Source of the DNA: Mytilus californianus
Lineage: Eukaryota
Reading direction: 5' to 3'
Length of the DNA stretch: 64,000 bases
Assembly: GCF_021869535.1 (NCBI RefSeq)
Contig: NW_026262667.1
Span: 1,612,001 to 1,676,000 of the forward strand
Below are positions 1 to 64,000 of the stretch, one piece after another (positions within the stretch are counted from its first letter, which is position 1; every line of letters begins with the position of its first letter). The translations under genes were made by a program, and so were the position numbers. Under the pieces are notes generated by a model. The model did not search any database. It was not told the DNA's origin and worked only from the letters and a program-made list of their open reading frames with translations.

Positions 1-1331
1 CATACTCAGTTGATAAATAATTTAATGAATAACAACATGATATTTTATGTAAGCATATAACAACAATAAAATGTCAGAAGAGCACAATGCTGACAAACAC
101 ACGCAATAAATATTACAATGAGCACATTGAAAAGAAGCACAGATCACAGCACAAGATTAGAGTTCATTTAGTCTAATTAAAGATTTTACATTCATGAGCT
201 TGCTAAATGCATTGTTCTGATAAACATGGCGGTTACGAACGGATTGCCATTTGCGGATAGCAGGAACAGGGTCAAAGTCTTTAACATCTACACCTACTAA
301 GCTTATCCTCATAAGTTGATCTAAAGCGTCAATACCTAGACTACACCTTAGTCGATCATAATTCCCACGGCGGGACTTAACTTTACGTCGGACATCACCT
401 CTTTCTCTATAACATCGGAAATTGTCTGAATAAATTCGGAGCAGGCATTGTTCTCTTGATATAATTTAGAAGTGATCACGGCACCATTTAACTTAGTTAA
501 ATCATTTATTGACTGAAATTTGTCCATTGGTTTTTCCTATATATTTTAGTAAATTTTCCCCTTGAGAGTACCCCAGTATTTAACACGATGCACAGTGTTA
601 AATAAAATAATATATATCATACTTATTCATTTATAAATATCCTTATTTGAAGAATAACTTTTAAATATCAGGATACTTTTAAAACTGAATGCTCATTTAA
701 AATAATATCTATAAAGCGTAATTAAATAGGATGTTGTTCCATACACGCTTACATGTTTGACCTCGTTTACCGGATTACCTTTATGTACATTGTTATGCAT
801 CATTAATTCTATTGATAAAGATAAGCTAAGGACACCTCATCAAAGGTAACAAACCTGTAATCAGTGAATGATTTATGGCTTCAATATAACTTATTGAAGG
901 GATAATTGTTTGACAGCTTGTTGTTATTTAAATAAAAGAAAACGTGTTTTTTCTACTTTTTATTGATGTACACAAGCTAAAGACCAAGCCGTACATTTAT
1001 GTACCCAGAGGATTAGACTAACTGAGACACTTCAAAGTATCTGAAATATGCTGCTTCTGTTTTATTAAACCCAATTATGACCGAAATATCTTTGTGAAAT
1101 AGATTGCCACAATTATAAACTAAAATGCCCAAACGGACATGCCCAAAGCCCCAAACGGACATTTTTATCGATCGATAGTTGGTAAAAATTGAAATGACCG
1201 TTTCATGAAAATGCCTTGAATAACAAAATGTGGCACACCAATTCTATTTGACCGTTTGAGGCTGAGAGCAGCCGGTCTTTTTATGAAAGTTTCGGTCAAG
1301 TCCGGAATATATGACCGTTTTGGAAGCCCTG
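1..1331 (-). mobile_element. Internally deleted hAT-superfamily DNA transposon (other end beyond window)
   Basis: Terminus CAGGGCTTCCAAAACGGTCATATA (minus strand, ending at 1331) is shared with the 6222-7282 MITE, which has an 8-bp TSD; a transposase remnant lies inside. Confidence 0.75.
157..535 (-). pseudogene. hAT transposase remnant (ZNF862/KRAB-A-type), N-part fused out of frame to C-terminal tail
   Basis: KPMDKF…NG…LY…CSEFIQTISDVIEKEVMSDVKLSPAVGIMID* is joined at ~348-354 to RLRCSLGIDALDQLMRISLVGVDVKDFDPVPAIRKW. Both segments match remembered hAT transposase motifs (pattern recall, not searched). Confidence 0.7.
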
Positions 1332-1416
1332 GTGTGAACACAGGTAAAAAGTGATTAGCGATCTTTTATTTCTGGAAAAGCATTGCAAACAAAAACTAGT
1401 GAAAAATGGCAATTTA

Positions 1417-2455
1417 AACTAGGGGCTCTCAAGAGCCTGTGTCGTTCACCTGTATCTACTGTGATTTTGGAAATCATGTAAAATAAGGTTAAAATCATAA
1501 TAAATAGTATTGGCGGAAGATACCCTAATAATGATTGAGGCCAAGTTTGGTTTAATTTGGCCCAGTAGTTAAATTAAAAGCAGGTCATCCCATTGTAGTC
1601 TTACAATAGTTACTGAAGACCCCTTATCATTATTTAAATTAGTTTTCAAGTTGTGACCATTTGAAATTGTTTGTTTTTACAATTTTCCCTTAGATTCTAT
1701 AGTAAACCCCTATGTTCTATTTTTAGCCATGGCGGCCATGTTGGTTGGATGACAGGATCATCGGATACATTTTTCAATCAAGATACCCTATTGAAAATTG
1801 TGGCTAAGTTTAATTCTATTTGGCCCAGTAGATTAAGTGGAGAAGATTTTTGTAAAAGATTACAAAAATTAACGAAAAATTGTGAAAACTTGACATTAAA
1901 AGGCAATAACTCCTGAAGGGGGCAATTGGCAATTTGATCATGTTGACTTATTTGTAGATCTTACTTTGCTGAACATTTTTGCTGTTTACAGTTTATCTCT
2001 ATCTATTATAATATTCAAGATAATAACCAAAAACTGCAAAATTTCCTTAAAATTACTAATTCAGGGGCAGCAACCCAACAACAGGTTGTCTGATGCATCT
2101 GAAAATTTCAGGGCAGATAGATCTTGACCTGATGAACATTTTTATCCATGTCAGATTTGCTCTAAATGCTTTAGTTTCAGAGATATAAGCCAAAAACTGC
2201 ATTTTACCCCCATGTTCGATTTTTAACCATGGCGACCATCTTGGTTGATAGCAGGGTCATCGGACACAATTTTTAAACTAGATACCCTAAGGATGATTTA
2301 GGCCAAGTTTGGTTTTACTTGGCCTAGTAGTTTCAGAGGAGAAGATTTTTGTAAAAGTTAACAGAAGACATCAACGATGACGGACGACGGACGCCAAGTG
2401 ATGAGAAAAGCTCACTTGACCCTTTTGGGTCAAAAAGGGTCAGGTGAGCTAAAAA
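1417..2455 (+). mobile_element. Pearl/HINE-like non-autonomous element, family A
   Basis: 5' hairpin GGCTCTCAAGAGCC, core repeats, (GAC/GACG)n tract and 3' hairpin …GGTGAGCTAAAAA; the same ends recur at 16897, 18230 and 51279. Confidence 0.75.
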
Positions 2456-3465
2456 CTTGATCTCAATGAAATGACAGAAATCATTTCTTTATAATAGTTT
2501 TTTCATGACCTAAATCCAAGATATTATTTGAGTCATTAGCCTTTCGGATTAGGCCCTGACTGGCAAATATGACCATTTCCTGATCCTTTACTGAAAATCA
2601 AAATCACAATTTTAATTAATTTATACCAGAAAGTTTGAGCACTTATCTTTAATGTTTATTAACATTGTTTCAATCTTAATCCTGTGTTGTATAAGCAAAG
2701 TTTCACAATTTTTTTCTTTTCTTTTAAATTTTGGTTCATTTGTATGTTTTGGAGTTTAGTGTGGAGTTCATTTCGCTGAACTAACATACAGTATTGATAA
2801 GGGGTCAGCTGAAACCCACGTCTGGATGCGGGATTTTCTGGCTGCGTTGAAGACCCATTGTTGGCCTTGGGCATTCCATTCTCTATTCTAATTAAAATTT
2901 TAAATTCAAAATCCCCATAAATTGTACCCCTCTGGTATATGTAAAAACATTTTGCCAAAATGTAAAGGTCTGTGAGAGGAATTAGGCAAACAAACTCATG
3001 TGCTGAACATGTAAAATGTTTTTAAAAAAAATCACTAAAATTCAACAACCTGTAATTATGTGAAAAATATATAAGAAAATAAAAAACTGTTAATATATAT
3101 TTCTACAAGTATTTTGCAAAAAAAGAGGGTTCCAGTTTAAAAACTGTAAGAAGAGTTCAACTTGAAAAACCAGGCACCATATATGCAGACGAAGGGATGG
3201 ACAAAGGTTTAACAATATCCTCCCCCCCCCCCCGCACTTGCTGTTATACACTCATGAAAATACAATCCCTTTTATCAGCAACACTTATTTTTTCACATCT
3301 ATTTAAGAGAATGAAACAGACAGTTTCTAAATATACTTTGCATATGAATTCAACAACTAAAAATATATTATCTAACACACATCTGTAAAATGAAAATGCA
3401 GAAAGGGAATTGTATAGAATATACCATGATGTCACTCATAATTCTAAATTCTGAAAAATACATAC

Positions 3466-3740
3466 GACAAGCCTTGACACATATACGCTCCATAGAAGAA
3501 TATCTTGCTGAATGTCTGGTAACACTATAATCTCCCAATGTTGTCTTTGAGTAACTCCCACCATAGGCAAACAGGAAATAAGGACAATACGTGTCGTTGA
3601 ACATAACATCAAACGTGCTATCACCAGTGTTCCTCTTTCTTGTAAAACTGATGGTGGCCATACCATTTGTGTATCTACCCTGTACATCTTTGACATTTTG
3701 GGTTGAATCTACTGTAGGAGTAAACCTTACTGTGGCCCAT
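3466..3740 (-). CDS. Exon 11: remainder of DOMON-2 (WATVRFTPTVD…ISFTRKRNTGD…FLFAYGG…TRHSARY…CVKAC)
   Basis: ORF track 3368-3748; gaacag acceptor, C|gtatgt donor (phase 1, so the gene continues); His at 3514-3512. Confidence 0.9.
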
Positions 3741-6700
3741 CTGTTCATAAAAATACATTATTATACATGTCTGCTTACAGAATTTTTAGAGACATACATG
3801 CATAACTAAATTAATGCAACAACTCTAAGTACAATTAGGTCAATTAAATACCAATGAAAAAATTGTAGATCTCAATTTGCTTGTTTATTACTTTTTTACT
3901 TTATGGTTTTCCTCATTCCATTATTGCTTTTCAAGAAGCTATCCAAAAATGCAAAAATTAGTTTAAAGTCATCATTTAATAAGGACAATAACTCCAGTAA
4001 GACAATTTTGGTGTATATACTGCAGATCTTGACTTTTCAAGCATTTTTACCCCTTTAAGATTTACCATATCTACTGCACTTTTCAAGATGTTCGATAACT
4101 ATGTGCATTAGACTATGTTCTATATTAAACAGACTGGAATATAATTCACAAAATTAAATCAAAACACAATGAGGATCTTTTGTGTCAAGTTTGGTTTAAA
4201 TCTGGTCAGTAAATTCAGAGGTAAATATCTATGATACTTAGTTTTGGTCATTTGACTTATTTGTATATAGTGCATTGATGATAATGTTTGTTGTCTATAG
4301 TTTCTGTCGATCTATAACAGTTTTCAACTTACTGGCAAGGTACTATAAATTGGTCAAATACTAGGATTGATATTAAGGGACAATGATTTTAACAAGAAGT
4401 CAATTGATGGTTTCAGTCATAATTTACTTTTTTTGTAGATCTTGAATTGTAGATGATTTTGATTGTTTACAGTTTGAGTCTATAAATATATTACAGTTTT
4501 CAAAATTATAGGCAAAATCACTAAAATTTTGAAAATTCTTCAATCATGGGAAATAACCTCTACAAAAATTTAATTGTTGATTTCAGAAGTATTGTCATTT
4601 TGCACATCTTGTATATTGCAGTATATAGTTTCTATCTATCTATTATAATTTTCAAAATGATCATTAAAAACACTGATATTGTCCAAAAATCCTCATCAAA
4701 GGTCAATATCTCTTATAAAAGGTTCCAGACATATTGCCATTTTTGTACATCTTGTATTACTGTTCAATGTTGCTGTTTAAAGCGTCTGTGTATATATATT
4801 GTATTTCTCAAGGTATAAAACAACATCTATTTATAATAATTTAATTCATGAAACTAATCTGAAAACTAAAGAATAAATAGATCATTGATTTGAGTTCAAA
4901 AGGGATTACAGAACATGTTCATACCGGTCAGATACCACTGCTTGTCCATTGTCAATCCATCCCATATAAACATCAGTTGCAGGCTGAAAGAAATGGAAAC
5001 AAAATATGTTAAATACCAACTGAATTGTTCTTTTAAAGAGAAATAATCCGTGTCTACTGAAATATGTAAATATTATACTAAACCATACATTCAAAAATAG
5101 AAATTTCATTATTAGACTCTGGACAATTTAAAGTTGACGTATTGTATAGACACCTGTCTATTGTTGAAGCCTATATAATGACCTATAGATACCTGTTTTT
5201 TTGTGTGTCATTGGGTTGCTGTCTCAGTGACATATTCCTCATATCTTTTTTATTTGTAGATACTTCTTCATGTTCTTGATCTACCGTGCGTCCCACAATC
5301 TTTGAAAAGTGTTTTTTTCTATAAAAATACTGTCTGTCTTAAATAATGAATTCGAAATTAATTTTTTTGAATGACAAATTTTACAACAACAAAAACCCAC
5401 AAAAAATACCAACTAAATGCTCATGTCTTACCATAGTCTTGTCATCAGAGAATCCAATGGCCAGCCACTGTGATTCTGTAACCATAGCAGACAATGTAAA
5501 TTTGATTTCATCTTGAGAAGCATCATATTCCCACCGAGCATGGTAGTTACATTGATCACTGTTACAGTTCTTCCATCTCCCACCACAAGTCGGTTCAGGT
5601 TCAGGTTCTTGTGATGGCTCAGGTTCAGGTTCTCGTGATGGCTCAGGTTCAGGCCCAGGCCCAGCTGTTGGCCTTGGTTCCACTCCAGGAATATGTGGAA
5701 AATATTGACATCCAGATCTAAAACCTAAAATAGAAAAAGAACCAGACAAGGTTATTTTGACAGCTAATCTGTACTGAGTATTCTATACATGCTGTGTTTA
5801 CTTTATACATTGTTATAGAGTCCAGGGCTGCTTTCACAAAAAAATCTTACGCTAGTAAAATGTATTTAAAGTTTTGAAGACTATTCAACAAATTTAGTGT
5901 ACTTATAATCATTATTAGTCCTAAGATTGTTTTGAAAGGCAGGCTTGATCTCCAGATCACAATATTGGAAAATCAATTAATACAGATTTAAGATGTCCAT
6001 GCTACATTGATATGTATCATTTATATCAACTTCAACTTAATATATCAAATCTTAGGTTGGAGGATTAAAACTTATACAGTTCCTTAACAACAACTAGTTA
6101 CTGAGTTACACAAAAAATTGTGCTTTTAATGATTATATAATAAAATTATTGATCTGAATGGTAAAGCAAATTTTCTTTTTGTAATGGAAGCTCCATAAAG
6201 GGAGTAAAACTGGGTCTCTACCAAGGCTTCCAAAACGGTCATATATGCCGGACATTTGTATAATGTCCGGTAAAAGTCCGCCTGGGCAAAGCATGAAACG
6301 GTAATCTACTTTTTAGTTTTCAAGGCTTTAAGAGACGGTCATTTTAACATAATTCGCGATCTTTTTGACCGAACGTTTTGCCTTTAACAGCCACATATTT
6401 CCGGTCATCAAAGTGACATGTTCATTAAGTACTATCAAAACAACCCCTACTTTAATACCTTCTCATTTTAATCAAGGCTAATTAGTTGTCGAACAGCCGA
6501 AATTTACCTGTTCAGGTGACAGGTAAACTATTTTGAACCGGACATTGATCGGTCTATTCAAAGTTATTTTCTTACATTTCAGAGTTTTGCATCTAATTAA
6601 TTTAGTCAAAAAGATTTAAATTATCAGAAATACGTTTACAAATATGATTTGATGAAAAATTAAAAAGGTGAAAATGAAACATCGTCATAAACACGTTGTT

Positions 6701-9700
6701 TGTACTAGAGACATGTCTCTGTTTGAACTAGAACACGTGTGCCCATGTGCGCACGTGTGAAATTTAATTATGCATCCTAATTCTTCAAAAAATGCTTAAA
6801 TTGTCATTGATACCTTTATCTCACGTTTATTTCGATTATTTTCTTGAAGAAATAACGTAGAAGGAGCTACTTCCACTCATTCATGCTTTGCAAATGTACA
6901 CGGAATTTACGTATCCGTCTCTGGTCCATGTTTTACCATTGTCAAGATAACATCCGGTATAAGATTTAAAAACGTAAGTAAAGTTTTTGACAATGTTATT
7001 TTGCACAAATAAAGAGTCTAAGGCAAATATAAGTACGCTGATGTAATTTATTGTTGCACACTTCGAATGACGCACTGTCAATTTAACAGTTTACGTCAGA
7101 ACTTCGAATTTGAATCAAAGAAAGTTTAATATCGTTTTTTTTATGCCAATCAATGAATCATTGGGATGGCGAATTCGGCAACTGATTACCATAATTGCCT
7201 TTTGTTTATTTAGTCTTAAGGGATTAAAATCGGGATAATATATAAAATGTCCGGCTGGCTAAAAATAATTTTGGAAGCCCTGGTCTCTACAGTTTGTACA
7301 AACATTAAGTCATGTTTGACTTTGACTTTTAATTTTTTGTCAAAGCAGCTTCAAGCTCTCCCCTTTGTAAGACATAAGACAATATTTGATGGAGATTGGA
7401 TACAAGACAGAAACTATATTGTTCTTAGTTATGTTTGTCACCTGTACTGTAAAGTGGAAAATATGTGTAATAAGATACCAAGTATTTCAATATTTCAGAA
7501 CAACAGATAAAATTTAATCACCTATACATGGATGTAATTAGTCAAAATAATATATCATTCTTGATGACCCATTGAAGGATGTGTTTTTACTATGCAAATA
7601 ATCATTGTTTTTGCAATATTGTGAAAATCAAAAAAAAAATACCATCAAAACAACTCAAAAGATAAGGGGGGGGGGATAGGGTGATTTTTATGCCAAAGGG
7701 GGAAACTTTAAAATTGATCTCCCTTTCAGGTGACAGGTCCAAAGAGGGAGATTTCAAATTCTTAAAGGGAAAGGGCAGGCAGATCATCTTCGCTAGCCAA
7801 GGGTTACGATCTACTTCCCTCTTCTCCACCCTTGGCAGATTGAGATAGAATTTCAGAGACACAAGGTAATGATTTTCATTGGTTGCAGTTGAAACTCGCT
7901 GCATCCAATCAAAAAGCGACTATAACATGATCATGTGTAAATGTAGAAAGTGTATGTAAACAATTGCCACATGCTTATTGTGCAACAAGTCTTTATCTTA
8001 GATAAGTTCAAATGGAAAGAAAACATCAAATTACACTGTCAATATAGAGATGACGGTTTTATGGTCTTCACATGCAATATAGAGCAAGTAGAAGATTTCT
8101 TTAACATAGCGAACAAAATTTCCCCTATACTTAAGTTCACATATGAGGTAGTAGTTGGGAGACTTTTTTGAAAAGGGACCCATGCTTAAAAAGTTAACTT
8201 TAAGCAAAAAATCCCAAAACACTGTTAAATTTCTGAATTATAGGCAACAAACATAAGTTAGTAAAAAACAGTGTAAAGTTTTGAGATTTGTTACATATGT
8301 TGATTTAAGGAACCACATTTCATAATAATCGAATTATCCTGTGACTGATATGATTATATAATATTTGGTAAACTATGCTTGCCAATGAGAGAACTTTTCA
8401 ATAAACATGGCGTTGAATGTTGAGTCTTAGCAAAGCGAGCTAAATGACATCAAATTGACCAGTGTTGTACAAGATATAAATCAATGGCAATATTTTTATA
8501 CAAAAATAAAACGAAAAACAGACACGATAATAAGGAAACACAAGAGTGCACACGCTGAAATGTCTCGCCTTCTTTACTAATCACTGATATTATGTTGATA
8601 GTCCTAAATATAAAGCTTTATTACAACTGTCACATAAACTAAACATTAACCAAGAAAACTAAACATTGACCAATGAACCATGAAAATGAGGTCAAGGTCA
8701 GATGAACCATGCCAGGCAGACATGTACAGCTAACAATTCTTCCATACAACAAATATATTGACCTATTGCTTATAGTATAAGAAAAACAGACCAAAACACA
8801 AAAACTTAACACTGAGCAATGAACTGTGAAAATGAGGTCAAGGTCAAATAAAACCTGCGCGACTGACATATAGATCATAAAATATTTCCATACACCAAAT
8901 ATAGTTGACCTATTGCATATAGTATTAGAAAATAAATGTGGATAGTATCCACATGTGGACACAGATGATGCCCCCACTTGCATATCATATAGTTATAAAG
9001 GGACATAACTGAAGAACAGTAAAAGTGACGCTACCCAAATTTGAACTTGATCTGAGTTTTGTGGTAATAAGCATTGTGTGTAAGTCTCATAACATTTGGT
9101 TGAGCCTAACTTAAGTAGAGAACAGAAACTTAAAATTCAGCAATTTTTCTATTTGTAAACACGCATAACTCTAGAACGGTTGTGTATAAGTTTTATAACA
9201 TTTGGTTGAGACAAACTAAAGTTAGAGAACGGAAATGAAAAATTCAGCAATTTTTATGTTTATAAAGGGACACAACTTAATCTGTATTATGTAGTAATAA
9301 GCATTGTGTATAAGTTTCATATCATTTGGTTGAGGCACTAAAGTTAGAAAACGGAAACAAAAAATTTGTACTTGATCTTAGTTTTGTGGTAATGAATATT
9401 GTGTATAGGTTTCATAATGTTTGGTTGGGGCAAACTTAAGTTACAGAATGGAAACTAAAAATTTTGCAATCTTTTGAGTTATAAAGGGGCATAACTCAAT
9501 AATAGTTAAAGTGATACTACCCAAATTCAACTTGATCTGTGTTTTATTGGTGGAAGTCAAAATTAAACATTGCATTGTATAAAGCATTGACTGTAGTTGA
9601 TTCAATTATAATCATGGACAAAGGAAGATAACTCCAATTTTAATAAAAATTACTTGATATTTCCACTGAACCATGAAAATGAGGTCAAGGTCAAATGACA

Positions 9701-12700
9701 CCTGCCAGCTACACATGTACACCTTACAATCATTCCATACACCAAATATAGTAGACCTATTGCATATAGTATAAGAAAAACAGACCAAAACACAAAAACT
9801 TAACTATAACCACTGAACCATGAAAATGAGGTCAAGGTCAGATGACACCTGCCAGTTGGACATGTACACCTTACAGTCCTTCCATACACCTAATATACTT
9901 GACCTATTGCTTATAGTATCTGAGATATGGACTTGACCACCAAAACTTAACCTTGTTCACTGATCCATGAAATGAGGTTGAGGTCAAGTGACGGGCATGA
10001 GGACCTTGCAAGGTACGCACATACCAAATATAGTTATCCTACTACTTATAATAAGAGAGAATTTAACATTACAAAAAATGTTAACTTTTTTTTCAAGTAG
10101 TCACTGAACCATGAAAATGAGGTCAAGGACATTGGACATGTGACTGATGGAAACTTCGTAACATAAGGCATCCATATACAAAGCATGAAGCATCCAGGTC
10201 TTCCACCTTCTAAAATATAAAGCTTTTAAGAAGTTGGCTAACGCCGCCGTCGCCGGATCACTATCCCTATGTCGAGCTTTCTGCGACAAAAGTCGCAGGC
10301 TCGACAAAAAAAACAGGCTCCGGATTTGGACAGGTATGTTAAGTATACATGTATAAGCAGCAAGTTAAATGTATTAGCTGGATCCAAACCCATTTCTAAG
10401 GTGGAACGGGATTTTACGGCACAAAATAAAATGGTAAGCAAGTAGGTTTTGTCTTATTTGGTAGGAATAAAACTTTCACATTTTATGAAACAAAATATCG
10501 TACTTGCTCTGAAATATGTATTTTATAAAGAAAAATATATAAAATTACTGAGGGATTCTAGTTGAAATATTACCTCTTACAATAAACACCCTAGAAATGT
10601 CATCCATTGGTAGTAGTTTGACCTTTCACACTGGTAAAAATGAAAGCTAACACCATCCAGAAATGAACTATTGAAATAAAAAATTCCTTATCTCCCTACT
10701 TTATATTTAACACCACTCTCAACATGCCATAATTGTCCTGATTTACAATAAAAAGAAAATATTATCCTCCACACACATGGTAATGAAAATACTGAGATAT
10801 AATTTACAATTCAGTTGAAATAATAATTAGCATAAAAAAAGTTCTAAGGTTTACGTATTGACTTTTTTTTTTTAAAAAGCAACTTGTTAAAGAGTTATAC
10901 AAATAGTATCTGTCCTGTAGACAAGCTTTGAAAATGTTTTACAAAGACTGCATGCAAGACTGAAGCTGTTTGGAGCTACAATAGTGTTACAGATGGATGG
11001 AAACTCTTTGTACTTGATATTGAAGGGATAGTAACAAATGGAAACAAAAAATAATATCTAATAAGCTGCATTTGCATACAGTTATTTAGTTTCACAAATA
11101 TCATAGTTTTCAAAAATTGTTTTAAATGTACATCAGTGTTTTAAATCAGTTAGACAAGATTATACAATTGACATCTAATATTCAGTTATATATAATTTTT
11201 CATAAATAATTTGGGATCTTTTACATTTAGAATAAACATTTACAATTCTTTTTTAAAAACCTATGCATCCAAATAAGCTTAATAAAACCTACCAATTTGG
11301 TCATTTCAAATTCAATATTTATATAAAGAATTGATTGGTTAATTGTTGTTTGCTTAAAGTTCAAAGTAAAATATTACATGCATATTCAGGAAAATGAATA
11401 AAAAGGTATAAGTCAATGAGACAGCAACCCAAAAACACAAAAATACAAAACACTTTTAGAGGTCAACATATGGTCTTCAACAATATACATGTGTCTACAC
11501 AATGCATCTAATTCTAAATTGCCCTGAGTCTTTTAAAGCTCTGAAATAATTGAACAGAGATTACAAATGGATCTGCCATCAGTACTTAATGCCCAGAACG
11601 ACAAAAAACCCATGGATATAAGGATAACCACTGACGATGTTCCCAACTTGGAACAGTCACAGGATTAGGCAGCTGGATTGAACACTAGTCTTTTTTAAAA
11701 AGATCTCAATACCACCATCCCCCATTTTTGTTTCAATCAGTGGAACACAAAAAAGGTACCAAATAGAATGTACAATACAATCAGTACACAACAATATGTT
11801 TTTAAAATGCAACTTTACACAGACAAGTTCAGGTTCAAAAGGAGATTAAACAGTAAATCAGATTTCCCACACTATTTTCTTATTGTGAAAATATAAACTA
11901 TTTGAATGAATTTTAAATACTTCTTCTACGGTTGTTACTCTTTATAGGTATTACTGTACATAATAAACATCTTTAAACAAGATTGTTATTATTTAAAGTA
12001 TAATATTACTCATCTAAAAATTAAGCACTGTTGAAATTAAAATATGCTTTATCATATGTACATCTTTTCTTTAAATTCACAAAAGGCCTTTTCAACATTC
12101 CAATTGTTAACCATTAAATGCATTTTTAACATTGAAAATTAAAAAAAAAATCAATTTCTTCATCACTGATTTCTTATTCTTATACTTAGGGGGAAAAGCC
12201 TAGTTATCTATCCTGCGTAAGTCGATAAAAGTGGCGAAAATATCAGTTCTTTTCAAAGTCTAAAACTTATAATTGCTGAATATCAATCACCTACGATAAA
12301 ATTTATAGAATTTGGTGAAAATTTCAATCATAAGTAAATATAGGCAAATATGGGAAAATCTAGAATTTCAAAGCTATAGTCACAGACATGAAAAAATAAA
12401 TTGACATTTAAAACATTCAAATTTATTTGAGACTAGAATTTATGGAAAAAAAATCAAAACACTAAAAAGTATCCCCTTTGTCCTAAACCTGTCCAAAACA
12501 TTAACTGTAATATTTGACTACATGTTACTTTTCCATAAAGACTTCTGAACCCCTCTTATTGAAGAAATACTTTGCATAGACATGCAAAAAAGTGGGTTCA
12601 ATTGAATGTCTTGCCACATTTGCAATTGATGTATGAGGCTAATATTAAACTTACATCAAAGCCAAAACGTGTACTGAGTAACCATACATTCTATTCTTAA

Positions 12701-15700
12701 TCCTCTGTAATTTAGGAAGCATACCCCATAACTTATATGACTTGCAAGTTTAAATTCAGAATATGACATGAAATTAGCACAAAGTCGTGATATATCATGT
12801 GTGTCCTTTAACAAATGAATACATGTCTCTGTTTTGTTGAACCTACATCAACAAATAAATTTTGGTAAAAGTCCAGGATTATGTAATTCAGGTTCTGGTG
12901 CACTCAAATTATCCAAAAATAATTACTGACTAACTAATATCTCATAATATGAAAAATCATACTGAATAAAAACTCTAGTATTAGCTTGAACTATTATACT
13001 AACTGTTAGTATAATAGTCCCAGGTATTAACAACAAATAAATAAATGGATGAATTTCAGGTTTTGTTCTCTCACATTTTAACAGGTTGGGGAAGATCCTC
13101 ATAAATGGGTATTATACCCCAAAATAGGTATCATTTCAGTGACAAAAAATATAAACTTTGGATTTCAAGATATTTGTTGTCATGGCACAAACATTCAGAT
13201 AAATGACAACATTTTGCTCAAAGACACCATGACTCAATTATCATATTTCTTTAAAAAGTTGGTTTTTTTTTAATCCATTGTCTTTGTAATTGAACTATGG
13301 TTTTAAGTGGGAAAATGTTACCATCTATATGATTTTTTGCCCCATAACAGCCATTATGTGGTAACACAAAATTCATTATTTAACACTGTAAATTTATACC
13401 CTATTTGGGCTATAATACCCATAAATGGGGATAGTACCTATTTATGAGGATCTTCCCCAACCTATTTAAACCTGTACAGATACTGTCAAATATTTTTTCA
13501 TGGTGATCGATTCACTTGCCAAAAATCAGAAAAATAAAACAGGATGTGCACAATAGATATCAAATATTGTATGAAAGTTTATTTCAAGTGAGTGATATAG
13601 GTGAAGATATGGCAAATTCCATGCTGCAATGGAAAACTGTAAGAACCATATAGACTAAAACAAAATATAATAGGTGCACTATACCATTAGGTACTTTAGA
13701 TTGTCTTCCAATCCAGGCAGTGATTAAATAGGAACTGAGAGAACACAAGATGTTGACTTTTTTTTGTAGATATGATAAGTGCATGTGTTCCTTTGTGTTA
13801 CCCAAAAAAATAATCTGATAAAACAGGTAGAGAGAACCTCTTAAGAGCAGGAATTTTCTCCCATGGAAAAAAATATGCACTTTTATATTTTAATCAAAAT
13901 TTGTCCACAAAAAAAAATGCCACTTTTCATATGCACTTAGTGAAATGAAGACTTAATTTCTATTTCTTCAGTACCAGGATCACATTATCAATTCATATGA
14001 AATTATGGATAAAAAAATTATTTACAAAATGCTTAAAGACAAACTCATTTTGAAATCAAACTATTAAACTGACATGTAAGCAATAGTTCCACATTATTGT
14101 GTGAGGCATAGAAAATAATTCAAGTTGTGTTCTCAATAAATATAAAGTTTTGTAAAAACATGACCAATAATTTTGGACACTTTGATTCAATTCAGAAAAT
14201 TATACCTACATATCAATTTACTAATGAAATCCTAGCTAAATTTTAAACATATTAAAGCTTCATTTTCAGTAACTTTTTACCAGAATTTTGAAATCTGTTA
14301 ATATCAATTTGAGAATGTAAATTTTACTTATGAATAAATGTATATCAATTCTTTGAAATCCTAATGCAAAAAGATCTTTCTCAAAATTAGTGATATTTTA
14401 ATAAAAGAATAGAAAAACACTAGGAATCATTTTTGGACACCTGGAATCAATTTGGAATAGCTTATTTCAAAGCAATTTTGACTGAAATCCTAGGACAGAA
14501 AGATATCTAAATGCAAATTTGTGAATTTTTAACAAAAAATAAGTTATGCAAATTTCCCCCCAGGGCCCTAATTATGACTTTGACAATTCAAGTGTTACCC
14601 ATAAATCTGAAGATCTGTATGTAATCTACATGTATATGCTAAATATATTTTTCTTCCATAAGATTACACATTAGTCATACCATGCATGAATATCTGAAGC
14701 AATTTATCATTTCATGCATTGGCAATTTCCACTTATGACACAAGAATATAAAATAACCTTAAATTACAACCTGTGAAAACAAAACTTACATCTCATTTTT
14801 TTCTGTTTTTGGTACTCCCAAATGAACTATTGGGTATTTTTCAAACTGGTGAAAAAGAAAAGATATTAAAGGTGTTCTTATGGACACTTTCTTTTATTTT
14901 ACTACTCTGAGTGAATTCTTGATTTATTCAAACTATCTTAATGTGAAATCAAATGTCTGAACAAAGATATACAGAGGGTAAAATTTGGAGATGATTAAAC
15001 TTGATGTCTCCCAACATCCTTCATGTTTGAACTGGGAAATTCTACATTAACACTTTGAACTAAAATAAAACTGCATGAGACATTTGAATGATTCAACTGC
15101 ATGTTTAATATAAATAATATACTTACTACTGGGTCTCCATCCAATTCCAATCCATGTTGTAGATTTCACTCTCATAACCATTTCTATTTCATCATTCTAA
15201 AACAAAGCAATAGTCAGCTAAAAGGGATTTTAAAATTATTTGGAGCTGATTTAAACTCTTAAGTGACCACTTGGTTTTTTACGTTTTTTTTTTAATCAAT
15301 GAGGTTTGCTTGAACATTCTGAATTCTTCATTTGTCCAAATTCAATAATGACATTAGATTTCATTGCTGTCCTTATTTTAGCTATCCTGACATCAAGAAA
15401 AAAAAGTAATCATGCTTGAGATCACCCCACAGAAAGAACAAAATATTTTTTTGAAAAAGAAAGTAAAAGTGGCTTACATATAATCTAAAATAACAAGAGA
15501 AACAGATTCCATTATTGCATCTCTAAGGATGCAATATTTCTCCACTCTCAAAACAGTTAAAAGAAAAGATATGATTTGGGATAAATTTGTCCTAAAATCA
15601 AAAATGTTTAAAGCTTTCTGGGAATTTAAGAATTGAATATTGAATGTATGTACTGTAATAGAACACAACTGCCACACAAAAAGGTATTTAAACAGCAACA

Positions 15701-18700
15701 ATTTTATTTGTTTTTATCTATACACAAGCAAAAATCATTTTAGACAACACTTGTGCCCCACTTCAATTCAGCCAAAATGCTCTTTCAATTTATCCCATTT
15801 TTGCTAAAATCAGACAAATATTGTTTGCGACATCGCTTTAAAGATGATGCAGTCAAATTGTGTCATCAAGGCTTGGCTTATATTCACATTTTCTGAAAAG
15901 CCTTTCTGTTGAAGCTTAAAAATGTGATTAGTAATGACATCAGGCAGTGTTTTAATTTCGGTGAATCTACAAGGCAAAAAAAAGCCCCATTATGTACCTT
16001 TAACCTTGCCCTTTGAAATAGTTAAAAATTTAAGATAATGTACCTCACTGAAAGCAGTCTAGCTCTCTCTCTCTCTCAATAGTTTTTCTTGTATACAATA
16101 TTATTTAAAAGAGCAGTCAAAATCACAATTATGAAAAGTTATAAACAATGAATGCTCCACTTGCAACCTAATTGTAAAATGTACATTTCCAGGAAATGTT
16201 AATTGTACATTTCTGAAAATCCATATGAAAGCTGAGGTGTATATATCCTTTTAAGTGAAACTTATATGGGGAAACTCTAAAATTCATTAATTATTTATTA
16301 AATGCCGGGAAAGTCAGTCAACCAAGACAATGGATATTGAGGTATTGATCACCTTAAATAAAATTCTCAGTTCAATTCTGAGAAAATTTGGTCAACTGGA
16401 ACTCAATACCAAAAGTCATCATTATACACTAATGTATAAAGTAAATTAGTAAGGGTTTCCACGGAACATTGTGTCTCGTCTGCGATTGCTGCTGTCAGTG
16501 TAAAAGTGTAATGTTGACTTAAAAAGTGAGTCCATTTATCAGTAAAATACAGAATTTAAAAAAATATTCAAACTTTTTCTTTAGATGCTATTTCATGGTC
16601 TTGAAGATTAGCTCCTGCCCAAGCTTCATAACAATCATTGAAGGTTTACAAATTTATGATGTCAAAAAAGATTAATCCCAGACTGTCTGTAAATGTTAGC
16701 TGTAAAAAATAAGTCCTTCTATCAGAAAATACTGAAAATGAAAAAAAATATATTTTCAAAACTTTGCTTTAGACATTATCTCTTATTCATAAAAAAGCTT
16801 CTGCCAAAGTTTAAGAAAATTCTATGTAGTTTGATAAAGTAATTGATGTGTAACAAAGTTTAACCCCAGACTGAATTTATTTGTAAAAAGTTAAAAAACA
16901 AGAGGCTCTCAAGAGCCTGAATCGCTCATCTGCATTTCAGAGGAGAAGATTTTTAAATGTTAGCAAACTTGATGAACAAATTGTGTAAAATTGTCTTTAA
17001 AGGGCAATAACTCCTTAAGGGGTCAATTGACAATTTTGGTCATATTAACTTTTTTGTAGATCTTACTTTGCTGAACATTATTGCTGCTTACAGTTTATAT
17101 ATATCTATAATAATATTCAAAATAATAACAAAAAACTGCAAAATTTTGTTAAAACTACCAATTCGGTGGCAGCAACACCACCAATGGGTTGTTTGATTCG
17201 TCTGAAAATTTCAGAGCTGATAGATCTTGACCAACTGAACAATTTTACCCTATGTCACATTTGCTCTAAAAGATTTAGTTTTTGAGATATAAGCCAAAAA
17301 CTGCATTTGACCCTTATGTTCTATTTTTAGCCATGGCGGCCATGTTTGTCAATGGATACAAACTTCGGATACAATTTATAAACAAGATACCCTAAGGAAC
17401 ATTTAGTTAAAGTTTGAAGGTAATTGGCCCAGTAGTTTCAGAGGAGAAGATTTTTAAATGTTAGCAAACTTGATGAACAAATTGTGTAAAATTGTCTTTA
17501 AAGGGCAATAACTCCTTAAGGGGTCAATTGACAATTATGGTCATATTAACTTTTTTGTAGATCTTACTTTGCTGAACATTATTGCTGCTTACAGTTTATA
17601 TATATCTATAATAATATTCAAAATAATAACAAAAAACTGCAAAATTTTGTTAAAACTACCAATTCGGTGGCAGCAACCCAACAATGGGTTGTTTGATTCG
17701 TCTGAATTTCAGAGCTGATAGATCTTGACCAACTGAACAATTTTACCCCATGTCAGATTTGATCTAAAAGCGTTAGTTTTTGAGATATAAGCCAAAAACT
17801 GCATTTGACCCCTATGTTCTATTTTTAGCCATGGCGGCCATGTTTGTCGATGGATCAAAACTTCCGATACAATTTATAAACTAGATACCCTAAGGAACAT
17901 TTAGTTTGAAGATATTTGGCCCAGTAGTTTCAGAGGAGAAGATTTTTGAAATAGTTTACGACGACAGACGACGACGACAGACGATGGACGCCAAGTGATG
18001 GCATAAGCTGACATGGGGCCCTTCGGGCCCCGGTGAGCTAAAAACTAAGTCCATTTGTCAGTTAAATACTGAAAAATGAAAATAGATATTTTCAAAATAT
18101 TGCACCGAATACTGTATTTTGGTCATAAATAAGCTTCTGTTCAAATTTCATAAAATTCCATTAAGGCTTGACAAAGTTATTGATGACTGAAAAACTTGAA
18201 CCTCATACTGTATTTACTTGTTAACTATAACTAGAGGCTCGAAAGAGTGTCGCTCATCCTGGTCTATATGCATATTCAACAAAGGACACTCTCCAACATT
18301 GTAGACGAGAATAGAATTAATGACACAAATCTTTGGGTTTTTTTATCTTATATTGCTGATCATTGAAGTCTGTTTAGTTTCTCTCTATCTTATTTAGCTT
18401 TTGCTTCAAACGCAAAAGAGAGGGTAAAAAAAAATCCTAATTTAAGGGCAATAACTACTATAAAGAGTAACAGTCTACTAATTATATCGGCAAAATTTGA
18501 CTTGTTAGTAGGTCTTGTCTTGCTTTTCATTTTTTTTTTTATTATTTAAGTTTCTATCCATCTATTATAATTTTTATCATATAAGGCAAAACGAAAAAAA
18601 AAGGTAAAAATCGCCATTAAAGGTGACAACTCCAATAGGAGTCGTCAGACAATTTCTACCATTTGTCTTAATAGTAGATCTTGTCTTGCTGGTCATTTTT

Positions 18701-21700
18701 GTTTATTTAAATTTCTTTCTATCTATTATAAGTTTTAAAATATAAGACAAAAACGCAAAAAAATTGTACAAATCATCATCAAATGGCAATAACTCTAATA
18801 AGGAGTCAACTGACGATTTCAACCATAAGACTTATTTGTACAACTTGTCCTTTTGATCATTTTGCAATTTAAAGTTTCTCTTTATCCATTATAGTTATCA
18901 AGATAATAGGCAAAAATAAAAAAAAAGTGGTAAAATTTGTCATTTAAGGGCAATAACTCCTAAAGGAAATCGTCTGACAGTTTTGACGTATACGGACAAT
19001 TGGTAGAGCTCAACATTCTGAACAATTTTACCCTTTTCAGATTTCCTCTAATTATAACTGTTATCAGAATAATAGACAAAACTTGCATTTTACCCCATAT
19101 GTTCTATTTTTAGCCATGTCGCCATCTTTGTTGGCAGGACACATTTTCTAAACTAAATACCTAATGATGATTGTGGCCAAGTTTGATTTTATTTGGCCCA
19201 GTAGTTTCAGAGGAGAAGATTTTTGATTACGAAAAATTGTTAAAAGTTTACTATAAAGGGCAATTACTCTTTAAGGGGTCAATTGACAATTTTGGTCATG
19301 TTAACTTATTTGTAGATCTTACTTTGCTGAACATTATTGCTGTTTACAGTTTATCTCTATCTATAATAATATTCAAGGTAATTACCAAAAACTGCAAAAT
19401 TTCCTTAAAATTACCAATTCAGGGGCAGCAACTGAATCCAACAACGGGTTGTCTGATTCGTCCGAAAATTTCAGGGCAGATAGATCTTAACCTGATGAAC
19501 ATTTTTACCTCTGTCAGATTTGCTCTTAATGCTTTAGTTTCAGAGATATAAGCCAAAAACTGCATTTCACCCCTATGTTCTATTTTAAGCCATGTCGGCC
19601 ATGTTGGTTGGCAGGCGGGGTCATTGAACATATTTTTTAAACTAAATATCCTAATTATGATTGTGGCCAAGTTTGATTCTATTTGGCCAAGTAGTTTCAG
19701 AGGAGAAGATTTTTGTAAAAGTTAACGACGGACGACGACAGACGACGGACGACAAGTGATGAGAAAAGCTCACTTGGCCCTGTGGGCCAGGTGAGCTAAA
19801 AAACTAAGTCCATGTATCAGTAAAACACGGAAAAATGAAAAAAATATTTTCAAAATTTTGCCCTGGATACTGTATTTTGGTCATAAACAAGTTTCTGTCC
19901 AAATTTCATAAAATTCCATGTAGGTTTGACAAAGTTATTGAAGTCTTAAAAAACTTTAACCACAGACTGAACCTAAATGTTGACGAAGCCGACGACGGAA
20001 TTGAGGATCACTATGTCTCCCTTCTGCGAAATATTTGACAAAAATCAGCTCAAGATTTTCTGGCATTTTGGAACAAAAATAGATTGGGTTAAGCCTTACG
20101 GTACATTTTTGATAGCTCATAATTCTTGTGTAGAATCTGATTAACATTAAACCACATTTGAACATTTCGTATACGTTGTATCTTGGAGTATTTGGTAGTA
20201 AAGTTAAATTGTGATATGATATCTGCCTTACATTGAAATTAATAAATCTGAAATGTAACAAAACTTCTTCTTTAACTACAGAAGCATAATTTCATGGTCA
20301 AACTATCCTTTATACATACACAAGGTAGATCATTGTTTTGTTCACAGTATTCAAATGAATCCACCTTGAACATGAAGTTTATCCTTGATTGCAGGATCAG
20401 TCACACTATCAATCCAACCTCTACTTTGGATAGTTTATACCTTGATAAATTCTCTGGTGAAGTAACATTATGCTTTCATAAGTTTTTTACCCAAAACTTA
20501 AAATTAACAAGTCAATCGCTGTCCGTCATACAATGACATTTTGTTGTTCAGTGAACAGGGAAACCTTAATCTAAATCATTATTTTGGATATATTCTAAAA
20601 AGTTTACATCATAATAAGCTTGTAAACTAAGTATCATGTTGATGTAACTACCTTAAACAGATTCTTTAATTTGATAATGGGAAGAAAGAACAGACAGAGG
20701 GACAGAAAAGTGGTAGACTATCATATGGACAGAGGCACAGACAGGAAAACAATATACCTCTTCTATTATAAGTTGGGCAGAAAAATCTAAACTGCCAAAG
20801 AAATTAAGATAAAATGGACAGTTTTAAGGTATTCTGTATATCATTGTAATGTTCAATTGTGAACCTACTTCTTTGCTGTTTCCTTCAATATCTACATTTA
20901 TATATATATATATTACTTGTTCACCACATTTTACAGTAATGTTATTGAATTTCAAAAAACAAAGAATAAATGACAATGTATTTTACATAATTTTAAATTT
21001 TATACGCTAACATCAATTATTTTGTACTTACTGGAAGAATTTTATGGAAGAGATTGAATTCTGGTGAAAGCTCTGTCTTTTTATAACTTGAAAAATCTGT
21101 AATCTTCTCAGCAACAGCAGATCCTGAAAAAGAGGTATCATTTGATATAAAAAGAAGAATTTAATTAGTCATTTTCTAAATCTTTAATTGACTCTGAAAT
21201 TAGTTTGATGTAAAGAAGTAGAGATGACTTACTGCAATATTGGTCTATGAATAGAAATAATTATTGTCCAACTAAATTACATGTGATATTTGGTTTGCAT
21301 AATATGGTATTCAAACTTCACACAAACTTGTATTCCAGTACGAGTATAATGATATTATATAAAAGCTATAAATATCATCCTATATATGTATGACATATTT
21401 GCCATTGGACATGAAGCAAACAAAATCAACTACTGATTTACTTCTTGCCAACGCTCTGTGTTGCATCAAACCAGGACTTATCAGCCTTAAAGAATGTTCT
21501 CTTTAAAGCAATTTTAGAGTCTATCAAGGATTTACAAAATTACTTTAAAAAGAAAAAGTAATTTGTTTAGTTAAAACATAGATGCCAGTAACATACAAAC
21601 ATAGATACCAGTAACATACAAACATAGATACCAGTAACATACAAACATATCTAAAATATTAAAAGTTGAGAGAATCTGAGATGAAGGCAAATTTCATTGG

Positions 21701-24700
21701 TTGCAAGATAGTAATAAATTTCAGAGAATTTGGTAACAGAAAACTGTGCAAGACAAACAAGAAATTGTCTATTTTTCAGGTAAAAGTTTCATAACTTTGG
21801 AATGACAATTAGAAAAATCATCACAATTTGTAGGAATGTTTTCTTTATGGAACAAACCATTGAGTAAATACTGAGTAAACATCCAATAAAATTAACAAGT
21901 TATCATGAGATGTACCCGGAAATATCATTGAGTAGATACTGAGTAAACATCCAATAAAGTTAACTAGTTATCATGAGATGTACCCGGAAATATCATTGAG
22001 TAAATACTGAGTAAACATCCAATAAGTTAAGTTAACGAGTTATCATGAGATGTACCTGGAAATATCATTGAGTAGATACTGAGTAAACATCCAATAAAGT
22101 TAATGAGTTATCATGAGATGTACCTGGAAATATCATTGAGTAGATACTGAGTAAACATCCAATAAAGTTAACGAGTTATCATGAGATGTACCTGGAAATA
22201 TCATTGAGTAGATACTGAGTAAACATCCAATAAAGAGAACTAGTTATAATGTGATGTTCCGGAAATATCATTGAGTAGATACTGAGTAAACATCCAATAA
22301 AGTTAATGAGTTATCATGAGATGTACCTGGAAATATCATTGAGTAAATACTGAGTAAACATCCAATAAAGTTAACGAGTTATCATGAGATGAACCTGGAA
22401 ATATCATTGAGTAGATACTGAGTAAACATTCAATAAAGTTAATAAATTATCATGAGATGTACCTGGAAATATCATTGAGTAGATACTGAGTAAACATTCA
22501 ATAAAGTTAATGAGTTATCATGAGATGTACCTGGAAATATCATTAAGTAAATACTGAGTAAACATCCAATAAAGTTAACGAGTTATCATGATATGAACCT
22601 GGAAATATCATTGAGTAGATACTGAGTAAACATCCAATAAAGAGAACTAGTTATTATGAGATGTTCCGGAAATATCATTGAGTAGATACTGAGTAAACAT
22701 CCAATAAAGTTAACGAGTTATTATGAGATGTCCCCTGAAATATCATTGAGTAGATACTGAGTAAACACCCAATAAAGTTAACAAGTTATCATGAGATGTA
22801 CCTGGAAATATCATTGAGTAGACACTGATCAAACATCCAATAAAGTTAATGAGTTATCATGAGATGTCCCTGGAAATATCATTGAGTAGATACTGAGTAA
22901 ACATCCAATAAAGTTAACGAGTTATTATGAGATGTCCCAGGAAATATCATTGAGTAGATACTGATTAAACATCCAATAAAGTTAACGAGTTATTATGAGA
23001 TGTACCCAGAAATACTATTGAGTAGATACTGAGTAAACACCCAATAAAGTTAACAAGTTATCATGAGATGTACCTGGAAATATCATTGAGTAGATACTGA
23101 GTAAACATCCAATAAAGTTAACGAGTTATCATGAGATGTACCTGGAAATATCATTGAGTAGATACTGAGTAAACATCCAATAAAGAGAACTAGTTATTAT
23201 GTGATGTTCCGGAAATATCATTGAGTAGATACTGAGTAAACATCCAATAAAGTTAATGAGTTATCATGAGATGTACCTGGAAATATCATTGAGTAAATAC
23301 TGAGTAAACATCCAATAAAGTTAAAGAGTTATCATGAGATGAACCTGGAAATATCATTGAGTAGATACTGAGTAAACATTCAATAAAGTTAATAAGTTAT
23401 CATGAGATGTACCTGGAAATATCATTGAGTAGATACTGAGTAAACATTCAATAAAGTTAATGAGTTATCATGAGATGTACCTGGAAATATCATTGAGTAA
23501 ATACTGAGTAAACATCCAATAAAGTTAACGAGTTATCATGAGATGAACCTGGAAATATCATTGAGTAGATACTGAGTAAACATCCAATAAAGAGAACTAG
23601 TTATTATGAGATGTTCCGGAAATATCATTGAGTAGATACTGAGTAAACATCCAATAAAGTTAACAAGTTATCATGAGATGTACCCTGAAATATCATTGAG
23701 TAGATACTGATTAAACATCCAATAAAGTTAATGAGTTATCATGAGATGTCCCTGGAAATATCATTGAGTAGATACTGATCAAACATCCAATAAAGTTAAT
23801 GAGTTATCATGAGATGTCCCTGGAAATATCATTGAGTAGATACTGAGTAAACATCCAATAAAGTTAACGAGTTATCATGAGATGAACCTGGAAATATCAT
23901 TGAGTAGATACTGAGTAAACATCCAATAAAGAGAACTAGTTATTATGAGATGTTCCGGAAATATCATTGAGTAGATACTGAGTAAACATCCAATAAAGTT
24001 AACAAGTTATCATGAGATGTACCCTGAAATATCATTGAGTAGATACTGATTAAACATCCAATAAAGTTAATGAGTTATCATGAGATGTCCCTGGAAATAT
24101 CATTGAGTAGATACTGATCAAACATCCAATAAAGTTAATGAGTTATCATGAGATGTCCCTGGAAATATCATTGAGTAGATACTGAGTAAACATCCAATAA
24201 AGTTAACGAGTTATTATGAGATGAACCTGGAAATATCATTGAGTAGATACTGATTAAACATCCAATAAAGTAAACGAGTTATCATGAGATGTACCTGGAA
24301 ATATCATTGAGTAGATACTGAATTAACATCCAATAAAGTTAACGAGTTATATTGAGATGTACCTGGCAATATCATTGAGTAGATACTGAGTAAACATTCA
24401 ATAAAGTTAACGAGTTATCATGAGATGTACCCAGAAATATCATTGAGAAGATACTGAGTAAACATCCAATAAAGTTAACGAGTTATGAGATGTACCCGGA
24501 AATACTATTGAGTAGATACTGAGTAAACACCCAATAAAGTTAACAAGTTATTATGAGAAATATCAATATTAACGATTAAAGTCTTTAAATTAGATAATTG
24601 ATTTTGTATCTACATGATCTGTGTCAAATGTGTAAGAAATAGGTGAAATATTGGAGTTAAATTTAATTGTGATTTTTAAAAATTTGTTCCCCTGGACAAA

Positions 24701-27700
24701 TGCAGAATGTTCTAACACAGGGCTCTCTAAGTCTGCTTCCCTGGGTTGCTTAGGATATTGTATAAAAGAGGAAATTTGAATAAAAAGATTTAAAATTAAG
24801 TGACTCTGGAACAATTAATCGGAGGCTCATTAATATACATAAACTGTTGACACAGAGGTATGTATTGCCTATCGGCAGAAAATTCAGAAAAAGACAATCT
24901 GATGGACAGCAACATTGCTAATTAATTCGAAGTTGCTGGACCACGACCTCGGGGGGCAGGGCCTGGAAATAGTCCCGATAGTAATGCAACTTCATAGAAA
25001 ATATCATTGATGTATCACAAGTAGTTCCTATCAAACTAACTTAAGCAGAAAACTTAGCATTGAAAATTGCTTATTATTGAAAGTCACTGGACTGTGACCT
25101 AAGAATCAGGACATCGAAATAGTTGTCAAACTGATAAATACTGATAGTAATGCAACTTTATAGAAAACGTCACTGTTCCTATCAAACTGACTTAAGCAGA
25201 AAACTTAACAATTTTTGACGCCGTAACCTTGGCCCCCACATGAAAAGCAACACCTAATATGTCTCGCCTCCTGCGACTTTCGTTGCAGACAAAACAATAA
25301 GTGCTTGTCACGATCAATGTGTAAAAGTTTGTTAAGACTCAACAAAGCAAAGAAAAGACCGACAAGGGTATACCATAAAAGGTCCATGATAGAAGGAAAA
25401 TAAAATATAATTTTTGTATATCCTACTTTGGTGTGATCAATAACCTAAAAACTGATGTGAGATGTTAATCTGAAATTTTGGGAGTAAATAGCATAAGTAA
25501 ATTTAACCTGTTAAAGTACACTGATTTCCTAAATAAGTTATATAGTTTGTCCACTGACCTCTTTTTACATGGATATCAATCTACTCACTATTGTGCACTA
25601 ATAAAGATCATCCCTTAATTTATATTGTTTGACAGGGCACAGCTGAAATGCTAAACGTAAGGCATAATGTGAAATCAGCCTTTGAGAAGTTATCAACTAA
25701 ACTTACTATGCTGACAATGTCTGCCGTGCCATCCTCTATCACAGAAACACTGTTGTCTGGGATAAAATGTTGTGTCCAGTTGAGTACAAACTCCATGGTT
25801 GTGACAGTCTTCATTGGTCAAACAATCCTCTATAAATAATAATAACTAGACTTTAACGGTGCATAACCTAAAACTTTCACAAAATGTTATAGGGTAGTGT
25901 CCCTATCACATCGCCATGTTCAGTTTACCACAAAATCTGGGTTCAGAACCTCAATTGATATATATCATGAAAAATTCACACCATACATGATAATGAACAT
26001 AAGTACTAAGTTTCAAATTGATGTTAGTACAATTTCATAGTAAACTACCTTTATCAATGAAAGAACCTTTGTGAGCAGGCTCACATACCCCAGGCCCCAC
26101 ATTGTCACTGGGCAAATGTAACTGGGCAAACAAAATCTCACCAGATTCCTAAACCCATAATTCCTACAATAGTCAACTGATAAAAATTCTTGTGGATATG
26201 CACATCTGCATATTATGTCCTTACTATCTACAAAGTTAAATGAAATTCTATTGTTTGGTTTCAGAAAAATTGCACTGACAAATTGTTGCGGTAGTACATG
26301 ATGGTCAAGTTCAAAGGGGCATTACTCGTAGATAAACCAATGAATTATAATTTCCTGTTCTATCACTCATCTACATAATATGTTCTTATTACATATAAAG
26401 TTTTATGAAATTTTGATGAGTGGTTTCAGAGGAGTTGCAATGACAGCCTGTTGCAATAGTATATTTATGCCAAAATTCTAAGTTCAAAGGGCATAACTCC
26501 TAGAAAAAACAATTAATCATAATTTCCTGTCAATATGCACATCTACATAGTATGTCCTTATTATCTACAATGTTTCATGAAATTCTGTATTGTAGTTTCA
26601 GAGTTGAGATGACAAGAACAGGACTGATGGACATACTGAGGGAAGGGTCAAAAACATTATACCCTACACAACAACGTGGGATAATAATTTAACCTAACTT
26701 AAACCATAACTTTGATCTTAACAGTAAACCGTAAAATCTGGGTAAAACCCTAATTTGGCATAGATTTAAAAAAGTTCACATTAATGAATATTTGTACAAA
26801 GTTTCAAATTGATATGACTACAAGTTCATGGTAATAAGATAATGTTAAACCAAAGAGTAACCGGATACAGGAGAGATATGGTGGAAAGGACAGAAATAAT
26901 AACCTCCCTCACTTCTATCCTAGGCAGGCCATAAAAAAGGATTTTGACGCTTTTCTTCACTTCAGTATCATCCATTTACTCAGAACAATTCATTTTGTAA
27001 AAATAATCTGACATGACCTGGTTGTATAACAAAGTTTGATGGCTTATATACATGTAATATTATAATGAGGTTGTACACATCTATTGTCCTGACTTTAACC
27101 AGGGAAAATCAATGAAGTAAGCCAAGATGTGTTGCTGGCTAAAGTATAATTTATGTTTATTTTTAAAGTATAACTTTTTTTGGTGAAGCACCCTCAAATT
27201 TGACCAAGTTTGGGGTTTACTACAAGCCAACATACGAGTTGTATAATATTAATAAGTATATTCCTAACATAATGAATCTCACATTCCTCCATGTATACTG
27301 TGTATACTTTTTACCCTAAAATCTGGGCAATAGTGAAAATATACTGCATGTATTACCAACATTGAAACCAGGCCAAAAGGGCTTTTTATTTTCATTCAGT
27401 CATAAAGATTTAAACAATTTGTCAACACATTGATTCAAACTTTGTAGGACATTGATTTAGGTATAAAATGACATCAACAAAAACAAAACAAAAAGTTTTA
27501 ATAAAATATACACAATGAATCTGTATTTTTCATTAAAAACAAAGTTGAAAGCTGAATGTGACACAAAGTAGCATAATAAAAAGTATTTAAATAACAAGAC
27601 AACTAGTTGGTAAAAAACTACTGACCTTTAAAAGTACACTGTTTTCCAGAGTAAGTCCTATTACACATACACATACTACCCATGTCAGTATGACTACCAC

Positions 27701-30700
27701 ACCGCCTATTTGGTACATTTGCTGAAATAAATCATTGCAGTTATTTAACATGTACCAAAATGACTTATGTAGACATATTTGTTCTAAACTTTTCCACAAA
27801 TAAAATTTATAATCACAATGTAAATATACTGACCATAGTTTATCTAGAATAAAACATACCTTAACAAGAATGTTTCCATAGTACACGGATGCCCCACTCG
27901 CACTATCATTTTCTATGTTCAGTGGACCGTGAAATTGGGGTCAAAACTCTAATTTGGCATTAAAATTAGAAAGATCATGTGTACTAAGTTTCAAGTTGAT
28001 TGGACTTCAACTTCATCAAAAACTACCTTGACCAAAAACTTTAAACCTGAAGCGGGACAGACGGACGAACAGATGGACGAATGAACAGACGCACAAAACG
28101 AAAAACATAATGCCCAACTACTATAGTAGGTGGAGCATAAAAACTGCTAAAGATTCCTATGAAGAAACATATATAACACACCATCAATTGGGATTCTGTG
28201 GATTCATTATCATTCGTGGAAAACTAATTTTCATCAATTTCATGGGTAAAGATAAACCATGAAATTTAGATGTTCAAAAATTGAAAGTACAAATTTTCTA
28301 TAGGCTTGTAATGCAAGCCCAGACAAAACCACGAATTCAAATATCCACGAAAATACAAATTTTCCTCAATCCATGAAAATTGGTAATCATAATAATAAAT
28401 GAATCAACAGTAGTTTGATTACCAAGCTCAACACATTGACAAAGAGAACAACACAGTCACACATTGGTAGTTGATAAAGGGAAAAGAAATGCCTCAGTCT
28501 GAGATGCAAGTCAAAGTTTACATTAGCAACTTCAACTAATCTGCTTATATATATAATGAATTTTATCCACTCTAATCTCTATTTTGGATTCTTGACTACT
28601 TTAAAGTATACTAAACAATAAAAAAACACACCAACTCCATTAATTTCTTTGGAGTGAAAATTTCTATTACATATATCTTTTTAAAAAGTGATTGAAATGA
28701 GTAAAATTTTGAAAAAATAATTCTGTCAAAATGAGGATTTTTATAAAATTTCTTTGACTTTTCAAAATCTCTGTTATCACAGAGATATGCGAGATATGTC
28801 TCTCCGTTTTGTTATTTTGATAGTAAAATGCAAATGTTGAAACTAAAATGGCAATACTTTAACTTGTAAGTTATGCAAAATATTCAAAGTCAAGGCACCA
28901 TTGACTGAAGGTACAGTGCCAAACAATCTACATGGAAATGACATGTGCCAATGCTAATACATATGCATACCAAATATCATTGACCTACCACTAGTAGTTC
29001 CCATAAACTGACCTAATCACAAACTAATACATGTAAACTAAGTAAAATTTTCAAAATCAATAGACCATGACTGAGGGGTGGGGCCAAACAATCTCCATTA
29101 AAATGAGATGTGCCAATGCAAATACAACTGCATACCAAATATCATTGACCTACGACTAGTGGTTCCTCATAAACTGACCTAATCACAAACTAACGCAGGT
29201 AAAGTAAGCAAAAGTTCAAAGTCAATAGACCATGACTGAGGGGTAAGGACTAAATATTATCCATGGAAATGAGATGTGCTAATGCTTATACAACTACATA
29301 CCATTCCCCTATAAACCAACCTAATCCCAAACTAATACATGTAAACCAAGCAAAAGTTTCAAAATCAATTAGACCATAACTGAGAGGGCATGGCCAAACA
29401 ATTTTTTAAAATTTTTAAGGGTTATATTCCTAAAAAAAACACTGATAGCTACATGACTGAATGTGGAAGCTACTTTTAAGTTCCAATTGCACAAAAAAAT
29501 CAGCCTTTGGTAGCATTTAATACTATATTCCAGTGCTGATTGAAGACTTTGTATATATCTTTTTCTTGTGACTTGTTTTTAGAACAATGCAGTGCCACTT
29601 AAACATTGGCTTATACGTGTATTCATATATTTCATTCTTACAATATTCATGTTAAGAGCAATTCAGAGCATAAAAATAAATGACTTTCAAATAAAATAGT
29701 TTGAGGATTTTGTGCTGTTGACAGATGCAACTTTCTCTATTGAAATTATTTACAGCTTGTCTAGAAACCTGGGGCTTTATGGAGCTAATACCATACTCCT
29801 GTGTCCATTTCTGAAGGCTAATTTCTGGTGACCTCTCAATGTCGTTATAACAATAGGTTGCTCATTGATGTATACCAAATATCTCATGTCAATCATAAGT
29901 TCTTTTTTAGGACAACCGTGAATCAGTATAAAGAAGTTGATCCATTTAAAAAAGGCACGGTACAATAATTATCTGGGAATAAAGGTATATATTTTTACTT
30001 AAATGAAAGGATTTTTTTTAAAGTATTGTTAGTAGCTGTCACGATTTGGGGCCATTTATACAGTACAGAAAAAATTGTGATTCAAATTTAAAAAACCCAG
30101 ATGATACAGAAAAATTTCACTAATATATCATACAAAGTCGTGTCATTTTATAGAACATGGATGAGTGGCAAAGAAAAATTCTAATAATTAGTAAAAAAAA
30201 TAAGAAGGTGTGGTTTTATTGCCAATGAGGCAACTCTCGAAAAGGCCAACAAATACTTTTCATTAATCTTTTTTCCATGTAAATAAACAGTACATTTGAA
30301 CTTAAATTAATAATGTTCTGATGTTCCTTGACAGTTTTCAGGATGAGAAAGCCAAAAAAGATAATTGTTGTCCATTTATTAACATTGACATTGACTTTGA
30401 ATTTAGCATTTCTCATAATATATTAATGAAAAAATGGAAGACTTTTCTTCCTATAGTAAATCGCAACCAAGTATAAGAACTATCCATCAAATCATTCCTT
30501 TAAAATAAAAAGACTTTAACAATCAAAGTAAAAATTATTCAGTAAAACATTATGTGTCTTAAACATTTTGAAATAGACATTAATTAACTAGTTTAAAACC
30601 GTATTTAAAATATTATTTCACTATTTCTTAATGTAAATTATGTACAGATTTTCTTGTACATTTACAAGAACACAAATAATCTTTTATATTCTAGATTTGG

Positions 30701-33700
30701 AGATGATAATAGATTATTACAAAACAATTGATTGTGCATCCAAAATCTTGGAATTGATTTTTTTTTTCCTGAAGTTATTGATATAAATAATCAAAGATTA
30801 AAACCGGGGATATGACTTATTCATAGACAATTATGTCATTCACTACATATATGGAACTATCTTGAATAATTGTCAAACTGTTATGTCAGACTGCAGTTTA
30901 AATAAAATGTAACCCCAATACCATCCAAAACATATGTGAATCTTGTTTCCTTTAAAATAGAAAAAAAAGAAATAAAAGCAAATACTGATTATTTTTTGTA
31001 TCATACAGGGACAGCCATTTATGAGTGTACAACTGATGGTATAACAAAAGAAAGGGCTGTATCGTAAGACATTTTGTTTATATTCAATAAATAGTTGCAA
31101 TGTGTAATTTGGTTTTTAATGTACTCCAAATATTTAGCTATTATACGTAAACATAAGTTCATCTCAAATTCACTTAAGCAGGTGATCCTTGCTTTATTTT
31201 CTTGTGCACTTTGGGATTTTGTATCATGAATTGATAAACCAGATTCTCTTGTTTCCATTTATGGATCTTTTCAGAGTTTTTTTCTGTTTTCCTCATACCT
31301 GTAGTATGGAGAAATTTTTTTTTCATTTGTATATAAGTTGCACATCAAGTTTGCATTTATTTTAAGATCTCCTTTTCAGAGAATTACAGTCTTATACTAG
31401 GCAGTGACATTAGTACCTCCAAATGTATATAGTTAGTTACTAAGTATTGTTAGTCAAGTAAAGAGGAAGACATGATTTACTAAAGGGTTCACAGTGAATC
31501 TATGTAACCAGGTTCAATATGAATCTAATGGTTCAATGTGAATCCATTGTTTGCCATTTCATCAGTACAAATCTAATCAGTAAAGAAAAGACAAAGGGAT
31601 GAGCAATAGCATTGCTTTTACAGAACTTCAACCATCTGACAGTTAGTTTTGTGCATTTACCAATTTTAACAAAAAGAACTTGACCATGTTGACAGAGACA
31701 ACTTACATGGTAGTATATTGACGTCTGCACAGGAATAGAAGATATAATCTCCACAGTTCCCTGTTGTCCATTCTCCAGCCTGTCTTATCAGCTGAATGGA
31801 ACAGTTGCGACATTCTGTATTCGGTAAAGTTATTTGATGACTTAAAATTCTGCAAACAAAAAGAAGAAAATTGTCTTAAACAAACCACACATTAAATACG
31901 GAGGTAAAAGGTTCCCATGACTTTATTTAATTTGGATGTTTAACTATTAAATATTTTTACTCTTTAGCATACAAATAGTTTGGTAAGTAAAAAACCATTG
32001 CACATAATGTCATGTATTATTAGATAACTGTCGTATAAGGTCCAAAACCACATATGGTTTGTTATTCATTGCTTTTAAAATTCTTCTGTGATGAGATACT
32101 GTTGAAATAATAAGTCAATATATCATTACAATGTATTGGTGCTTCCCTTCACTTGATCCTAAATTCCTAGATTTATAATTGCAAATTCTTAGCTACGTTC
32201 TTGGGGAACTTTGTAAGTTCCATTGTCAGAGGAATAGCTTAATGGGCATAGGGTTCTGGTTTGATGATGCAGTGGTAATGGAAGGAAAATTATGCTCCAC
32301 AGTTACATACAAAATTTCTAGTTGGTTTATTTACAAGCATGGAAAATTAATGTTTAGTATAATTTTCAGCCAAAATGTTTAAACATGCAAGGGGGAAACA
32401 ATGAAATGCTATATATTTAATAACAGTACAATGTATTATAATATATACTTTATAAAAAAAAAATACTTAACATTTTCAAATAGTCTTCAACCTTAAAAAC
32501 ATTTATTTACTTACGTTGGATCATTTGCACCAGTATAACGGCCATTTTGTGTTGATGTAAACACCTGGACCTCTTGTTCATTATGATCTAATAACGCTAT
32601 TCTGTAACCTCCCTATAAAGGAAAAAATACAGATATCTTTTATTAATAAATTAACCTACAATGATAACTATGGTATCATTATGAGTGAGAATTTGATATC
32701 ACTTGATATCAACTTGAGTTATTTAATTTCAATATAATAATAAATGAGCCTTTGGCTTTTTTAAGTTGTTAAACTTTTTTCTCCCATGGTAAAAGAGACT
32801 TCGGATTTCGCAAATGTCGCTTCAAATATAAGTCTGCCAAAGGAATTGAGAAAATTGTGTCAGGAACTAAGACTACTATTCAATGAGATATTTTCAAGCT
32901 TTTAATATGCTTCCTTATGCAATCAAATTTGACATAAAGATTATTTCCAGGTGAGCATGTGAGTGTATTGAAAATCACAAATCTCTGATACCAAGGGTCC
33001 ATTGTGACCTTTGAGTCCTCATACACCTAACGAATAGCCATTGGAAATGTTGCATTAACACATTTTTCTAATCATTTATTCACATCACCATACATTGTGA
33101 TACAAAAATATCACTTCATGCAGGAAAAAGATAACAGTCCACAACCAATATAAGAAAATGAGGGGTATATACTGAAGGTATCAATAAGTAGTAAGGAGAG
33201 TTCTTTTGATCATATTTGCTGAAACTATGATTCAAGAAGCCAAGCAAAACTAGCTTTTCCACATTGTACTTATTACTTCTAGAAATTGTCATACTGATGA
33301 CTGTAAAGATGTATGTAATCATTTAGTACGATAATCATATCATATATCAAAAATTTTCAGTAGATACAGTGTGACAACATACTCTCTAAAAATTCATATA
33401 TAGGAACAAAAGCTGTGTTAAGGGTTTTGTTTGAACTAAAAACTTAATCGCTACAAAATCATTTATATTTTACATTAAAATCTGTAAGTTCTTTTTAAAT
33501 ATTAAGAATATGAACATGATGAAGATGTCAAGGTAGAAAAATGGGATACTTAAATATTTATTCTAAAATAACGCCATGTAAATATTTATAAGAGAGGAGC
33601 TGTTCATATAGACATACATGACTGAATTAAGTTATTTAGTTGGTTCATGCTCTTAAATATTTTGTGAGAAAGTGAACCATGATTTGAAGATCAACCAAAA

Positions 33701-36700
33701 TCTTCTATCTTAACAAAAGTACACAAAAGTGGCCTTTTCATGATGTGATTGCAACATTTATTCATTTTATTGTGATGCTAGACTGGACAGCATGTTATAT
33801 TTTTTTGTATTTTCTTAACATTTATAGAGACATAAAAGGAAATCTACATTTTATAAAAAAAATAAAACTTACATATTTGAATATATATCTGTTATTACAC
33901 AGACCAAATAAAGCTTTATTTAAATCCCCTCTTTCAAACAAGGGTTGAGTAACCTATTGCCCCTAGAAATGTTTCTGTTGCAATATCACCTCTAATTACA
34001 CATATTAGTCTCCCAATTCTAATGCATCAAATTCCCCCTATAATTTTTCATTTGGAACAGAGCATGTTGAAGCTTTTCTGAACAAATTTATAAACAAAAC
34101 AAACTAAAATATCTTTTTAAGCTGTCATGACTGTATTTAAAATTTTTGTTTTCTCTTCTTTAAAGCAAATATTGTTTAATTAGATTATAGATCTATGAGT
34201 AAACAATGAGTATAAAGCCTAGGCTTATTACAAGACCAGTTCATCAGGGAAACAAACAAAAGATTTGAGAACCTAATAAAGTAAACTTAAGGTAGTTCTG
34301 CATCATTTCATGTACCTTTATTGTTACATTTCCAATGTAAGTGAAGATTTTTTTTTTTTTTTAAATGTTGAAGTACTAGTATTGAACACAAAATTGAGCC
34401 ATGGTAAGCTATAAAGCTATTTGTGTCTTCAATATTCTAATCGTGTTAAAGGTACATGTCTGCCTCAATTTAGAATAAAATTGAGAATGGAAATGGGGAA
34501 TGTGTCAAAGAGACAACAGCCCGACCAAAGAGCAGAAAACAGCCAAAGGCCACCAATGGGTCTTCAACACACCGAGAAAAACCTGCACCCGGAGGCGGGC
34601 TTCAGCTGGCCCCTAAATAAAAATGTGTACTCAGTTCAGTGAAAATGGAAGGTTATAAATATAGTATAAAAAATATTTGTCTGTCATTACCTCTGTGGCT
34701 TATATGAACTATACTTACTGGCATATTTTCTAACATAAATAACAATAACTAATTTATCATTTCATTTAAAAAAAAATTGAGAAACACCATCTACATAAAC
34801 TTGAAGGATCAATTCAATTAACTGAATAAAATTATTATTTATCTTATAAGAAGTCACAGTATGGGAATGATCAACATATATTATTTACAAAAAAATAGAT
34901 ACCACTATGTAAAAAAAGATATTCAACATTGCTGATACAAGAAAAAAATCATGGAAAAATAATATTCCTAGCTGATATTTCATCAAAATGATACACACTG
35001 TTCTGTTTGTAATTTAACCAAGTGAAATTTGAAAGAGGGTTTTACTGATGTTCCATTTCAAGCAGTTATTTAAGCGTTAACTATCATTTTTGACTTTTAA
35101 GTGCTGCCAATCCATTTCAGAAATCTAATAAAGATTTCCCAGGAAAGACACTTGGGCATGTACCCCCTTTTTCTTCTTTATATATTTAAGGAAAAAACTT
35201 TGTTTAATATGTTTTGACTCTTAAATATCATTATTATTTCAGAGGTGGATTTAGGGGGCAGCCAGGGAGCCTGGCCCCCTTATGAAGCTTCATTTATGAT
35301 AAATACAGACTTTTACAAGTATCACTCCAAACACTGGCTTGCCAGGGGGCCCTCAAAATCCTGGATCCACACCTGTATTTTACATTAACTGTATTCTATG
35401 AGTGATGTCCCTCTACTCTTATTTTATTTTATGGAAAATAAGAGTAGATGCCAGCCAGCTAGGGGCATCACTAAGTTACTTAGTAAGTACACCGCAAGAG
35501 CAGACCCTGGACTGGTCTGCCACGGGTATTATTCTATTTGGATTTTTATATATATGCTTTATTGATACAGAAAGGTGTCAAAGCAAAATCAAAATAGGCT
35601 TCCAAGACTTATACTTATGTGGACTATTCTGAGATGGTCTGAGATTACTATTGCCAGAGACATATAATACAATGTATTATATGTCTATATAATACAATGT
35701 ATCATATGTCTGCTATTGCACAGGACTACTGAACCACCTGCTTTTTTACTGTCTCTTCCTTTTTAATATGTAAGGGGGCGTTCCTTGTCGTTCATAATGT
35801 CAGTCAAAATAATGACTTCATAAACGAAGCATAATGTATAGTATATACCGACTTATAATGCGATGTCTTGCATCCTGTAAATAGTTGGTCGAAGTATGAC
35901 TGATAGTAGACCGGAAATCTATTTACTAATTTAAAAATAAAAATCGGTAGTTACTTTCCGGATGCACTTATTTTATATTTATTTTGATAGAACGGTGTGT
36001 AGAACTGATCGGGATCATGAAATTGATCACTTATTTCGTATGAGTAATTGATGAAATTGTTGTCCAAGTTATGATTTTGTCGGAGATAAAGTTGTTATGA
36101 TCAATCGGTTAACCGAGGATTTAAGACAAAAGATATTCGGCCTGATAAGCATGAAACTGAGCTGGACCCCATTACATAGTATTTTATAAATTGGTAAAGC
36201 AATAAAACAATATGATTTGAAATTCTTTTACCACTTTTGCGCTACTTCATGCTCGTCTATTTTTAGAGAATCCACGGATTCTATCATGGATTCGCGAAAA
36301 ATACAAAAGCGTGTGCGTCAAATGTTCTTCTTGCACAATGTTTCGTCAATACAGTTATTTTAAAGCTAGTTTGATTGACTATCCATCGCAGAATACAATA
36401 TTACCAGGCCCGGTTTAATGATTATTTGAATTAAAAAAATAAACATTATACCTCCAACATTATGCAACTATCTTTACTGCACGTGATGGTGCTTAATGCT
36501 TCAAGGTCGTTAATTCTTAATGCTTCAAGGTCGTTAATTCTTAATGCGTCAAGGTCGTTAATTCTTAATGCTTCAAGGTCGTTTACGTTAATTCTTAATG
36601 CTTCAAGGTCGATAATTCTTAATGCGTCAAGGTCGATAATTCTTAATGCATCAAGGTCGTTAATTCATAATGCTTCAAGGTCGTTAATTCATAAAACTAC

Positions 36701-39700
36701 ATGTTCAATCAAAATATACGAAGAAAACATTTCTTCGTATGGTAAAGTTCAATATGATAATGATATTTTAGTGGCCCACAAAATGTCTATACTATATGAT
36801 CCTATATTCCAAGCTCTAAATCACCCTGAAACCTAAAGAGTTGTGAATAAAGAGCCATAGAGCCAACTTTCTTTGCTTTCTTTTACATTATTTCACACTC
36901 TGACCAATTGATTCATACTATCTGCATGGTAAATTATAAATGTTAATCAAAGAAGGCATAAGAAGGACAAGACATAAGAATGACATTCTTAACCTAAATC
37001 TAAACCCTGCAAGATGTTTGTCTTTCAGAAACAAATTGTTAAAATTTACAAAATAAAAATCAAATTGTCTTCAAAAGCAATGTAGAGAGCGTTTTTTTTT
37101 TTATTGATATATGTATAATTGTTGACACTCTTTCAATAAAATTGAGAATGGAAATGGGGAATGTGTCAAAGAGACAACGACCCGACCATAGAGCAGACAA
37201 CAACCGAAGGCCACCAATGGGTCTTCAATGCAGCGAGAAACTCCCGCACCCGGAGGCGTCCTTCAGCTGGCCCTTAAACAAATATGTATACTAGTTCAGT
37301 GATAATGGACGTCATACTAAACTCCAAATTATACACAGGAAACTAATATTAAAAAATGATACAAGATTAACAAAGGCCAGAGGCTCCTGACTTGGGACAG
37401 GCGCAAAAATGCGGCGGGGTTAAACATGTCAAGTATACTATTAAAGTTTTTTTATATTCATATTCCATTAGCTTTTAAAAACTTGTGTATTTTAATATTT
37501 TAATAAAAATAACTGTATCAGTATAACTTTTTGTTGGCAATTTGGTTTTTTTGCAATACCAAAATGGTTACTCGGCTTATTGACATATAAGTCTGTTGAA
37601 ATTTTGAATTTGTTTACAAAAAGGAAATTGGTCCTTTAACCGGGAATTATCTACGTTGTAACCACATTCTCCTCGTGTGAACAACGGACTCGTGCCCGAT
37701 TAACGGATAAACCAAATGGACGTGATATAGCTTTGCTTAGAGGTTTGGTTTATTCCCTCTCCTGATAATCTATGTATACCTTGGAACTAGGCAGAGTTTA
37801 TCCTGAAACATTTGCAAGGCGTTTTAACTTTGTGTATACTGAGCAATATGTATCCCATAAAGTTCAATGGTAAGTTCTGTGACATTGTTGTCCTGTATGC
37901 AGCCGGATTAGTGTTTACAGTTTCTCCTGGTCGCCATTCGTTTGAAGTTTCAATAAATTTGACACTGACCAATGAGTATTAGAACTCAAAAATCGTCGTT
38001 TTGGGGTTGTTTTTTTTTTCTCGTCGGATCAGAATATGCCATTTTTAGGGACCAACCATCCACTATTAAACATTTTTTACATAGATTTAATGGGCTCCAT
38101 GTTGTCATGTTTTTCATTTAACCGAAACAAAATGAAGAATCTTTGTTAAAGATCTTCCATTCATTGTTTTGCAAAAGTATGAATTAGTTTGGCTTAACGA
38201 CTCCAGACACAGAGATGACGTCGGAAACTTGACTGTTTCATGCAGATATGAAAATGTGTACACACGACGGAACTTACTCATGTCGTTAGATTTCTCGTTT
38301 TAATTGTTTTACATTTTTCATTTCGGGGCCTTTTGTAGCTTACTATGCGATATGAGTTTTGTTCATTGTTGAAGGCCGACCTATAGTTGTTAACTTCTAT
38401 GTGATTTGGTCTGTGGTGGAATGTTGTCTCATTGGCAATCATACCACATCTTCTCATTTTTAAATTTACCCCAGCAGATGAAGAAACAAACTTCTTCTAT
38501 AGCCATTTGAGACCGCATGGAATAAACAAAAAAAAAATGATTGCTGAGTCGTTGAAACAATTCCGAGAAGAACATTTATGAGACCAGACTAAAATGACAA
38601 ATACTGAACAAACCTTATGTGGATAAGCTGTATGCCACTGGACATTTATCGTTTCTTCAGTTAATAGATCGGTTACGGGTCCAAGGCCTGTTGATTGTAA
38701 AGCATAACGCATATATATATAATGCAAACAGTTACAAAATAAACAAATTGAAAATAAAAAAGATATAAACAATAATAGCAAATATTCTGCATATGCTGGC
38801 TTTAAGCCACATTCGTAGCCTTATCAATGGAAATAATTGTATTGCTGAATTTCACTAAATGGACATTTGCACATGAATTTGGACCCTTTCATTGTTAATC
38901 TAGATAAAGAACAGCACAAAGAGCGTTTTTCAATTTATAATATATATTCACATACCAGGGGTGGGGTGATCTCCAACTACCCTGTATGGTACACATACAT
39001 ACCTGATTGTATTCCCCATGAAAAATCAGTTAAAGCTCAAGATTCTATATATATAATGGCCTTTCAAGTCTTCCCAGAGGCCAGAGATTCACAGGATTTG
39101 GATTTGACTTTTGTTAAGAAATTAAAAAAAAAACAAAAAAAACTTTGTTTTATTAGTTTTTTTTATGACTGTAGGCAATCTACTAGTAATTAAAATTTTG
39201 ATCTATCGTCATATAAGTAAAACGAAATCAGAGATCTATATTTTATTTAGATTGATCTGTATACGTATGACACGTTTTACTATTAGATATATTCAAACTT
39301 TTTAATTTCATTTATATATACAGTTTAATTGAAGCCTTAGACTTCATATCATATAAAAATTAAAATGATGAAAAAATATGGATTAAAAGCTTATCATAAT
39401 AACTTGTTCGACAAGTCATTCATTGTCAGACAAAATGTTTTTGTTTTGAATACAACGGTTTAAATATAGAATTTAAATACCCGTTTTATACATTACAGGG
39501 AGTTGGCATTATTTTCTATTGTATAATATAGTTACAAGCGGCAATATATTATTTACCTTTTGGAATTCCACATGGTGCAATAGTCCTGATATTATCCATG
39601 AAATCAAAAGCATATTTCCGTGCTGGTGGAAATTTCAAAGCAATGTGTCCGGCAACACCCGAAAATGTACATAGGGTGAAAACAATCAATGAAGTAATTC

Positions 39701-39710
39701 CAGTTACCAT
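3466..39710 (-). CDS. Spliced gene (11 exons in window, 3' end beyond window): secreted LPMO-like (His-brace) / 2xEGF / DOMON protein
   Basis: Exons 39710-39557, 38687-38614, 32612-32515, 31849-31707, 27721-27626, 25829-25707, 21123-21032, 15196-15127, 5724-5432, 4983-4925 and 3740-3466 total 1477 nt (492 codons + 1 nt). All junctions are GT-AG, phases match at all 10 introns, and the joined frame has no stop. Confidence 0.9.
4925..4983 (-). CDS. Exon 10: PATDVYMGWIDNGQAVVSD (DOMON-2)
   Basis: tctttcag acceptor, CG|gtatga donor, phase 0 to 2; M-P-x-T-D-V-x-x-G-W and D-R DOMON motifs. Confidence 0.9.
5432..5724 (-). CDS. Exon 9: FRSGCQYFP + Pro/Glu linker + start of DOMON-2 (…WLAIGFSDDKTM)
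   Basis: ORF track 5381-5749; attttag acceptor, ATG|gtaaga donor, phase 1 to 0; linker built of short GAACCT/GAGCCA repeats. Confidence 0.9.
6222..7282 (+). mobile_element. hAT-type MITE (1061 bp)
   Basis: 14-bp TIR CAAGGCTTCCAAAA / TTTTGGAAGCCCTG (1 mismatch); perfect 8-bp TSD GTCTCTAC at 6214-6221 and 7283-7290; no coding capacity. Confidence 0.9.
7940..8230 (+). mobile_element. Penelope-like reverse transcriptase fragment (degenerate)
   Basis: ORF 7950-8171 contains YRDDGFMVF…FF…AN…LKFTYE, typical of the PLE RT C-terminal region (pattern recall). Confidence 0.6.
8540..10310 (+). mobile_element. Pearl/HINE-like element, family B
   Basis: Starts CAAGAGTGCACACGCTGAAATGTCTCGCC; tandem cores AACCATGAAAATGAGGTCAAGGTCA; ends (GCC)n + hairpin + GCTCGACAAAAA; inverted copy at 62880-63947. 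Confidence 0.75.
13083..13463. mobile_element. MITE with ~24-bp terminal inverted repeats
   Basis: AGGTTGGGGAAGATCCTCATAAAT / ATTTATGAGGATCTTCCCCAACCT are exact reverse complements; TSD not clear. Confidence 0.75.
15127..15196 (-). CDS. Exon 8: NDEIEMVMRVKSTTWIGIGWRPS (DOMON-1 N-terminal strands)
   Basis: gttttag acceptor, A|gtaagt donor, phase 0 to 1; DOMON-type E-I-E...W-x-G-x-G-W motif. Confidence 0.87.
16897..18044 (+). mobile_element. Family A element (nested), with ~500-bp internal tandem duplication
   Basis: ACAAGAGGCTCTCAAGAGCC … CCGGTGAGCTAAAAA; the block starting near 16935 is repeated near 17435. Confidence 0.8.
18230..19802 (+). mobile_element. Family A-related element (nested)
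   Basis: ACTAGAGGCTC…GTCGCTCA … (GACG)n … GGCCAGGTGAGCTAAAAA. Confidence 0.75.
21032..21123 (-). CDS. Exon 7: SAVAEKITDFSSYKKTELSPEFNLFHKILP (start of DOMON-1)
   Basis: ctttttcag acceptor, CCA|gtaagt donor, phase 1 to 0. Confidence 0.82.
21574..21650. repeat. 23-bp minisatellite, ~3 copies
   Basis: CATAGATACCAGTAACATACAAA repeated in tandem. Confidence 0.9.
21858..24564. repeat. 68-bp satellite array, ~40 monomers, inside intron 6 of the minus-strand gene
   Basis: Monomer ATTGAGTAGATACTGAGTAAACATCCAATAAAGTTAACGAGTTATCATGAGATGTACCTGGAAATATC; period measured from GAGTAAACAT at 22081, 22149 and 22217. Confidence 0.97.
25707..25829 (-). CDS. Exon 6: EGF-like module 2 (DCLTNEDCHNHGVCTQLDTTFYPRQQCFCDRGWHGRHCQH)
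   Basis: Six Cys in EGF spacing with CxCxxGWxGxxC; ttatag acceptor and A|gtaagt donor, phase 1 to 1. Confidence 0.9.
27626..27721 (-). CDS. Exon 5: EGF-like module 1 (4 Cys; NVPNRRCGSHTDMGSMCMCNRTYSGKQCTFK)
   Basis: tttcag acceptor, G|gtcagt donor, phase 1 to 1; C-x-C-x5-G-x2-C signature. Confidence 0.85.
27863..28143 (+). mobile_element. Short pearl/HINE-like element, family D
   Basis: AACAAGAATG…GATGCCCC start, (GACG/GACA)n tract, 3' hairpin ATAATGCCC…GGAGCATAAAAA; related cores at ~25850-26930. Confidence 0.6.
28194..28412. mobile_element. Degenerate MITE with TIRs
   Basis: CTGTGGATTCATT…AATTTTCAT / CCATGAAAATT…AATGAATCAACAGTA imperfect inverted ends. Confidence 0.55.
28885..29400. repeat. 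~160-bp tandem core repeats (about 3 copies) of a non-autonomous element
   Basis: Recurrent CCATGACTGAGGGG…GAGATGTGCCAATGC…AAACTGACCTAATCACAAACTAA units. Confidence 0.65.
31707..31849 (-). CDS. Exon 4: ILSHQITLPNTECRNCSIQLIRQAGEWTTGNCGDYIFYSCADVNILP (end of LPMO-like domain)
   Basis: ttgcag acceptor, T|gtaagt donor, phase 2 to 1; CxxC and F-Y-S-C-A-D-V motifs. Confidence 0.9.
32515..32612 (-). CDS. Exon 3: GGYRIALLDHNEQEVQVFTSTQNGRYTGANDP
   Basis: Pyrimidine tract + tag acceptor, AC|gtaagt donor, phase 0 to 2. Confidence 0.87.
34478..34645. mobile_element. Interspersed repeat family E (SINE-like), partial copy
   Basis: ATTGAGAATGGAAATGGGGAATGTGTCAAAGAGACAAC… near-identical to 37140-37428; inverted partial copy at ~2770-2890. 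Confidence 0.7.
35240..35375. mobile_element. Small GC-rich MITE
   Basis: CAGAGGTGGATTTAG / CTGGATCCACACCTG imperfect TIRs. Confidence 0.55.
35655..35712. other. CAGAGACATATA mini-palindrome (58 bp) with 7-bp TSD CTATTGC
   Basis: TSD at 35648-35654 and 35713-35719; internal duplicated filler; right arm lacks 2 bp. Confidence 0.8.
36490..36692. repeat. 24-bp minisatellite, ~8 copies
   Basis: TTAATGCTTCAAGGTCGTTAATTC units; explains the LILNASRS ORF. Confidence 0.92.
37140..37428. mobile_element. Interspersed repeat family E (SINE-like), longer copy
   Basis: Shared with 34478. Ends …CCTGACTTGGGACAGGCGC…GCGGGGTTAAACATG, resembling a conserved mollusc SINE central domain in reverse (recall); no tRNA head seen. 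Confidence 0.65.
38290..38460 (+). mobile_element. SINE-like 3' fragment
   Basis: …GTTGTCTCATTGGCAATCATACCACATCTT; related tails at ~55380-55420 (+), ~30200-30240 (-) and ~5160-5250. Confidence 0.6.
38614..38687 (-). CDS. Exon 2: GLGPVTDLLTEETINVQWHTAYPHK (second brace His)
   Basis: caacag acceptor, AAG|gtttgt donor, phase 1 to 0; His of PHK at 38619-38617. Confidence 0.88.
39557..39710 (-). CDS. Exon 1: signal peptide + mature N-terminal His (MVTGITSLIVFTLCTFSGVAG|HIALKFPPARKYAFDFMDNIRTIAPCGIPK)
   Basis: aaaATGG start; hydrophobic 21-aa leader ending V-A-G; His codon at 39647-39645; donor G|gtaaat, phase 1. Confidence 0.88.
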
Positions 39711-40864
39711 TTTGTAAACGATCCACACTCTTTTTGAAAAATAACTATAAATATCCAATAAGAGAAGTCTTTATGGTAAACTATACATGTAAGACTAGTT
39801 GTTTAGTTTGCTTAGTTTCCACACACTGACAGCTTTTTGATTTGTACTGACCAGATATATTTTTGATTTGTCTAGTAATCCAACCACGTGACATTAATTG
39901 AACTATGAAGGTATTGTGAATAAATCATCCATGGTAAAATAAATATACGGTAATGAAAATGAATATATACATGTGCGAGGTCATGTTTAATAAAAGGATG
40001 AAAAGAATATAATAATGTGTTTAACTTTCGTTCAAAATATAGTCTCTTATATTTTCTTTGCTATTAAATCAACTTGTTTTTAAAGTAACTGGAGTTAGAG
40101 AATCAGATAAATTGAAGTTTTGCCCTTTAGCAATGGTGTCAAACTATTATGGATTTACCTATTAAGGTCGATAATGATTAAGAATAAATACAACAATGTT
40201 TATTGTAGCATTTATGAATATATATTTATGTAATAACAATATCATAATATACAGTAAAAGTGTCCGTTTTTCTCCGTTTTTGCTTGACCGTATTTTCCTC
40301 ACCACTGAGTTAATTTTGATAGTCCCATCGAAACATAATTTAAAACAAAAAAACTTTTAACTAAACTGCTGAAGAAGAAAAAAAAGAATTTGGTTGAGGA
40401 AAGTCGATTGTTTTGATTTAGTTTTTTATTTCCGAAAAAGTGCTTTCAACTAACTTAATCAACAAAAGATAACAAGGGAGGTGAAATAAACTGGAATGTG
40501 ATACCAGTAACTTGGACTACAGAAGTAGAAGAGGGTGGTGGTCATGGACAAGAAGGCAAGAATTCTATATTTTCAAAAAGGGGTCCACTTAGAAAAGGAA
40601 ATTCGAATCCAGCCTTATTTTCGTAAGTTTTACGTGATGTGGTAAATAAGAAGAAAGAGGTTACACTAATGCTCATTGCTATCGTAAATGCTGAAATGGT
40701 GAACAGTACGAAAATTCATGGCATCCCGCAATACTCAACAAGCGTACATTTGCAAAAATGCAAAATTGTAAATACTTTTCTCGAACGCACTTTGTTACTT
40801 TGTAAAGTTCCTAGTCGAAATATTTTTTTTAATCAAACTCTTTAATCGAGTATACATGTATCCA

Positions 40865-41555
40865 TTTTTGTCCAGCCTGCAACTTTTGTCGCCAAAGCGA
40901 GACATAGCGATCCTACATTCAGTCGTCGTCGTCGGCGGCGGCGTCCACAAATATTCACTCTGTGGTTAAAGTTTTTTTGAAATTTTGATAACTTTCTTAA
41001 ACTATCCTGGATTTCTACCAAACTTGGACAGAAGCTAGTTTATGATCATAACATAGTATCCAGAATTATTATTATCTTTTTTAAATCATCTGTTTATCCA
41101 TATTTTACTTATAAATTGACTTAGTTTTTCTGCCATGCAGTTAACATTACATTCACTCTGTGGTTAATGTTTTAAAAATTTTAATAACTTTCTTAAATTA
41201 TCCTGCATTTCTACCAGACTTGGACAGAAGCTTGTTTATGATCAAAAGCTAGTATCTAAAAGGAAATTTTGTAAAAATTTATTTTCTGTTTTTCCGTATA
41301 TTACTTATAAATGGACTTTGTTATTCTTCCAGTTAACGTTAACATTACATACAGTCTACAGTTAAAGTTTTTAAAACATTAATTAGATTCATAAACCATC
41401 CTGGATTTTTACCAAACTTAGACAGAAGCTTCTAACAATCAAAAGATAGTATCTAGAGGAAATTTTTTAATATTTTTCCCCCATTTTTGTTGAGCCTGCG
41501 ACTAACAGCAAAAGTAGGTGAGACACTGGGTTCCGCGGAACCCTTACGAATTTTT
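40865..41555 (-). mobile_element. Pearl/HINE-like element, family C
   Basis: Same ends (GCGAGACATAGCGATCCTACATT…; GAGACACTGGGTTCCGCGGAACCCTTACGAATTT) and cores as 53613-54469. Confidence 0.8.
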
Positions 41556-42639
41556 ATCTATAAAAGACTTCCGATACAATATGCATTACTATAATTACCC
41601 AGACCAAATATATATACCATTCGGAAAAGCTAGCCAGTGTTGGTGTAAATGTTCGAATGTCTTGTGATTCATAAACACAAACAGTGTAACACTAATTACA
41701 ATTATAGATAAAGAAAATTGACAAAACTGTTGTTTGCTTAATGACCAGTGGCAAATATTTTAGGAAAATTAAGGACGAAAACCGATAAACAATAGACCCT
41801 TATACCAGGTGGTAAATTTTGACGGTCCCTGGAAAACGAGGGAATGCTGGATATGGTTCAAATTGCAGAGAGCGTAGTACTCACCTTACACAGTGCATGG
41901 TGGCGTGTTTATACATCCCGCGCAGCCAAATGGATGCATCACTTTAGGGTTTTACTGCCAGAGTGAATAGGATTAGCCATATTTGTATACAATAGTCAAC
42001 TATTGGGGTTAAAGACTAGTCAGCTGTCTTCTAATTTTACTGCTGCGTAGGAGTAGACAAAAAAGGGGGAATTCTGAAAGTAACAAGCAAAAAAAAAGTA
42101 ATAATAAAAATAACTTCTATAGTCTCATAGTCTAATGGTGTTCAGTGTCCTCTATCATTTTCATTTTTTATTTGAAATATATATAATAAAAAAATGACAA
42201 TTTGTCAAAAACATAGCCCTCCCCAAAACCCCCACCCCCACCACCGGCTTATTCGCACCTGATTTTCTTATGTATATATGTTGATTGTTTTTATCTTAAC
42301 ATCTTGTCGAGTCATGAAAAAAAGGTCCCAACCAGCAGGTAGGCTCTGTAAATTGGAATGGTCCTCGAACGGATAAAGTTGGGAATTCCTTCGAAACAAA
42401 AACGACGATCTACTGTTTAACATTTGAATTCTACCTAGCAGTTGGTCATCAACGTAATCCTCAGTGAGTTGTTTTAAACATGTCATTATTGTGTCCAAGA
42501 AGAAAATCATTCAAAACTTTGTTTATCTGATATCGGACTTTAGACTTGTGAGGTTTTATTTTATTTCAAAGATTTTCTATAATTTATGCTTAATATTTTC
42601 TGATAGTTTTATTTAGACTTCAATAATCGTTGTGTTTTG

Positions 42640-43030
42640 AATAACTTACTTAAATTTCATTTTATTTCAGGTTACTTGTCTTTTTATATAACTTTTCGCC
42701 GACAGACTGTTTGAATAACTTTGGTCTAAGGTTCTAAATTTAGCCGTAAAAGGATCAAAGGAATCCCATATTTCACATCCATAAAGCAAGATAGCTTCGA
42801 TTAGTAATTTGGTATGTCTCTGGTTTGATGGTGTGGACAAAAACATGGTAAACCACGGTAGTAATTTATATTAGTTTGTAGATGAAGGTACAAGGATGTA
42901 TAAAAGATCTTTCTGTAATTTGACTTTTTCTTTTATACCTCAAGTCAATTTTCTGATATGGTTCACTTTGAACATAGGAAAAGATTCCCGAGGCACTAAA
43001 GTATACACCTAGATAATTGAAATATTGTAT
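42640..43030 (-). mobile_element. Degenerate LINE RT fragment (second family)
   Basis: IQYFNYLGVYFSASG followed by a frameshifted TIKP…WG-like segment. Confidence 0.5.
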
Positions 43031-43062
43031 CAGAGGCATATAACAAATATTATATGTCTCTG
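43031..43062. other. CAGAG(A/G)CATATA mini-palindrome (32 bp), flanks ATTGTAT/GTTGTAT
   Basis: 12-bp arms with 1 mismatch; 7-bp flanks match at 6 of 7 positions. Confidence 0.75.
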
Positions 43063-44650
43063 GTTGTATACAGTTCATCGACGACATCACGAGGAACCTT
43101 GACAATGGACAACAAACAGACTGCCTCATCATGGATTTCTCGAAGGCATTCGATAAAGTAAGCCACAGTATCTTAATCCATAAACTTGATCATTATGGAA
43201 TCAAAGAAAAAACAAATGCTTGGATAAAAGGCTTTCTTTCTGATAGCAGCGCATGGTCATGGAGGGGGAGAAGTCTGACATCATAAATGTAGAGTCCGGA
43301 GTCCCGCAGGGATCATTACTGGGACCGAGCCTCTTCCTTTTCTACATAAATGACATGCCGGAAAACATTTCATCAACAGTGAGGCTATTTGCAGATGACA
43401 CCATTTCATACCTCACTGTATCATCAGAAATCAACAGTCTACAAGAAGACCTCAACAAGCTAGCCTCGTGGGATGAAAAATGGATGACGCAGTTCCATCC
43501 CGATAAATGTGTTGTTCTGCCAATCACCAAAAAGAAGGAAACACTACACCGAAATTACATCCTCCATGGCCACAACTTAGAACATGTATCATAAGCCAAA
43601 TATCTGGGAGTCACCATAACATCTAATCTAAAGTGGGGCGCTCATATAAACAACATCTGTCTTAAAGCTAATAGGACAATAGAATTCCTTAAACGAAACT
43701 TAAATATAGCAAACAGTGAGATCAAGGAAAAGGCATAAACAGCTTTAGTAAGACCAACAGTTGAATATGCAAGTTCAGTATGGGATCCTCACCTACAAAA
43801 AGACAAGCATAAACTAGAAATGATACAAAGAAGATCAGCAAGGTATGTAACAAACAGGTACCACAACACATCATCAGTTAAATCTATGCGACAAAAACTA
43901 CAATGGCCAACACTAGATATATATATAGAGGAGAGAAGAAAGAACGCTAGACTACCCCTCTGATACAAAATTTCGAATGAGGAAGTGAAGATTGATGCTG
44001 GCGACAAACTGATACCACCAGACAGATTATCAAGACATACCAACGTTCACTCTTTCCAAATACCATCTTGCAAGACCAGCATCAGGAAAGAGTCCTTCTA
44101 CCCAAGAACGATAAGAGATTGGAACACCTTACCTGCCTCGGTGACCGCTGCAAAAAGTCTTGACTCGTTCAAGAGACTACTGCATGCACGTTAAATTTTA
44201 AGTCCCATGTTTTTATTTGCACCGTGTATAAATGTTATGTACAGCACAAATTTGATTTTTCATTTCTGTTAAAACTATTTTAGACATGTCAGGTATGCAA
44301 GCGCACACCAAACAGTGACAGGATAGCCGTAGATTGTGCTTTTCACTGCACGTGGGCAGAAATAACAGTTCTTAACGCTTTGCCTAGTAGCAAGAGAAAG
44401 GGATTAAGGGCAGCCACCCCTCTGTAAAATATTGTTCCTATACAAAAAACATAATCATTAGTAACTTATGGGGTTTTTTAACGACCTTTACTGGCTATAA
44501 AGCCCTCACACGGTCGGTTCATTAGTAAATAGGACAATTGTAATTTATATCCTACTCCGTTTATTGGAGGTGGTCCTATATAGGACGGATCTACTACAAG
44601 ACAAGACAAGATAGTCAGCCACTTAGTGGTAGAAGTAGAAGTAGAAGTAC
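43063..44650 (+). mobile_element. 5'-truncated, inactivated CR1/L2-type LINE
   Basis: RT motifs DFSKAFDKV, GVPQGS, FADD, WDP; a frameshift near 43245, in-frame TAA stops and a (TA)n expansion; (TAGAAG)n tail at 44629-44649; clearly diverged from the 46277 copy. Confidence 0.9.
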
Positions 44651-44709
44651 ACTCCAGTTTATATTCCTTTATATCAGTGTGACCAGAGACATATAACAGA
44701 GAGATATGC

Positions 44710-44870
44710 ATATAATAGTCATATTGTATTGCAATTGTGTATTTAAATTCTATGTATCTATGCTAATCAATGTTCTTTTTCCTTATATATGTATTCTCTA
44801 TATGCCCCTTGTGGGCCCTTAAATGGTAATAAATATATCTTATCTTATCTTATCTTATCTTATCTTATCT
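44710..44870 (+). repeat. Probable LINE 3' end with (TATCT)n tail
   Basis: TATGCCCCTTGTGGGCCC hairpin, AATAAA, then ~7 TATCT units; a similar GCCCTTATGGGGCC + (GATTT)n end occurs at ~52345-52390. Confidence 0.5.
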
Positions 44871-44875
44871 TATAA

Positions 44876-44900
44876 CAGAGACATATATTATATGTCTCTG
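44876..44900. other. CAGAGACATATA mini-palindrome (25 bp) with 7-bp TSD CTTATAA
   Basis: Perfect 12-bp arms with a 1-nt centre; TSD at 44869-44875 and 44901-44907. Confidence 0.85.
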
Positions 44901-45954
44901 CTTATAATAATATTCCGAATATTCATAGTATGGCATGATGGTTAATTTTAAGACGGGATGTATCTGCAGATTTCAGTTACAGTAACAGCTACTATTTGGC
45001 AGAATATATGCATATTTACGTTTAAATTTCACAATTGGGTGAAGTTTTAACTTTGTTTAATTTTTGAAATCATACAGTTTAGATTAATTTAAAAATTCCC
45101 GCGCTTGAAAGAACAGGTGCCCGATGGGAGACAACTCTGAAATTTCCGTGTTGTTGTCAAAGACGCCATTTTCTACATAGAAAGATGAGTTGAGTCTAAA
45201 AACATGGGAGCAGGAGCCAGTTCTAATCAAACAGTTGGAGTAACTGCAAATCCGAGAGTTCTTTATTCAGACCAGCTTTCTAAAAAAGAGAAAAAAGTAC
45301 TTATAAACTAGAGTTTAGAATTAAGCATGTTATTGTTAAGGTTCATCGTCTTGACTTAACCCCATTACTCGGCATTAGTCTAAATAATTATGATGTCTCC
45401 ATACGTAGCAATATCAAACAGTAAAACAAAAATTGCTTGCCAAGACCTCATAACTACACGGGCTACACTTCCATATGATAATTTCGGAGTAGGTATGTGC
45501 ACAGGCACTTCAGGAATGGACCCCCCTTTTTCTATATTTGTGGACTATTTTTTTTGTGTATAAAATATTTAAAACTAATATTCCTTAATATTTATTTTTT
45601 TTTCACTTAATTAATGCGTTCTTACTCTTCTCCTTATGATATTACAACAACAGTATTTTATATATGATGCCGCTCCATTTAGGAATAGAGGGGCCTCATA
45701 ATTATGAATATGACAGACAAATGGGGTTTTCATTGTCCATAAAATTTTACATATAATGGCACCCCTTACTGAAAAATCATGCACAAAAAATAGTCTACAA
45801 ATCAATAAGGTAACAGAAATACAAGAGAAACACAGGTACCACACCGTGTATTCCGATCCAGAATCCATGGAGGGATCAGAATCCAGAGGGGCAATTACCA
45901 AGACTGCAACAAGGTGGGTAAGTTAAATCTAGATCGGATTCCCAGATAGAGGTG

Positions 45955-46173
45955 TGCGCATGCGCCGAAATCATTCGTATCCTTTTTCCACTGTAAGAAA
46001 ATTGTTTGTATCCTTTCGAAAATTAATTTGATTTATTTACAGAAGGGTAAGGTAGTTCCATTATCCAACCAGAAAAACTTCTACATAGAAATCATATCCT
46101 ATCATCGTCTCCCAACACTGAAATCCTCGATCAAAGTGTGGGTACCTATGTAAACAAAGAACAAAATGGCGGC
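45955..46173 (+). promoter_or_regulatory. Putative promoter elements: NRF1-type TGCGCATGCGC (45955-45965) and YY1-type CAAAATGGCGGC (46162-46173)
   Basis: Exact motif matches in otherwise AT-rich DNA, just upstream of the LINE ORF; the transcript they serve is unknown. Confidence 0.35.
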
Positions 46174-46239
46174 AATTACGAAGTAAAATATTTTTGACAG
46201 ATCGACAGTCAATCGGAAGTTAAGCAAGGTGTGTAGGTG

Positions 46240-49200
46240 AGTTCATCTTATCACCACCTTCTTAATCAACCAAGCGATGTCACTCTTAATCTTATTTCTA
46301 TTCCTGATGTCAGTTGGATACCATGTATCCCCTACCAAAACAACAAATAGGCAAAATGACAAACTGCTACCCATAAACCAGCTCCTTTACACTGTGTACA
46401 AAAACAACTACATAAAGAATAACCTGAACCACAAAGGAAAGCTGCTATTATACCTGTCAATAGTCCTTCTTACGGGTTCTAATGATATTAAATTAAATCC
46501 TGGCCCATCAGGAAACTGCTCAAGATCAGAAAATAATTCCACGATATATCCATGTGGAACATGTGACAAACCGGTCACATGGGACGACAAGGGAATTGTC
46601 TGTGATACATGTAACCAATGGTATCATGCCCAATGCCAATCCTTAGACACCAAATATTACTTAGAACATGTCAACAATTCAGGAATTGCGTGGGACTGTA
46701 TAATGTGTGAATGTCCAAACTACTCCACATTCTGCTACTCACTAGTCTTCAGTACTTCCAACCAATTCAGCATTCTTTCAGACACACCTCTCGACAGCCC
46801 AACTCCAACACGAAATCTCAGGCCTGTCCACTCATCCACTCCAGATAATACGAGGAAATCTAAAGCAACATCAAACACCACAAGCACAATACGCATGGTA
46901 AATGTAAATTTTCAGTCTATCAAAACTAAGCAAGGCCAACTGTACAATATGCTTGATAGTACCAAACCAGACATCATACTTGGAACTGAGACTTGGATTG
47001 ATTCAAGCATTAAAGACAGCCAAATTTTTCCACCAGGATACAACATATACAGGAATGATCGAAACCTGAATGGTGGAGGGGTCCTAGTTGCAGTACGTGA
47101 CAACTTGATCAGCTCACCAGTCACAGAATTACAAACAGATTGTGAAATGGTCTGGTGCAAACTAGAACTAGTAGGACATAAAGCCATCTACCTAACATCT
47201 TTTTACAATCCCAAAACATCCAATGAAGAGGGATATAAGCAATTTGACATCAGCATGAGTAGAGCTACAAATGTGAAGAATGCATTTATCATTGCAGCCG
47301 GGGATTTCAACCTACCTGGATGGGACTGGAAAAATAACCAACTAAAACCAAAAACCCAAAATGTCAACATTCACCACAAATTTACAGACATTTTAGATGA
47401 CCATGGGCTAACTCAAATAGTTAATGAACCAACTAGAGGAACTAATACCTTAGATTTGTTTATAACAAATTATCCAGACAGCTTTAGGAGAACAGAAGTG
47501 ATACCTGGCCTGTCCGACCATGACATTGTTTATACTGAAGTGGACAGAATACCAGCAAAATCACAACAGAAACCAAGAAAGATCTTCCTTTACAAAAAGG
47601 CAAAATGGCAAAATGTGAAAGACGACCTTCACAATATCAAAGTCACAGCCAAATCACTCTATGATAACAAATCCTCTGTAAATGACATCTGGAACCTATT
47701 TGTAACATCACTAGAAGATAGCGTCAATAAAAATATACCAACTAAGACAGCTCGTAAAAAGGATGGTTGCCCATGGATTACAACAGACCTGAGAAGACTT
47801 ATAAGAAGAAGGGACAAAGCATATAAAAAGAAGAAAAAATCAGGTGATAAAAGGGATACTGCTTCATACAAAGATCTAAAGAGCAAAACCCAAAAAGAAC
47901 TTAGAAAGGCCTATTGGAGATATATCGAGGACATCGTTACACCAAGTAGTGAGTCGGACAGAGGTACTAACTGCATGAAAAGATTCTGGACGTACATTAA
48001 GCATAAACGGTCAGATGGGAGTAGCATACCACCGCTTAAATCAGCAGGCCTACTACACGACGACTCAACTGACAAAGCCAACATCTTAAATGCACAGTTC
48101 CAGGAAGCATTCTCAAGTAAAAATGACCTCAGTAACACAGAATTTAAGGAAAGATGCAACATGGCTGGCCAATACCCCACAGCACCTGATATTACCATCA
48201 CACAAGAAGGAACTAAGAAATTACTAAATGGTTTAAACCCCCATAAAGCTGCGGGTCCAGATAACATCTCACCTATGATCCTTAAAGAACTAGCCAATGA
48301 AATAGCTCCAATACTCCAACTTGTCTTTCAGAGATCATATGACACAGGAGTGGTACCATCATTATGGAAAACAGCAAACGTTTGTCCAGTTTTCAAAAAA
48401 GGAAAAAAGTTTGAACCAATCAACTACAGACCAATATCATTAACCTGTATATGTTGTAAGATAATGGAGCACATAGTAACCAGCCATATCATGTGCCATG
48501 CAGATAAAAACAATATCCTGTATGACCTTCAACATGGATTTCGGAAGAAACTATCATGTGAAACCCAGCTGATAGAATTCATCGACGACATCACCAAAAA
48601 CCTTGATAGTGGCCAACAAACAGACTGTCTAATCATGGACTTTTCGAAGGCATTTGACAAGGTCGGCCATAGTCTACTAACACACAAACTCCAACACTAT
48701 GGAATAAGAGGAAAAACAAACGACTGGATTAAAAGCTTCCTATCTGAGAGAACCCAACGAGTACTAATAGAAGGGGAAACATCTGACTCCATCGATGTAG
48801 AGTCTGGGGTACCACAAGGATCTGTGCTAGGACCCAGCCTCTCCTCTTCTATATAAACGACATGCCAGAAAATATTAAATCAACTGTGAGGCTATTTGCA
48901 GATGACACCATTGCATACATCACAGTAACATCAGATGATAATACCCTCCAGGAAGATTTAGACAAGTTGGCTGTCTGGGAAGAAAAATGGATGATGCAAT
49001 TCCATCCAGATAAATGTCAGGTATTATCAGTAACAAAGAACAGAACACCTATTATAAAGGATTACCGTTTACATAGCCACACTCTGGAGCACGTAACATC
49101 TGCAAAATACTTAGGAGTAACTATAACATCAGACCTTAAATGGGAAAAACATATCGGAAACATTTGTGCCAAGGCAAATAAAACCATCGGATTTCTCAAA

Positions 49201-49843
49201 AGAAACCTCAATATCTCTAACAGCGATATCAAAGAAAAGGCCTACATCTCCCTCGTTAGACCAACAGTCGAGTATGCCAGCTCTCTATGGGATCCATACC
49301 TCCAAAAAGATAAACACAAGTTAGAAATGGTACAAAGGAGATCGGCCAGATATGTAACAAACCGGTACAGTAACAGATCATCCGTTACTGATATGTTGGA
49401 ACAACTAAAGTGGACACCACTTGAAGATAGAAGGAGAAGCGCACGACTATCAATGCTGTATAAGATCAACAATCAGGAGGTCAACGTTGCAGCAAGCCAC
49501 AAACTCGTTCCACCGGACAGGATCTCAAGAAATATGGGCACAAACTCTTTTCAGATCCCACAATGTAACACGACAACAAGGAAAGAGTCATTCTACCCGA
49601 GGACCATCAGGAATTGGAATGCCTTACCCTCCTCAGTTACATCTGTCAGCAGCCTTGAATCGTTCAAGAGGCTCCTGACAAACAAATAAATCAAAAGCCC
49701 TTGTTTTTAATCCCCACTGTTAAATATTTGTATAGCACCTTTTTTGTTTGTTACTTTAATCAAAATTATATTTGCGCACACCCAAAAGTGACAGAATAGT
49801 CAACATGATGACGGTGGTCACTAACTGGTAGAAGTAGAAGTAG
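46240..49843 (+). mobile_element. Near full-length CR1/L2-group non-LTR retrotransposon (single ORF), 5' boundary approximate
   Basis: ORF 46277-49689 with one frameshift; 3' UTR ends in (TAGAAG)n at 49828-49843; no exact TSD found. Confidence 0.92.
46277..49689 (+). pseudogene. LINE polyprotein: 2A-like peptide, PHD finger, APE endonuclease, reverse transcriptase; split by a 1-bp deletion at ~48842
   Basis: DIKLNPGP; C-x2-C…C-x2-C-x4-H-x2-C…WxCxxC; VNFQS, ETW, GGGV, GDFN, TLDL, SDH; DFSKAFDKV, GVPQGSVLGP, FADD. CTCTCCTCTTC here versus CTCTTCCTTTTC in the 43 kb copy. Confidence 0.93.
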
Positions 49844-50169
49844 CTTCATTCTTCCCTGGAATCAGATACAGATTTTCTTACGAATTGCACTAAATAAAGT
49901 GTATTTGCTCCTTGGGATTCGGATCCCTCTGCAGATTTTGGATTGGATTACCAGGTGTTTGTTCATTGTACAAGTAAAGCAATACTTACATATGTAGGTA
50001 ATGTAATGTCAAAAAATGCTAACGATTAATAAAGCAAGCTCCAAGTACTGCTGATATACAACTTCAAAACGAACTTAATGTCTTATATAAATATTGTAAT
50101 GAATGGTGTCTAGATGTAAACTCTATTTACAAACAAAAATAATTATTTTTAACATTTATTTGATCATTG

Positions 50170-50680
50170 TATTCAACTTATCCTATACGGCGGTAAAAAT
50201 TGGGGTGTTATTAATATTACACTAAAGAGAAAATGATTTACTCTTTTTGATATATTGAAGGACTGGGACACCGAAAAACTCCACTTCAAGTTTTGCAAAT
50301 ACATACTTGGGGTCTCTAAACTATGTACTAACATGCATGTAGGAGTTATAACAGAACTGAGAAGACGTCGTCTTTACATAGACATGTTAAAACAAATCTT
50401 GATGTATTGGCACAGACTAGAAAATTCACAATCAAACATGCTCAACCATGCATAAAAGGAATATATTCATTTGCACAGCATAAAGGTCATAACTCTTGGT
50501 TCACAAACCTACTAGTACTCTTTTTTAAAAATTGTAAAAACTGGAGTAAACATAAAAAAGAAATCACTTAAAATTTGTCTCACAAACCCCTTTCTTGAGA
50601 CCTGGAAGAAAGAAAGGTCTTCTTATTTACAATGTACAATGAAGGCAAATTAAGTACATATTTTAAGGATTTGTTTTTCC
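50170..50680 (+). mobile_element. Degenerate LINE RT C-terminal fragment
   Basis: LILYG…WG…EKLHFKFCKYILGV…ELR…YWHRL (ORF 50255-50455). Confidence 0.65.
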
Positions 50681-51278
50681 AATACAGGGTCCAATTCCAG
50701 TTCTAAAATTAAAAAAATAAACAGTCATGGATGAGTACAAGTTTGCTGGTAACAACATTTACTGGTAAAAAATACCAGTATATGGAGCAAAAAAACTCAA
50801 TCACATGCATTGTGCACAGGTTAATATTATTAGATGTTTTTGAAGAAAAACAGGGAATTTTGCCTAAAACTTATAAACTTTCAGTATGAATATATTTTTA
50901 TTTTGCCTTATAAATATACCATACTTGAGGGGCAAAATAGAAAAAAATAAAAAAAATGCCTACCAATTTTTTTCACATATATTTTTTTTGCCTTATTAAA
51001 TTGAGAAACTAAACTAATAATTTATTTAAATTTGGATTATGTCAAAAGATGACAAAAGCTTTGTAACATCTTTATACAAATACCTGAACATAAGTTTTGA
51101 AACAAGACAAAAACTTGGAAAATAAATTTACCAAATTGTCGCACCTGTACGTTTTACTGACATTATAGAGTGGAGTTATCTTCCTTTTACCAAGCTTGTT
51201 CTCCTCTCACAAATTGTTTGTCTTTGTACATGTTATATTAATCATATGATAATGTTTAAAATTGTATATGTTTATTAT

Positions 51279-52315
51279 TTTTTAGCTCACCTGGCCCGAA
51301 GGGCCAAGTGAGCTTTTCCCATCACTTGGCGTCCGTCGTCATTTTCGTCCGTCTTCGTTAGCTTTTTACAAAAATCTTCTCCTCTGAAACCACTGGCCCA
51401 AATTTAACCAAACTTGGCCACAATCATAATTAGGGTATCTAGTTTAAAAAATGTGTATGATGACCCCGCCAACCAACCAAGATGGCCACCATGGCTAAAA
51501 ATAGAACATAGGGGTAAAATGAAGATTTTGGCTTATATCTCTGAAACCAAAGCATTTAGAGTAAATCTGACACAGGTAAAACTGATTATCAGGTCAAGAT
51601 CTATCTGCCCTGAAATTTTCAGACAAATCTGACTACCCGTTGTTGGGTTGCTGCCCCTAAATTGGTAATTTTAAGGAAATTTTGCAGTTTTTGGTTATTA
51701 TCTTGAATATTATTATAGATAGAGATAAACTGTAAACAGCAATAATGTTTAACAAAGTAAGATCTACAAATAGTTGTCATGACCAAAATTGTCAGTCAAC
51801 CCCTTTAGGAGTTATTGCCCTTAATAGTCAATTTTTAACAATTTTTCGTAAATTTTTGTAATCTTTTACAAAAATCTTCTTCTCTGAAACTACTGAGACA
51901 AATTTAACCATACTTGGCCATAATCATTATTTGGGTTTCTAGTTTAAAAAATTTGTCAGATGACCAACCATCATGGCCGACTTGGTTAAAAATAGAACAT
52001 AGGGGTAAAATGCAGTTTTTGGTTTATATCTCTGAAACTAAAGCATTTAGAGCAAATTTGACAGGGGCAAAATGTTCATCAGATTTAGATTTATCTGCAC
52101 TGAAATTTTCAGACGAATCCGACAACCCGTTGTTGGGTTGCTGCCCGTGAGTTAGTAATTTTACAAAAATTTTGCAGTTTTTTGTTATTATCTTAGATAT
52201 CATTATAATATCTAATATCTAAAACTATTAATTATGATTTTAACCTTATTTTACATGATTTCCAAAGCATCAGTAAATACAGGTGAGCGACACAGGCTCT
52301 TGAGAGCCTCTAGTT
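51279..52315 (-). mobile_element. Family A pearl/HINE-like element, inverted
   Basis: TTTTTAGCTCACCTGGCCC … GGCTCTTGAGAGCCTCTAGTT, the reverse complement of the family A ends. Confidence 0.8.
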
Positions 52316-52441
52316 TCTCTTATTCTCTTGTTTGTAATTGATGTGCCCTTATGGGGCCTTTAAAAAGGAAGGAACTGATTTGATTTGATATAGATATTCA
52401 ATGTTATGCCTAATTACATTCTCCATTTCTTTGTTATATAG

Positions 52442-52625
52442 ACACAGAGGATAGATGTACCAGTCCTGATAGATGTACAACATGGTTCTGTTAGATACAG
52501 ATATGGTAGCTATGAAGGAGAACCTAAAAATAAATCTAGCCGTATAGAGAGGCCATTTGAAGGAGATCTGAAAGTTGATAAGAAAAATTATTTCTACCAT
52601 CCTAGATTAAATGACTTTAGAAAAG
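52442..52625 (+). CDS. Plus-gene exon A (TQRIDVPVLIDVQHGSVRYRYGSYEGE…FYHPRLNDFRK)
   Basis: ttatatag acceptor, G|gtcagt donor, 61 open codons. Confidence 0.75.
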
Positions 52626-55600
52626 GTCAGTAAGTCCTCCTTTCTTTGAAGCATTATGGAAAACTTATCAATATTTCTTTTCATCTAGTAGTAATGCAGA
52701 ATAATTCCCAGTGTTTGAAAAGAAAAGTAGATTTCATTTTGGTTTGGTTACTGATACAAATTTTTTATAAAGTAAAAAGAAATAATTTTATAGATAGTTT
52801 TCAATACAGAACATGAAGCTATTATTGTCACATGTTTTACAAATGCAAGTACAATTTAGACTTCTATCAAAATGTGGTAAAATATCTACAATTTAAAAGA
52901 AATACAAACAAACCATAACTTATTAACTTTATTGTGGACAAATATGCAATGTTTACAATGTAAGAAAATCATTAAAAACTGTTTTAAATTATCCAATGAA
53001 ATTTGTTAGTTTGTGTTACATAATTTTTCCAATGTTCAGCCAAGTTAAAACCTTTGCTTTTTGCATTGACATCATGGTTCTAACATGTATTTTAAAATCA
53101 GACTGTCAATCAGGATGGATACCTTAATAGATGATTACAATGCAATCAGTGTGATACCAGATTAATTTATGCATAAACATGATCTTTTACTTGTATTTCA
53201 GATGCTGATCCATCAAAAGAAGATGATTTTAAATTCCTTCATGTCACAAAAGGACCAGCTTCCTGTAAAAATAAGAAGTTATTCTATGTATATGGTCGTG
53301 GATGGAATGCCATAGATGGGAAGAAAACCTTACCTACCATGACTAAAGAAGAAGGCAACGATTATTCCTGGCCACAGATGAGAAAACCAAATAGTTGTTA
53401 CTATAACTTGCTTTTTGAGCAACAAGGTTTGTTTTGCTTACAATGTACACTTCAATTTCCAAAACCAAATCAAATGATATGCTGAATTGACCAATATTCA
53501 GATTGTCACATTAAAACATCAAGAGACTTGATAGCTGTTGAAATCCAAACTGCTAAGGAACTAAGATAAATCTAAGGTAATGTTATCTGTATAATGCCAC
53601 TATGCTCTGTCATTTTTGTCGAGCCTTCGACTTTTGTCGAAAAAGCGAGACATAGCGATCCTACATTCCGTCGGCGGCGGCGTCCACAAATATTCACTCT
53701 GTGGTTAAAAGTTTTTGAAATTTTAATAACTTTCTTAAACTATCCTGGATTTCTACCAAACTTGGACAGAAGCTTGTTTATGATCATAAGATAATATTCA
53801 AAAGTAAATTTGTAAAAAAAAAAATTATTTTTTCCGTATTTTACTTATAAATGGACTTAGTTTTTCTGCCAGGAAACATTACATTCACTCTGTGGTTAAA
53901 AGTTTTTGAAATTTTAACAACTTTCTTAAACTATCCTGGATTTCTTCCAAACTTGGAAAGAAGCTTGTTTATGATCATAAGATAGTATCCAGAAGTAAAT
54001 TTTGAAAAAATTAAATCCAGTTTATCCGTATTTTACTTATAAATGGACTTAAATTTTTCTGCCAGTTTACATTCCATTCAGTCTGTGGTTAAAGTTTTTT
54101 TTTAAATTTTAACAACTTTCTTAAACTATCCTGGATTTGTACCAAACTTGGACAGAAGCTTGTTTATGATTAAAAGCTAGTATCTAGAAGGAAATTTTGT
54201 TAAAATTTTGTTCCATTTTTTCCGTATTTTACTTATAAATGGACTTAGTTTTTCTTCCAGTTAACATTACATACAGTCTGCAGTTTAAGTTTTTAAAACA
54301 TTTATTAGATTCATAAACTATCCTGGATTTTTACCAATCTTGGACAGAAGCTACTTACAATCAAGATAGTATAGAGAGGAATATATTTATTAATTTTTTT
54401 CCTCATTTTTGTTGAGCCTGCGATTAACAGCAAAAGTAGGCGAGACACTGGGTTCCCTTACGAATTTTTAGCTTTAACAGTTAATGCTCTTTTAAATCTT
54501 CTTTATAAATTTAACTAAAATTGACCACTTACAAAAAAACTTAGGTATTGAAGGAATGCTTGTGATGCATTGAAAGAAGAGCTACTTACAAGAGGGTATT
54601 ATCCTCACGTCTAAATTTATTTGATGTGTATGTATTTTGATGCAACTGCTTAAAGTACTTCTACTAAGTAGTTTTGTTTGTAAAAGGTCAATGGATTTTT
54701 ATTGTTGTTGTCTTATATTACTTTGACATTGTTGTTTTGGGGTTAAAAACTTTTCCATATATAGAAAATAAAGTATTTTTGCAGTATGCTAACTAGACCA
54801 CTCTGCTTGTGAGTCATCTAAGACATAAAAATAAAAAAAACATTATTTTTATAACATGTAGAGAATAAAGAACTCTTAGAAAAACTGTTTGAAAAATTTC
54901 CAAATATCTTTCTTCATCTTTATTCGAAACATGTTTTACATTTTTATCACTTAAAAAACATCAATTTAAATAACAATATCTCTAAAGTTGTCCACTTGAC
55001 GTTAAGCAACCAACAATCAATCAATCAATCTAAAGTTGTATAAGGAAAAGGGAAATAACTCAATGTTTACAGTTTAGAAACATCTAGTTGTAATAACAAT
55101 AAACATAATTATATTACACATGAAAGGGTAAATTAGATATTTAGTATTGGTGCATTAAGTCAACTGTTATTTTCATCAAATACATTTTGTTTATTTTTAG
55201 AAACAGAACTACCAGAAATGAGTGAAGAGGAAAGACTGTCTGAAGAACTCTCATCTACACCCAACAAAAATCAGATACAGTATGTTCATTTTTTATTTGA
55301 AAATAAGAAGGAATCTTCAAGACTGCCAAAAACCACAATAATATTTGTAGCACAACAGAACACATTCTGGACTCTGAGGGATAGTTGTCTCATTGGCAAA
55401 CATACCACATCTCCTTATTTTTATATAACTAATAAAATAAAGAAAAAACGTAAATTATATGAACAATGACTGTGCTGAAAAGATCCATTGTTCAGTTTGA
55501 TGGAGTATAACACTATACACTTATAATTTCACTGCCACCCTTTTTTTATGGAGGAAAACCAAGTGTCATGGGTAATCCCTGACCTAATAGTCAAGTGACA

Positions 55601-57478
55601 AACTTTACCACATACCAGCAGATCTTTGACACCTTGTAATTGTAAGTAATCACAGCAAGCATTGAACCCTACCAATGGGATGATCATGATAGGAGAAACA
55701 AATCTTTCCAGGTCTTTTTCAACCAAAATCTTGCCTACACAGTCACCAAACAGCAACCAAGCAACAAAGAAAAACATAGTACTGGTTTATAAATCTAATA
55801 AAGGAATATGTACAATAAAATAGCATGGTATAATCACTACTAGAAGTTTTTAAAAGAATACAGAAAGGAAGATAACTCACTTGAAAAGCGCTTTATGTCT
55901 GAGGATTTTTAAATTTACAATTGTCTGGAGAATACAATGCCTTTCCTTTCAAACGAACTAAAAAAAATACATTACATACATAATGATGATATCTAATGGC
56001 TTTCTATGACTGTTATGGGATTAATTAAAAAATCTTAATGATAAAAATGTTTGTGTTATTATAGTGTGACATTAACAGATACTGATTCTGCCCAGGATGT
56101 AAAGAGGAAGATAGCATTAAAGATTCTTAAAAGTGCAGCTGATATTTTTATTGTGTGTAATAAGGAATTATTGAGGTAAGAAAAACATTGGTTTAATGTC
56201 ATTACTTTGACAACTTTGTTCAGTCCAAGATGAAGATGAGGAGTCTAGTATTTGTTTAAGGAAGAAGCAAGGTTCTCTGGGTAATTATATTTAATTCATC
56301 CCAAACTATAATCACTGCAAGAAATTCAACATCAACTTTGTGATTCAGACTTATAGATGACAAAATCTATTTTTGACTTGTTGGAGACTTTGGACATTTA
56401 TTTTCATACTGCAAAAGTACTTTATTTTCTATATATGGAAAAGTTTTTAACCCCAAAACAACTATGTCAAAGTATTTTAAGACGACAACAATAAATATCC
56501 ATTAACCTTTTACAAACAAAACTACTTAGTTTAACTGGTAGTTAAATTTTAGGTAAAAAAAACATTTTGTAACTGTTAGAAAATGTCTAATGAAACTCTG
56601 GTAATTTCAAATCGTGTTTGATCGTTTGCAGTATTTTCATGGAAAAACCTGTTTTCCATCACCAAATAGAAGTTGAAACTGCTTGTAAATGATTCTTGAA
56701 CACTTCACGAGTGAGAAAATATGTCAAATACACACAAAAAACAATTTAGAAACTTGTGTATGTTTAAACAGGAAGTTTTAATACCATGTGTAAAAGAAAA
56801 TAAATACAGTGAGAGTGATGAAAAATCTGTACTTAATAGATATCACTAGAATACGACTGAAAGTAAAACAGTTCCATCCTTGTGTAAAACAATGTTTAAT
56901 ATATCTATCTCATTAATGTTTGAAGGATCTTAAGCTAAAATAATACACATGCATCAGTATGAAACACCAAAACGGAACGAATAACCGATTACATTTTGTA
57001 GTTTATACATCGTAAGCTGGTTCTCGGTTGACTTATTGACTTTTTTCGTTCCTTTAAATTCAAGCAGATTCCATTTTATTTTAGTGAAAAGAAAAAAGGA
57101 ATTTGTAGTGAAGCATTTAATTTTTAAATTTATCAGTATATATTTGATATTGAATAAAAATTAACATATTAATAATGGATTAGGTAAAATTATTGGTTTT
57201 GAAAATGATGAAAGTGCCCTCTACAATATCAATAACAAACTGTACAAGCCTTTATTCTTAGCCTTTATTAGGTATCAAATCTCTTGATGATGTAATGTTT
57301 AATGGCATTTGATCAAATTAAAACAATTAAACATTACCTACAATATAGGTTAACATATGTGTATATAATGGTTTAATCTTTTTAATACTTTTTTAGGAAT
57401 GAAGATGTAATTGGTGATCAGAGAACAGATGAACAAGGCAACTGGAAGACTTTTAAAGTCACCTTGAATCTTTTTTGA
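52442..57478 (+). CDS. Spliced gene (5 exons, 5' coding exon not identified): uncharacterised protein with C-terminal ubiquitin-like domain
   Basis: Exons 52442-52625, 53202-53426, 55201-55279, 56065-56175 and 57397-57478 total 681 nt (226 aa + TGA). Junctions are GT-AG with phases 1,1,2,2 matching. The C-terminus HVTLTDTDSAQDVKRKIALKILKSAADIFIVCNKELLRNEDVIGD aligns by eye to the ubiquitin D-T-x3-V-K-x-K-I…L-x-D pattern. Confidence 0.8.
53202..53426 (+). CDS. Plus-gene exon B (DADPSKEDDFKFLHVTKGP…YVYGRGWN…YYNLLFEQQ)
   Basis: tatttcag acceptor, G|gtttgt donor, 74 open codons, phase 1 to 1. Confidence 0.82.
53613..54469 (-). mobile_element. Family C element in the intron between exons B and C of the plus-strand gene
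   Basis: Ends and ~165-bp cores match 40865-41555. Confidence 0.8.
55201..55279 (+). CDS. Plus-gene exon C (acidic linker ETELPEMSEEERLSEELSSTPNKNQI)
   Basis: tttttag acceptor, CA|gtatgt donor, phase 1 to 2. Confidence 0.78.
56065..56175 (+). CDS. Plus-gene exon D (ubiquitin-like core)
   Basis: ttatag acceptor, AG|gtaaga donor, phase 2 to 2. Confidence 0.8.
57397..57478 (+). CDS. Plus-gene terminal coding exon (RNEDVIGDQRTDEQGNWKTFKVTLNLF*)
   Basis: ctttttttag acceptor, phase 2 entry, TGA at 57476-57478; no C-terminal Gly-Gly. Confidence 0.75.
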
Positions 57479-58144
57479 CAGCAAACTTTTTTTCATTTGT
57501 TATTGTAACATGCAGGTCATGTTCAATTTGATATATGCATTTATATTGTTTTGTTGTAAAATATCTGTGATATTTATATATTTTTATACAGTTGTACAAA
57601 TTTGTTTTATATATACCCACATGTAAGTATGAGAGAACAGATTATCATTTCAAACCAACTATTGATCATTATATAATTCTAAACTAATTTAACCCACAAA
57701 ATTATTGTTTTTGAAGTTTCATTTTGTAACCCCATTTGAAATAGTTTGGGGCAAATTGTTTTTCAGTCTGTGTGCTCATCTGTCTGTTTGACTATCAGTT
57801 AGTTTTAACTTTTAACTATCACATATTAATAACATTTAAGGATAGTAAGTTATTTAACTTTATAGAATAAGTTTGGTAATAATCTAATCAAGTAATATGC
57901 TTACTAAAACAAGAAGCTGATATACCAATGGAATGTTATTTAAACTTGAATGAAGGCATTTTATTTACAATATTCCTACACTGTTTGTTTAAAAGTTAAA
58001 AAAAAAACATCATTCAGTCTTATTCTTGTAAAAATTTGTCAAACTTGTTATTGGAAAATAAGTTTTACTTTTAAAAGTTATGATTCTCTTCAGCAAAAAC
58101 AAATTTTTCATTGAAAGTGTCAATATCTGAAGTTTCAACCAAAT

Positions 58145-58500
58145 AATATACAATTACTGTTATTTGATGAGGTAAATATGTGGTTTTATTGACAGGCCAA
58201 CGGCCGAAGTGAATATCAGTTTTTCAAAAGTCAATTAAACCACATATTTACCGAAACAAAAGACAGTAATTGTTTTATTCCATATTCTGAAAGAAATGTA
58301 TGTAATGGAAATTATTTACCAAAACCAATTGTACATCAAACGTTTTTTTAACAAAATCATACACGTAAAAGCAGGCAACGTTTTGCGCGGTGAATATACT
58401 TTTTCCGCAGGTGAATATGCTTATTTATTCAAAATCCCATTCATATAGAAACACCTATTAAAGTTTTATCAATATGGAATAAACAAAATTATTGAAATAT
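58145..58500. mobile_element. Foldback/MITE-like element with internal hairpin
   Basis: GGTAAATATGTGGTTTTATTGAC / GTCAATTAAACCACATATTTACC and TTTTATTCCATATT / AATATGGAATAAA inverted pairs. Confidence 0.55.
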
Positions 58501-59139
58501 AATTAAAACTTTATAACCAGTATTAAGCTGACATGCTGCAATCTTTAAATATTTTTTTGGTATATTTGTAATATTTATTGTTCAATGATAATATATATAT
58601 ACGCTATTTTTTAATTATAATACTGTTAAATTATAACCTTATTTTTTTGCAATAAAAATGTTGAAGGTTATGTTATATTTATTTTGATAAGTTTCTGTTA
58701 TGTGAAGTGGTTACATACTCTGAAGTGTGTGATTGCTATTTATAGGTACGATAAAGAATACTCTCTTGACCTGTAAAAGTCATCAAATATATCAAATGTA
58801 TTATTAAGTATGCAAGATGCAGATTTCATCTATATAATTAAGACTCATCAGAAGTGCTCAAATTCAAGGCCAAATCAGTAATGAAGTTTAAATGCACTAA
58901 AAACCAAAAATTCCAACAAGTTATTCCTAATTTGGCTAAGGCCACCTATGCCTGGGGAAAAAAACCGTAATCTTTCTTTTTAAAACAATTTATGAGTAAT
59001 AAATGAAAATAAGATAATCGTCTGAGGGTTAAAAAACTTTGTTTCTATTGATATTAAGAATTCATCATCAGTATATTTACAGAAAATGAATTCATTAATG
59101 AAATTTTAAGAGACATAGATTTATTAAAAATTGTTGTAT

Positions 59140-59540
59140 TTAGGGAGCTCCTGAAATTTGAAGACCCACATAGTTCTATCTCAGGTTATCCATAAATCAT
59201 TAAGGACCTCCTGAACAATATCAGGACCTCTATAATTTGATTTCAAGACTTCCACTTAAAATTGGCAAAATTGCTTTATTACAGTACATCCTTCAAAATT
59301 TCAGGATATCCTTAACATTTATGGAGCTTCATAAATTTATATTTCAGAACATCCACAATTCGATTTTAGGATATTCTTAAATGTATATTAAGGTGTACAA
59401 ATATTTCTGGACCTCCACAATTCCATTTCAGGACTTAAATCAAATTATTGAGGACTGAAATATTTCAGGAGATCCTCAATGATTTATGGTTATCCTGAAT
59501 TGGAATTATGGAAGTCATGTAATATTTCAGGACCTATTTT
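59140..59540. repeat. Degenerate minisatellite-like tract (…TTCAGGACCTCC…)
   Basis: Irregularly spaced CAGGA(C/T)CTCC/ATCC motifs. Confidence 0.45.
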
Positions 59541-61478
59541 TATATAAGTACAGTAATTGTGACAAAATCCATGCCTCATTACTAATTAAAAATCATTAGT
59601 GGCACTCGAATCAAAATAGCTGAAATGCCAAATCAGTGAAGTTTTAGAGCATTAATACCCCCAATGTTGTTACCAAATTTGGCTACAGCCACCTATCCCT
59701 GGGTGTAAAAAAAAGTGTTTGGAATTATTTAAACAGTTTATGAGCAGTAAATCTATAGAAATTAAATTCATCAATGCAATTTGTTATCATTCCAAGAATG
59801 CAAGTTTCCAATTAACATGTATATCACTTTGAGCTAAAAATCCAGTCATGATTTTAATTACAACATATTGTGAAACATTTGCTTAATCATTTACCCAGCA
59901 GTTTTGTAATTCATTGGACACAAAAAGAACAAATATTTTGTATCAATGCTGTCATCCATCTTATTTGGTTATGTTAGCATAAATAGAAATTACTGGAAGC
60001 TGATATGTTAAAAAGATTAATTCTATGTATGCAAATTTATTAATTGACCTATTGAAACTTATTTTGGAAAGGATGTTGGTTAGATGTTTGCTATTCTGGC
60101 CTCCAGTATATGCAACTTCAGGTCATCTTAAAGCATATGACTTTTTTAGTTTTGCATTACTGGTTCACATATCAAGCCAGAGTTGAATGCAAATGCTAGC
60201 CTTGAATGTAGATTCTGTGGAGTTCATATGGGGGCCATATAACTGATGTTCAACAAAATTATGTAGGACGAAGTGGGTACTCTGTGTCTGTGTAAATGTA
60301 CAAATCAAATCTTGATGCTCATTGGTCTACATCAAAACAATTTAATTGTGGAAGTGTACCTTTGAGAGAATGGCTATATGACATAAGATAAATATTTAAT
60401 AAAGGGAAGATACCACAGATCAATCAAGAACGAAGAAAGACTGACACAGCAGGTGCAAAAGGAACAGATAAAAAAATTTCACAGAAAACAACTCACTAAA
60501 CCACACCAAACTGTAAGAGGGATCAGTGATCTAGCATCACAAATGTATCTTGTATAACTCGAATGGTTTCTAAAGTATCAAGCACTTTCAATAATATTTT
60601 TAAGATGAATAAGGACATACAATCATATAACTTGTAACTTAAGTAATGAAGAATATAGGGGAAGTTAACAGCTCCCACAATGTATGTGACTGATCAATGT
60701 TTCATTCTTCAGTGGTTTATGGTACACTTGCAATGTGCAACCTACAATCATTTACTTAAGGATGTATCTAGAAGGTAAGTTTCTCTGCATCCTATCAAAA
60801 GTAGATTTCTCTGACATTTAACATCAAGTTACAGTCATGTTAGTTTAAAAGTTTATTATCTTATTAAACCAATAATACTACATGTAAGTGAACCTGCAAT
60901 CCTATAATCTTGTCAAAAGATGCATAAAGTGCATATAACAATCTACTCTTACTTGTGCTCCTACAACTGTCAAGGGACTTGTGAAAATGTGATAAAGCAG
61001 GATTAACTCATATTAAGGAAAGTCTTGGTTAAGCTATGCTCTTTTACTTTGTCTCAGTTATGTTTTCTCTACTATGTATACTACAATATCACACACCGTT
61101 ATAATTCTTTGTCCTCTGGTTGGGAGACATAGAAATACTTAGTGTTTGCCCAGTCTTGTAATCACTCTCGCGACTACACTTTTTGTCGGATTTTTATGAA
61201 ATCTCTATTGTAAATGATTTGGGAAATGTATTGTAAGCGCTCCCATGCCTTTACTTCTTTTATTTATATCAAAGGTTTATCTATATAACAATTTCTCAGA
61301 AGAATTCGATTAACGGTACCGATTCATTATTTTTAAAGGAGTTATGCCACTTGGAAATGTAAATTCTAGAGAAATTTGCATTGTAAACGATTTAACACCA
61401 ACATTTCTCTTCGGACAGTTATGAACTTTATATCAAAGGTTTATGTTGGCATTTTTTTCAGATACGCAGCGCCAATTA

Positions 61479-61569
61479 CACAGGCACTTGTCTCAGAAAA
61501 AAATTTACCTATATACCTTAATATATATTAAGGTATATAGGGGAAAAAATTCTGAGACAAGTGCCTGTG
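61479..61569. mobile_element. 91-bp foldback mini-transposon with 8-bp TSD
   Basis: Perfect 20-bp TIR CACAGGCACTTGTCTCAGAA plus an inner perfect palindrome; TSD GCCAATTA at 61471-61478 and 61570-61577. Confidence 0.9.
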
Positions 61570-62281
61570 GCCAATTACCTTTTTGCAGTTTTAATTCCTT
61601 GACTTTTATGAACTTCAATTGATGGCAAAACTACAAAAACATCCACAACATAAGATAGAAATTTAACAATTACTGCATATATTCACAGTCTCTTTGTTAA
61701 CAATCCAGATTTCTCTAAAATTACACACACCGAGTGATCACAAGAACCGCCAAAAATACCACACAGTACAACAGACCATAAAATCCACCAACACCCGACG
61801 CCACCGATATAAGCCGAAATTCAGACTAAGACAAACAACAACAAGCAATACATGGACCAGATAGTCGGACTTGGTACAGGCTTACAAGTTACAATGTAGT
61901 GTATCTAAAGCAGTATTACGTGCACACAAACCTCCCCCTTAGCCTATGCGTGCTGTAAAACTTAAAACATCATAAAAACCTGCACAGTGCAGCTACCACT
62001 AGGAAGACCACTAACAACATATAACTGAAATTTATCCAACTCAAGTCACTCTTACTAAAACAAACGTACATTTTTATAGTGACTGTCGTTACTTTTATTG
62101 GGGTATATTGCATTCATTTTGTCCGTCGAACCGTAAACCAATTCGTTCGTCCGTTCAACAAATATTCTCAGTATTTCTAAACAAATGACTTCATATTTGA
62201 TTTGGTCAGCAGCTTGACAGTGACTTTTATGAGCAAACAAATATAGATTTCATGTTTGCAGATACTTTGAATATGTTGAAT

Positions 62282-62315
62282 CAGAGACATATATATACAT
62301 GTGTATATGTCTCTG
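62282..62315. other. CAGAGACATATA mini-palindrome (34 bp) with 7-bp TSD GTTGAAT
   Basis: Perfect 12-bp arms; TSD at 62275-62281 and 62316-62322. Confidence 0.88.
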
Positions 62316-62663
62316 GTTGAATCCACTTCAAAATTTTTGTCACACATCGTTATGTGAGTCTTATAATGTTCTATGTCCACTTTTGATAAAAACTGAGAAA
62401 GCTATTATTTGAGATCCAGGGGCAACGACTACGAGTTTTTGTCAGAATTGTATTGTGCTATCTCAACACTTCTCATTGAATTATAATAGTTAATGCATCT
62501 AGTTGGACACCGGAAGTTCAGAGAAACATATTGTTATACTGTTGTATCTCCTCTTTTTCAGATACTTTTGCTGAAAAAAAAAATATCAAAATTTTCTTAG
62601 TACCAATATGCTTATATTTTTTTGTTCAATGCAAAATTTGAACTCAGTCTATGAATTAGTGTC

Positions 62664-62752
62664 ACCAAATCAGGCATTGCAGAATTAGGGATGTTACAGA
62701 ATTCACAACCAAATCAGGCATTACAGAATTAGGGATGTTACAGAATTCACAA
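62664..62752. repeat. 44-bp tandem duplication (2 copies)
   Basis: ACCAAATCAGGCATT(G/A)CAGAATTAGGGATGTTACAGAATTCACA at 62664 and 62708. Confidence 0.9.
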
Positions 62753-62879
62753 ATCCATGGTCTATCTCTAATAGAACTATAGGGAATAGTTCTAAAAAAA
62801 AACCTAATATTTGTTTTTTAATGTTCTGTCTTAAGAAAAGGGCAATTTAATTAAAATTAAATCTCCGCACTTCGCTAAT

Positions 62880-63947
62880 TTTTTGTCGAGTCTGCGACTT
62901 CTGTCGCAGAAAGCTCGACATAGTGATAGTGATCCGGCGGCGGCGGCGTTAACTAACTTCTTAAAAGCTTAATATTTCAGAAGGTAGAAGACCTGAATGC
63001 TTCATACTTTGTATATAGATGCCTTATGATATGAAGTTTCCGTCTGTCATAGGTCCGTTGTCCTTGACCTCATTTTCATGGTTCAGTGACTACTTGAAAA
63101 AAAGTTCAGATTTTTTGTAATCTTCATTTCTCTCTTATTATGAGTAATATGATGACTAACTATATTTAGTATGTGCGTACCTTGCAAGGTCCTCATGCTT
63201 GTCAGACAGTTTTCACTTGACCTCGACCTCATTTCATGGATCAGTGAGCAAGGTTAAGTTTTCGTGGTCAAGTCAATACCTCAGATATTATAACCAATAG
63301 GTCTACTATATTTGGTGTATGTAATGATTGTAAGGTGTACATGTCCAACTGGCAGGTGTCATCTGACCTTGACATCATGTTCATGGTTCAAAGGTAAAAG
63401 TTAAGTTTTTGTGTTTTGGTCTGTTTTTCTAATATTATATACTGTATGCAATAGGTCAACTATATTTGATGTATGGAAATATTTTACGATGTACATGTCA
63501 GTCTGGCAGGTTTTATTTGACCTTGACCTCGTGTTCACGGTTCGTTGCTCAATGTTAAGTTTTTGTGTTTTGGTCTGTTTTTCTTAAACTTTAAGCAATT
63601 GGTCGACTATATTTGGCGTATGGAATGATTTTAAGGTGTACATTTCTGTCTGGCAGGATTCATCTGACCTTGATCTCATTTTCGTGGTTCATTGGTCAAT
63701 ATAAAAGTTCCATGGTTTGGTCTGTTTCTTTTATACTATAAGCAATAGGTCATCTATATTCGGTGTATGGAATGATTGTATTAAAGATGAACATGTATTT
63801 CTGGCTTGGTTTATCTGACCATGAACTCATTTTCTTGGATCATAAATGTTAATGTGATACGTGTAGTAAAACTTTATATTTAGGACTATCAACATAAAAT
63901 CAATGGTCAGTAATGCAGGCGAGATATTTTAGCGTGTGCACTCTTGA
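62880..63947 (-). mobile_element. Family B element, inverted
   Basis: Reverse complement of the 8540-10310 ends and cores. Confidence 0.78.
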
Positions 63948-64000
63948 TTTATTAGCGAATGCAGATATTTAATTTTAATTAGATTGGTGTTTTGTTAATG

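What the first reader, a model, noticed from the sequence alone, without database searches (positions are those of the whole stretch)
3466..39710. LPMO-like domain fused to a heme-type DOMON: a possible self-contained monooxygenase plus cytochrome electron donor
Seen: the same reading frame continues through two EGF modules and a Pro/Glu linker into a complete DOMON. That domain keeps Met in GFSDDKTM-P (5434-5432) and His in TRHSARY (3514-3512). Established: Met/His are the heme b ligands of cytochrome-type DOMON domains (Iyer et al. 2007). In fungi the DOMON-fold cytochrome of cellobiose dehydrogenase delivers electrons to LPMO copper in trans. Inference: this protein may carry reductant relay and copper catalyst in cis. 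It could act in chitin or extracellular matrix remodelling (shell, periostracum, byssus, gut lining) or as a copper/redox signalling module.
Basis: partly seen in the sequence, partly recalled or inferred. Interest (0 to 1): 0.85.

Follow-up and report, generated by a model that had tools for sequence, protein, structure and literature searches.

The report
LPMO-like copper domain fused to DOMONs
This is the front half of a mollusc gene of the barely studied 'nahoda' family, whose cell-surface protein joins a domain related to copper-dependent polysaccharide-cutting LPMO enzymes to DOMON domains that keep the residues needed to hold heme; the combination is conserved across invertebrates, but its chemistry has never been tested.

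Summary
Eleven minus-strand exons (39710-3466) splice GT-AG in one frame into 492 codons: signal peptide, a His-brace domain, two EGF modules, the first strands of a DOMON, a Pro/Glu linker and a complete DOMON. That DOMON has Met at 5434-5432 and His at 3514-3512.

An RNA contig joins exons 9-11 exactly as predicted. It runs 964 nt further 5' (exons 1-8 total 850 nt) and 3131 nt further 3', so the gene leaves the window.

The N-domain belongs to the LPMO superfamily:
- a profile hits the AA15 structure 5MSZ at 1e-6;
- all 22 family members hit the bacterial SCE4755 LPMO-like model;
- the best fold match is AA15.
It passes no family's curated cut-off.

In the DOMONs the Met and His are at least 90% conserved, and the Met aligns with the heme Met of cellobiose dehydrogenase.

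The same architecture occurs in limpets, abalone, horseshoe crab and insects, where it is named nahoda, and ends in SEA domains and a membrane anchor.

The fusion is therefore real and ancient. It is not self-contained: no module loads electrons, and this DOMON sits inside a loop of another DOMON. Copper binding, heme binding and catalysis remain untested. A 2019 paper noted such sequences in passing.

The parts
39557..39710 (-). Exon 1. It holds the start codon, a 21-residue signal peptide (ends ..SGVAG), and then His22, which is mature His1 of the histidine brace (HIALKFPPARKY.. DFMDN .. PCG).
   Evidence: tblastn to 5 orthologs gives E 1e-9 to 6e-13. His follows the signal peptide in 25 of 27 family members. 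H1 is invariant in alignment A1.
38614..38687 (-). Exon 2. It ends in ..WHTAYPHK. His75 (mature His54) is the second His of the brace.
   Evidence: H54 is invariant in A1. It aligns with His91 of TdAA15A in the profile-to-PDB alignment.
32515..32612 (-). Exon 3 (GGYRIALLD...), the middle beta strands of the LPMO-like domain.
   Evidence: G56/G57 are invariant or nearly invariant.
31707..31849 (-). Exon 4. It encodes C-x-x-C, RQAGEW and YIFYSCADV. Phe146 sits at the axial position and the C-A-D motif is shared with AA15. This is the end of the LPMO-like domain.
   Evidence: C98, C101, E111, W112, S124, C125, A126 and D127 are invariant. F122 aligns with the axial Tyr of 5MSZ.
27626..27721 (-). 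Exon 5, the first and shorter EGF-like module (4 Cys).
   Evidence: Weak tblastn to the EGF-1 region of Haliotis, Tachypleus and other homologs, E 0.04-1.3. Splice sites and frame fit. Homologs carry Pfam EGF_TEN across both modules.
25707..25829 (-). Exon 6, the second EGF module.
   Evidence: Pfam EGF_2 4.2e-6, EGF_Teneurin 4e-5. tblastn 4e-10.
21032..21123 (-). Exon 7, the start of DOMON-1 (first strand region).
   Evidence: tblastn to Lottia residues 224-255, E 6e-5. Aligned in A3.
15127..15196 (-). Exon 8, DOMON-1 strands ending in WIGIGWRP.
   Evidence: tblastn 1e-5 to 1e-4 to four orthologs. G42, W43 and P45 are invariant in A3.
5432..5724 (-). Exon 9. It begins with FRSGC, the Cys at the base of the DOMON-1 loop. 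A Pro/Glu linker follows, built partly from a 24-nt tandem repeat at 5595-5653. The exon then gives the first half of the inserted cytochrome-type DOMON, ending GFSDDKTM. Met381 is encoded at 5434-5432.
   Evidence: Pfam DOMON 1.2e-9. TRF. RNA contig piece 5432-5724 and joint 4983/5432. Met is conserved in at least 90% of copies. It aligns with the heme Met of 4QI3 and 6JT6.
4925..4983 (-). Exon 10, a middle strand of the inserted DOMON (..TDVYMGWIDNGQAVVSDR).
   Evidence: tblastn to Lottia residues 420-438 of the C-terminal query, E 0.008. RNA joints 3742/4927 and 4983/5432 lie within 2 nt of the predicted sites, inside the stated ambiguity.
3466..3740 (-). Exon 11, the second half of the inserted DOMON. 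His477 (TRHSARY) is encoded at 3514-3512. The exon ends ..ICVKAC at a GTATGT donor in phase 1, so the coding sequence continues beyond the window.
   Evidence: Pfam DOMON 2.5e-9. 260 library proteins with E<=1e-3. His is conserved in at least 90% of copies. RNA contig piece 3466-3742 has 3131 nt more on its 3' side, none of it laid on 1-3465.

Best explanation
SHOWN. Bases 39710-3466 (minus strand) are the first 11 exons (492 codons) of an expressed mollusc gene of the protostome 'nahoda' family.

The encoded part has, in order:
- a signal peptide;
- a compact (about 135 aa) LPMO-superfamily domain with the histidine-brace residues (mature His1 and His54, axial Phe);
- two EGF modules;
- the N-terminal strands of DOMON-1;
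- a Pro/Glu linker;
- a complete DOMON that keeps the Met and His used as heme b ligands in cytochrome-type DOMONs.

By collinearity with limpet orthologs, this complete DOMON is inserted in the Met-loop of DOMON-1. The missing 3' part of the gene should then encode the rest of DOMON-1, at least one more cytochrome-type DOMON, a SEA domain, a transmembrane helix and a cytoplasmic tail.

INFERRED. The protein is a membrane-anchored extracellular redox chain. One or more b-type heme DOMONs take single electrons from an external donor, such as ascorbate or a partner like a b561/ferric-reductase-type protein. They pass the electrons through flexible linkers to the Cu(II) of the histidine-brace domain.

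The reduced copper site then does one of two things. It acts oxidatively on a cell-surface or matrix glycan (chitin is the obvious candidate in molluscs and arthropods), or it handles copper itself. The protein has no electron-loading module of its own.
For: Gene model and expression:
- GT-AG, in-frame exon chain.
- A 4722-nt RNA contig with the exact exon 9/10/11 joints. It has 964 nt 5' of exon 9, against an exon 1-8 sum of 850 nt, and 3131 nt 3' of exon 11.
- Of the 10 differences tabulated between contig and window (14 in all across the two laid pieces), 5 are synonymous and 5 are replacements.

Family and fusion:
- Single collinear HSP to Patella P0157 residues 3-525, E 2e-134.
- The same order, N-domain then EGF then DOMONs, in most cases with SEA and a hydrophobic anchor, occurs in Haliotis, Lottia and Tachypleus. 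It also occurs in two transcript-sized Logan contigs (6883 nt for 2184 aa; 5349 nt for 901 aa).
- The family extends to insects and includes a Rhodnius protein named nahoda.

LPMO nature of the N-domain:
- H1 and H54 are invariant, and the four Cys, E111-W112 and C-A-D are invariant.
- His directly follows the signal peptide.
- A profile of 22 N-domains hits TdAA15A (5MSZ) at E 1.1e-6, with His54 on His91 and Phe on the axial Tyr.
- 21 of 22 hit Pfam LPMO_10 (best 6.9e-7) and BIM1-like (best 1.2e-4).
- 22 of 22 hit NCBIfam SCE4755 LPMO-like (best 1.6e-13).
- The best structural match is 5MSZ: Z 7.8 over 124 residues, with AA16, X325, AA10, AA13, AA9 and AA11 also listed, and Foldseek rank 1.
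- Atlas neighbours are LPMO families.

Heme-type DOMON:
- Pfam DOMON passes its cut-off on the window's own exons.
- Met54 and His143 of the domain alignment are at least 90% conserved.
- The Met aligns with the Met of the G-G-P-M loop of the MtCDH cytochrome and the G-G-S-M loop of the CcPDH cytochrome. Non-heme DBH has Leu there.
- Pfam CDH-cyt hits the Haliotis ortholog at 4e-43.
- The DOMON model has pLDDT 91.6. Its Foldseek hits are DBH, then heme b domains of PDH, CDH, Nxr-C and ethylbenzene dehydrogenase.
Against: - No cofactor binding was or could be tested.
- The closest solved DOMON by sequence and fold is the non-heme DBH domain. Alignments to the CDH and PDH cytochromes are weak (E 0.03-0.15) and stop before the His.
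- The N-domain model is only moderate (pLDDT 67.5; residues 1-30 score about 50). A VIA Z of 7.8 is in the range the tool warns can be a common arrangement.
- The N-domain is about 60 residues shorter than AA15 and has 4 rather than 10 conserved Cys. The position two residues before the axial residue is Tyr, not the Glu/Gln used by many active LPMOs (the latter point is from my own knowledge). It may therefore bind copper without cleaving polysaccharide.
- No homolog carries an electron-loading domain.
- Direct linkage of exons 1-8 to exon 9 rests on contig length arithmetic and orthology, not on a read laid across the joint.
Confidence: 0.5

Rival explanations
1. Copper-handling protein rather than enzyme. 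The histidine-brace domain works like fungal Bim1/X325, binding and handing over copper at the cell surface. The heme DOMONs reduce Cu(II) (or Fe(III)) for uptake. No polysaccharide is cleaved.
For: The domain is compact, about 135 aa, the size of X325 and the SCE4755 family rather than AA15. 21 of 22 members hit BIM1-like, and LaX325 (6IBH) appears among the fold matches at Z 5.8. The protein is membrane-anchored, as Bim1 is (PMC10952591 for Bim1/X325). DOMON-containing ferric reductases are known in animals (own knowledge). Tyr replaces the usual second-sphere Glu/Gln (plus own knowledge).
Against: BIM1-like scores (15-21 bits) are below the cut-off of 27 and weaker than the LPMO_10, AA15 and SCE4755 matches. 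Whether an Asp fills the fourth copper site, as in X325, could not be checked. There is no link to copper transporters in these data.
Confidence: 0.25
2. Redox-inactive surface glycoprotein. The protein is a mucin-like, SEA-bearing adhesion or matrix receptor. Its LPMO-like and DOMON domains are only ligand-binding (chitin or sugar) scaffolds without metal cofactors.
For: Long Pro/Glu/Thr-rich linkers, SEA domains and a single-pass anchor are typical of mucin-like surface proteins. A conserved cytoplasmic motif in arthropod members suggests a receptor or trafficking role.
Against: His1, His54, the DOMON Met and the DOMON His are invariant or nearly so across phyla, in proteins otherwise 30-45% identical. 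This is hard to explain without cofactor binding. The Met sits exactly on the heme Met of the CDH and PDH cytochromes.
Confidence: 0.17
3. Gene-model artefact. Exons 1-8 (LPMO-like, EGF) and exons 9-11 (DOMON) belong to two neighbouring genes, and the fusion is a prediction error.
For: No read or contig was laid across the 9.4-kb intron between exons 8 and 9, because only 5800 bases could be laid.
Against: - Exon 9 starts in phase with exon 8 and encodes the conserved FRSGC that directly follows W-R-P in all orthologs.
- The RNA contig continues 964 nt 5' of exon 9, matching 850 nt of exons 1-8 plus a short leader. A second 208-nt contig continues 76 nt, which equals exon 8 plus 6 nt.
- Two transcript-sized contigs from other animals encode the whole fusion in one ORF.
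- The product is collinear with Patella P0157.
Confidence: 0.03

Closest known systems
nahoda family (Drosophila nahoda; 'DOMON domain-containing protein' entries such as Lottia V4BC59, Patella LOC130010296, Haliotis XP_067677862, Tachypleus LOC143240269)
   Same: Same domain order and the same conserved motifs. The product is collinear over all 492 residues with the Patella protein. The window gene is a member.
   Different: The window holds only the 5' part. As in limpets (and an ark clam model), but unlike Haliotis, horseshoe crab and insects, a complete cytochrome-type DOMON is inserted inside DOMON-1. The family has no tested function. The papers found mention nahoda only in gene lists (PMC4316639, PMC4321029, PMC10627254, 10.1101/2021.06.13.448152, PMC2099499).
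AA15 LPMOs (Thermobia domestica TdAA15A, PDB 5MSZ)
   Same: Best solved relative of the N-domain by profile (E 1.1e-6) and by fold (Z 7.8). Shared features are N-terminal His, the second His in a P-H-x-G context, an axial aromatic three residues before C-A-D, and an animal origin (PMC5823890).
   Different: About 15% identity; about 135 against about 195 residues; 4 against 10 conserved Cys; axial Phe instead of Tyr184; Ala89 equivalent shifted. Members mostly fall below the LPMO_10 gathering score. AA15 C-terminal extensions, as I recall, are chitin-binding modules, not EGF or DOMON.
SCE4755 family polysaccharide monooxygenase-like proteins (NCBIfam NF043005, bacteria)
   Same: Strongest profile match of the N-domain: 22 of 22 members, best E 1.6e-13, covering profile positions 26-145 of 146, and of similar compact size.
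   Different: Scores (for example 29.5 bits) are far below the 75-bit family cut-off. The family is bacterial and single-domain and is itself uncharacterised (model type 'hypoth_equivalog').
X325 / Bim1 LPMO-like copper proteins of fungi (Pfam PF20238, PDB 6IBH)
   Same: Histidine-brace fold, small size, cell-surface anchoring, sub-threshold profile hits in 21 of 22 members, and a fold match at Z 5.8 (PMC10952591).
   Different: Below the Pfam cut-off. The Asp that fills the fourth copper site in X325 could not be located. X325 proteins are GPI-anchored single domains without EGF or DOMON.
Cellobiose dehydrogenase / pyranose dehydrogenase cytochrome domains (CAZy AA8; PDB 4QI3, 1D7B, 6JT6), which reduce LPMOs in trans
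   Same: DOMON fold (Foldseek E 1e-5 to 1e-4). The family Met aligns with the heme Met. The functional logic is a b-heme DOMON next to an LPMO-type copper site.
   Different: 10-17% identity. Equivalence of the His is not shown. In fungi the cytochrome is fused to a flavin or PQQ dehydrogenase that loads it and meets the LPMO as a separate protein. Here the DOMONs are fused to the copper domain and no dehydrogenase is present.
DOMON of dopamine beta-hydroxylase (PDB 4ZEL)
   Same: Closest solved DOMON by sequence (E 2e-11) and by fold (E 3e-7). It is also an animal protein in which a DOMON precedes a copper monooxygenase.
   Different: DBH has Leu where this family has the conserved Met, and no heme is known there. 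Its catalytic copper domain is the unrelated PHM/DBH type.

Membership tests
nahoda-type LPMO-like/EGF/DOMON membrane proteins | Collinear order: signal peptide, His-first domain, two EGF, then DOMON-1 (W-x-G-x-G-W-R-P ... C) | tested here: met
   Single HSP to Patella P0157 residues 3-525, E 2e-134. Exon-by-exon tblastn to five orthologs.
nahoda-type LPMO-like/EGF/DOMON membrane proteins | C-terminal part: DOMON-1 C-half (MDC..YYTRDRSTPR), further DOMON, SEA, membrane anchor | not testable with these tools
   This part lies outside the window. An HMM of the C-half finds nothing in the window. The RNA contig has 3131 nt beyond exon 11.
LPMO superfamily (histidine-brace copper proteins) | Signal peptide cleavage leaves His as residue 1 | tested here: met
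   The window reads ..FSGVAG|HIAL, with small residues at -1 and -3. The same junction occurs in 25 of 27 homologs. No signal-peptide predictor was available, so the cleavage site is inferred from the pattern.
LPMO superfamily (histidine-brace copper proteins) | Second brace His and axial Phe/Tyr at the homologous positions | tested here: met
   H54 is invariant and F122 is at least 90% conserved. They align with His91 and the axial Tyr of 5MSZ.
LPMO superfamily (histidine-brace copper proteins) | Immunoglobulin-like beta-sandwich matching solved LPMOs from residue 1 | tested here: inconclusive
   The top match is 5MSZ (Z 7.8, 124 residues aligned; Foldseek rank 1, E 0.01). Seven other LPMO families are listed, most aligned from model residue 1. 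However, the model pLDDT is 67.5 and a Z under 8 is not decisive.
LPMO superfamily (histidine-brace copper proteins) | Binds one Cu and oxidises a polysaccharide with reductant and O2/H2O2 | not testable with these tools
   Needs protein chemistry.
CAZy AA15 / Pfam LPMO_10 | Score above the LPMO_10 gathering threshold; about 195-residue domain with ten conserved Cys | tested here: not met
   The Lottia domain scores 18.7 bits against a cut-off of 23. 21 of 22 members match only at E up to 1 (best 6.9e-7). The domain has 135 residues and 4 invariant Cys, against ten in AA15 (PMC5823890).
X325 / BIM1-like (PF20238) | Score above the Pfam cut-off of 27 bits | tested here: not met
   15.4 bits for Lottia and 21.1 bits for Haliotis; best E 1.2e-4.
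SCE4755 LPMO-like family (NF043005) | Score above the curated cut-off of 75 bits | tested here: not met
   29.5 bits for Lottia; best E 1.6e-13 among 22 of 22 hits. Related, but not a member.
DOMON (PF03351) | Profile match above the gathering score and the DOMON beta-sandwich fold | tested here: met
   38.9 and 37.8 bits against 32.7 on the window's own two exon ORFs. The ortholog model has pLDDT 91.6 and 10 strands. Foldseek gives DBH, PDH, CDH at 3e-7 to 1e-4.
Cytochrome-type (heme b) DOMON, AA8-like | Met ligand in the loop after the W-x-G-x-G-F-S strand | tested here: met
   Met381 is in the window. The position is at least 90% conserved. It aligns with the Met of G-G-P-M in 4QI3 and G-G-S-M in 6JT6, while DBH has Leu there.
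Cytochrome-type (heme b) DOMON, AA8-like | His ligand near the C-terminus, facing the Met across the heme pocket | tested here: inconclusive
   His477 is in the window. The column is at least 90% conserved and lies 89 residues after the Met; in CDH, from my memory, the spacing is about 98-102. No alignment to a solved cytochrome reaches this position, and the model coordinates could not be read.
Cytochrome-type (heme b) DOMON, AA8-like | Binds heme b (Soret and alpha bands, redox-active) | not testable with these tools
   Needs recombinant protein.

The most novel reading that the evidence does not exclude
The nahoda family would be a natural, animal-wide fusion of an LPMO-type copper centre with its own chain of b-heme DOMON electron carriers on the cell surface. 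It would be the first LPMO-cytochrome system in cis and the first outside fungi. It would be used either to oxidise chitin or matrix glycans at the membrane, or as a long-sought extracellular Cu(II)-handling/reducing device of invertebrate cells. In molluscs the relay would have been extended by inserting extra cytochrome DOMONs inside another DOMON.
Probability: 0.3. Interest if true: 0.85.

Novelty: new variant of a known kind. Interest (0 to 1): 0.6.

Why it matters
LPMOs need electrons. In fungi a separate enzyme, cellobiose dehydrogenase, brings them through a DOMON-fold cytochrome. Here a histidine-brace domain and DOMONs with heme-ligand residues are joined in one membrane-anchored protein. 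That protein is conserved from molluscs to insects and horseshoe crabs, with fragments in mites, crustaceans, springtails, a nematode and a sponge record.

If the cofactors are confirmed, three things would follow:
- Animals would gain a second, architecturally new class of histidine-brace protein besides AA15.
- There would be a natural model for intramolecular heme-to-copper transfer.
- The Drosophila gene nahoda, so far only a name in gene lists, would gain a concrete biochemical hypothesis. Fly genetics could then test roles in chitin or matrix remodelling, or in copper handling.

If the cofactors are absent, the strict conservation of the four ligand-like residues would itself need explaining.

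Tried and rejected
- I searched the window for the second half of DOMON-1 with tblastn and with an HMM built from 48 homolog segments. Nothing was found; the best hit was exon 11 itself at E 0.5. My first reading, 'DOMON-1 is truncated or degenerate', was then rejected. Lottia, Patella and Tegillarca carry the C-half after one or two inserted DOMONs.
- I looked for further exons in 1-3465 by tblastn and by laying RNA. None were found. The deep coverage at 1359-2900 is an interspersed repeat, not this gene.
- The Atlas search with exon 1 alone gave only unnamed clusters and was uninformative.
- No same-species full-length protein is in the fetched sets. The best is a 129-aa ORF fragment at 87% identity. 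The 3' part of this gene therefore could not be read.
- Literature searches for X325+DOMON, 'histidine brace'+DOMON, AA15+'DOMON domain', CYBDOM+LPMO and nahoda found no functional study. The only relevant text is one passage in PMC6950343. My guess that nahoda is CG12781 found no support in the library and is not used.
- Met-His and His-His distances in the models could not be measured, because no coordinates are exposed.
- The spliced window protein could not be submitted to the remote fold and search tools, which take only references. Orthologs (Lottia) were folded instead.
The window has no N runs.

Full report
OBSERVATION

The window has no N runs. On the minus strand, eleven open segments between 39710 and 3466 can be joined at canonical AG/GT sites with consistent phases. 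They give 492 codons without a stop.

The exons are 39710-39557, 38687-38614, 32612-32515, 31849-31707, 27721-27626, 25829-25707, 21123-21032, 15196-15127, 5724-5432, 4983-4925 and 3740-3466. The last exon ends in phase 1 at a GTATGT donor, so the coding sequence goes on.

ATG at 5434-5432 is the last codon of exon 9 (..GFSDDKTM, Met381). CAT at 3514-3512 is His477 in TRHSARY.

Pfam DOMON passes its curated cut-off on the two raw exon ORFs. They score 38.9 and 37.8 bits against 32.7 and cover profile positions 2-48 and 60-124. EGF_2 hits exon 6.

TRANSCRIPT EVIDENCE

I laid four runs on window 1-5800, keeping under the operators' 6000-letter limit.

A 4722-nt contig at depth 75.7 from an RNA-seq library labelled 'mollusc metagenome' lies on 3466-3742, 4927-4983 and 5432-5724. 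Its joints match my exon boundaries within the stated 1-2 nt ambiguity.

That contig has 964 nt more on the 5' side of exon 9. Exons 1-8 add up to 850 nt, which leaves about 114 nt for a leader. It has 3131 nt more on the 3' side of exon 11, and none of that lies on window 1-3465.

A 208-nt contig from the window's own organism label ends at 5724 with 76 nt unplaced. That equals exon 8 (70 nt) plus 6 nt.

Raw stranded RNA reads of that organism cover the exons thinly, on one strand only, and one read shows the 4983/5432 joint.

The contig differs from the window at 14 places across the two laid pieces (about 570 nt). Of the 10 differences tabulated, 5 are synonymous and 5 are replacements. This is mild evidence of coding constraint.

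The gene is therefore expressed, exons 9-11 are spliced as predicted, and the transcript is much longer than the part in the window. Linkage of exons 1-8 to exon 9 is strongly indicated by arithmetic and orthology, but no read was laid across that joint.

WHAT FAMILY IT IS

I ran an exhaustive HMMER search of 1.8 billion representatives with exon 11. It found 260 proteins, led by large multi-DOMON proteins.

Pfam on these shows 3-8 DOMONs and 1-7 SEA domains, with EGF_TEN near the N-terminus and CDH-cyt hits (4e-43 for the Haliotis protein). It also shows a weak BIM1-like hit at the extreme N-terminus.

tblastn of these proteins back onto the window recovers every exon in order.

The sources are Haliotis asinina, Lottia gigantea, Tachypleus tridentatus and Tegillarca granosa. 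There are also two transcript-sized Logan contigs that encode the whole fusion in one ORF: 2184 aa on 6883 nt, and 901 aa on 5349 nt.

A word-indexed search with the Lottia N-terminal 150 residues adds Patella, more horseshoe-crab paralogs and many insects (Drosophila, Anopheles, Bactrocera, Chrysodeixis, Timema). It also finds a Rhodnius protein that NCBI names 'DOMON-like domain-containing protein nahoda'.

A profile search restricted to short proteins finds fragments in Daphnia, Dendroctonus, Orchesella, Tetranychus, the nematode Plectus and a record from the sponge Geodia. UniProt labels two of them 'Chitin-binding type-4 domain-containing protein'.

The window product aligns with Patella P0157 residues 3-525 in one HSP (40.7% identity, E 2e-134). 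The window gene is thus the mollusc member of an old protostome family, and possibly a wider metazoan one.

In the papers I could search, nahoda appears only in gene lists. It is listed as a marker of accessory-gland secondary cells, as a candidate under selection in cactophilic flies, and as an abundant EST in an earthworm. No functional study was found.

THE N-TERMINAL DOMAIN

In 25 of 27 homologs a His directly follows a typical signal peptide. In the window this reads ..FSGVAG|HIAL.

I aligned 22 mature N-domains (A1). The invariant residues are H1, P7, R10, D15, F16, D18, T22, C26, G27, P29, H54, G56, P94, C98, C101, A109, E111, W112 and S-C-A-D 124-127. F122 is at least 90% conserved.

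Four independent lines place the domain in the LPMO superfamily:
- The A1 profile hits the chain of Thermobia AA15 (5MSZ) at E 1.1e-6. H54 lies on His91, and F122 on the axial aromatic three residues before the shared C-A-D. His91, Tyr184 and Ala89 of TdAA15A are as given in PMC5823890.
- 21 of 22 members hit Pfam LPMO_10 (best 6.9e-7), and 21 of 22 hit BIM1-like (best 1.2e-4).
- All 22 hit NCBIfam NF043005, the bacterial 'SCE4755 family polysaccharide monooxygenase-like protein' (best 1.6e-13).
- An AlphaFold model of the Lottia domain (pLDDT 67.5, pTM 0.66) has 5MSZ as its best match. Foldseek gives rank 1, E 0.01, probability 0.99. The Foldseek-independent aligner gives Z 7.8, 124 residues and rmsd 3.6. 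AA16, X325, several AA10, AA13, AA9, AA11 and an oomycete oxidoreductase also appear, most aligned from model residue 1.

Atlas language-model neighbours are again SCE4755, LPMO_10 and BIM1-like clusters at score 0.85, which is only a lead.

The domain passes none of the curated cut-offs: 18.7 against 23 bits, 15-21 against 27, and 29.5 against 75. It is about 60 residues shorter than AA15 and has 4 rather than 10 conserved Cys. I therefore file it as a distinct, compact branch of the LPMO superfamily, not as AA15, X325 or SCE4755.

Whether it is catalytic is open. The residue two positions before the axial Phe is a conserved Tyr. Many active LPMOs have Glu or Gln there (own knowledge, not tested).

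THE DOMONS

I aligned 20 cytochrome-like DOMON copies from the family plus the two window exon pieces (A2). The nearly invariant positions are four Cys, W22, W43, G47, S49, M54, D58, D73, P82, D85, F106, R108, G133 and H143.

The A2 profile hits the DBH DOMON best (4ZEL, 2e-11), where the Met column holds Leu. It hits the heme domains of CcPDH (6JT6, E 0.027) and MtCDH (4QI3, E 0.15) weakly. There the family Met falls on the Met of G-G-S-M and G-G-P-M, residue 74 of 4QI3 by my count, which I recall as the heme ligand.

The ortholog DOMON folds with pLDDT 91.6. Foldseek returns DBH (3e-7) and then only heme b domains: PDH, CDH, nitrite oxidoreductase subunit C and the ethylbenzene dehydrogenase gamma subunit.

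No alignment reaches the His, and I could not read coordinates. Co-location of Met and His is therefore not shown. I put heme binding at about 70%.

A STRUCTURAL SURPRISE

Exons 7-9 encode only the first strands of another DOMON (..WIGIGWRP-SS-FRSGC). Its conserved second half (H-x-M-D-C-x-D ... YYTRDRSTPR ... KYHG) is absent from the window.

In all orthologs these two halves are separated by a variable insert, about 30 aa in one transcript and 100-430 aa of Pro/Glu/Thr-rich linker in others.

In Lottia, Patella vulgata and Tegillarca, one or two complete cytochrome-type DOMONs sit inside that insert. The window protein is collinear with the Patella arrangement.

Profile-profile comparison puts the DOMON-1 Met (P-M-D-C) on the Met column of the cytochrome-type DOMONs (probability 96%, E 4e-9). 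The insertion thus sits just before the putative heme loop, and DOMON-1 may bind heme as well.

HOW IT MOST LIKELY WORKS

Shown:
- an expressed protein with a signal peptide that carries a histidine-brace-type domain followed by EGFs and DOMONs with heme-ligand residues;
- in orthologs, more such DOMONs, SEA domains, a single hydrophobic anchor and a cytoplasmic tail.

Inferred: copper on the N-domain (about 75%) and heme b on the DOMONs (about 70%) form a tethered extracellular electron path (about 45%). This ends in oxidative chemistry on a glycan such as chitin (about 35%), or in copper handling like Bim1/X325 (about 25%).

Against the word 'self-contained': no family member has a flavin, PQQ or b561 module. 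The hemes must be loaded by a soluble reductant or a partner protein.

Many arthropod members, and several unnamed contig-derived homologs, share a conserved cytoplasmic end (..FYFMPSQRKYSGEVVRVYVDYNK). This points to an intracellular partner and a receptor-like or trafficking aspect that the redox picture does not explain.

COMPARISON AND NOVELTY

The family is in the databases under uninformative names. UniProt already marks a few fragments as 'chitin-binding type-4'.

I found no paper that describes the architecture, the conserved brace and heme ligands, the nested DOMON, or any experiment.

The gene is therefore a new member of an existing but uncharacterised family. As a system, an LPMO-type copper domain with cytochrome-type DOMONs in cis on an animal cell surface is a new variant of the known LPMO/cytochrome partnership.

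My tests agree with it.

VERDICT

- Interest is 0.6.

Noticed in passing
window 21123-3466 (exons 7-11); homologs P0004, P0157, P0005: DOMON inside a DOMON. In limpets, an ark clam and this gene, one or two complete cytochrome-type DOMONs with Pro/Glu linkers are inserted between the N-half and C-half of DOMON-1. The insertion lies just before DOMON-1's conserved P-M-D-C loop and is flanked by two conserved Cys. In other phyla the same site holds only a low-complexity insert of 30-430 aa.
   Followed up: partly
homolog C-termini (P0008, P0159, P0163, P0173, P0170-P0172, P0138, P0003): Arthropod and several unnamed members end in a strongly conserved cytoplasmic motif, about FYFMPSQRKYSGEVVRVYVDYNK. 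The limpet proteins have a different tail. This suggests an intracellular binding partner.
   Followed up: no
window 46277-49689 (+), and 43253-43594 (+): Non-LTR retrotransposon upstream of the gene. An 859-aa ORF has PHD finger, AP-endonuclease and the start of the reverse transcriptase. It is followed after a stop at 48856 by a 275-aa ORF with the rest of the RT. A separate RT fragment lies at 43253-43594. The raised G+C at 46-50 kb comes from this element.
   Followed up: partly
window 21858-24558 (intron 6): A 2.7-kb satellite: 68-bp unit, about 40 copies, 90% matches, with higher-order periods of 339 and 407 bp. It explains the GC/AT skew peak at 22-24 kb.
   Followed up: partly
window 1706-2460, 16936-18046, 18597-19802, 51279-52316 (reverse): An interspersed repeat of about 750 bp with internal about 500-bp self-similarity, 71-83% alike between copies. 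It is extremely abundant in RNA-run contigs (summed depths of thousands to hundreds of thousands) and shows many internal 'joints'. It is a repeat family, not part of the gene.
   Followed up: partly
window 5595-5653 (exon 9): The Pro/Glu linker is encoded by a 24-nt tandem repeat (2.5 copies, 97% matches). This fits the very variable linker lengths among orthologs.
   Followed up: no
window 36492-36690 (intron 2): A 24-bp tandem repeat, about 8 copies, which reads as a spurious 72-aa open frame (INDLDALRI...).
   Followed up: no
Atlas cluster and P0191: Molluscs also have a cluster of about 158-aa stand-alone proteins carrying BIM1-like domains (138 members). A 159-aa N-domain-only protein is recorded for the sponge Geodia barretti. 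The histidine-brace module may also exist unfused in animals.
   Followed up: no

What the first reader, a model, noticed from the sequence alone, without database searches (positions are those of the whole stretch)
31707..39710. Secreted animal protein with an LPMO-like copper histidine brace, hidden across four small exons
Seen: splicing exons 1-4 gives a 21-aa signal peptide followed immediately by His (H-I-A-L-K-F-P-P-A-R…P-C-G). A second His sits in W-H-T-A-Y-P-H-K-G-G-Y, followed by a CxxC, Q-x-x-E-W and a terminal F-Y-S-C-A-D-V. Established: lytic polysaccharide monooxygenases (AA9/10/11/15) need His as residue 1 of the mature chain, a second His in an H-x-G-type loop, and a Tyr/Phe three residues before the C-A-D strand. 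Inference: mature His1, His54 and Phe125 form a copper site, with the Gln/Glu as second-sphere residues. The N-terminus differs from the AA15 HGRL..PP.R pattern and is more reminiscent of bacterial SCE4755-type monooxygenase-like proteins, so this may be an unclassified LPMO-like family. I recall uncharacterised arthropod proteins with a similar N-terminus but cannot verify that. A fifth, apparently unpaired Cys (TGNCG) lies just before the Phe strand.
Basis: partly seen in the sequence, partly recalled or inferred. Interest (0 to 1): 0.85.

Follow-up and report, generated by a model that had tools for sequence, protein, structure and literature searches.

The report
Copper-enzyme-like head of mussel nahoda gene
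The four small exons are real and encode a copper-site domain shaped like a sugar-cutting LPMO enzyme, but it is the first part of a much larger, widely conserved and unstudied animal cell-surface protein (called nahoda in insects) that also carries probable haem domains, not a small secreted protein.

Summary
On the minus strand, exons 39710-39557, 38687-38614, 32612-32515 and 31849-31707 splice in frame with GT-AG sites. They encode a 21-aa signal peptide followed by a 135-aa domain that starts with His.

- **Conservation:** in 72 homologues His1 is invariant, His54 is kept in 69 of 72, and position 125 is Phe or Tyr in 68 of 72.
- **Fold:** an alignment-based AlphaFold2 model (pLDDT 95) has an LPMO fold. 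The closest structure is insect AA15 (5MSZ, Z 13.2). The family's sequence profile also hits 5MSZ best (E 3e-10).
- **The domain is not the whole protein:** RNA contigs join 31707 to a further exon at 27721-27626. An 11-exon open frame of 492 aa runs on to 3466 and probably beyond the window. It adds two EGF modules, a Pro/Glu-rich linker and a DOMON domain with conserved Met and His.
- **Relatives:** they are 800-3000-aa proteins built as LPMO-like, EGF, DOMON, SEA and a transmembrane segment. They occur from sponges to insects, where they are named nahoda. None has been functionally studied.

The best reading is a cell-surface copper histidine-brace domain, probably supplied with electrons by its own haem-type DOMON domains. 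The substrate is unknown. This is a new variant of a known kind. Earlier scan notes reported a different AA15-like gene in this mussel genome, not this one.

The parts
39648..39710 (-). Start codon (39710-39708) and 21-aa signal peptide ending V-A-G
   Evidence: Sequence read. In 72 homologues position -1 is A, G, S or C in 70 and position -3 is small or aliphatic. His1 sits at a median precursor position of 21. SignalP was not available.
39557..39647 (-). Rest of exon 1: mature His1 (codon 39647-39645), the H-x-x-L-x-F-P-P-A-R motif, the conserved D-F-x-D-N-x-R-T loop and Cys26
   Evidence: His1 is present in 71 of 71, Pro7 in 72 of 72, Arg10 in 69 of 72 and Cys26 in 72 of 72. The donor is GTAAAT.
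38614..38687 (-). Exon 2, ending in W-H-T-A-Y-P-H-K; second copper ligand His54 (codon 38619-38617)
   Evidence: His54 is kept in 69 of 72 and aligns with His91 of TdAA15A. His49 is kept in only 37 of 72. The splice sites are AG and GT.
32515..32612 (-). Exon 3 (G-G-Y-R-I-A-L-L ... N-D-P-T), the core beta strands
   Evidence: Gly56 is invariant. The donor is GTAAGT. The junction 32515|31849 is seen in contigs of runs X1, X2 and X3.
31707..31849 (-). Exon 4: Cys101-x-x-Cys104, Gln111, Glu114-Trp, a bivalve-specific loop with Cys120, axial Phe125 (codon 31740-31738) and Cys128-Ala-Asp130. It is not the last exon.
   Evidence: Conservation is. Phe125 aligns with Tyr184 of TdAA15A. The donor GTAAGT at 31706 is used: run X3 contig 15 joins 31707 to 27721.
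27626..27721 (-). Exon 5: first EGF-like module (C-G-x7-C-x-C-x5-G-x2-C)
   Evidence: An RNA contig covers 27626-27721 and is joined to exon 4. The Cys pattern matches the EGF region of P0001 and P0002.
25707..25829 (-). Exon 6: second EGF-like module (teneurin-type)
   Evidence: tblastn with P0002 residues 190-232 gives E 1e-14 to 1e-16 at 53% identity. The phase fits exon 5. Homologues hit Pfam EGF_Teneurin and EGF_TEN here.
21032..21123 (-). Exon 7, conserved region after the EGF pair
   Evidence: tblastn with P0004 residues 224-255 gives 50% identity. Splice sites and phase fit.
15127..15196 (-). Exon 8 (E-I-E-M-V-M-R-V-K-S-T-T-W-I-G-I-G-W-R-P), conserved strand pair that resembles the start of a DOMON
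   Evidence: tblastn gives 50-60% identity to P0001, P0002, P0004 and P0006.
5432..5724 (-). Exon 9: Pro/Glu-rich linker and the first half of a DOMON domain, ending in G-F-S-D-D-K-T-M (Met codon 5434-5432)
   Evidence: tblastn to the DOMON domains of P0004 and P0006 gives E about 1e-11. Met is conserved in 78 of 80 family DOMONs. In a homologue (P0004) the same Met aligns with the haem ligand Met65 of cellobiose dehydrogenase.
4925..4983 (-). Exon 10: middle of the DOMON domain
   Evidence: tblastn to P0004 and P0002. Splice sites and phase fit.
3466..3740 (-). Exon 11: second half of the DOMON domain with conserved His (codon 3514-3512). The frame is still open at its GT donor, so the gene continues.
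   Evidence: tblastn gives E 1e-15 to 1e-17. His is conserved in 76 of 80. The assembled frame of 492 aa has no stop.

Best explanation
Positions 39710-31707 (minus strand) are the 5' end of a large gene. It is the mussel member of the nahoda-type family of animal cell-surface glycoproteins.

Exons 1-4 encode a signal peptide and a compact 135-aa domain with an LPMO fold. Its free N-terminal His1, together with His54 and the axial Phe125, forms a copper histidine brace.

The same polypeptide continues into two EGF modules, a Pro/Glu-rich linker and at least one DOMON domain. That DOMON keeps the Met and His that ligate haem b in cytochrome-type DOMONs. In relatives the chain goes on to further DOMONs, a SEA domain and a membrane anchor.

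- **Shown:** the gene structure, the fold, the conservation of the brace, and the fusion to EGF and DOMON.
- **Inferred:** the domain binds Cu. The DOMON cytochromes pass single electrons to the Cu(II) centre, as the cytochrome domain of cellobiose dehydrogenase does for fungal LPMOs. The reduced copper then acts at the cell surface, either oxidising an extracellular polymer such as chitin or handling copper itself. The substrate is unknown.
For: **Gene model**
- An 11-exon, 492-aa open frame with GT-AG splice sites throughout.
- The exon 3-4 and 4-5 junctions appear in RNA contigs. Stranded reads lie on the strand expected for a minus-strand gene.

**Family**
- 781 homologues were found. The best are the N-termini of 300-2975-aa proteins.
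- Pfam finds EGF, 1-4 DOMON domains and (in several) SEA in mollusc, annelid, arthropod, nematode, hemichordate and tardigrade proteins.
- Insect orthologues carry the name nahoda.

**Copper site**
- His1 is present in 71 of 71 homologues and His54 in 69 of 72. Position 125 is Phe in 56 and Tyr in 12 of 72. Glu114 is Glu in 54 and Asp in 12.
- The family profile aligns His54 with His91 and Phe125 with Tyr184 of TdAA15A at E 3e-10.

**Fold**
- The AlphaFold2 model has pLDDT 95.3 and pTM 0.90.
- All 50 top Foldseek hits are LPMOs.
- VIA-align gives Z 13.2 over all 135 residues to 5MSZ, starting at residue 1 of both.

**Electron relay**
- DOMON Met is kept in 78 of 80 copies and His in 76 of 80.
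- The Met aligns with the haem ligand Met65 of cellobiose dehydrogenase and with the Met of the CcPDH cytochrome domain.
- A green-alga homologue carries the LPMO-like domain, three DOMONs and a cytochrome b561 in one protein.
Against: - No copper, haem or activity data exist for any member.
- The DOMON profile is most similar overall to the haem-free DOMON of human dopamine beta-hydroxylase, which has Leu where this family has the Met. Haem binding therefore rests on two conserved residues only.
- The domain lacks the long L2 surface region of most polysaccharide-active LPMOs. It also scores above the Pfam cut-off for the non-catalytic BIM1-like family.
- The C-terminus (SEA, membrane anchor) lies outside the window and is assumed from homologues.
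- The alga fusion with b561 is a single gene model.
- RNA depth was low (1-3 reads deep). Two contigs run from exon 3 into intron 2 instead of splicing to exon 2.
Confidence: 0.7

Rival explanations
1. The copper domain is not a catalyst. It acts as a copper-handling module like fungal Bim1/X325: it captures Cu(II) at the cell surface, the DOMON cytochromes reduce it, and Cu(I) is handed to a CTR-type importer.
For: - The window protein passes the Pfam gathering score for BIM1-like_dom (32.7 bits against 27). 42 of 71 family members match that model at E<=0.01.
- The domain is small and tethered to the cell surface, as Bim1 is. LaX325 is a structural match at Z 10.9.
- DOMON-cytochrome proteins act as metal reductases in other systems (a title seen and general knowledge).
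Against: - The family profile finds no X325 chain among PDB sequences even at E<=10, but finds AA15 at 3e-10.
- AA15, AA16 and AA10 structures score higher than X325.
- More members match LPMO_10 (47 of 71) than BIM1-like.
- There is no GPI-anchor position directly after the domain.
- The Asp that supplies the fourth copper ligand in X325 (PMC10952591) could not be located or excluded.
Confidence: 0.25
2. One reading: a stand-alone, roughly 135-aa secreted LPMO-like protein made from four exons and ending at F-Y-S-C-A-D-V-N-I-L-P, or by read-through 13 residues later at the stop at 31669.
For: - Read-through past 31707 meets a stop after 13 codons, so an unspliced or alternative 3' end could give a short product.
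- Some database homologues are short (159-230 aa).
Against: - The contig of run X3 splices 31707 to 27721, and the X2 contig leaves the stretch at 31707.
- The frame continues through EGF and DOMON exons that match homologues in order.
- The closest relatives are long, and the Geodia short form has a longer isoform in the same cluster.
Confidence: 0.04
3. A classical chitin-active AA15 LPMO whose extra domains serve only to anchor it.
For: - AA15 is the closest solved relative by sequence profile and by structure.
- An axial Phe is typical of chitin-active LPMOs (PMC5823890).
- Molluscs make chitin.
Against: - Identity is only 22% and about 60 AA15 residues are missing.
- The domain has 4 conserved Cys instead of the 10 reported for AA15 (PMC5823890).
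- Tyr52 stands where AA15 and AA10 have the active-site Ala89.
- The LPMO_10 score is below the cut-off for this protein (17.4 against 23).
- A profile phylogeny placed DOMON/EGF/LPMO_10 proteins on an early branch outside the named families (PMC6950343).
Confidence: 0.2
4. A metal-free binding or adhesion domain that keeps only the LPMO fold, like the 'Arg-AA15' noted elsewhere in this genome.
For: - LPMO-fold proteins without copper ligands exist in this genome according to an earlier scan note.
- EGF and SEA modules are typical of adhesion proteins.
Against: Both histidines and the axial aromatic residue are conserved almost without exception from sponge to insect. A metal-free fold would not require this.
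Confidence: 0.05

Closest known systems
AA15 lytic polysaccharide monooxygenases (TdAA15A, PDB 5MSZ)
   Same: - Animal origin and beta-sandwich LPMO fold (Z 13.2, all 135 residues aligned).
- N-terminal H-x-x-L-x-x-P-P-x-R skeleton.
- Second His in a P-H-x-G context (aligned with His91).
- C-x-x-C before the penultimate strand.
- Axial aromatic residue three positions before C-A-D (aligned with Tyr184).
   Different: - About 60 residues shorter, at 22% identity.
- 4 conserved Cys rather than 10.
- Tyr, Ile or Phe at the position of Ala89.
- Fused to EGF, DOMON, SEA and a membrane anchor rather than free or fused to carbohydrate-binding modules.
- No activity is known.
Fungal X325 / Bim1 copper-binding LPMO-like proteins (Pfam PF20238, PDB 6IBH/6IBI)
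   Same: - Small LPMO-like domain with a histidine brace, tethered to the cell surface.
- The Pfam model is passed by the window protein.
- Structural match at Z 10.9.
   Different: - No match by sequence profile to the solved X325 chains.
- The tether is a long multi-domain stalk, not a GPI anchor.
- The Asp ligand was not verified.
- Animal and algal distribution rather than fungal.
Cellobiose dehydrogenase cytochrome domain (AA8) acting on AA9 LPMOs
   Same: A haem-b DOMON-fold cytochrome with Met/His ligation supplies electrons to a copper histidine brace. The family's DOMONs keep the Met (aligned with Met65) and a C-terminal His.
   Different: - Here the putative cytochrome and the copper domain are on one polypeptide.
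- No flavin dehydrogenase domain is present, so the electron source is unknown. One algal homologue has a cytochrome b561.
- Haem binding is untested.
Drosophila nahoda and 'DOMON-like domain-containing protein nahoda' of other insects
   Same: Same family and domain order. The insect N-domains align over the full length with His1, His54 and Phe/Tyr125, and scallop proteins link them to the mussel gene.
   Different: - Different phylum, at about 44% identity in the N-domain.
- In the papers searched, nahoda appears only in gene lists, with no functional study.
- I did not see the D. melanogaster sequence itself. The link rests on NCBI and UniProt naming of orthologues.

Membership tests
LPMO superfamily (histidine-brace copper beta-sandwich) | His as residue 1 of the mature chain, directly after the signal peptide | tested here: met
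   - The leader is hydrophobic and 21 aa long, ending V-A-G before His.
- His is invariant in 71 of 71 homologues.
- Position -1 is A, G, S or C in 70 of 72, and the median His position is 21.
- Cleavage was not predicted with SignalP and has not been measured.
LPMO superfamily (histidine-brace copper beta-sandwich) | Second copper-ligand His, and an axial Phe or Tyr on the last strand | tested here: met
   - His54 is kept in 69 of 72 and aligns with His91 of TdAA15A.
- Position 125 is Phe in 56, Tyr in 12 and Leu in 3, and aligns with Tyr184.
LPMO superfamily (histidine-brace copper beta-sandwich) | LPMO beta-sandwich fold | tested here: met
   - The model has pLDDT 95.3.
- The top 50 Foldseek hits are all LPMOs.
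- VIA-align Z scores against LPMOs of AA15, AA16, AA10, AA13, AA11 and AA9 range from 13.2 down to 8.8.
LPMO superfamily (histidine-brace copper beta-sandwich) | Copper binding and oxidative cleavage of a polysaccharide | not testable with these tools
   This needs protein expression, EPR or ITC, and product analysis.
CAZy AA15 | Clear sequence relatedness to characterised AA15 catalytic domains | tested here: inconclusive
   - The family profile hits 5MSZ at E 3e-10 (43 bits) over 106 of 133 positions.
- The structural alignment shows 22% identity.
- The window protein scores below the LPMO_10 cut-off (17.4 against 23).
- dbCAN was not available.
CAZy AA15 | Ten conserved Cys (five disulfides) and the active-site Ala89 | tested here: not met
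   - Only Cys26, Cys101, Cys104 and Cys128 are conserved.
- Tyr52 aligns with Ala89.
- The AA15 features are taken from PMC5823890.
X325 / Bim1 (Pfam PF20238) | Pfam gathering score | tested here: met
   - The precursor scores 32.7 bits and the mature domain 30.6 bits, against a cut-off of 27.
- Several close homologues fall below the cut-off.
X325 / Bim1 (Pfam PF20238) | Asp carboxylate as the fourth equatorial copper ligand | not testable with these tools
   The feature is described in PMC10952591. No residue-level structural alignment or model coordinates were available.
X325 / Bim1 (Pfam PF20238) | GPI anchor directly following the domain | tested here: not met
   The domain is followed by EGF and DOMON exons.
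nahoda-type LPMO-like/EGF/DOMON cell-surface proteins | N-terminal LPMO-like domain followed by two EGF modules | tested here: met
   - The N-domain matches bivalve homologues at E 4e-47 and 2e-45.
- The EGF exons lie at 27721-27626 and 25829-25707, with an RNA junction to exon 4.
nahoda-type LPMO-like/EGF/DOMON cell-surface proteins | One or more DOMON domains with conserved Met and His | tested here: met
   Exons 9-11 encode a complete DOMON with Met381 and His477 of the partial model.
nahoda-type LPMO-like/EGF/DOMON cell-surface proteins | C-terminal SEA domain and membrane anchor | not testable with these tools
   The frame is still open at 3466 and no further exon was found in the window. 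The rest probably lies beyond the left edge.

The most novel reading that the evidence does not exclude
Animals from sponges to insects, and some green algae, carry a self-contained extracellular redox machine. In it, a copper histidine-brace (LPMO-type) head is wired in cis to a string of haem-b DOMON cytochromes on a cell-surface stalk. In one alga this string connects to a transmembrane cytochrome b561, so cytosolic reductant could drive copper chemistry outside the cell. That would be the first natural LPMO-cytochrome fusion and would give the uncharacterised gene nahoda a biochemical role.
Probability: 0.35. Interest if true: 0.8.

Novelty: new variant of a known kind. Interest (0 to 1): 0.62.

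Why it matters
What LPMO-type copper proteins do in animals, and what feeds them electrons in vivo, are open questions.

- This gene family puts a fully conserved histidine brace and probable cytochrome domains on one cell-surface protein, across most animal phyla. The electron-donor question could therefore be tested with a single recombinant protein or with a fly mutant (nahoda).
- The family is already in databases as 'uncharacterised', 'DOMON domain-containing' or 'chitin-binding type-4' proteins. One LPMO phylogeny paper mentioned it in passing (PMC6950343). The new content is the interpretation, not the existence of the family.
- For genome annotation, no full-length mussel protein of this family was found among 5.8 billion clustered proteins in the length range searched. 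The gene may therefore be missing or fragmented in mussel gene sets.

Tried and rejected
- **Single exons against Pfam:** nothing was found. The domain is only recognisable once spliced.
- **Word-indexed search with the 156-aa product:** blank. This was an artefact of the length filter, because the relatives are 5-20 times longer.
- **phmmer of the single protein against PDB sequences:** only a chance capsid hit. The family profile was needed.
- **AlphaFold2 without an alignment:** pLDDT 50, unusable. It was replaced by the alignment-based model.
- **Paralogues in the window:** none.
- **Reading F-Y-S-C-A-D-V as the C-terminus, or using the read-through stop at 31669:** rejected on RNA junction evidence.
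- **His49 (W-H-T) as the second ligand:** rejected, because it is conserved in only 37 of 72 homologues.
- **Assignment to X325/Bim1 on the Pfam hit alone:** rejected, because AA15 is closer by profile and by structure.
- **Papers on nahoda or on LPMO-DOMON fusions:** only gene lists and one passing remark. Two 'DOMON' hits in C. elegans papers were author names.
- **Exons below 3466, searched with four homologues:** none found.
- **Rfam on the highly covered intronic repeats:** no match.
Full report
**1. What is in the sequence**

The feature lies on the minus strand. Reading the DNA and assembling it gives four exons:

| Exon | Coordinates |
|---|---|
| 1 | 39710-39557 |
| 2 | 38687-38614 |
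| 3 | 32612-32515 |
| 4 | 31849-31707 |

- Every acceptor ends in AG, every donor starts with GT (two are GTAAGT), and the phases fit.
- The product begins with a 21-residue hydrophobic leader ending V-A-G, followed by His.
- The window has no N runs and no paralogue of the gene.

**2. It is not a four-exon gene**

The donor GTAAGT after 31707 is used.

- When RNA assemblies and raw RNA reads were laid on 27000-32999, a contig of run X3 joined 32515|31849 and 31707|27721 and covered a new exon at 27721-27626.
- Contigs of X1 and X2 also joined 32515|31849.
- Raw stranded reads of X21 lay on the exons with the first mate on the plus strand only, as expected for a minus-strand RNA. Depth was low (1-3).
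- The new exon encodes an EGF-like module.

Guided by homologues, I assembled an 11-exon frame of 492 codons without a stop, with GT-AG throughout. The further exons are:

| Exon | Coordinates |
|---|---|
| 6 | 25829-25707 |
| 7 | 21123-21032 |
| 8 | 15196-15127 |
| 9 | 5724-5432 |
| 10 | 4983-4925 |
| 11 | 3740-3466 |

- The frame is still open at the last donor. No further exon was found in the window, so the gene probably runs off the left edge.
- Six differences between the window and RNA contigs inside exons are four synonymous and two amino-acid changes, V91I and M170K.

**3. Relatives**

- The word-indexed search with the 156-aa product was blank because of its length filter.
- The exhaustive phmmer search found 781 proteins at E<=1e-3 and 15 at E<=1e-30. 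The best hits are the N-termini of proteins of 300 to 2975 residues.
- Pfam on these shows teneurin-type EGF modules, one to four DOMON domains and, in several, a SEA domain. The scallop sequence also shows a hydrophobic membrane segment near its C-terminus.
- Sources include:
  - scallops, pearl oyster, limpets, abalone and Biomphalaria;
  - annelids, a priapulid, a horsehair worm, nematodes and tardigrades;
  - horseshoe crab, mites, crustaceans and many insects;
  - two hemichordates and a sponge;
  - the green algae Bryopsis and Chara.
- The names given are 'uncharacterized protein', 'DOMON domain-containing', 'EGF-like domain-containing', 'Chitin-binding type-4 domain-containing', 'Cell surface glycoprotein 1' and, in insects, 'DOMON-like domain-containing protein nahoda' or 'Nahoda protein'.
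- In the paper library, nahoda occurs only in gene lists.
- No mussel protein appeared in the length range searched.

**4. The N-terminal domain**

*Conservation.* The table below summarises 72 aligned homologues.

| Residue (mature numbering) | Conservation |
|---|---|
| His1 | present in all 71 that reach it |
| Pro7, Cys26, Gly56, Cys128 | invariant |
| His54 | 69 of 72 |
| Cys101, Cys104 | 70 of 72 each |
| Position 125 | Phe 56, Tyr 12, Leu 3 |
| Glu114 | Glu 54, Asp 12 |
| Gln111 | 41 of 72 |
| His49 | only 37 of 72, so it is not the ligand |

- The residue before His1 is A, G, S or C in 70 of 72 sequences. His1 sits at a median precursor position of 21. Both fit signal-peptidase cleavage directly before His.
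- The 'fifth Cys' (T-G-N-C-G) lies in a four-residue insertion that 48 of 72 lack. A Cys in this loop is present in all four bivalve sequences seen.

*Pfam.*
- The window protein scores 32.7 bits on BIM1-like_dom (cut-off 27) and 17.4 on LPMO_10 (cut-off 23).
- Across the family, 47 of 71 match LPMO_10 and 42 of 71 match BIM1-like at E<=0.01. The family therefore sits between the two models.

*Comparison with solved structures by sequence.*
- The family profile finds TdAA15A (5MSZ) at E 3e-10. It then finds AA13, AA10 and AA9 weakly, and no X325 chain.
- In that alignment His54 pairs with His91, the C-x-x-C with the AA15 C-x-x-C, and Phe125 with Tyr184. His91 and Tyr184 are the copper ligand and the axial residue described for TdAA15A (PMC5823890).
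- Tyr52 stands where AA15 has Ala89.

*Structure prediction.*
- A single-sequence AlphaFold2 run was poor (pLDDT 50). With the 71-sequence alignment the model reached pLDDT 95.3 and pTM 0.90.
- All 50 best Foldseek matches in the PDB are LPMOs.
- VIA-align Z scores:

| Structure | Z |
|---|---|
| 5MSZ (AA15), all 135 residues aligned, residue 1 on residue 1 | 13.2 |
| AA16 | 11.9 |
| several AA10 | about 11.5 |
| AA13 | 11.3 |
| AA11 | 11.2 |
| X325 | 10.9 |

- I could not obtain coordinates, so the His-His distance is inferred, not measured.

**5. The DOMON part**

- The window's exons 9-11 encode a complete DOMON.
- In 80 DOMON copies from 42 family proteins, the Met in G-F-S-x4-M is kept in 78 and a His near the C-terminus in 76.
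- A limpet family DOMON aligns best with the cytochrome domain of Phanerochaete cellobiose dehydrogenase. Its Met falls on Met65, and the M65H mutant entry 1PL3 shows His at that column.
- That Met65 and His163 are the haem ligands there is established knowledge (Hallberg et al. 2000), not tested here.
- The family DOMON profile is, overall, most similar to the haem-free DOMON of human dopamine beta-hydroxylase (E 1e-13), which has Leu at the Met column. It also matches the cytochrome domains of CcPDH and CDH with the Met aligned.
- Haem binding is therefore a reasonable inference, not a result.
- The Bryopsis homologue carries the LPMO-like domain, three DOMONs and a cytochrome b561. That is the arrangement expected for an ascorbate-driven transmembrane electron path, but it is a single gene model.

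**6. How it most likely works**

- *Shown:* a conserved, expressed gene whose product starts with an LPMO-fold domain carrying a complete histidine-brace signature, followed in cis by EGF and DOMON modules.
- *Inferred:*
  - Signal-peptide cleavage frees His1.
  - His1 (amine and ring N) and His54 bind Cu above Phe125.
  - The DOMON cytochromes reduce Cu(II) to Cu(I).
  - The reduced site reacts with O2 or H2O2 at the cell surface.
- *Open:* whether the target is a polysaccharide (chitin is the obvious candidate in molluscs and arthropods, but sponges, nematodes and algae also have the family), or whether the domain only captures and reduces copper as fungal Bim1 is thought to do.
- I give the identity of the domain and gene about 0.85, the cis electron relay about 0.35-0.4, and catalytic polysaccharide oxidation about 0.2-0.3.

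**7. Comparison with known families**

- It works like an LPMO-type copper site, and its nearest relative is AA15.
- It fails two AA15 hallmarks (the ten Cys and Ala89) and is about 60 residues shorter.
- It passes the Pfam BIM1-like cut-off but lacks the GPI context. It is further from solved X325 than from AA15.
- It clearly belongs to the nahoda-type family by N-domain, EGF pair and DOMON. The SEA domain and membrane anchor lie outside the window.

**8. Verdict**

The gene model and the 'small secreted protein' framing are wrong, and the family is not unknown to databases.
- This is a new variant of a known kind: an AA15-related histidine-brace domain built into a conserved animal cell-surface protein with probable cytochrome domains.
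- Interest is moderate to high because the arrangement makes the in vivo electron-supply question for animal LPMO-like proteins directly testable.
- The scan had earlier noted a different AA15-like gene on another piece of this genome. Nothing had been noted at this place.

Noticed in passing
window 32613-32725 (minus strand, 3' end of intron 2): RNA contigs of runs X2 and X3 continue from exon 3 across its acceptor into the intron (to 32725 and 32671) instead of joining exon 2. The X1 contig leaves the stretch at the acceptor. This could be a retained intron, pre-mRNA, or an alternative start that would give a product without the signal peptide and His1. An in-frame TAG lies directly upstream of exon 3.
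   Followed up: partly
window 28875-29303, and 27860-28390: A 165-bp tandem repeat (2.6 copies, 83% matches) and a neighbouring repeat in intron 4 show summed contig depths of 1e4-1e5 in RNA assemblies of several runs, with many internal rearranged joints. They look like an abundant, transcribed satellite or mobile element. There is no Rfam match.
   Followed up: partly
window 36492-36694: A 24-bp tandem array (8.2 copies, also seen with periods of 78 and 102) lies in intron 2. It gives a spurious 124-aa ORF of repeated L-N-A-S-R-S-L-I.
   Followed up: no
window 34421-34642 and 37142-37294 (plus strand): Two similar ORF-like stretches (M-E-M-G-N-V-S-K-R-Q...P-P-M-G-L-Q) lie about 2.7 kb apart in intron 2. 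They are probably two copies of a dispersed repeat.
   Followed up: no
window 15127-15196 and 5687-5724; P0002 residues 240-300 and about 880-1010: The conserved stretch after the EGF pair (E-I-E-x-V-x-x-V-x-x-x-x-W-x-G-x-G-W-R-P...C-Q-x-F-P) looks like the first strands of a DBH-type DOMON. In the scallop protein it seems to be completed only after the inserted linker and cytochrome-type DOMONs, which suggests a nested domain arrangement.
   Followed up: no
P0079 (3869 aa, metagenome) and P0112 (Bryopsis, 1293 aa): P0079 contains nine internal matches to the middle of the domain, so these are copies that cannot have a free N-terminal His. P0112 fuses the domain with three DOMONs and a cytochrome b561.
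   Followed up: partly
window 46001-50000: G+C rises to 0.38-0.40 with a strong AT skew (+0.20 to +0.22) compared with about 0.31 elsewhere. This may be another gene or a mobile element upstream of the gene studied.
   Followed up: no
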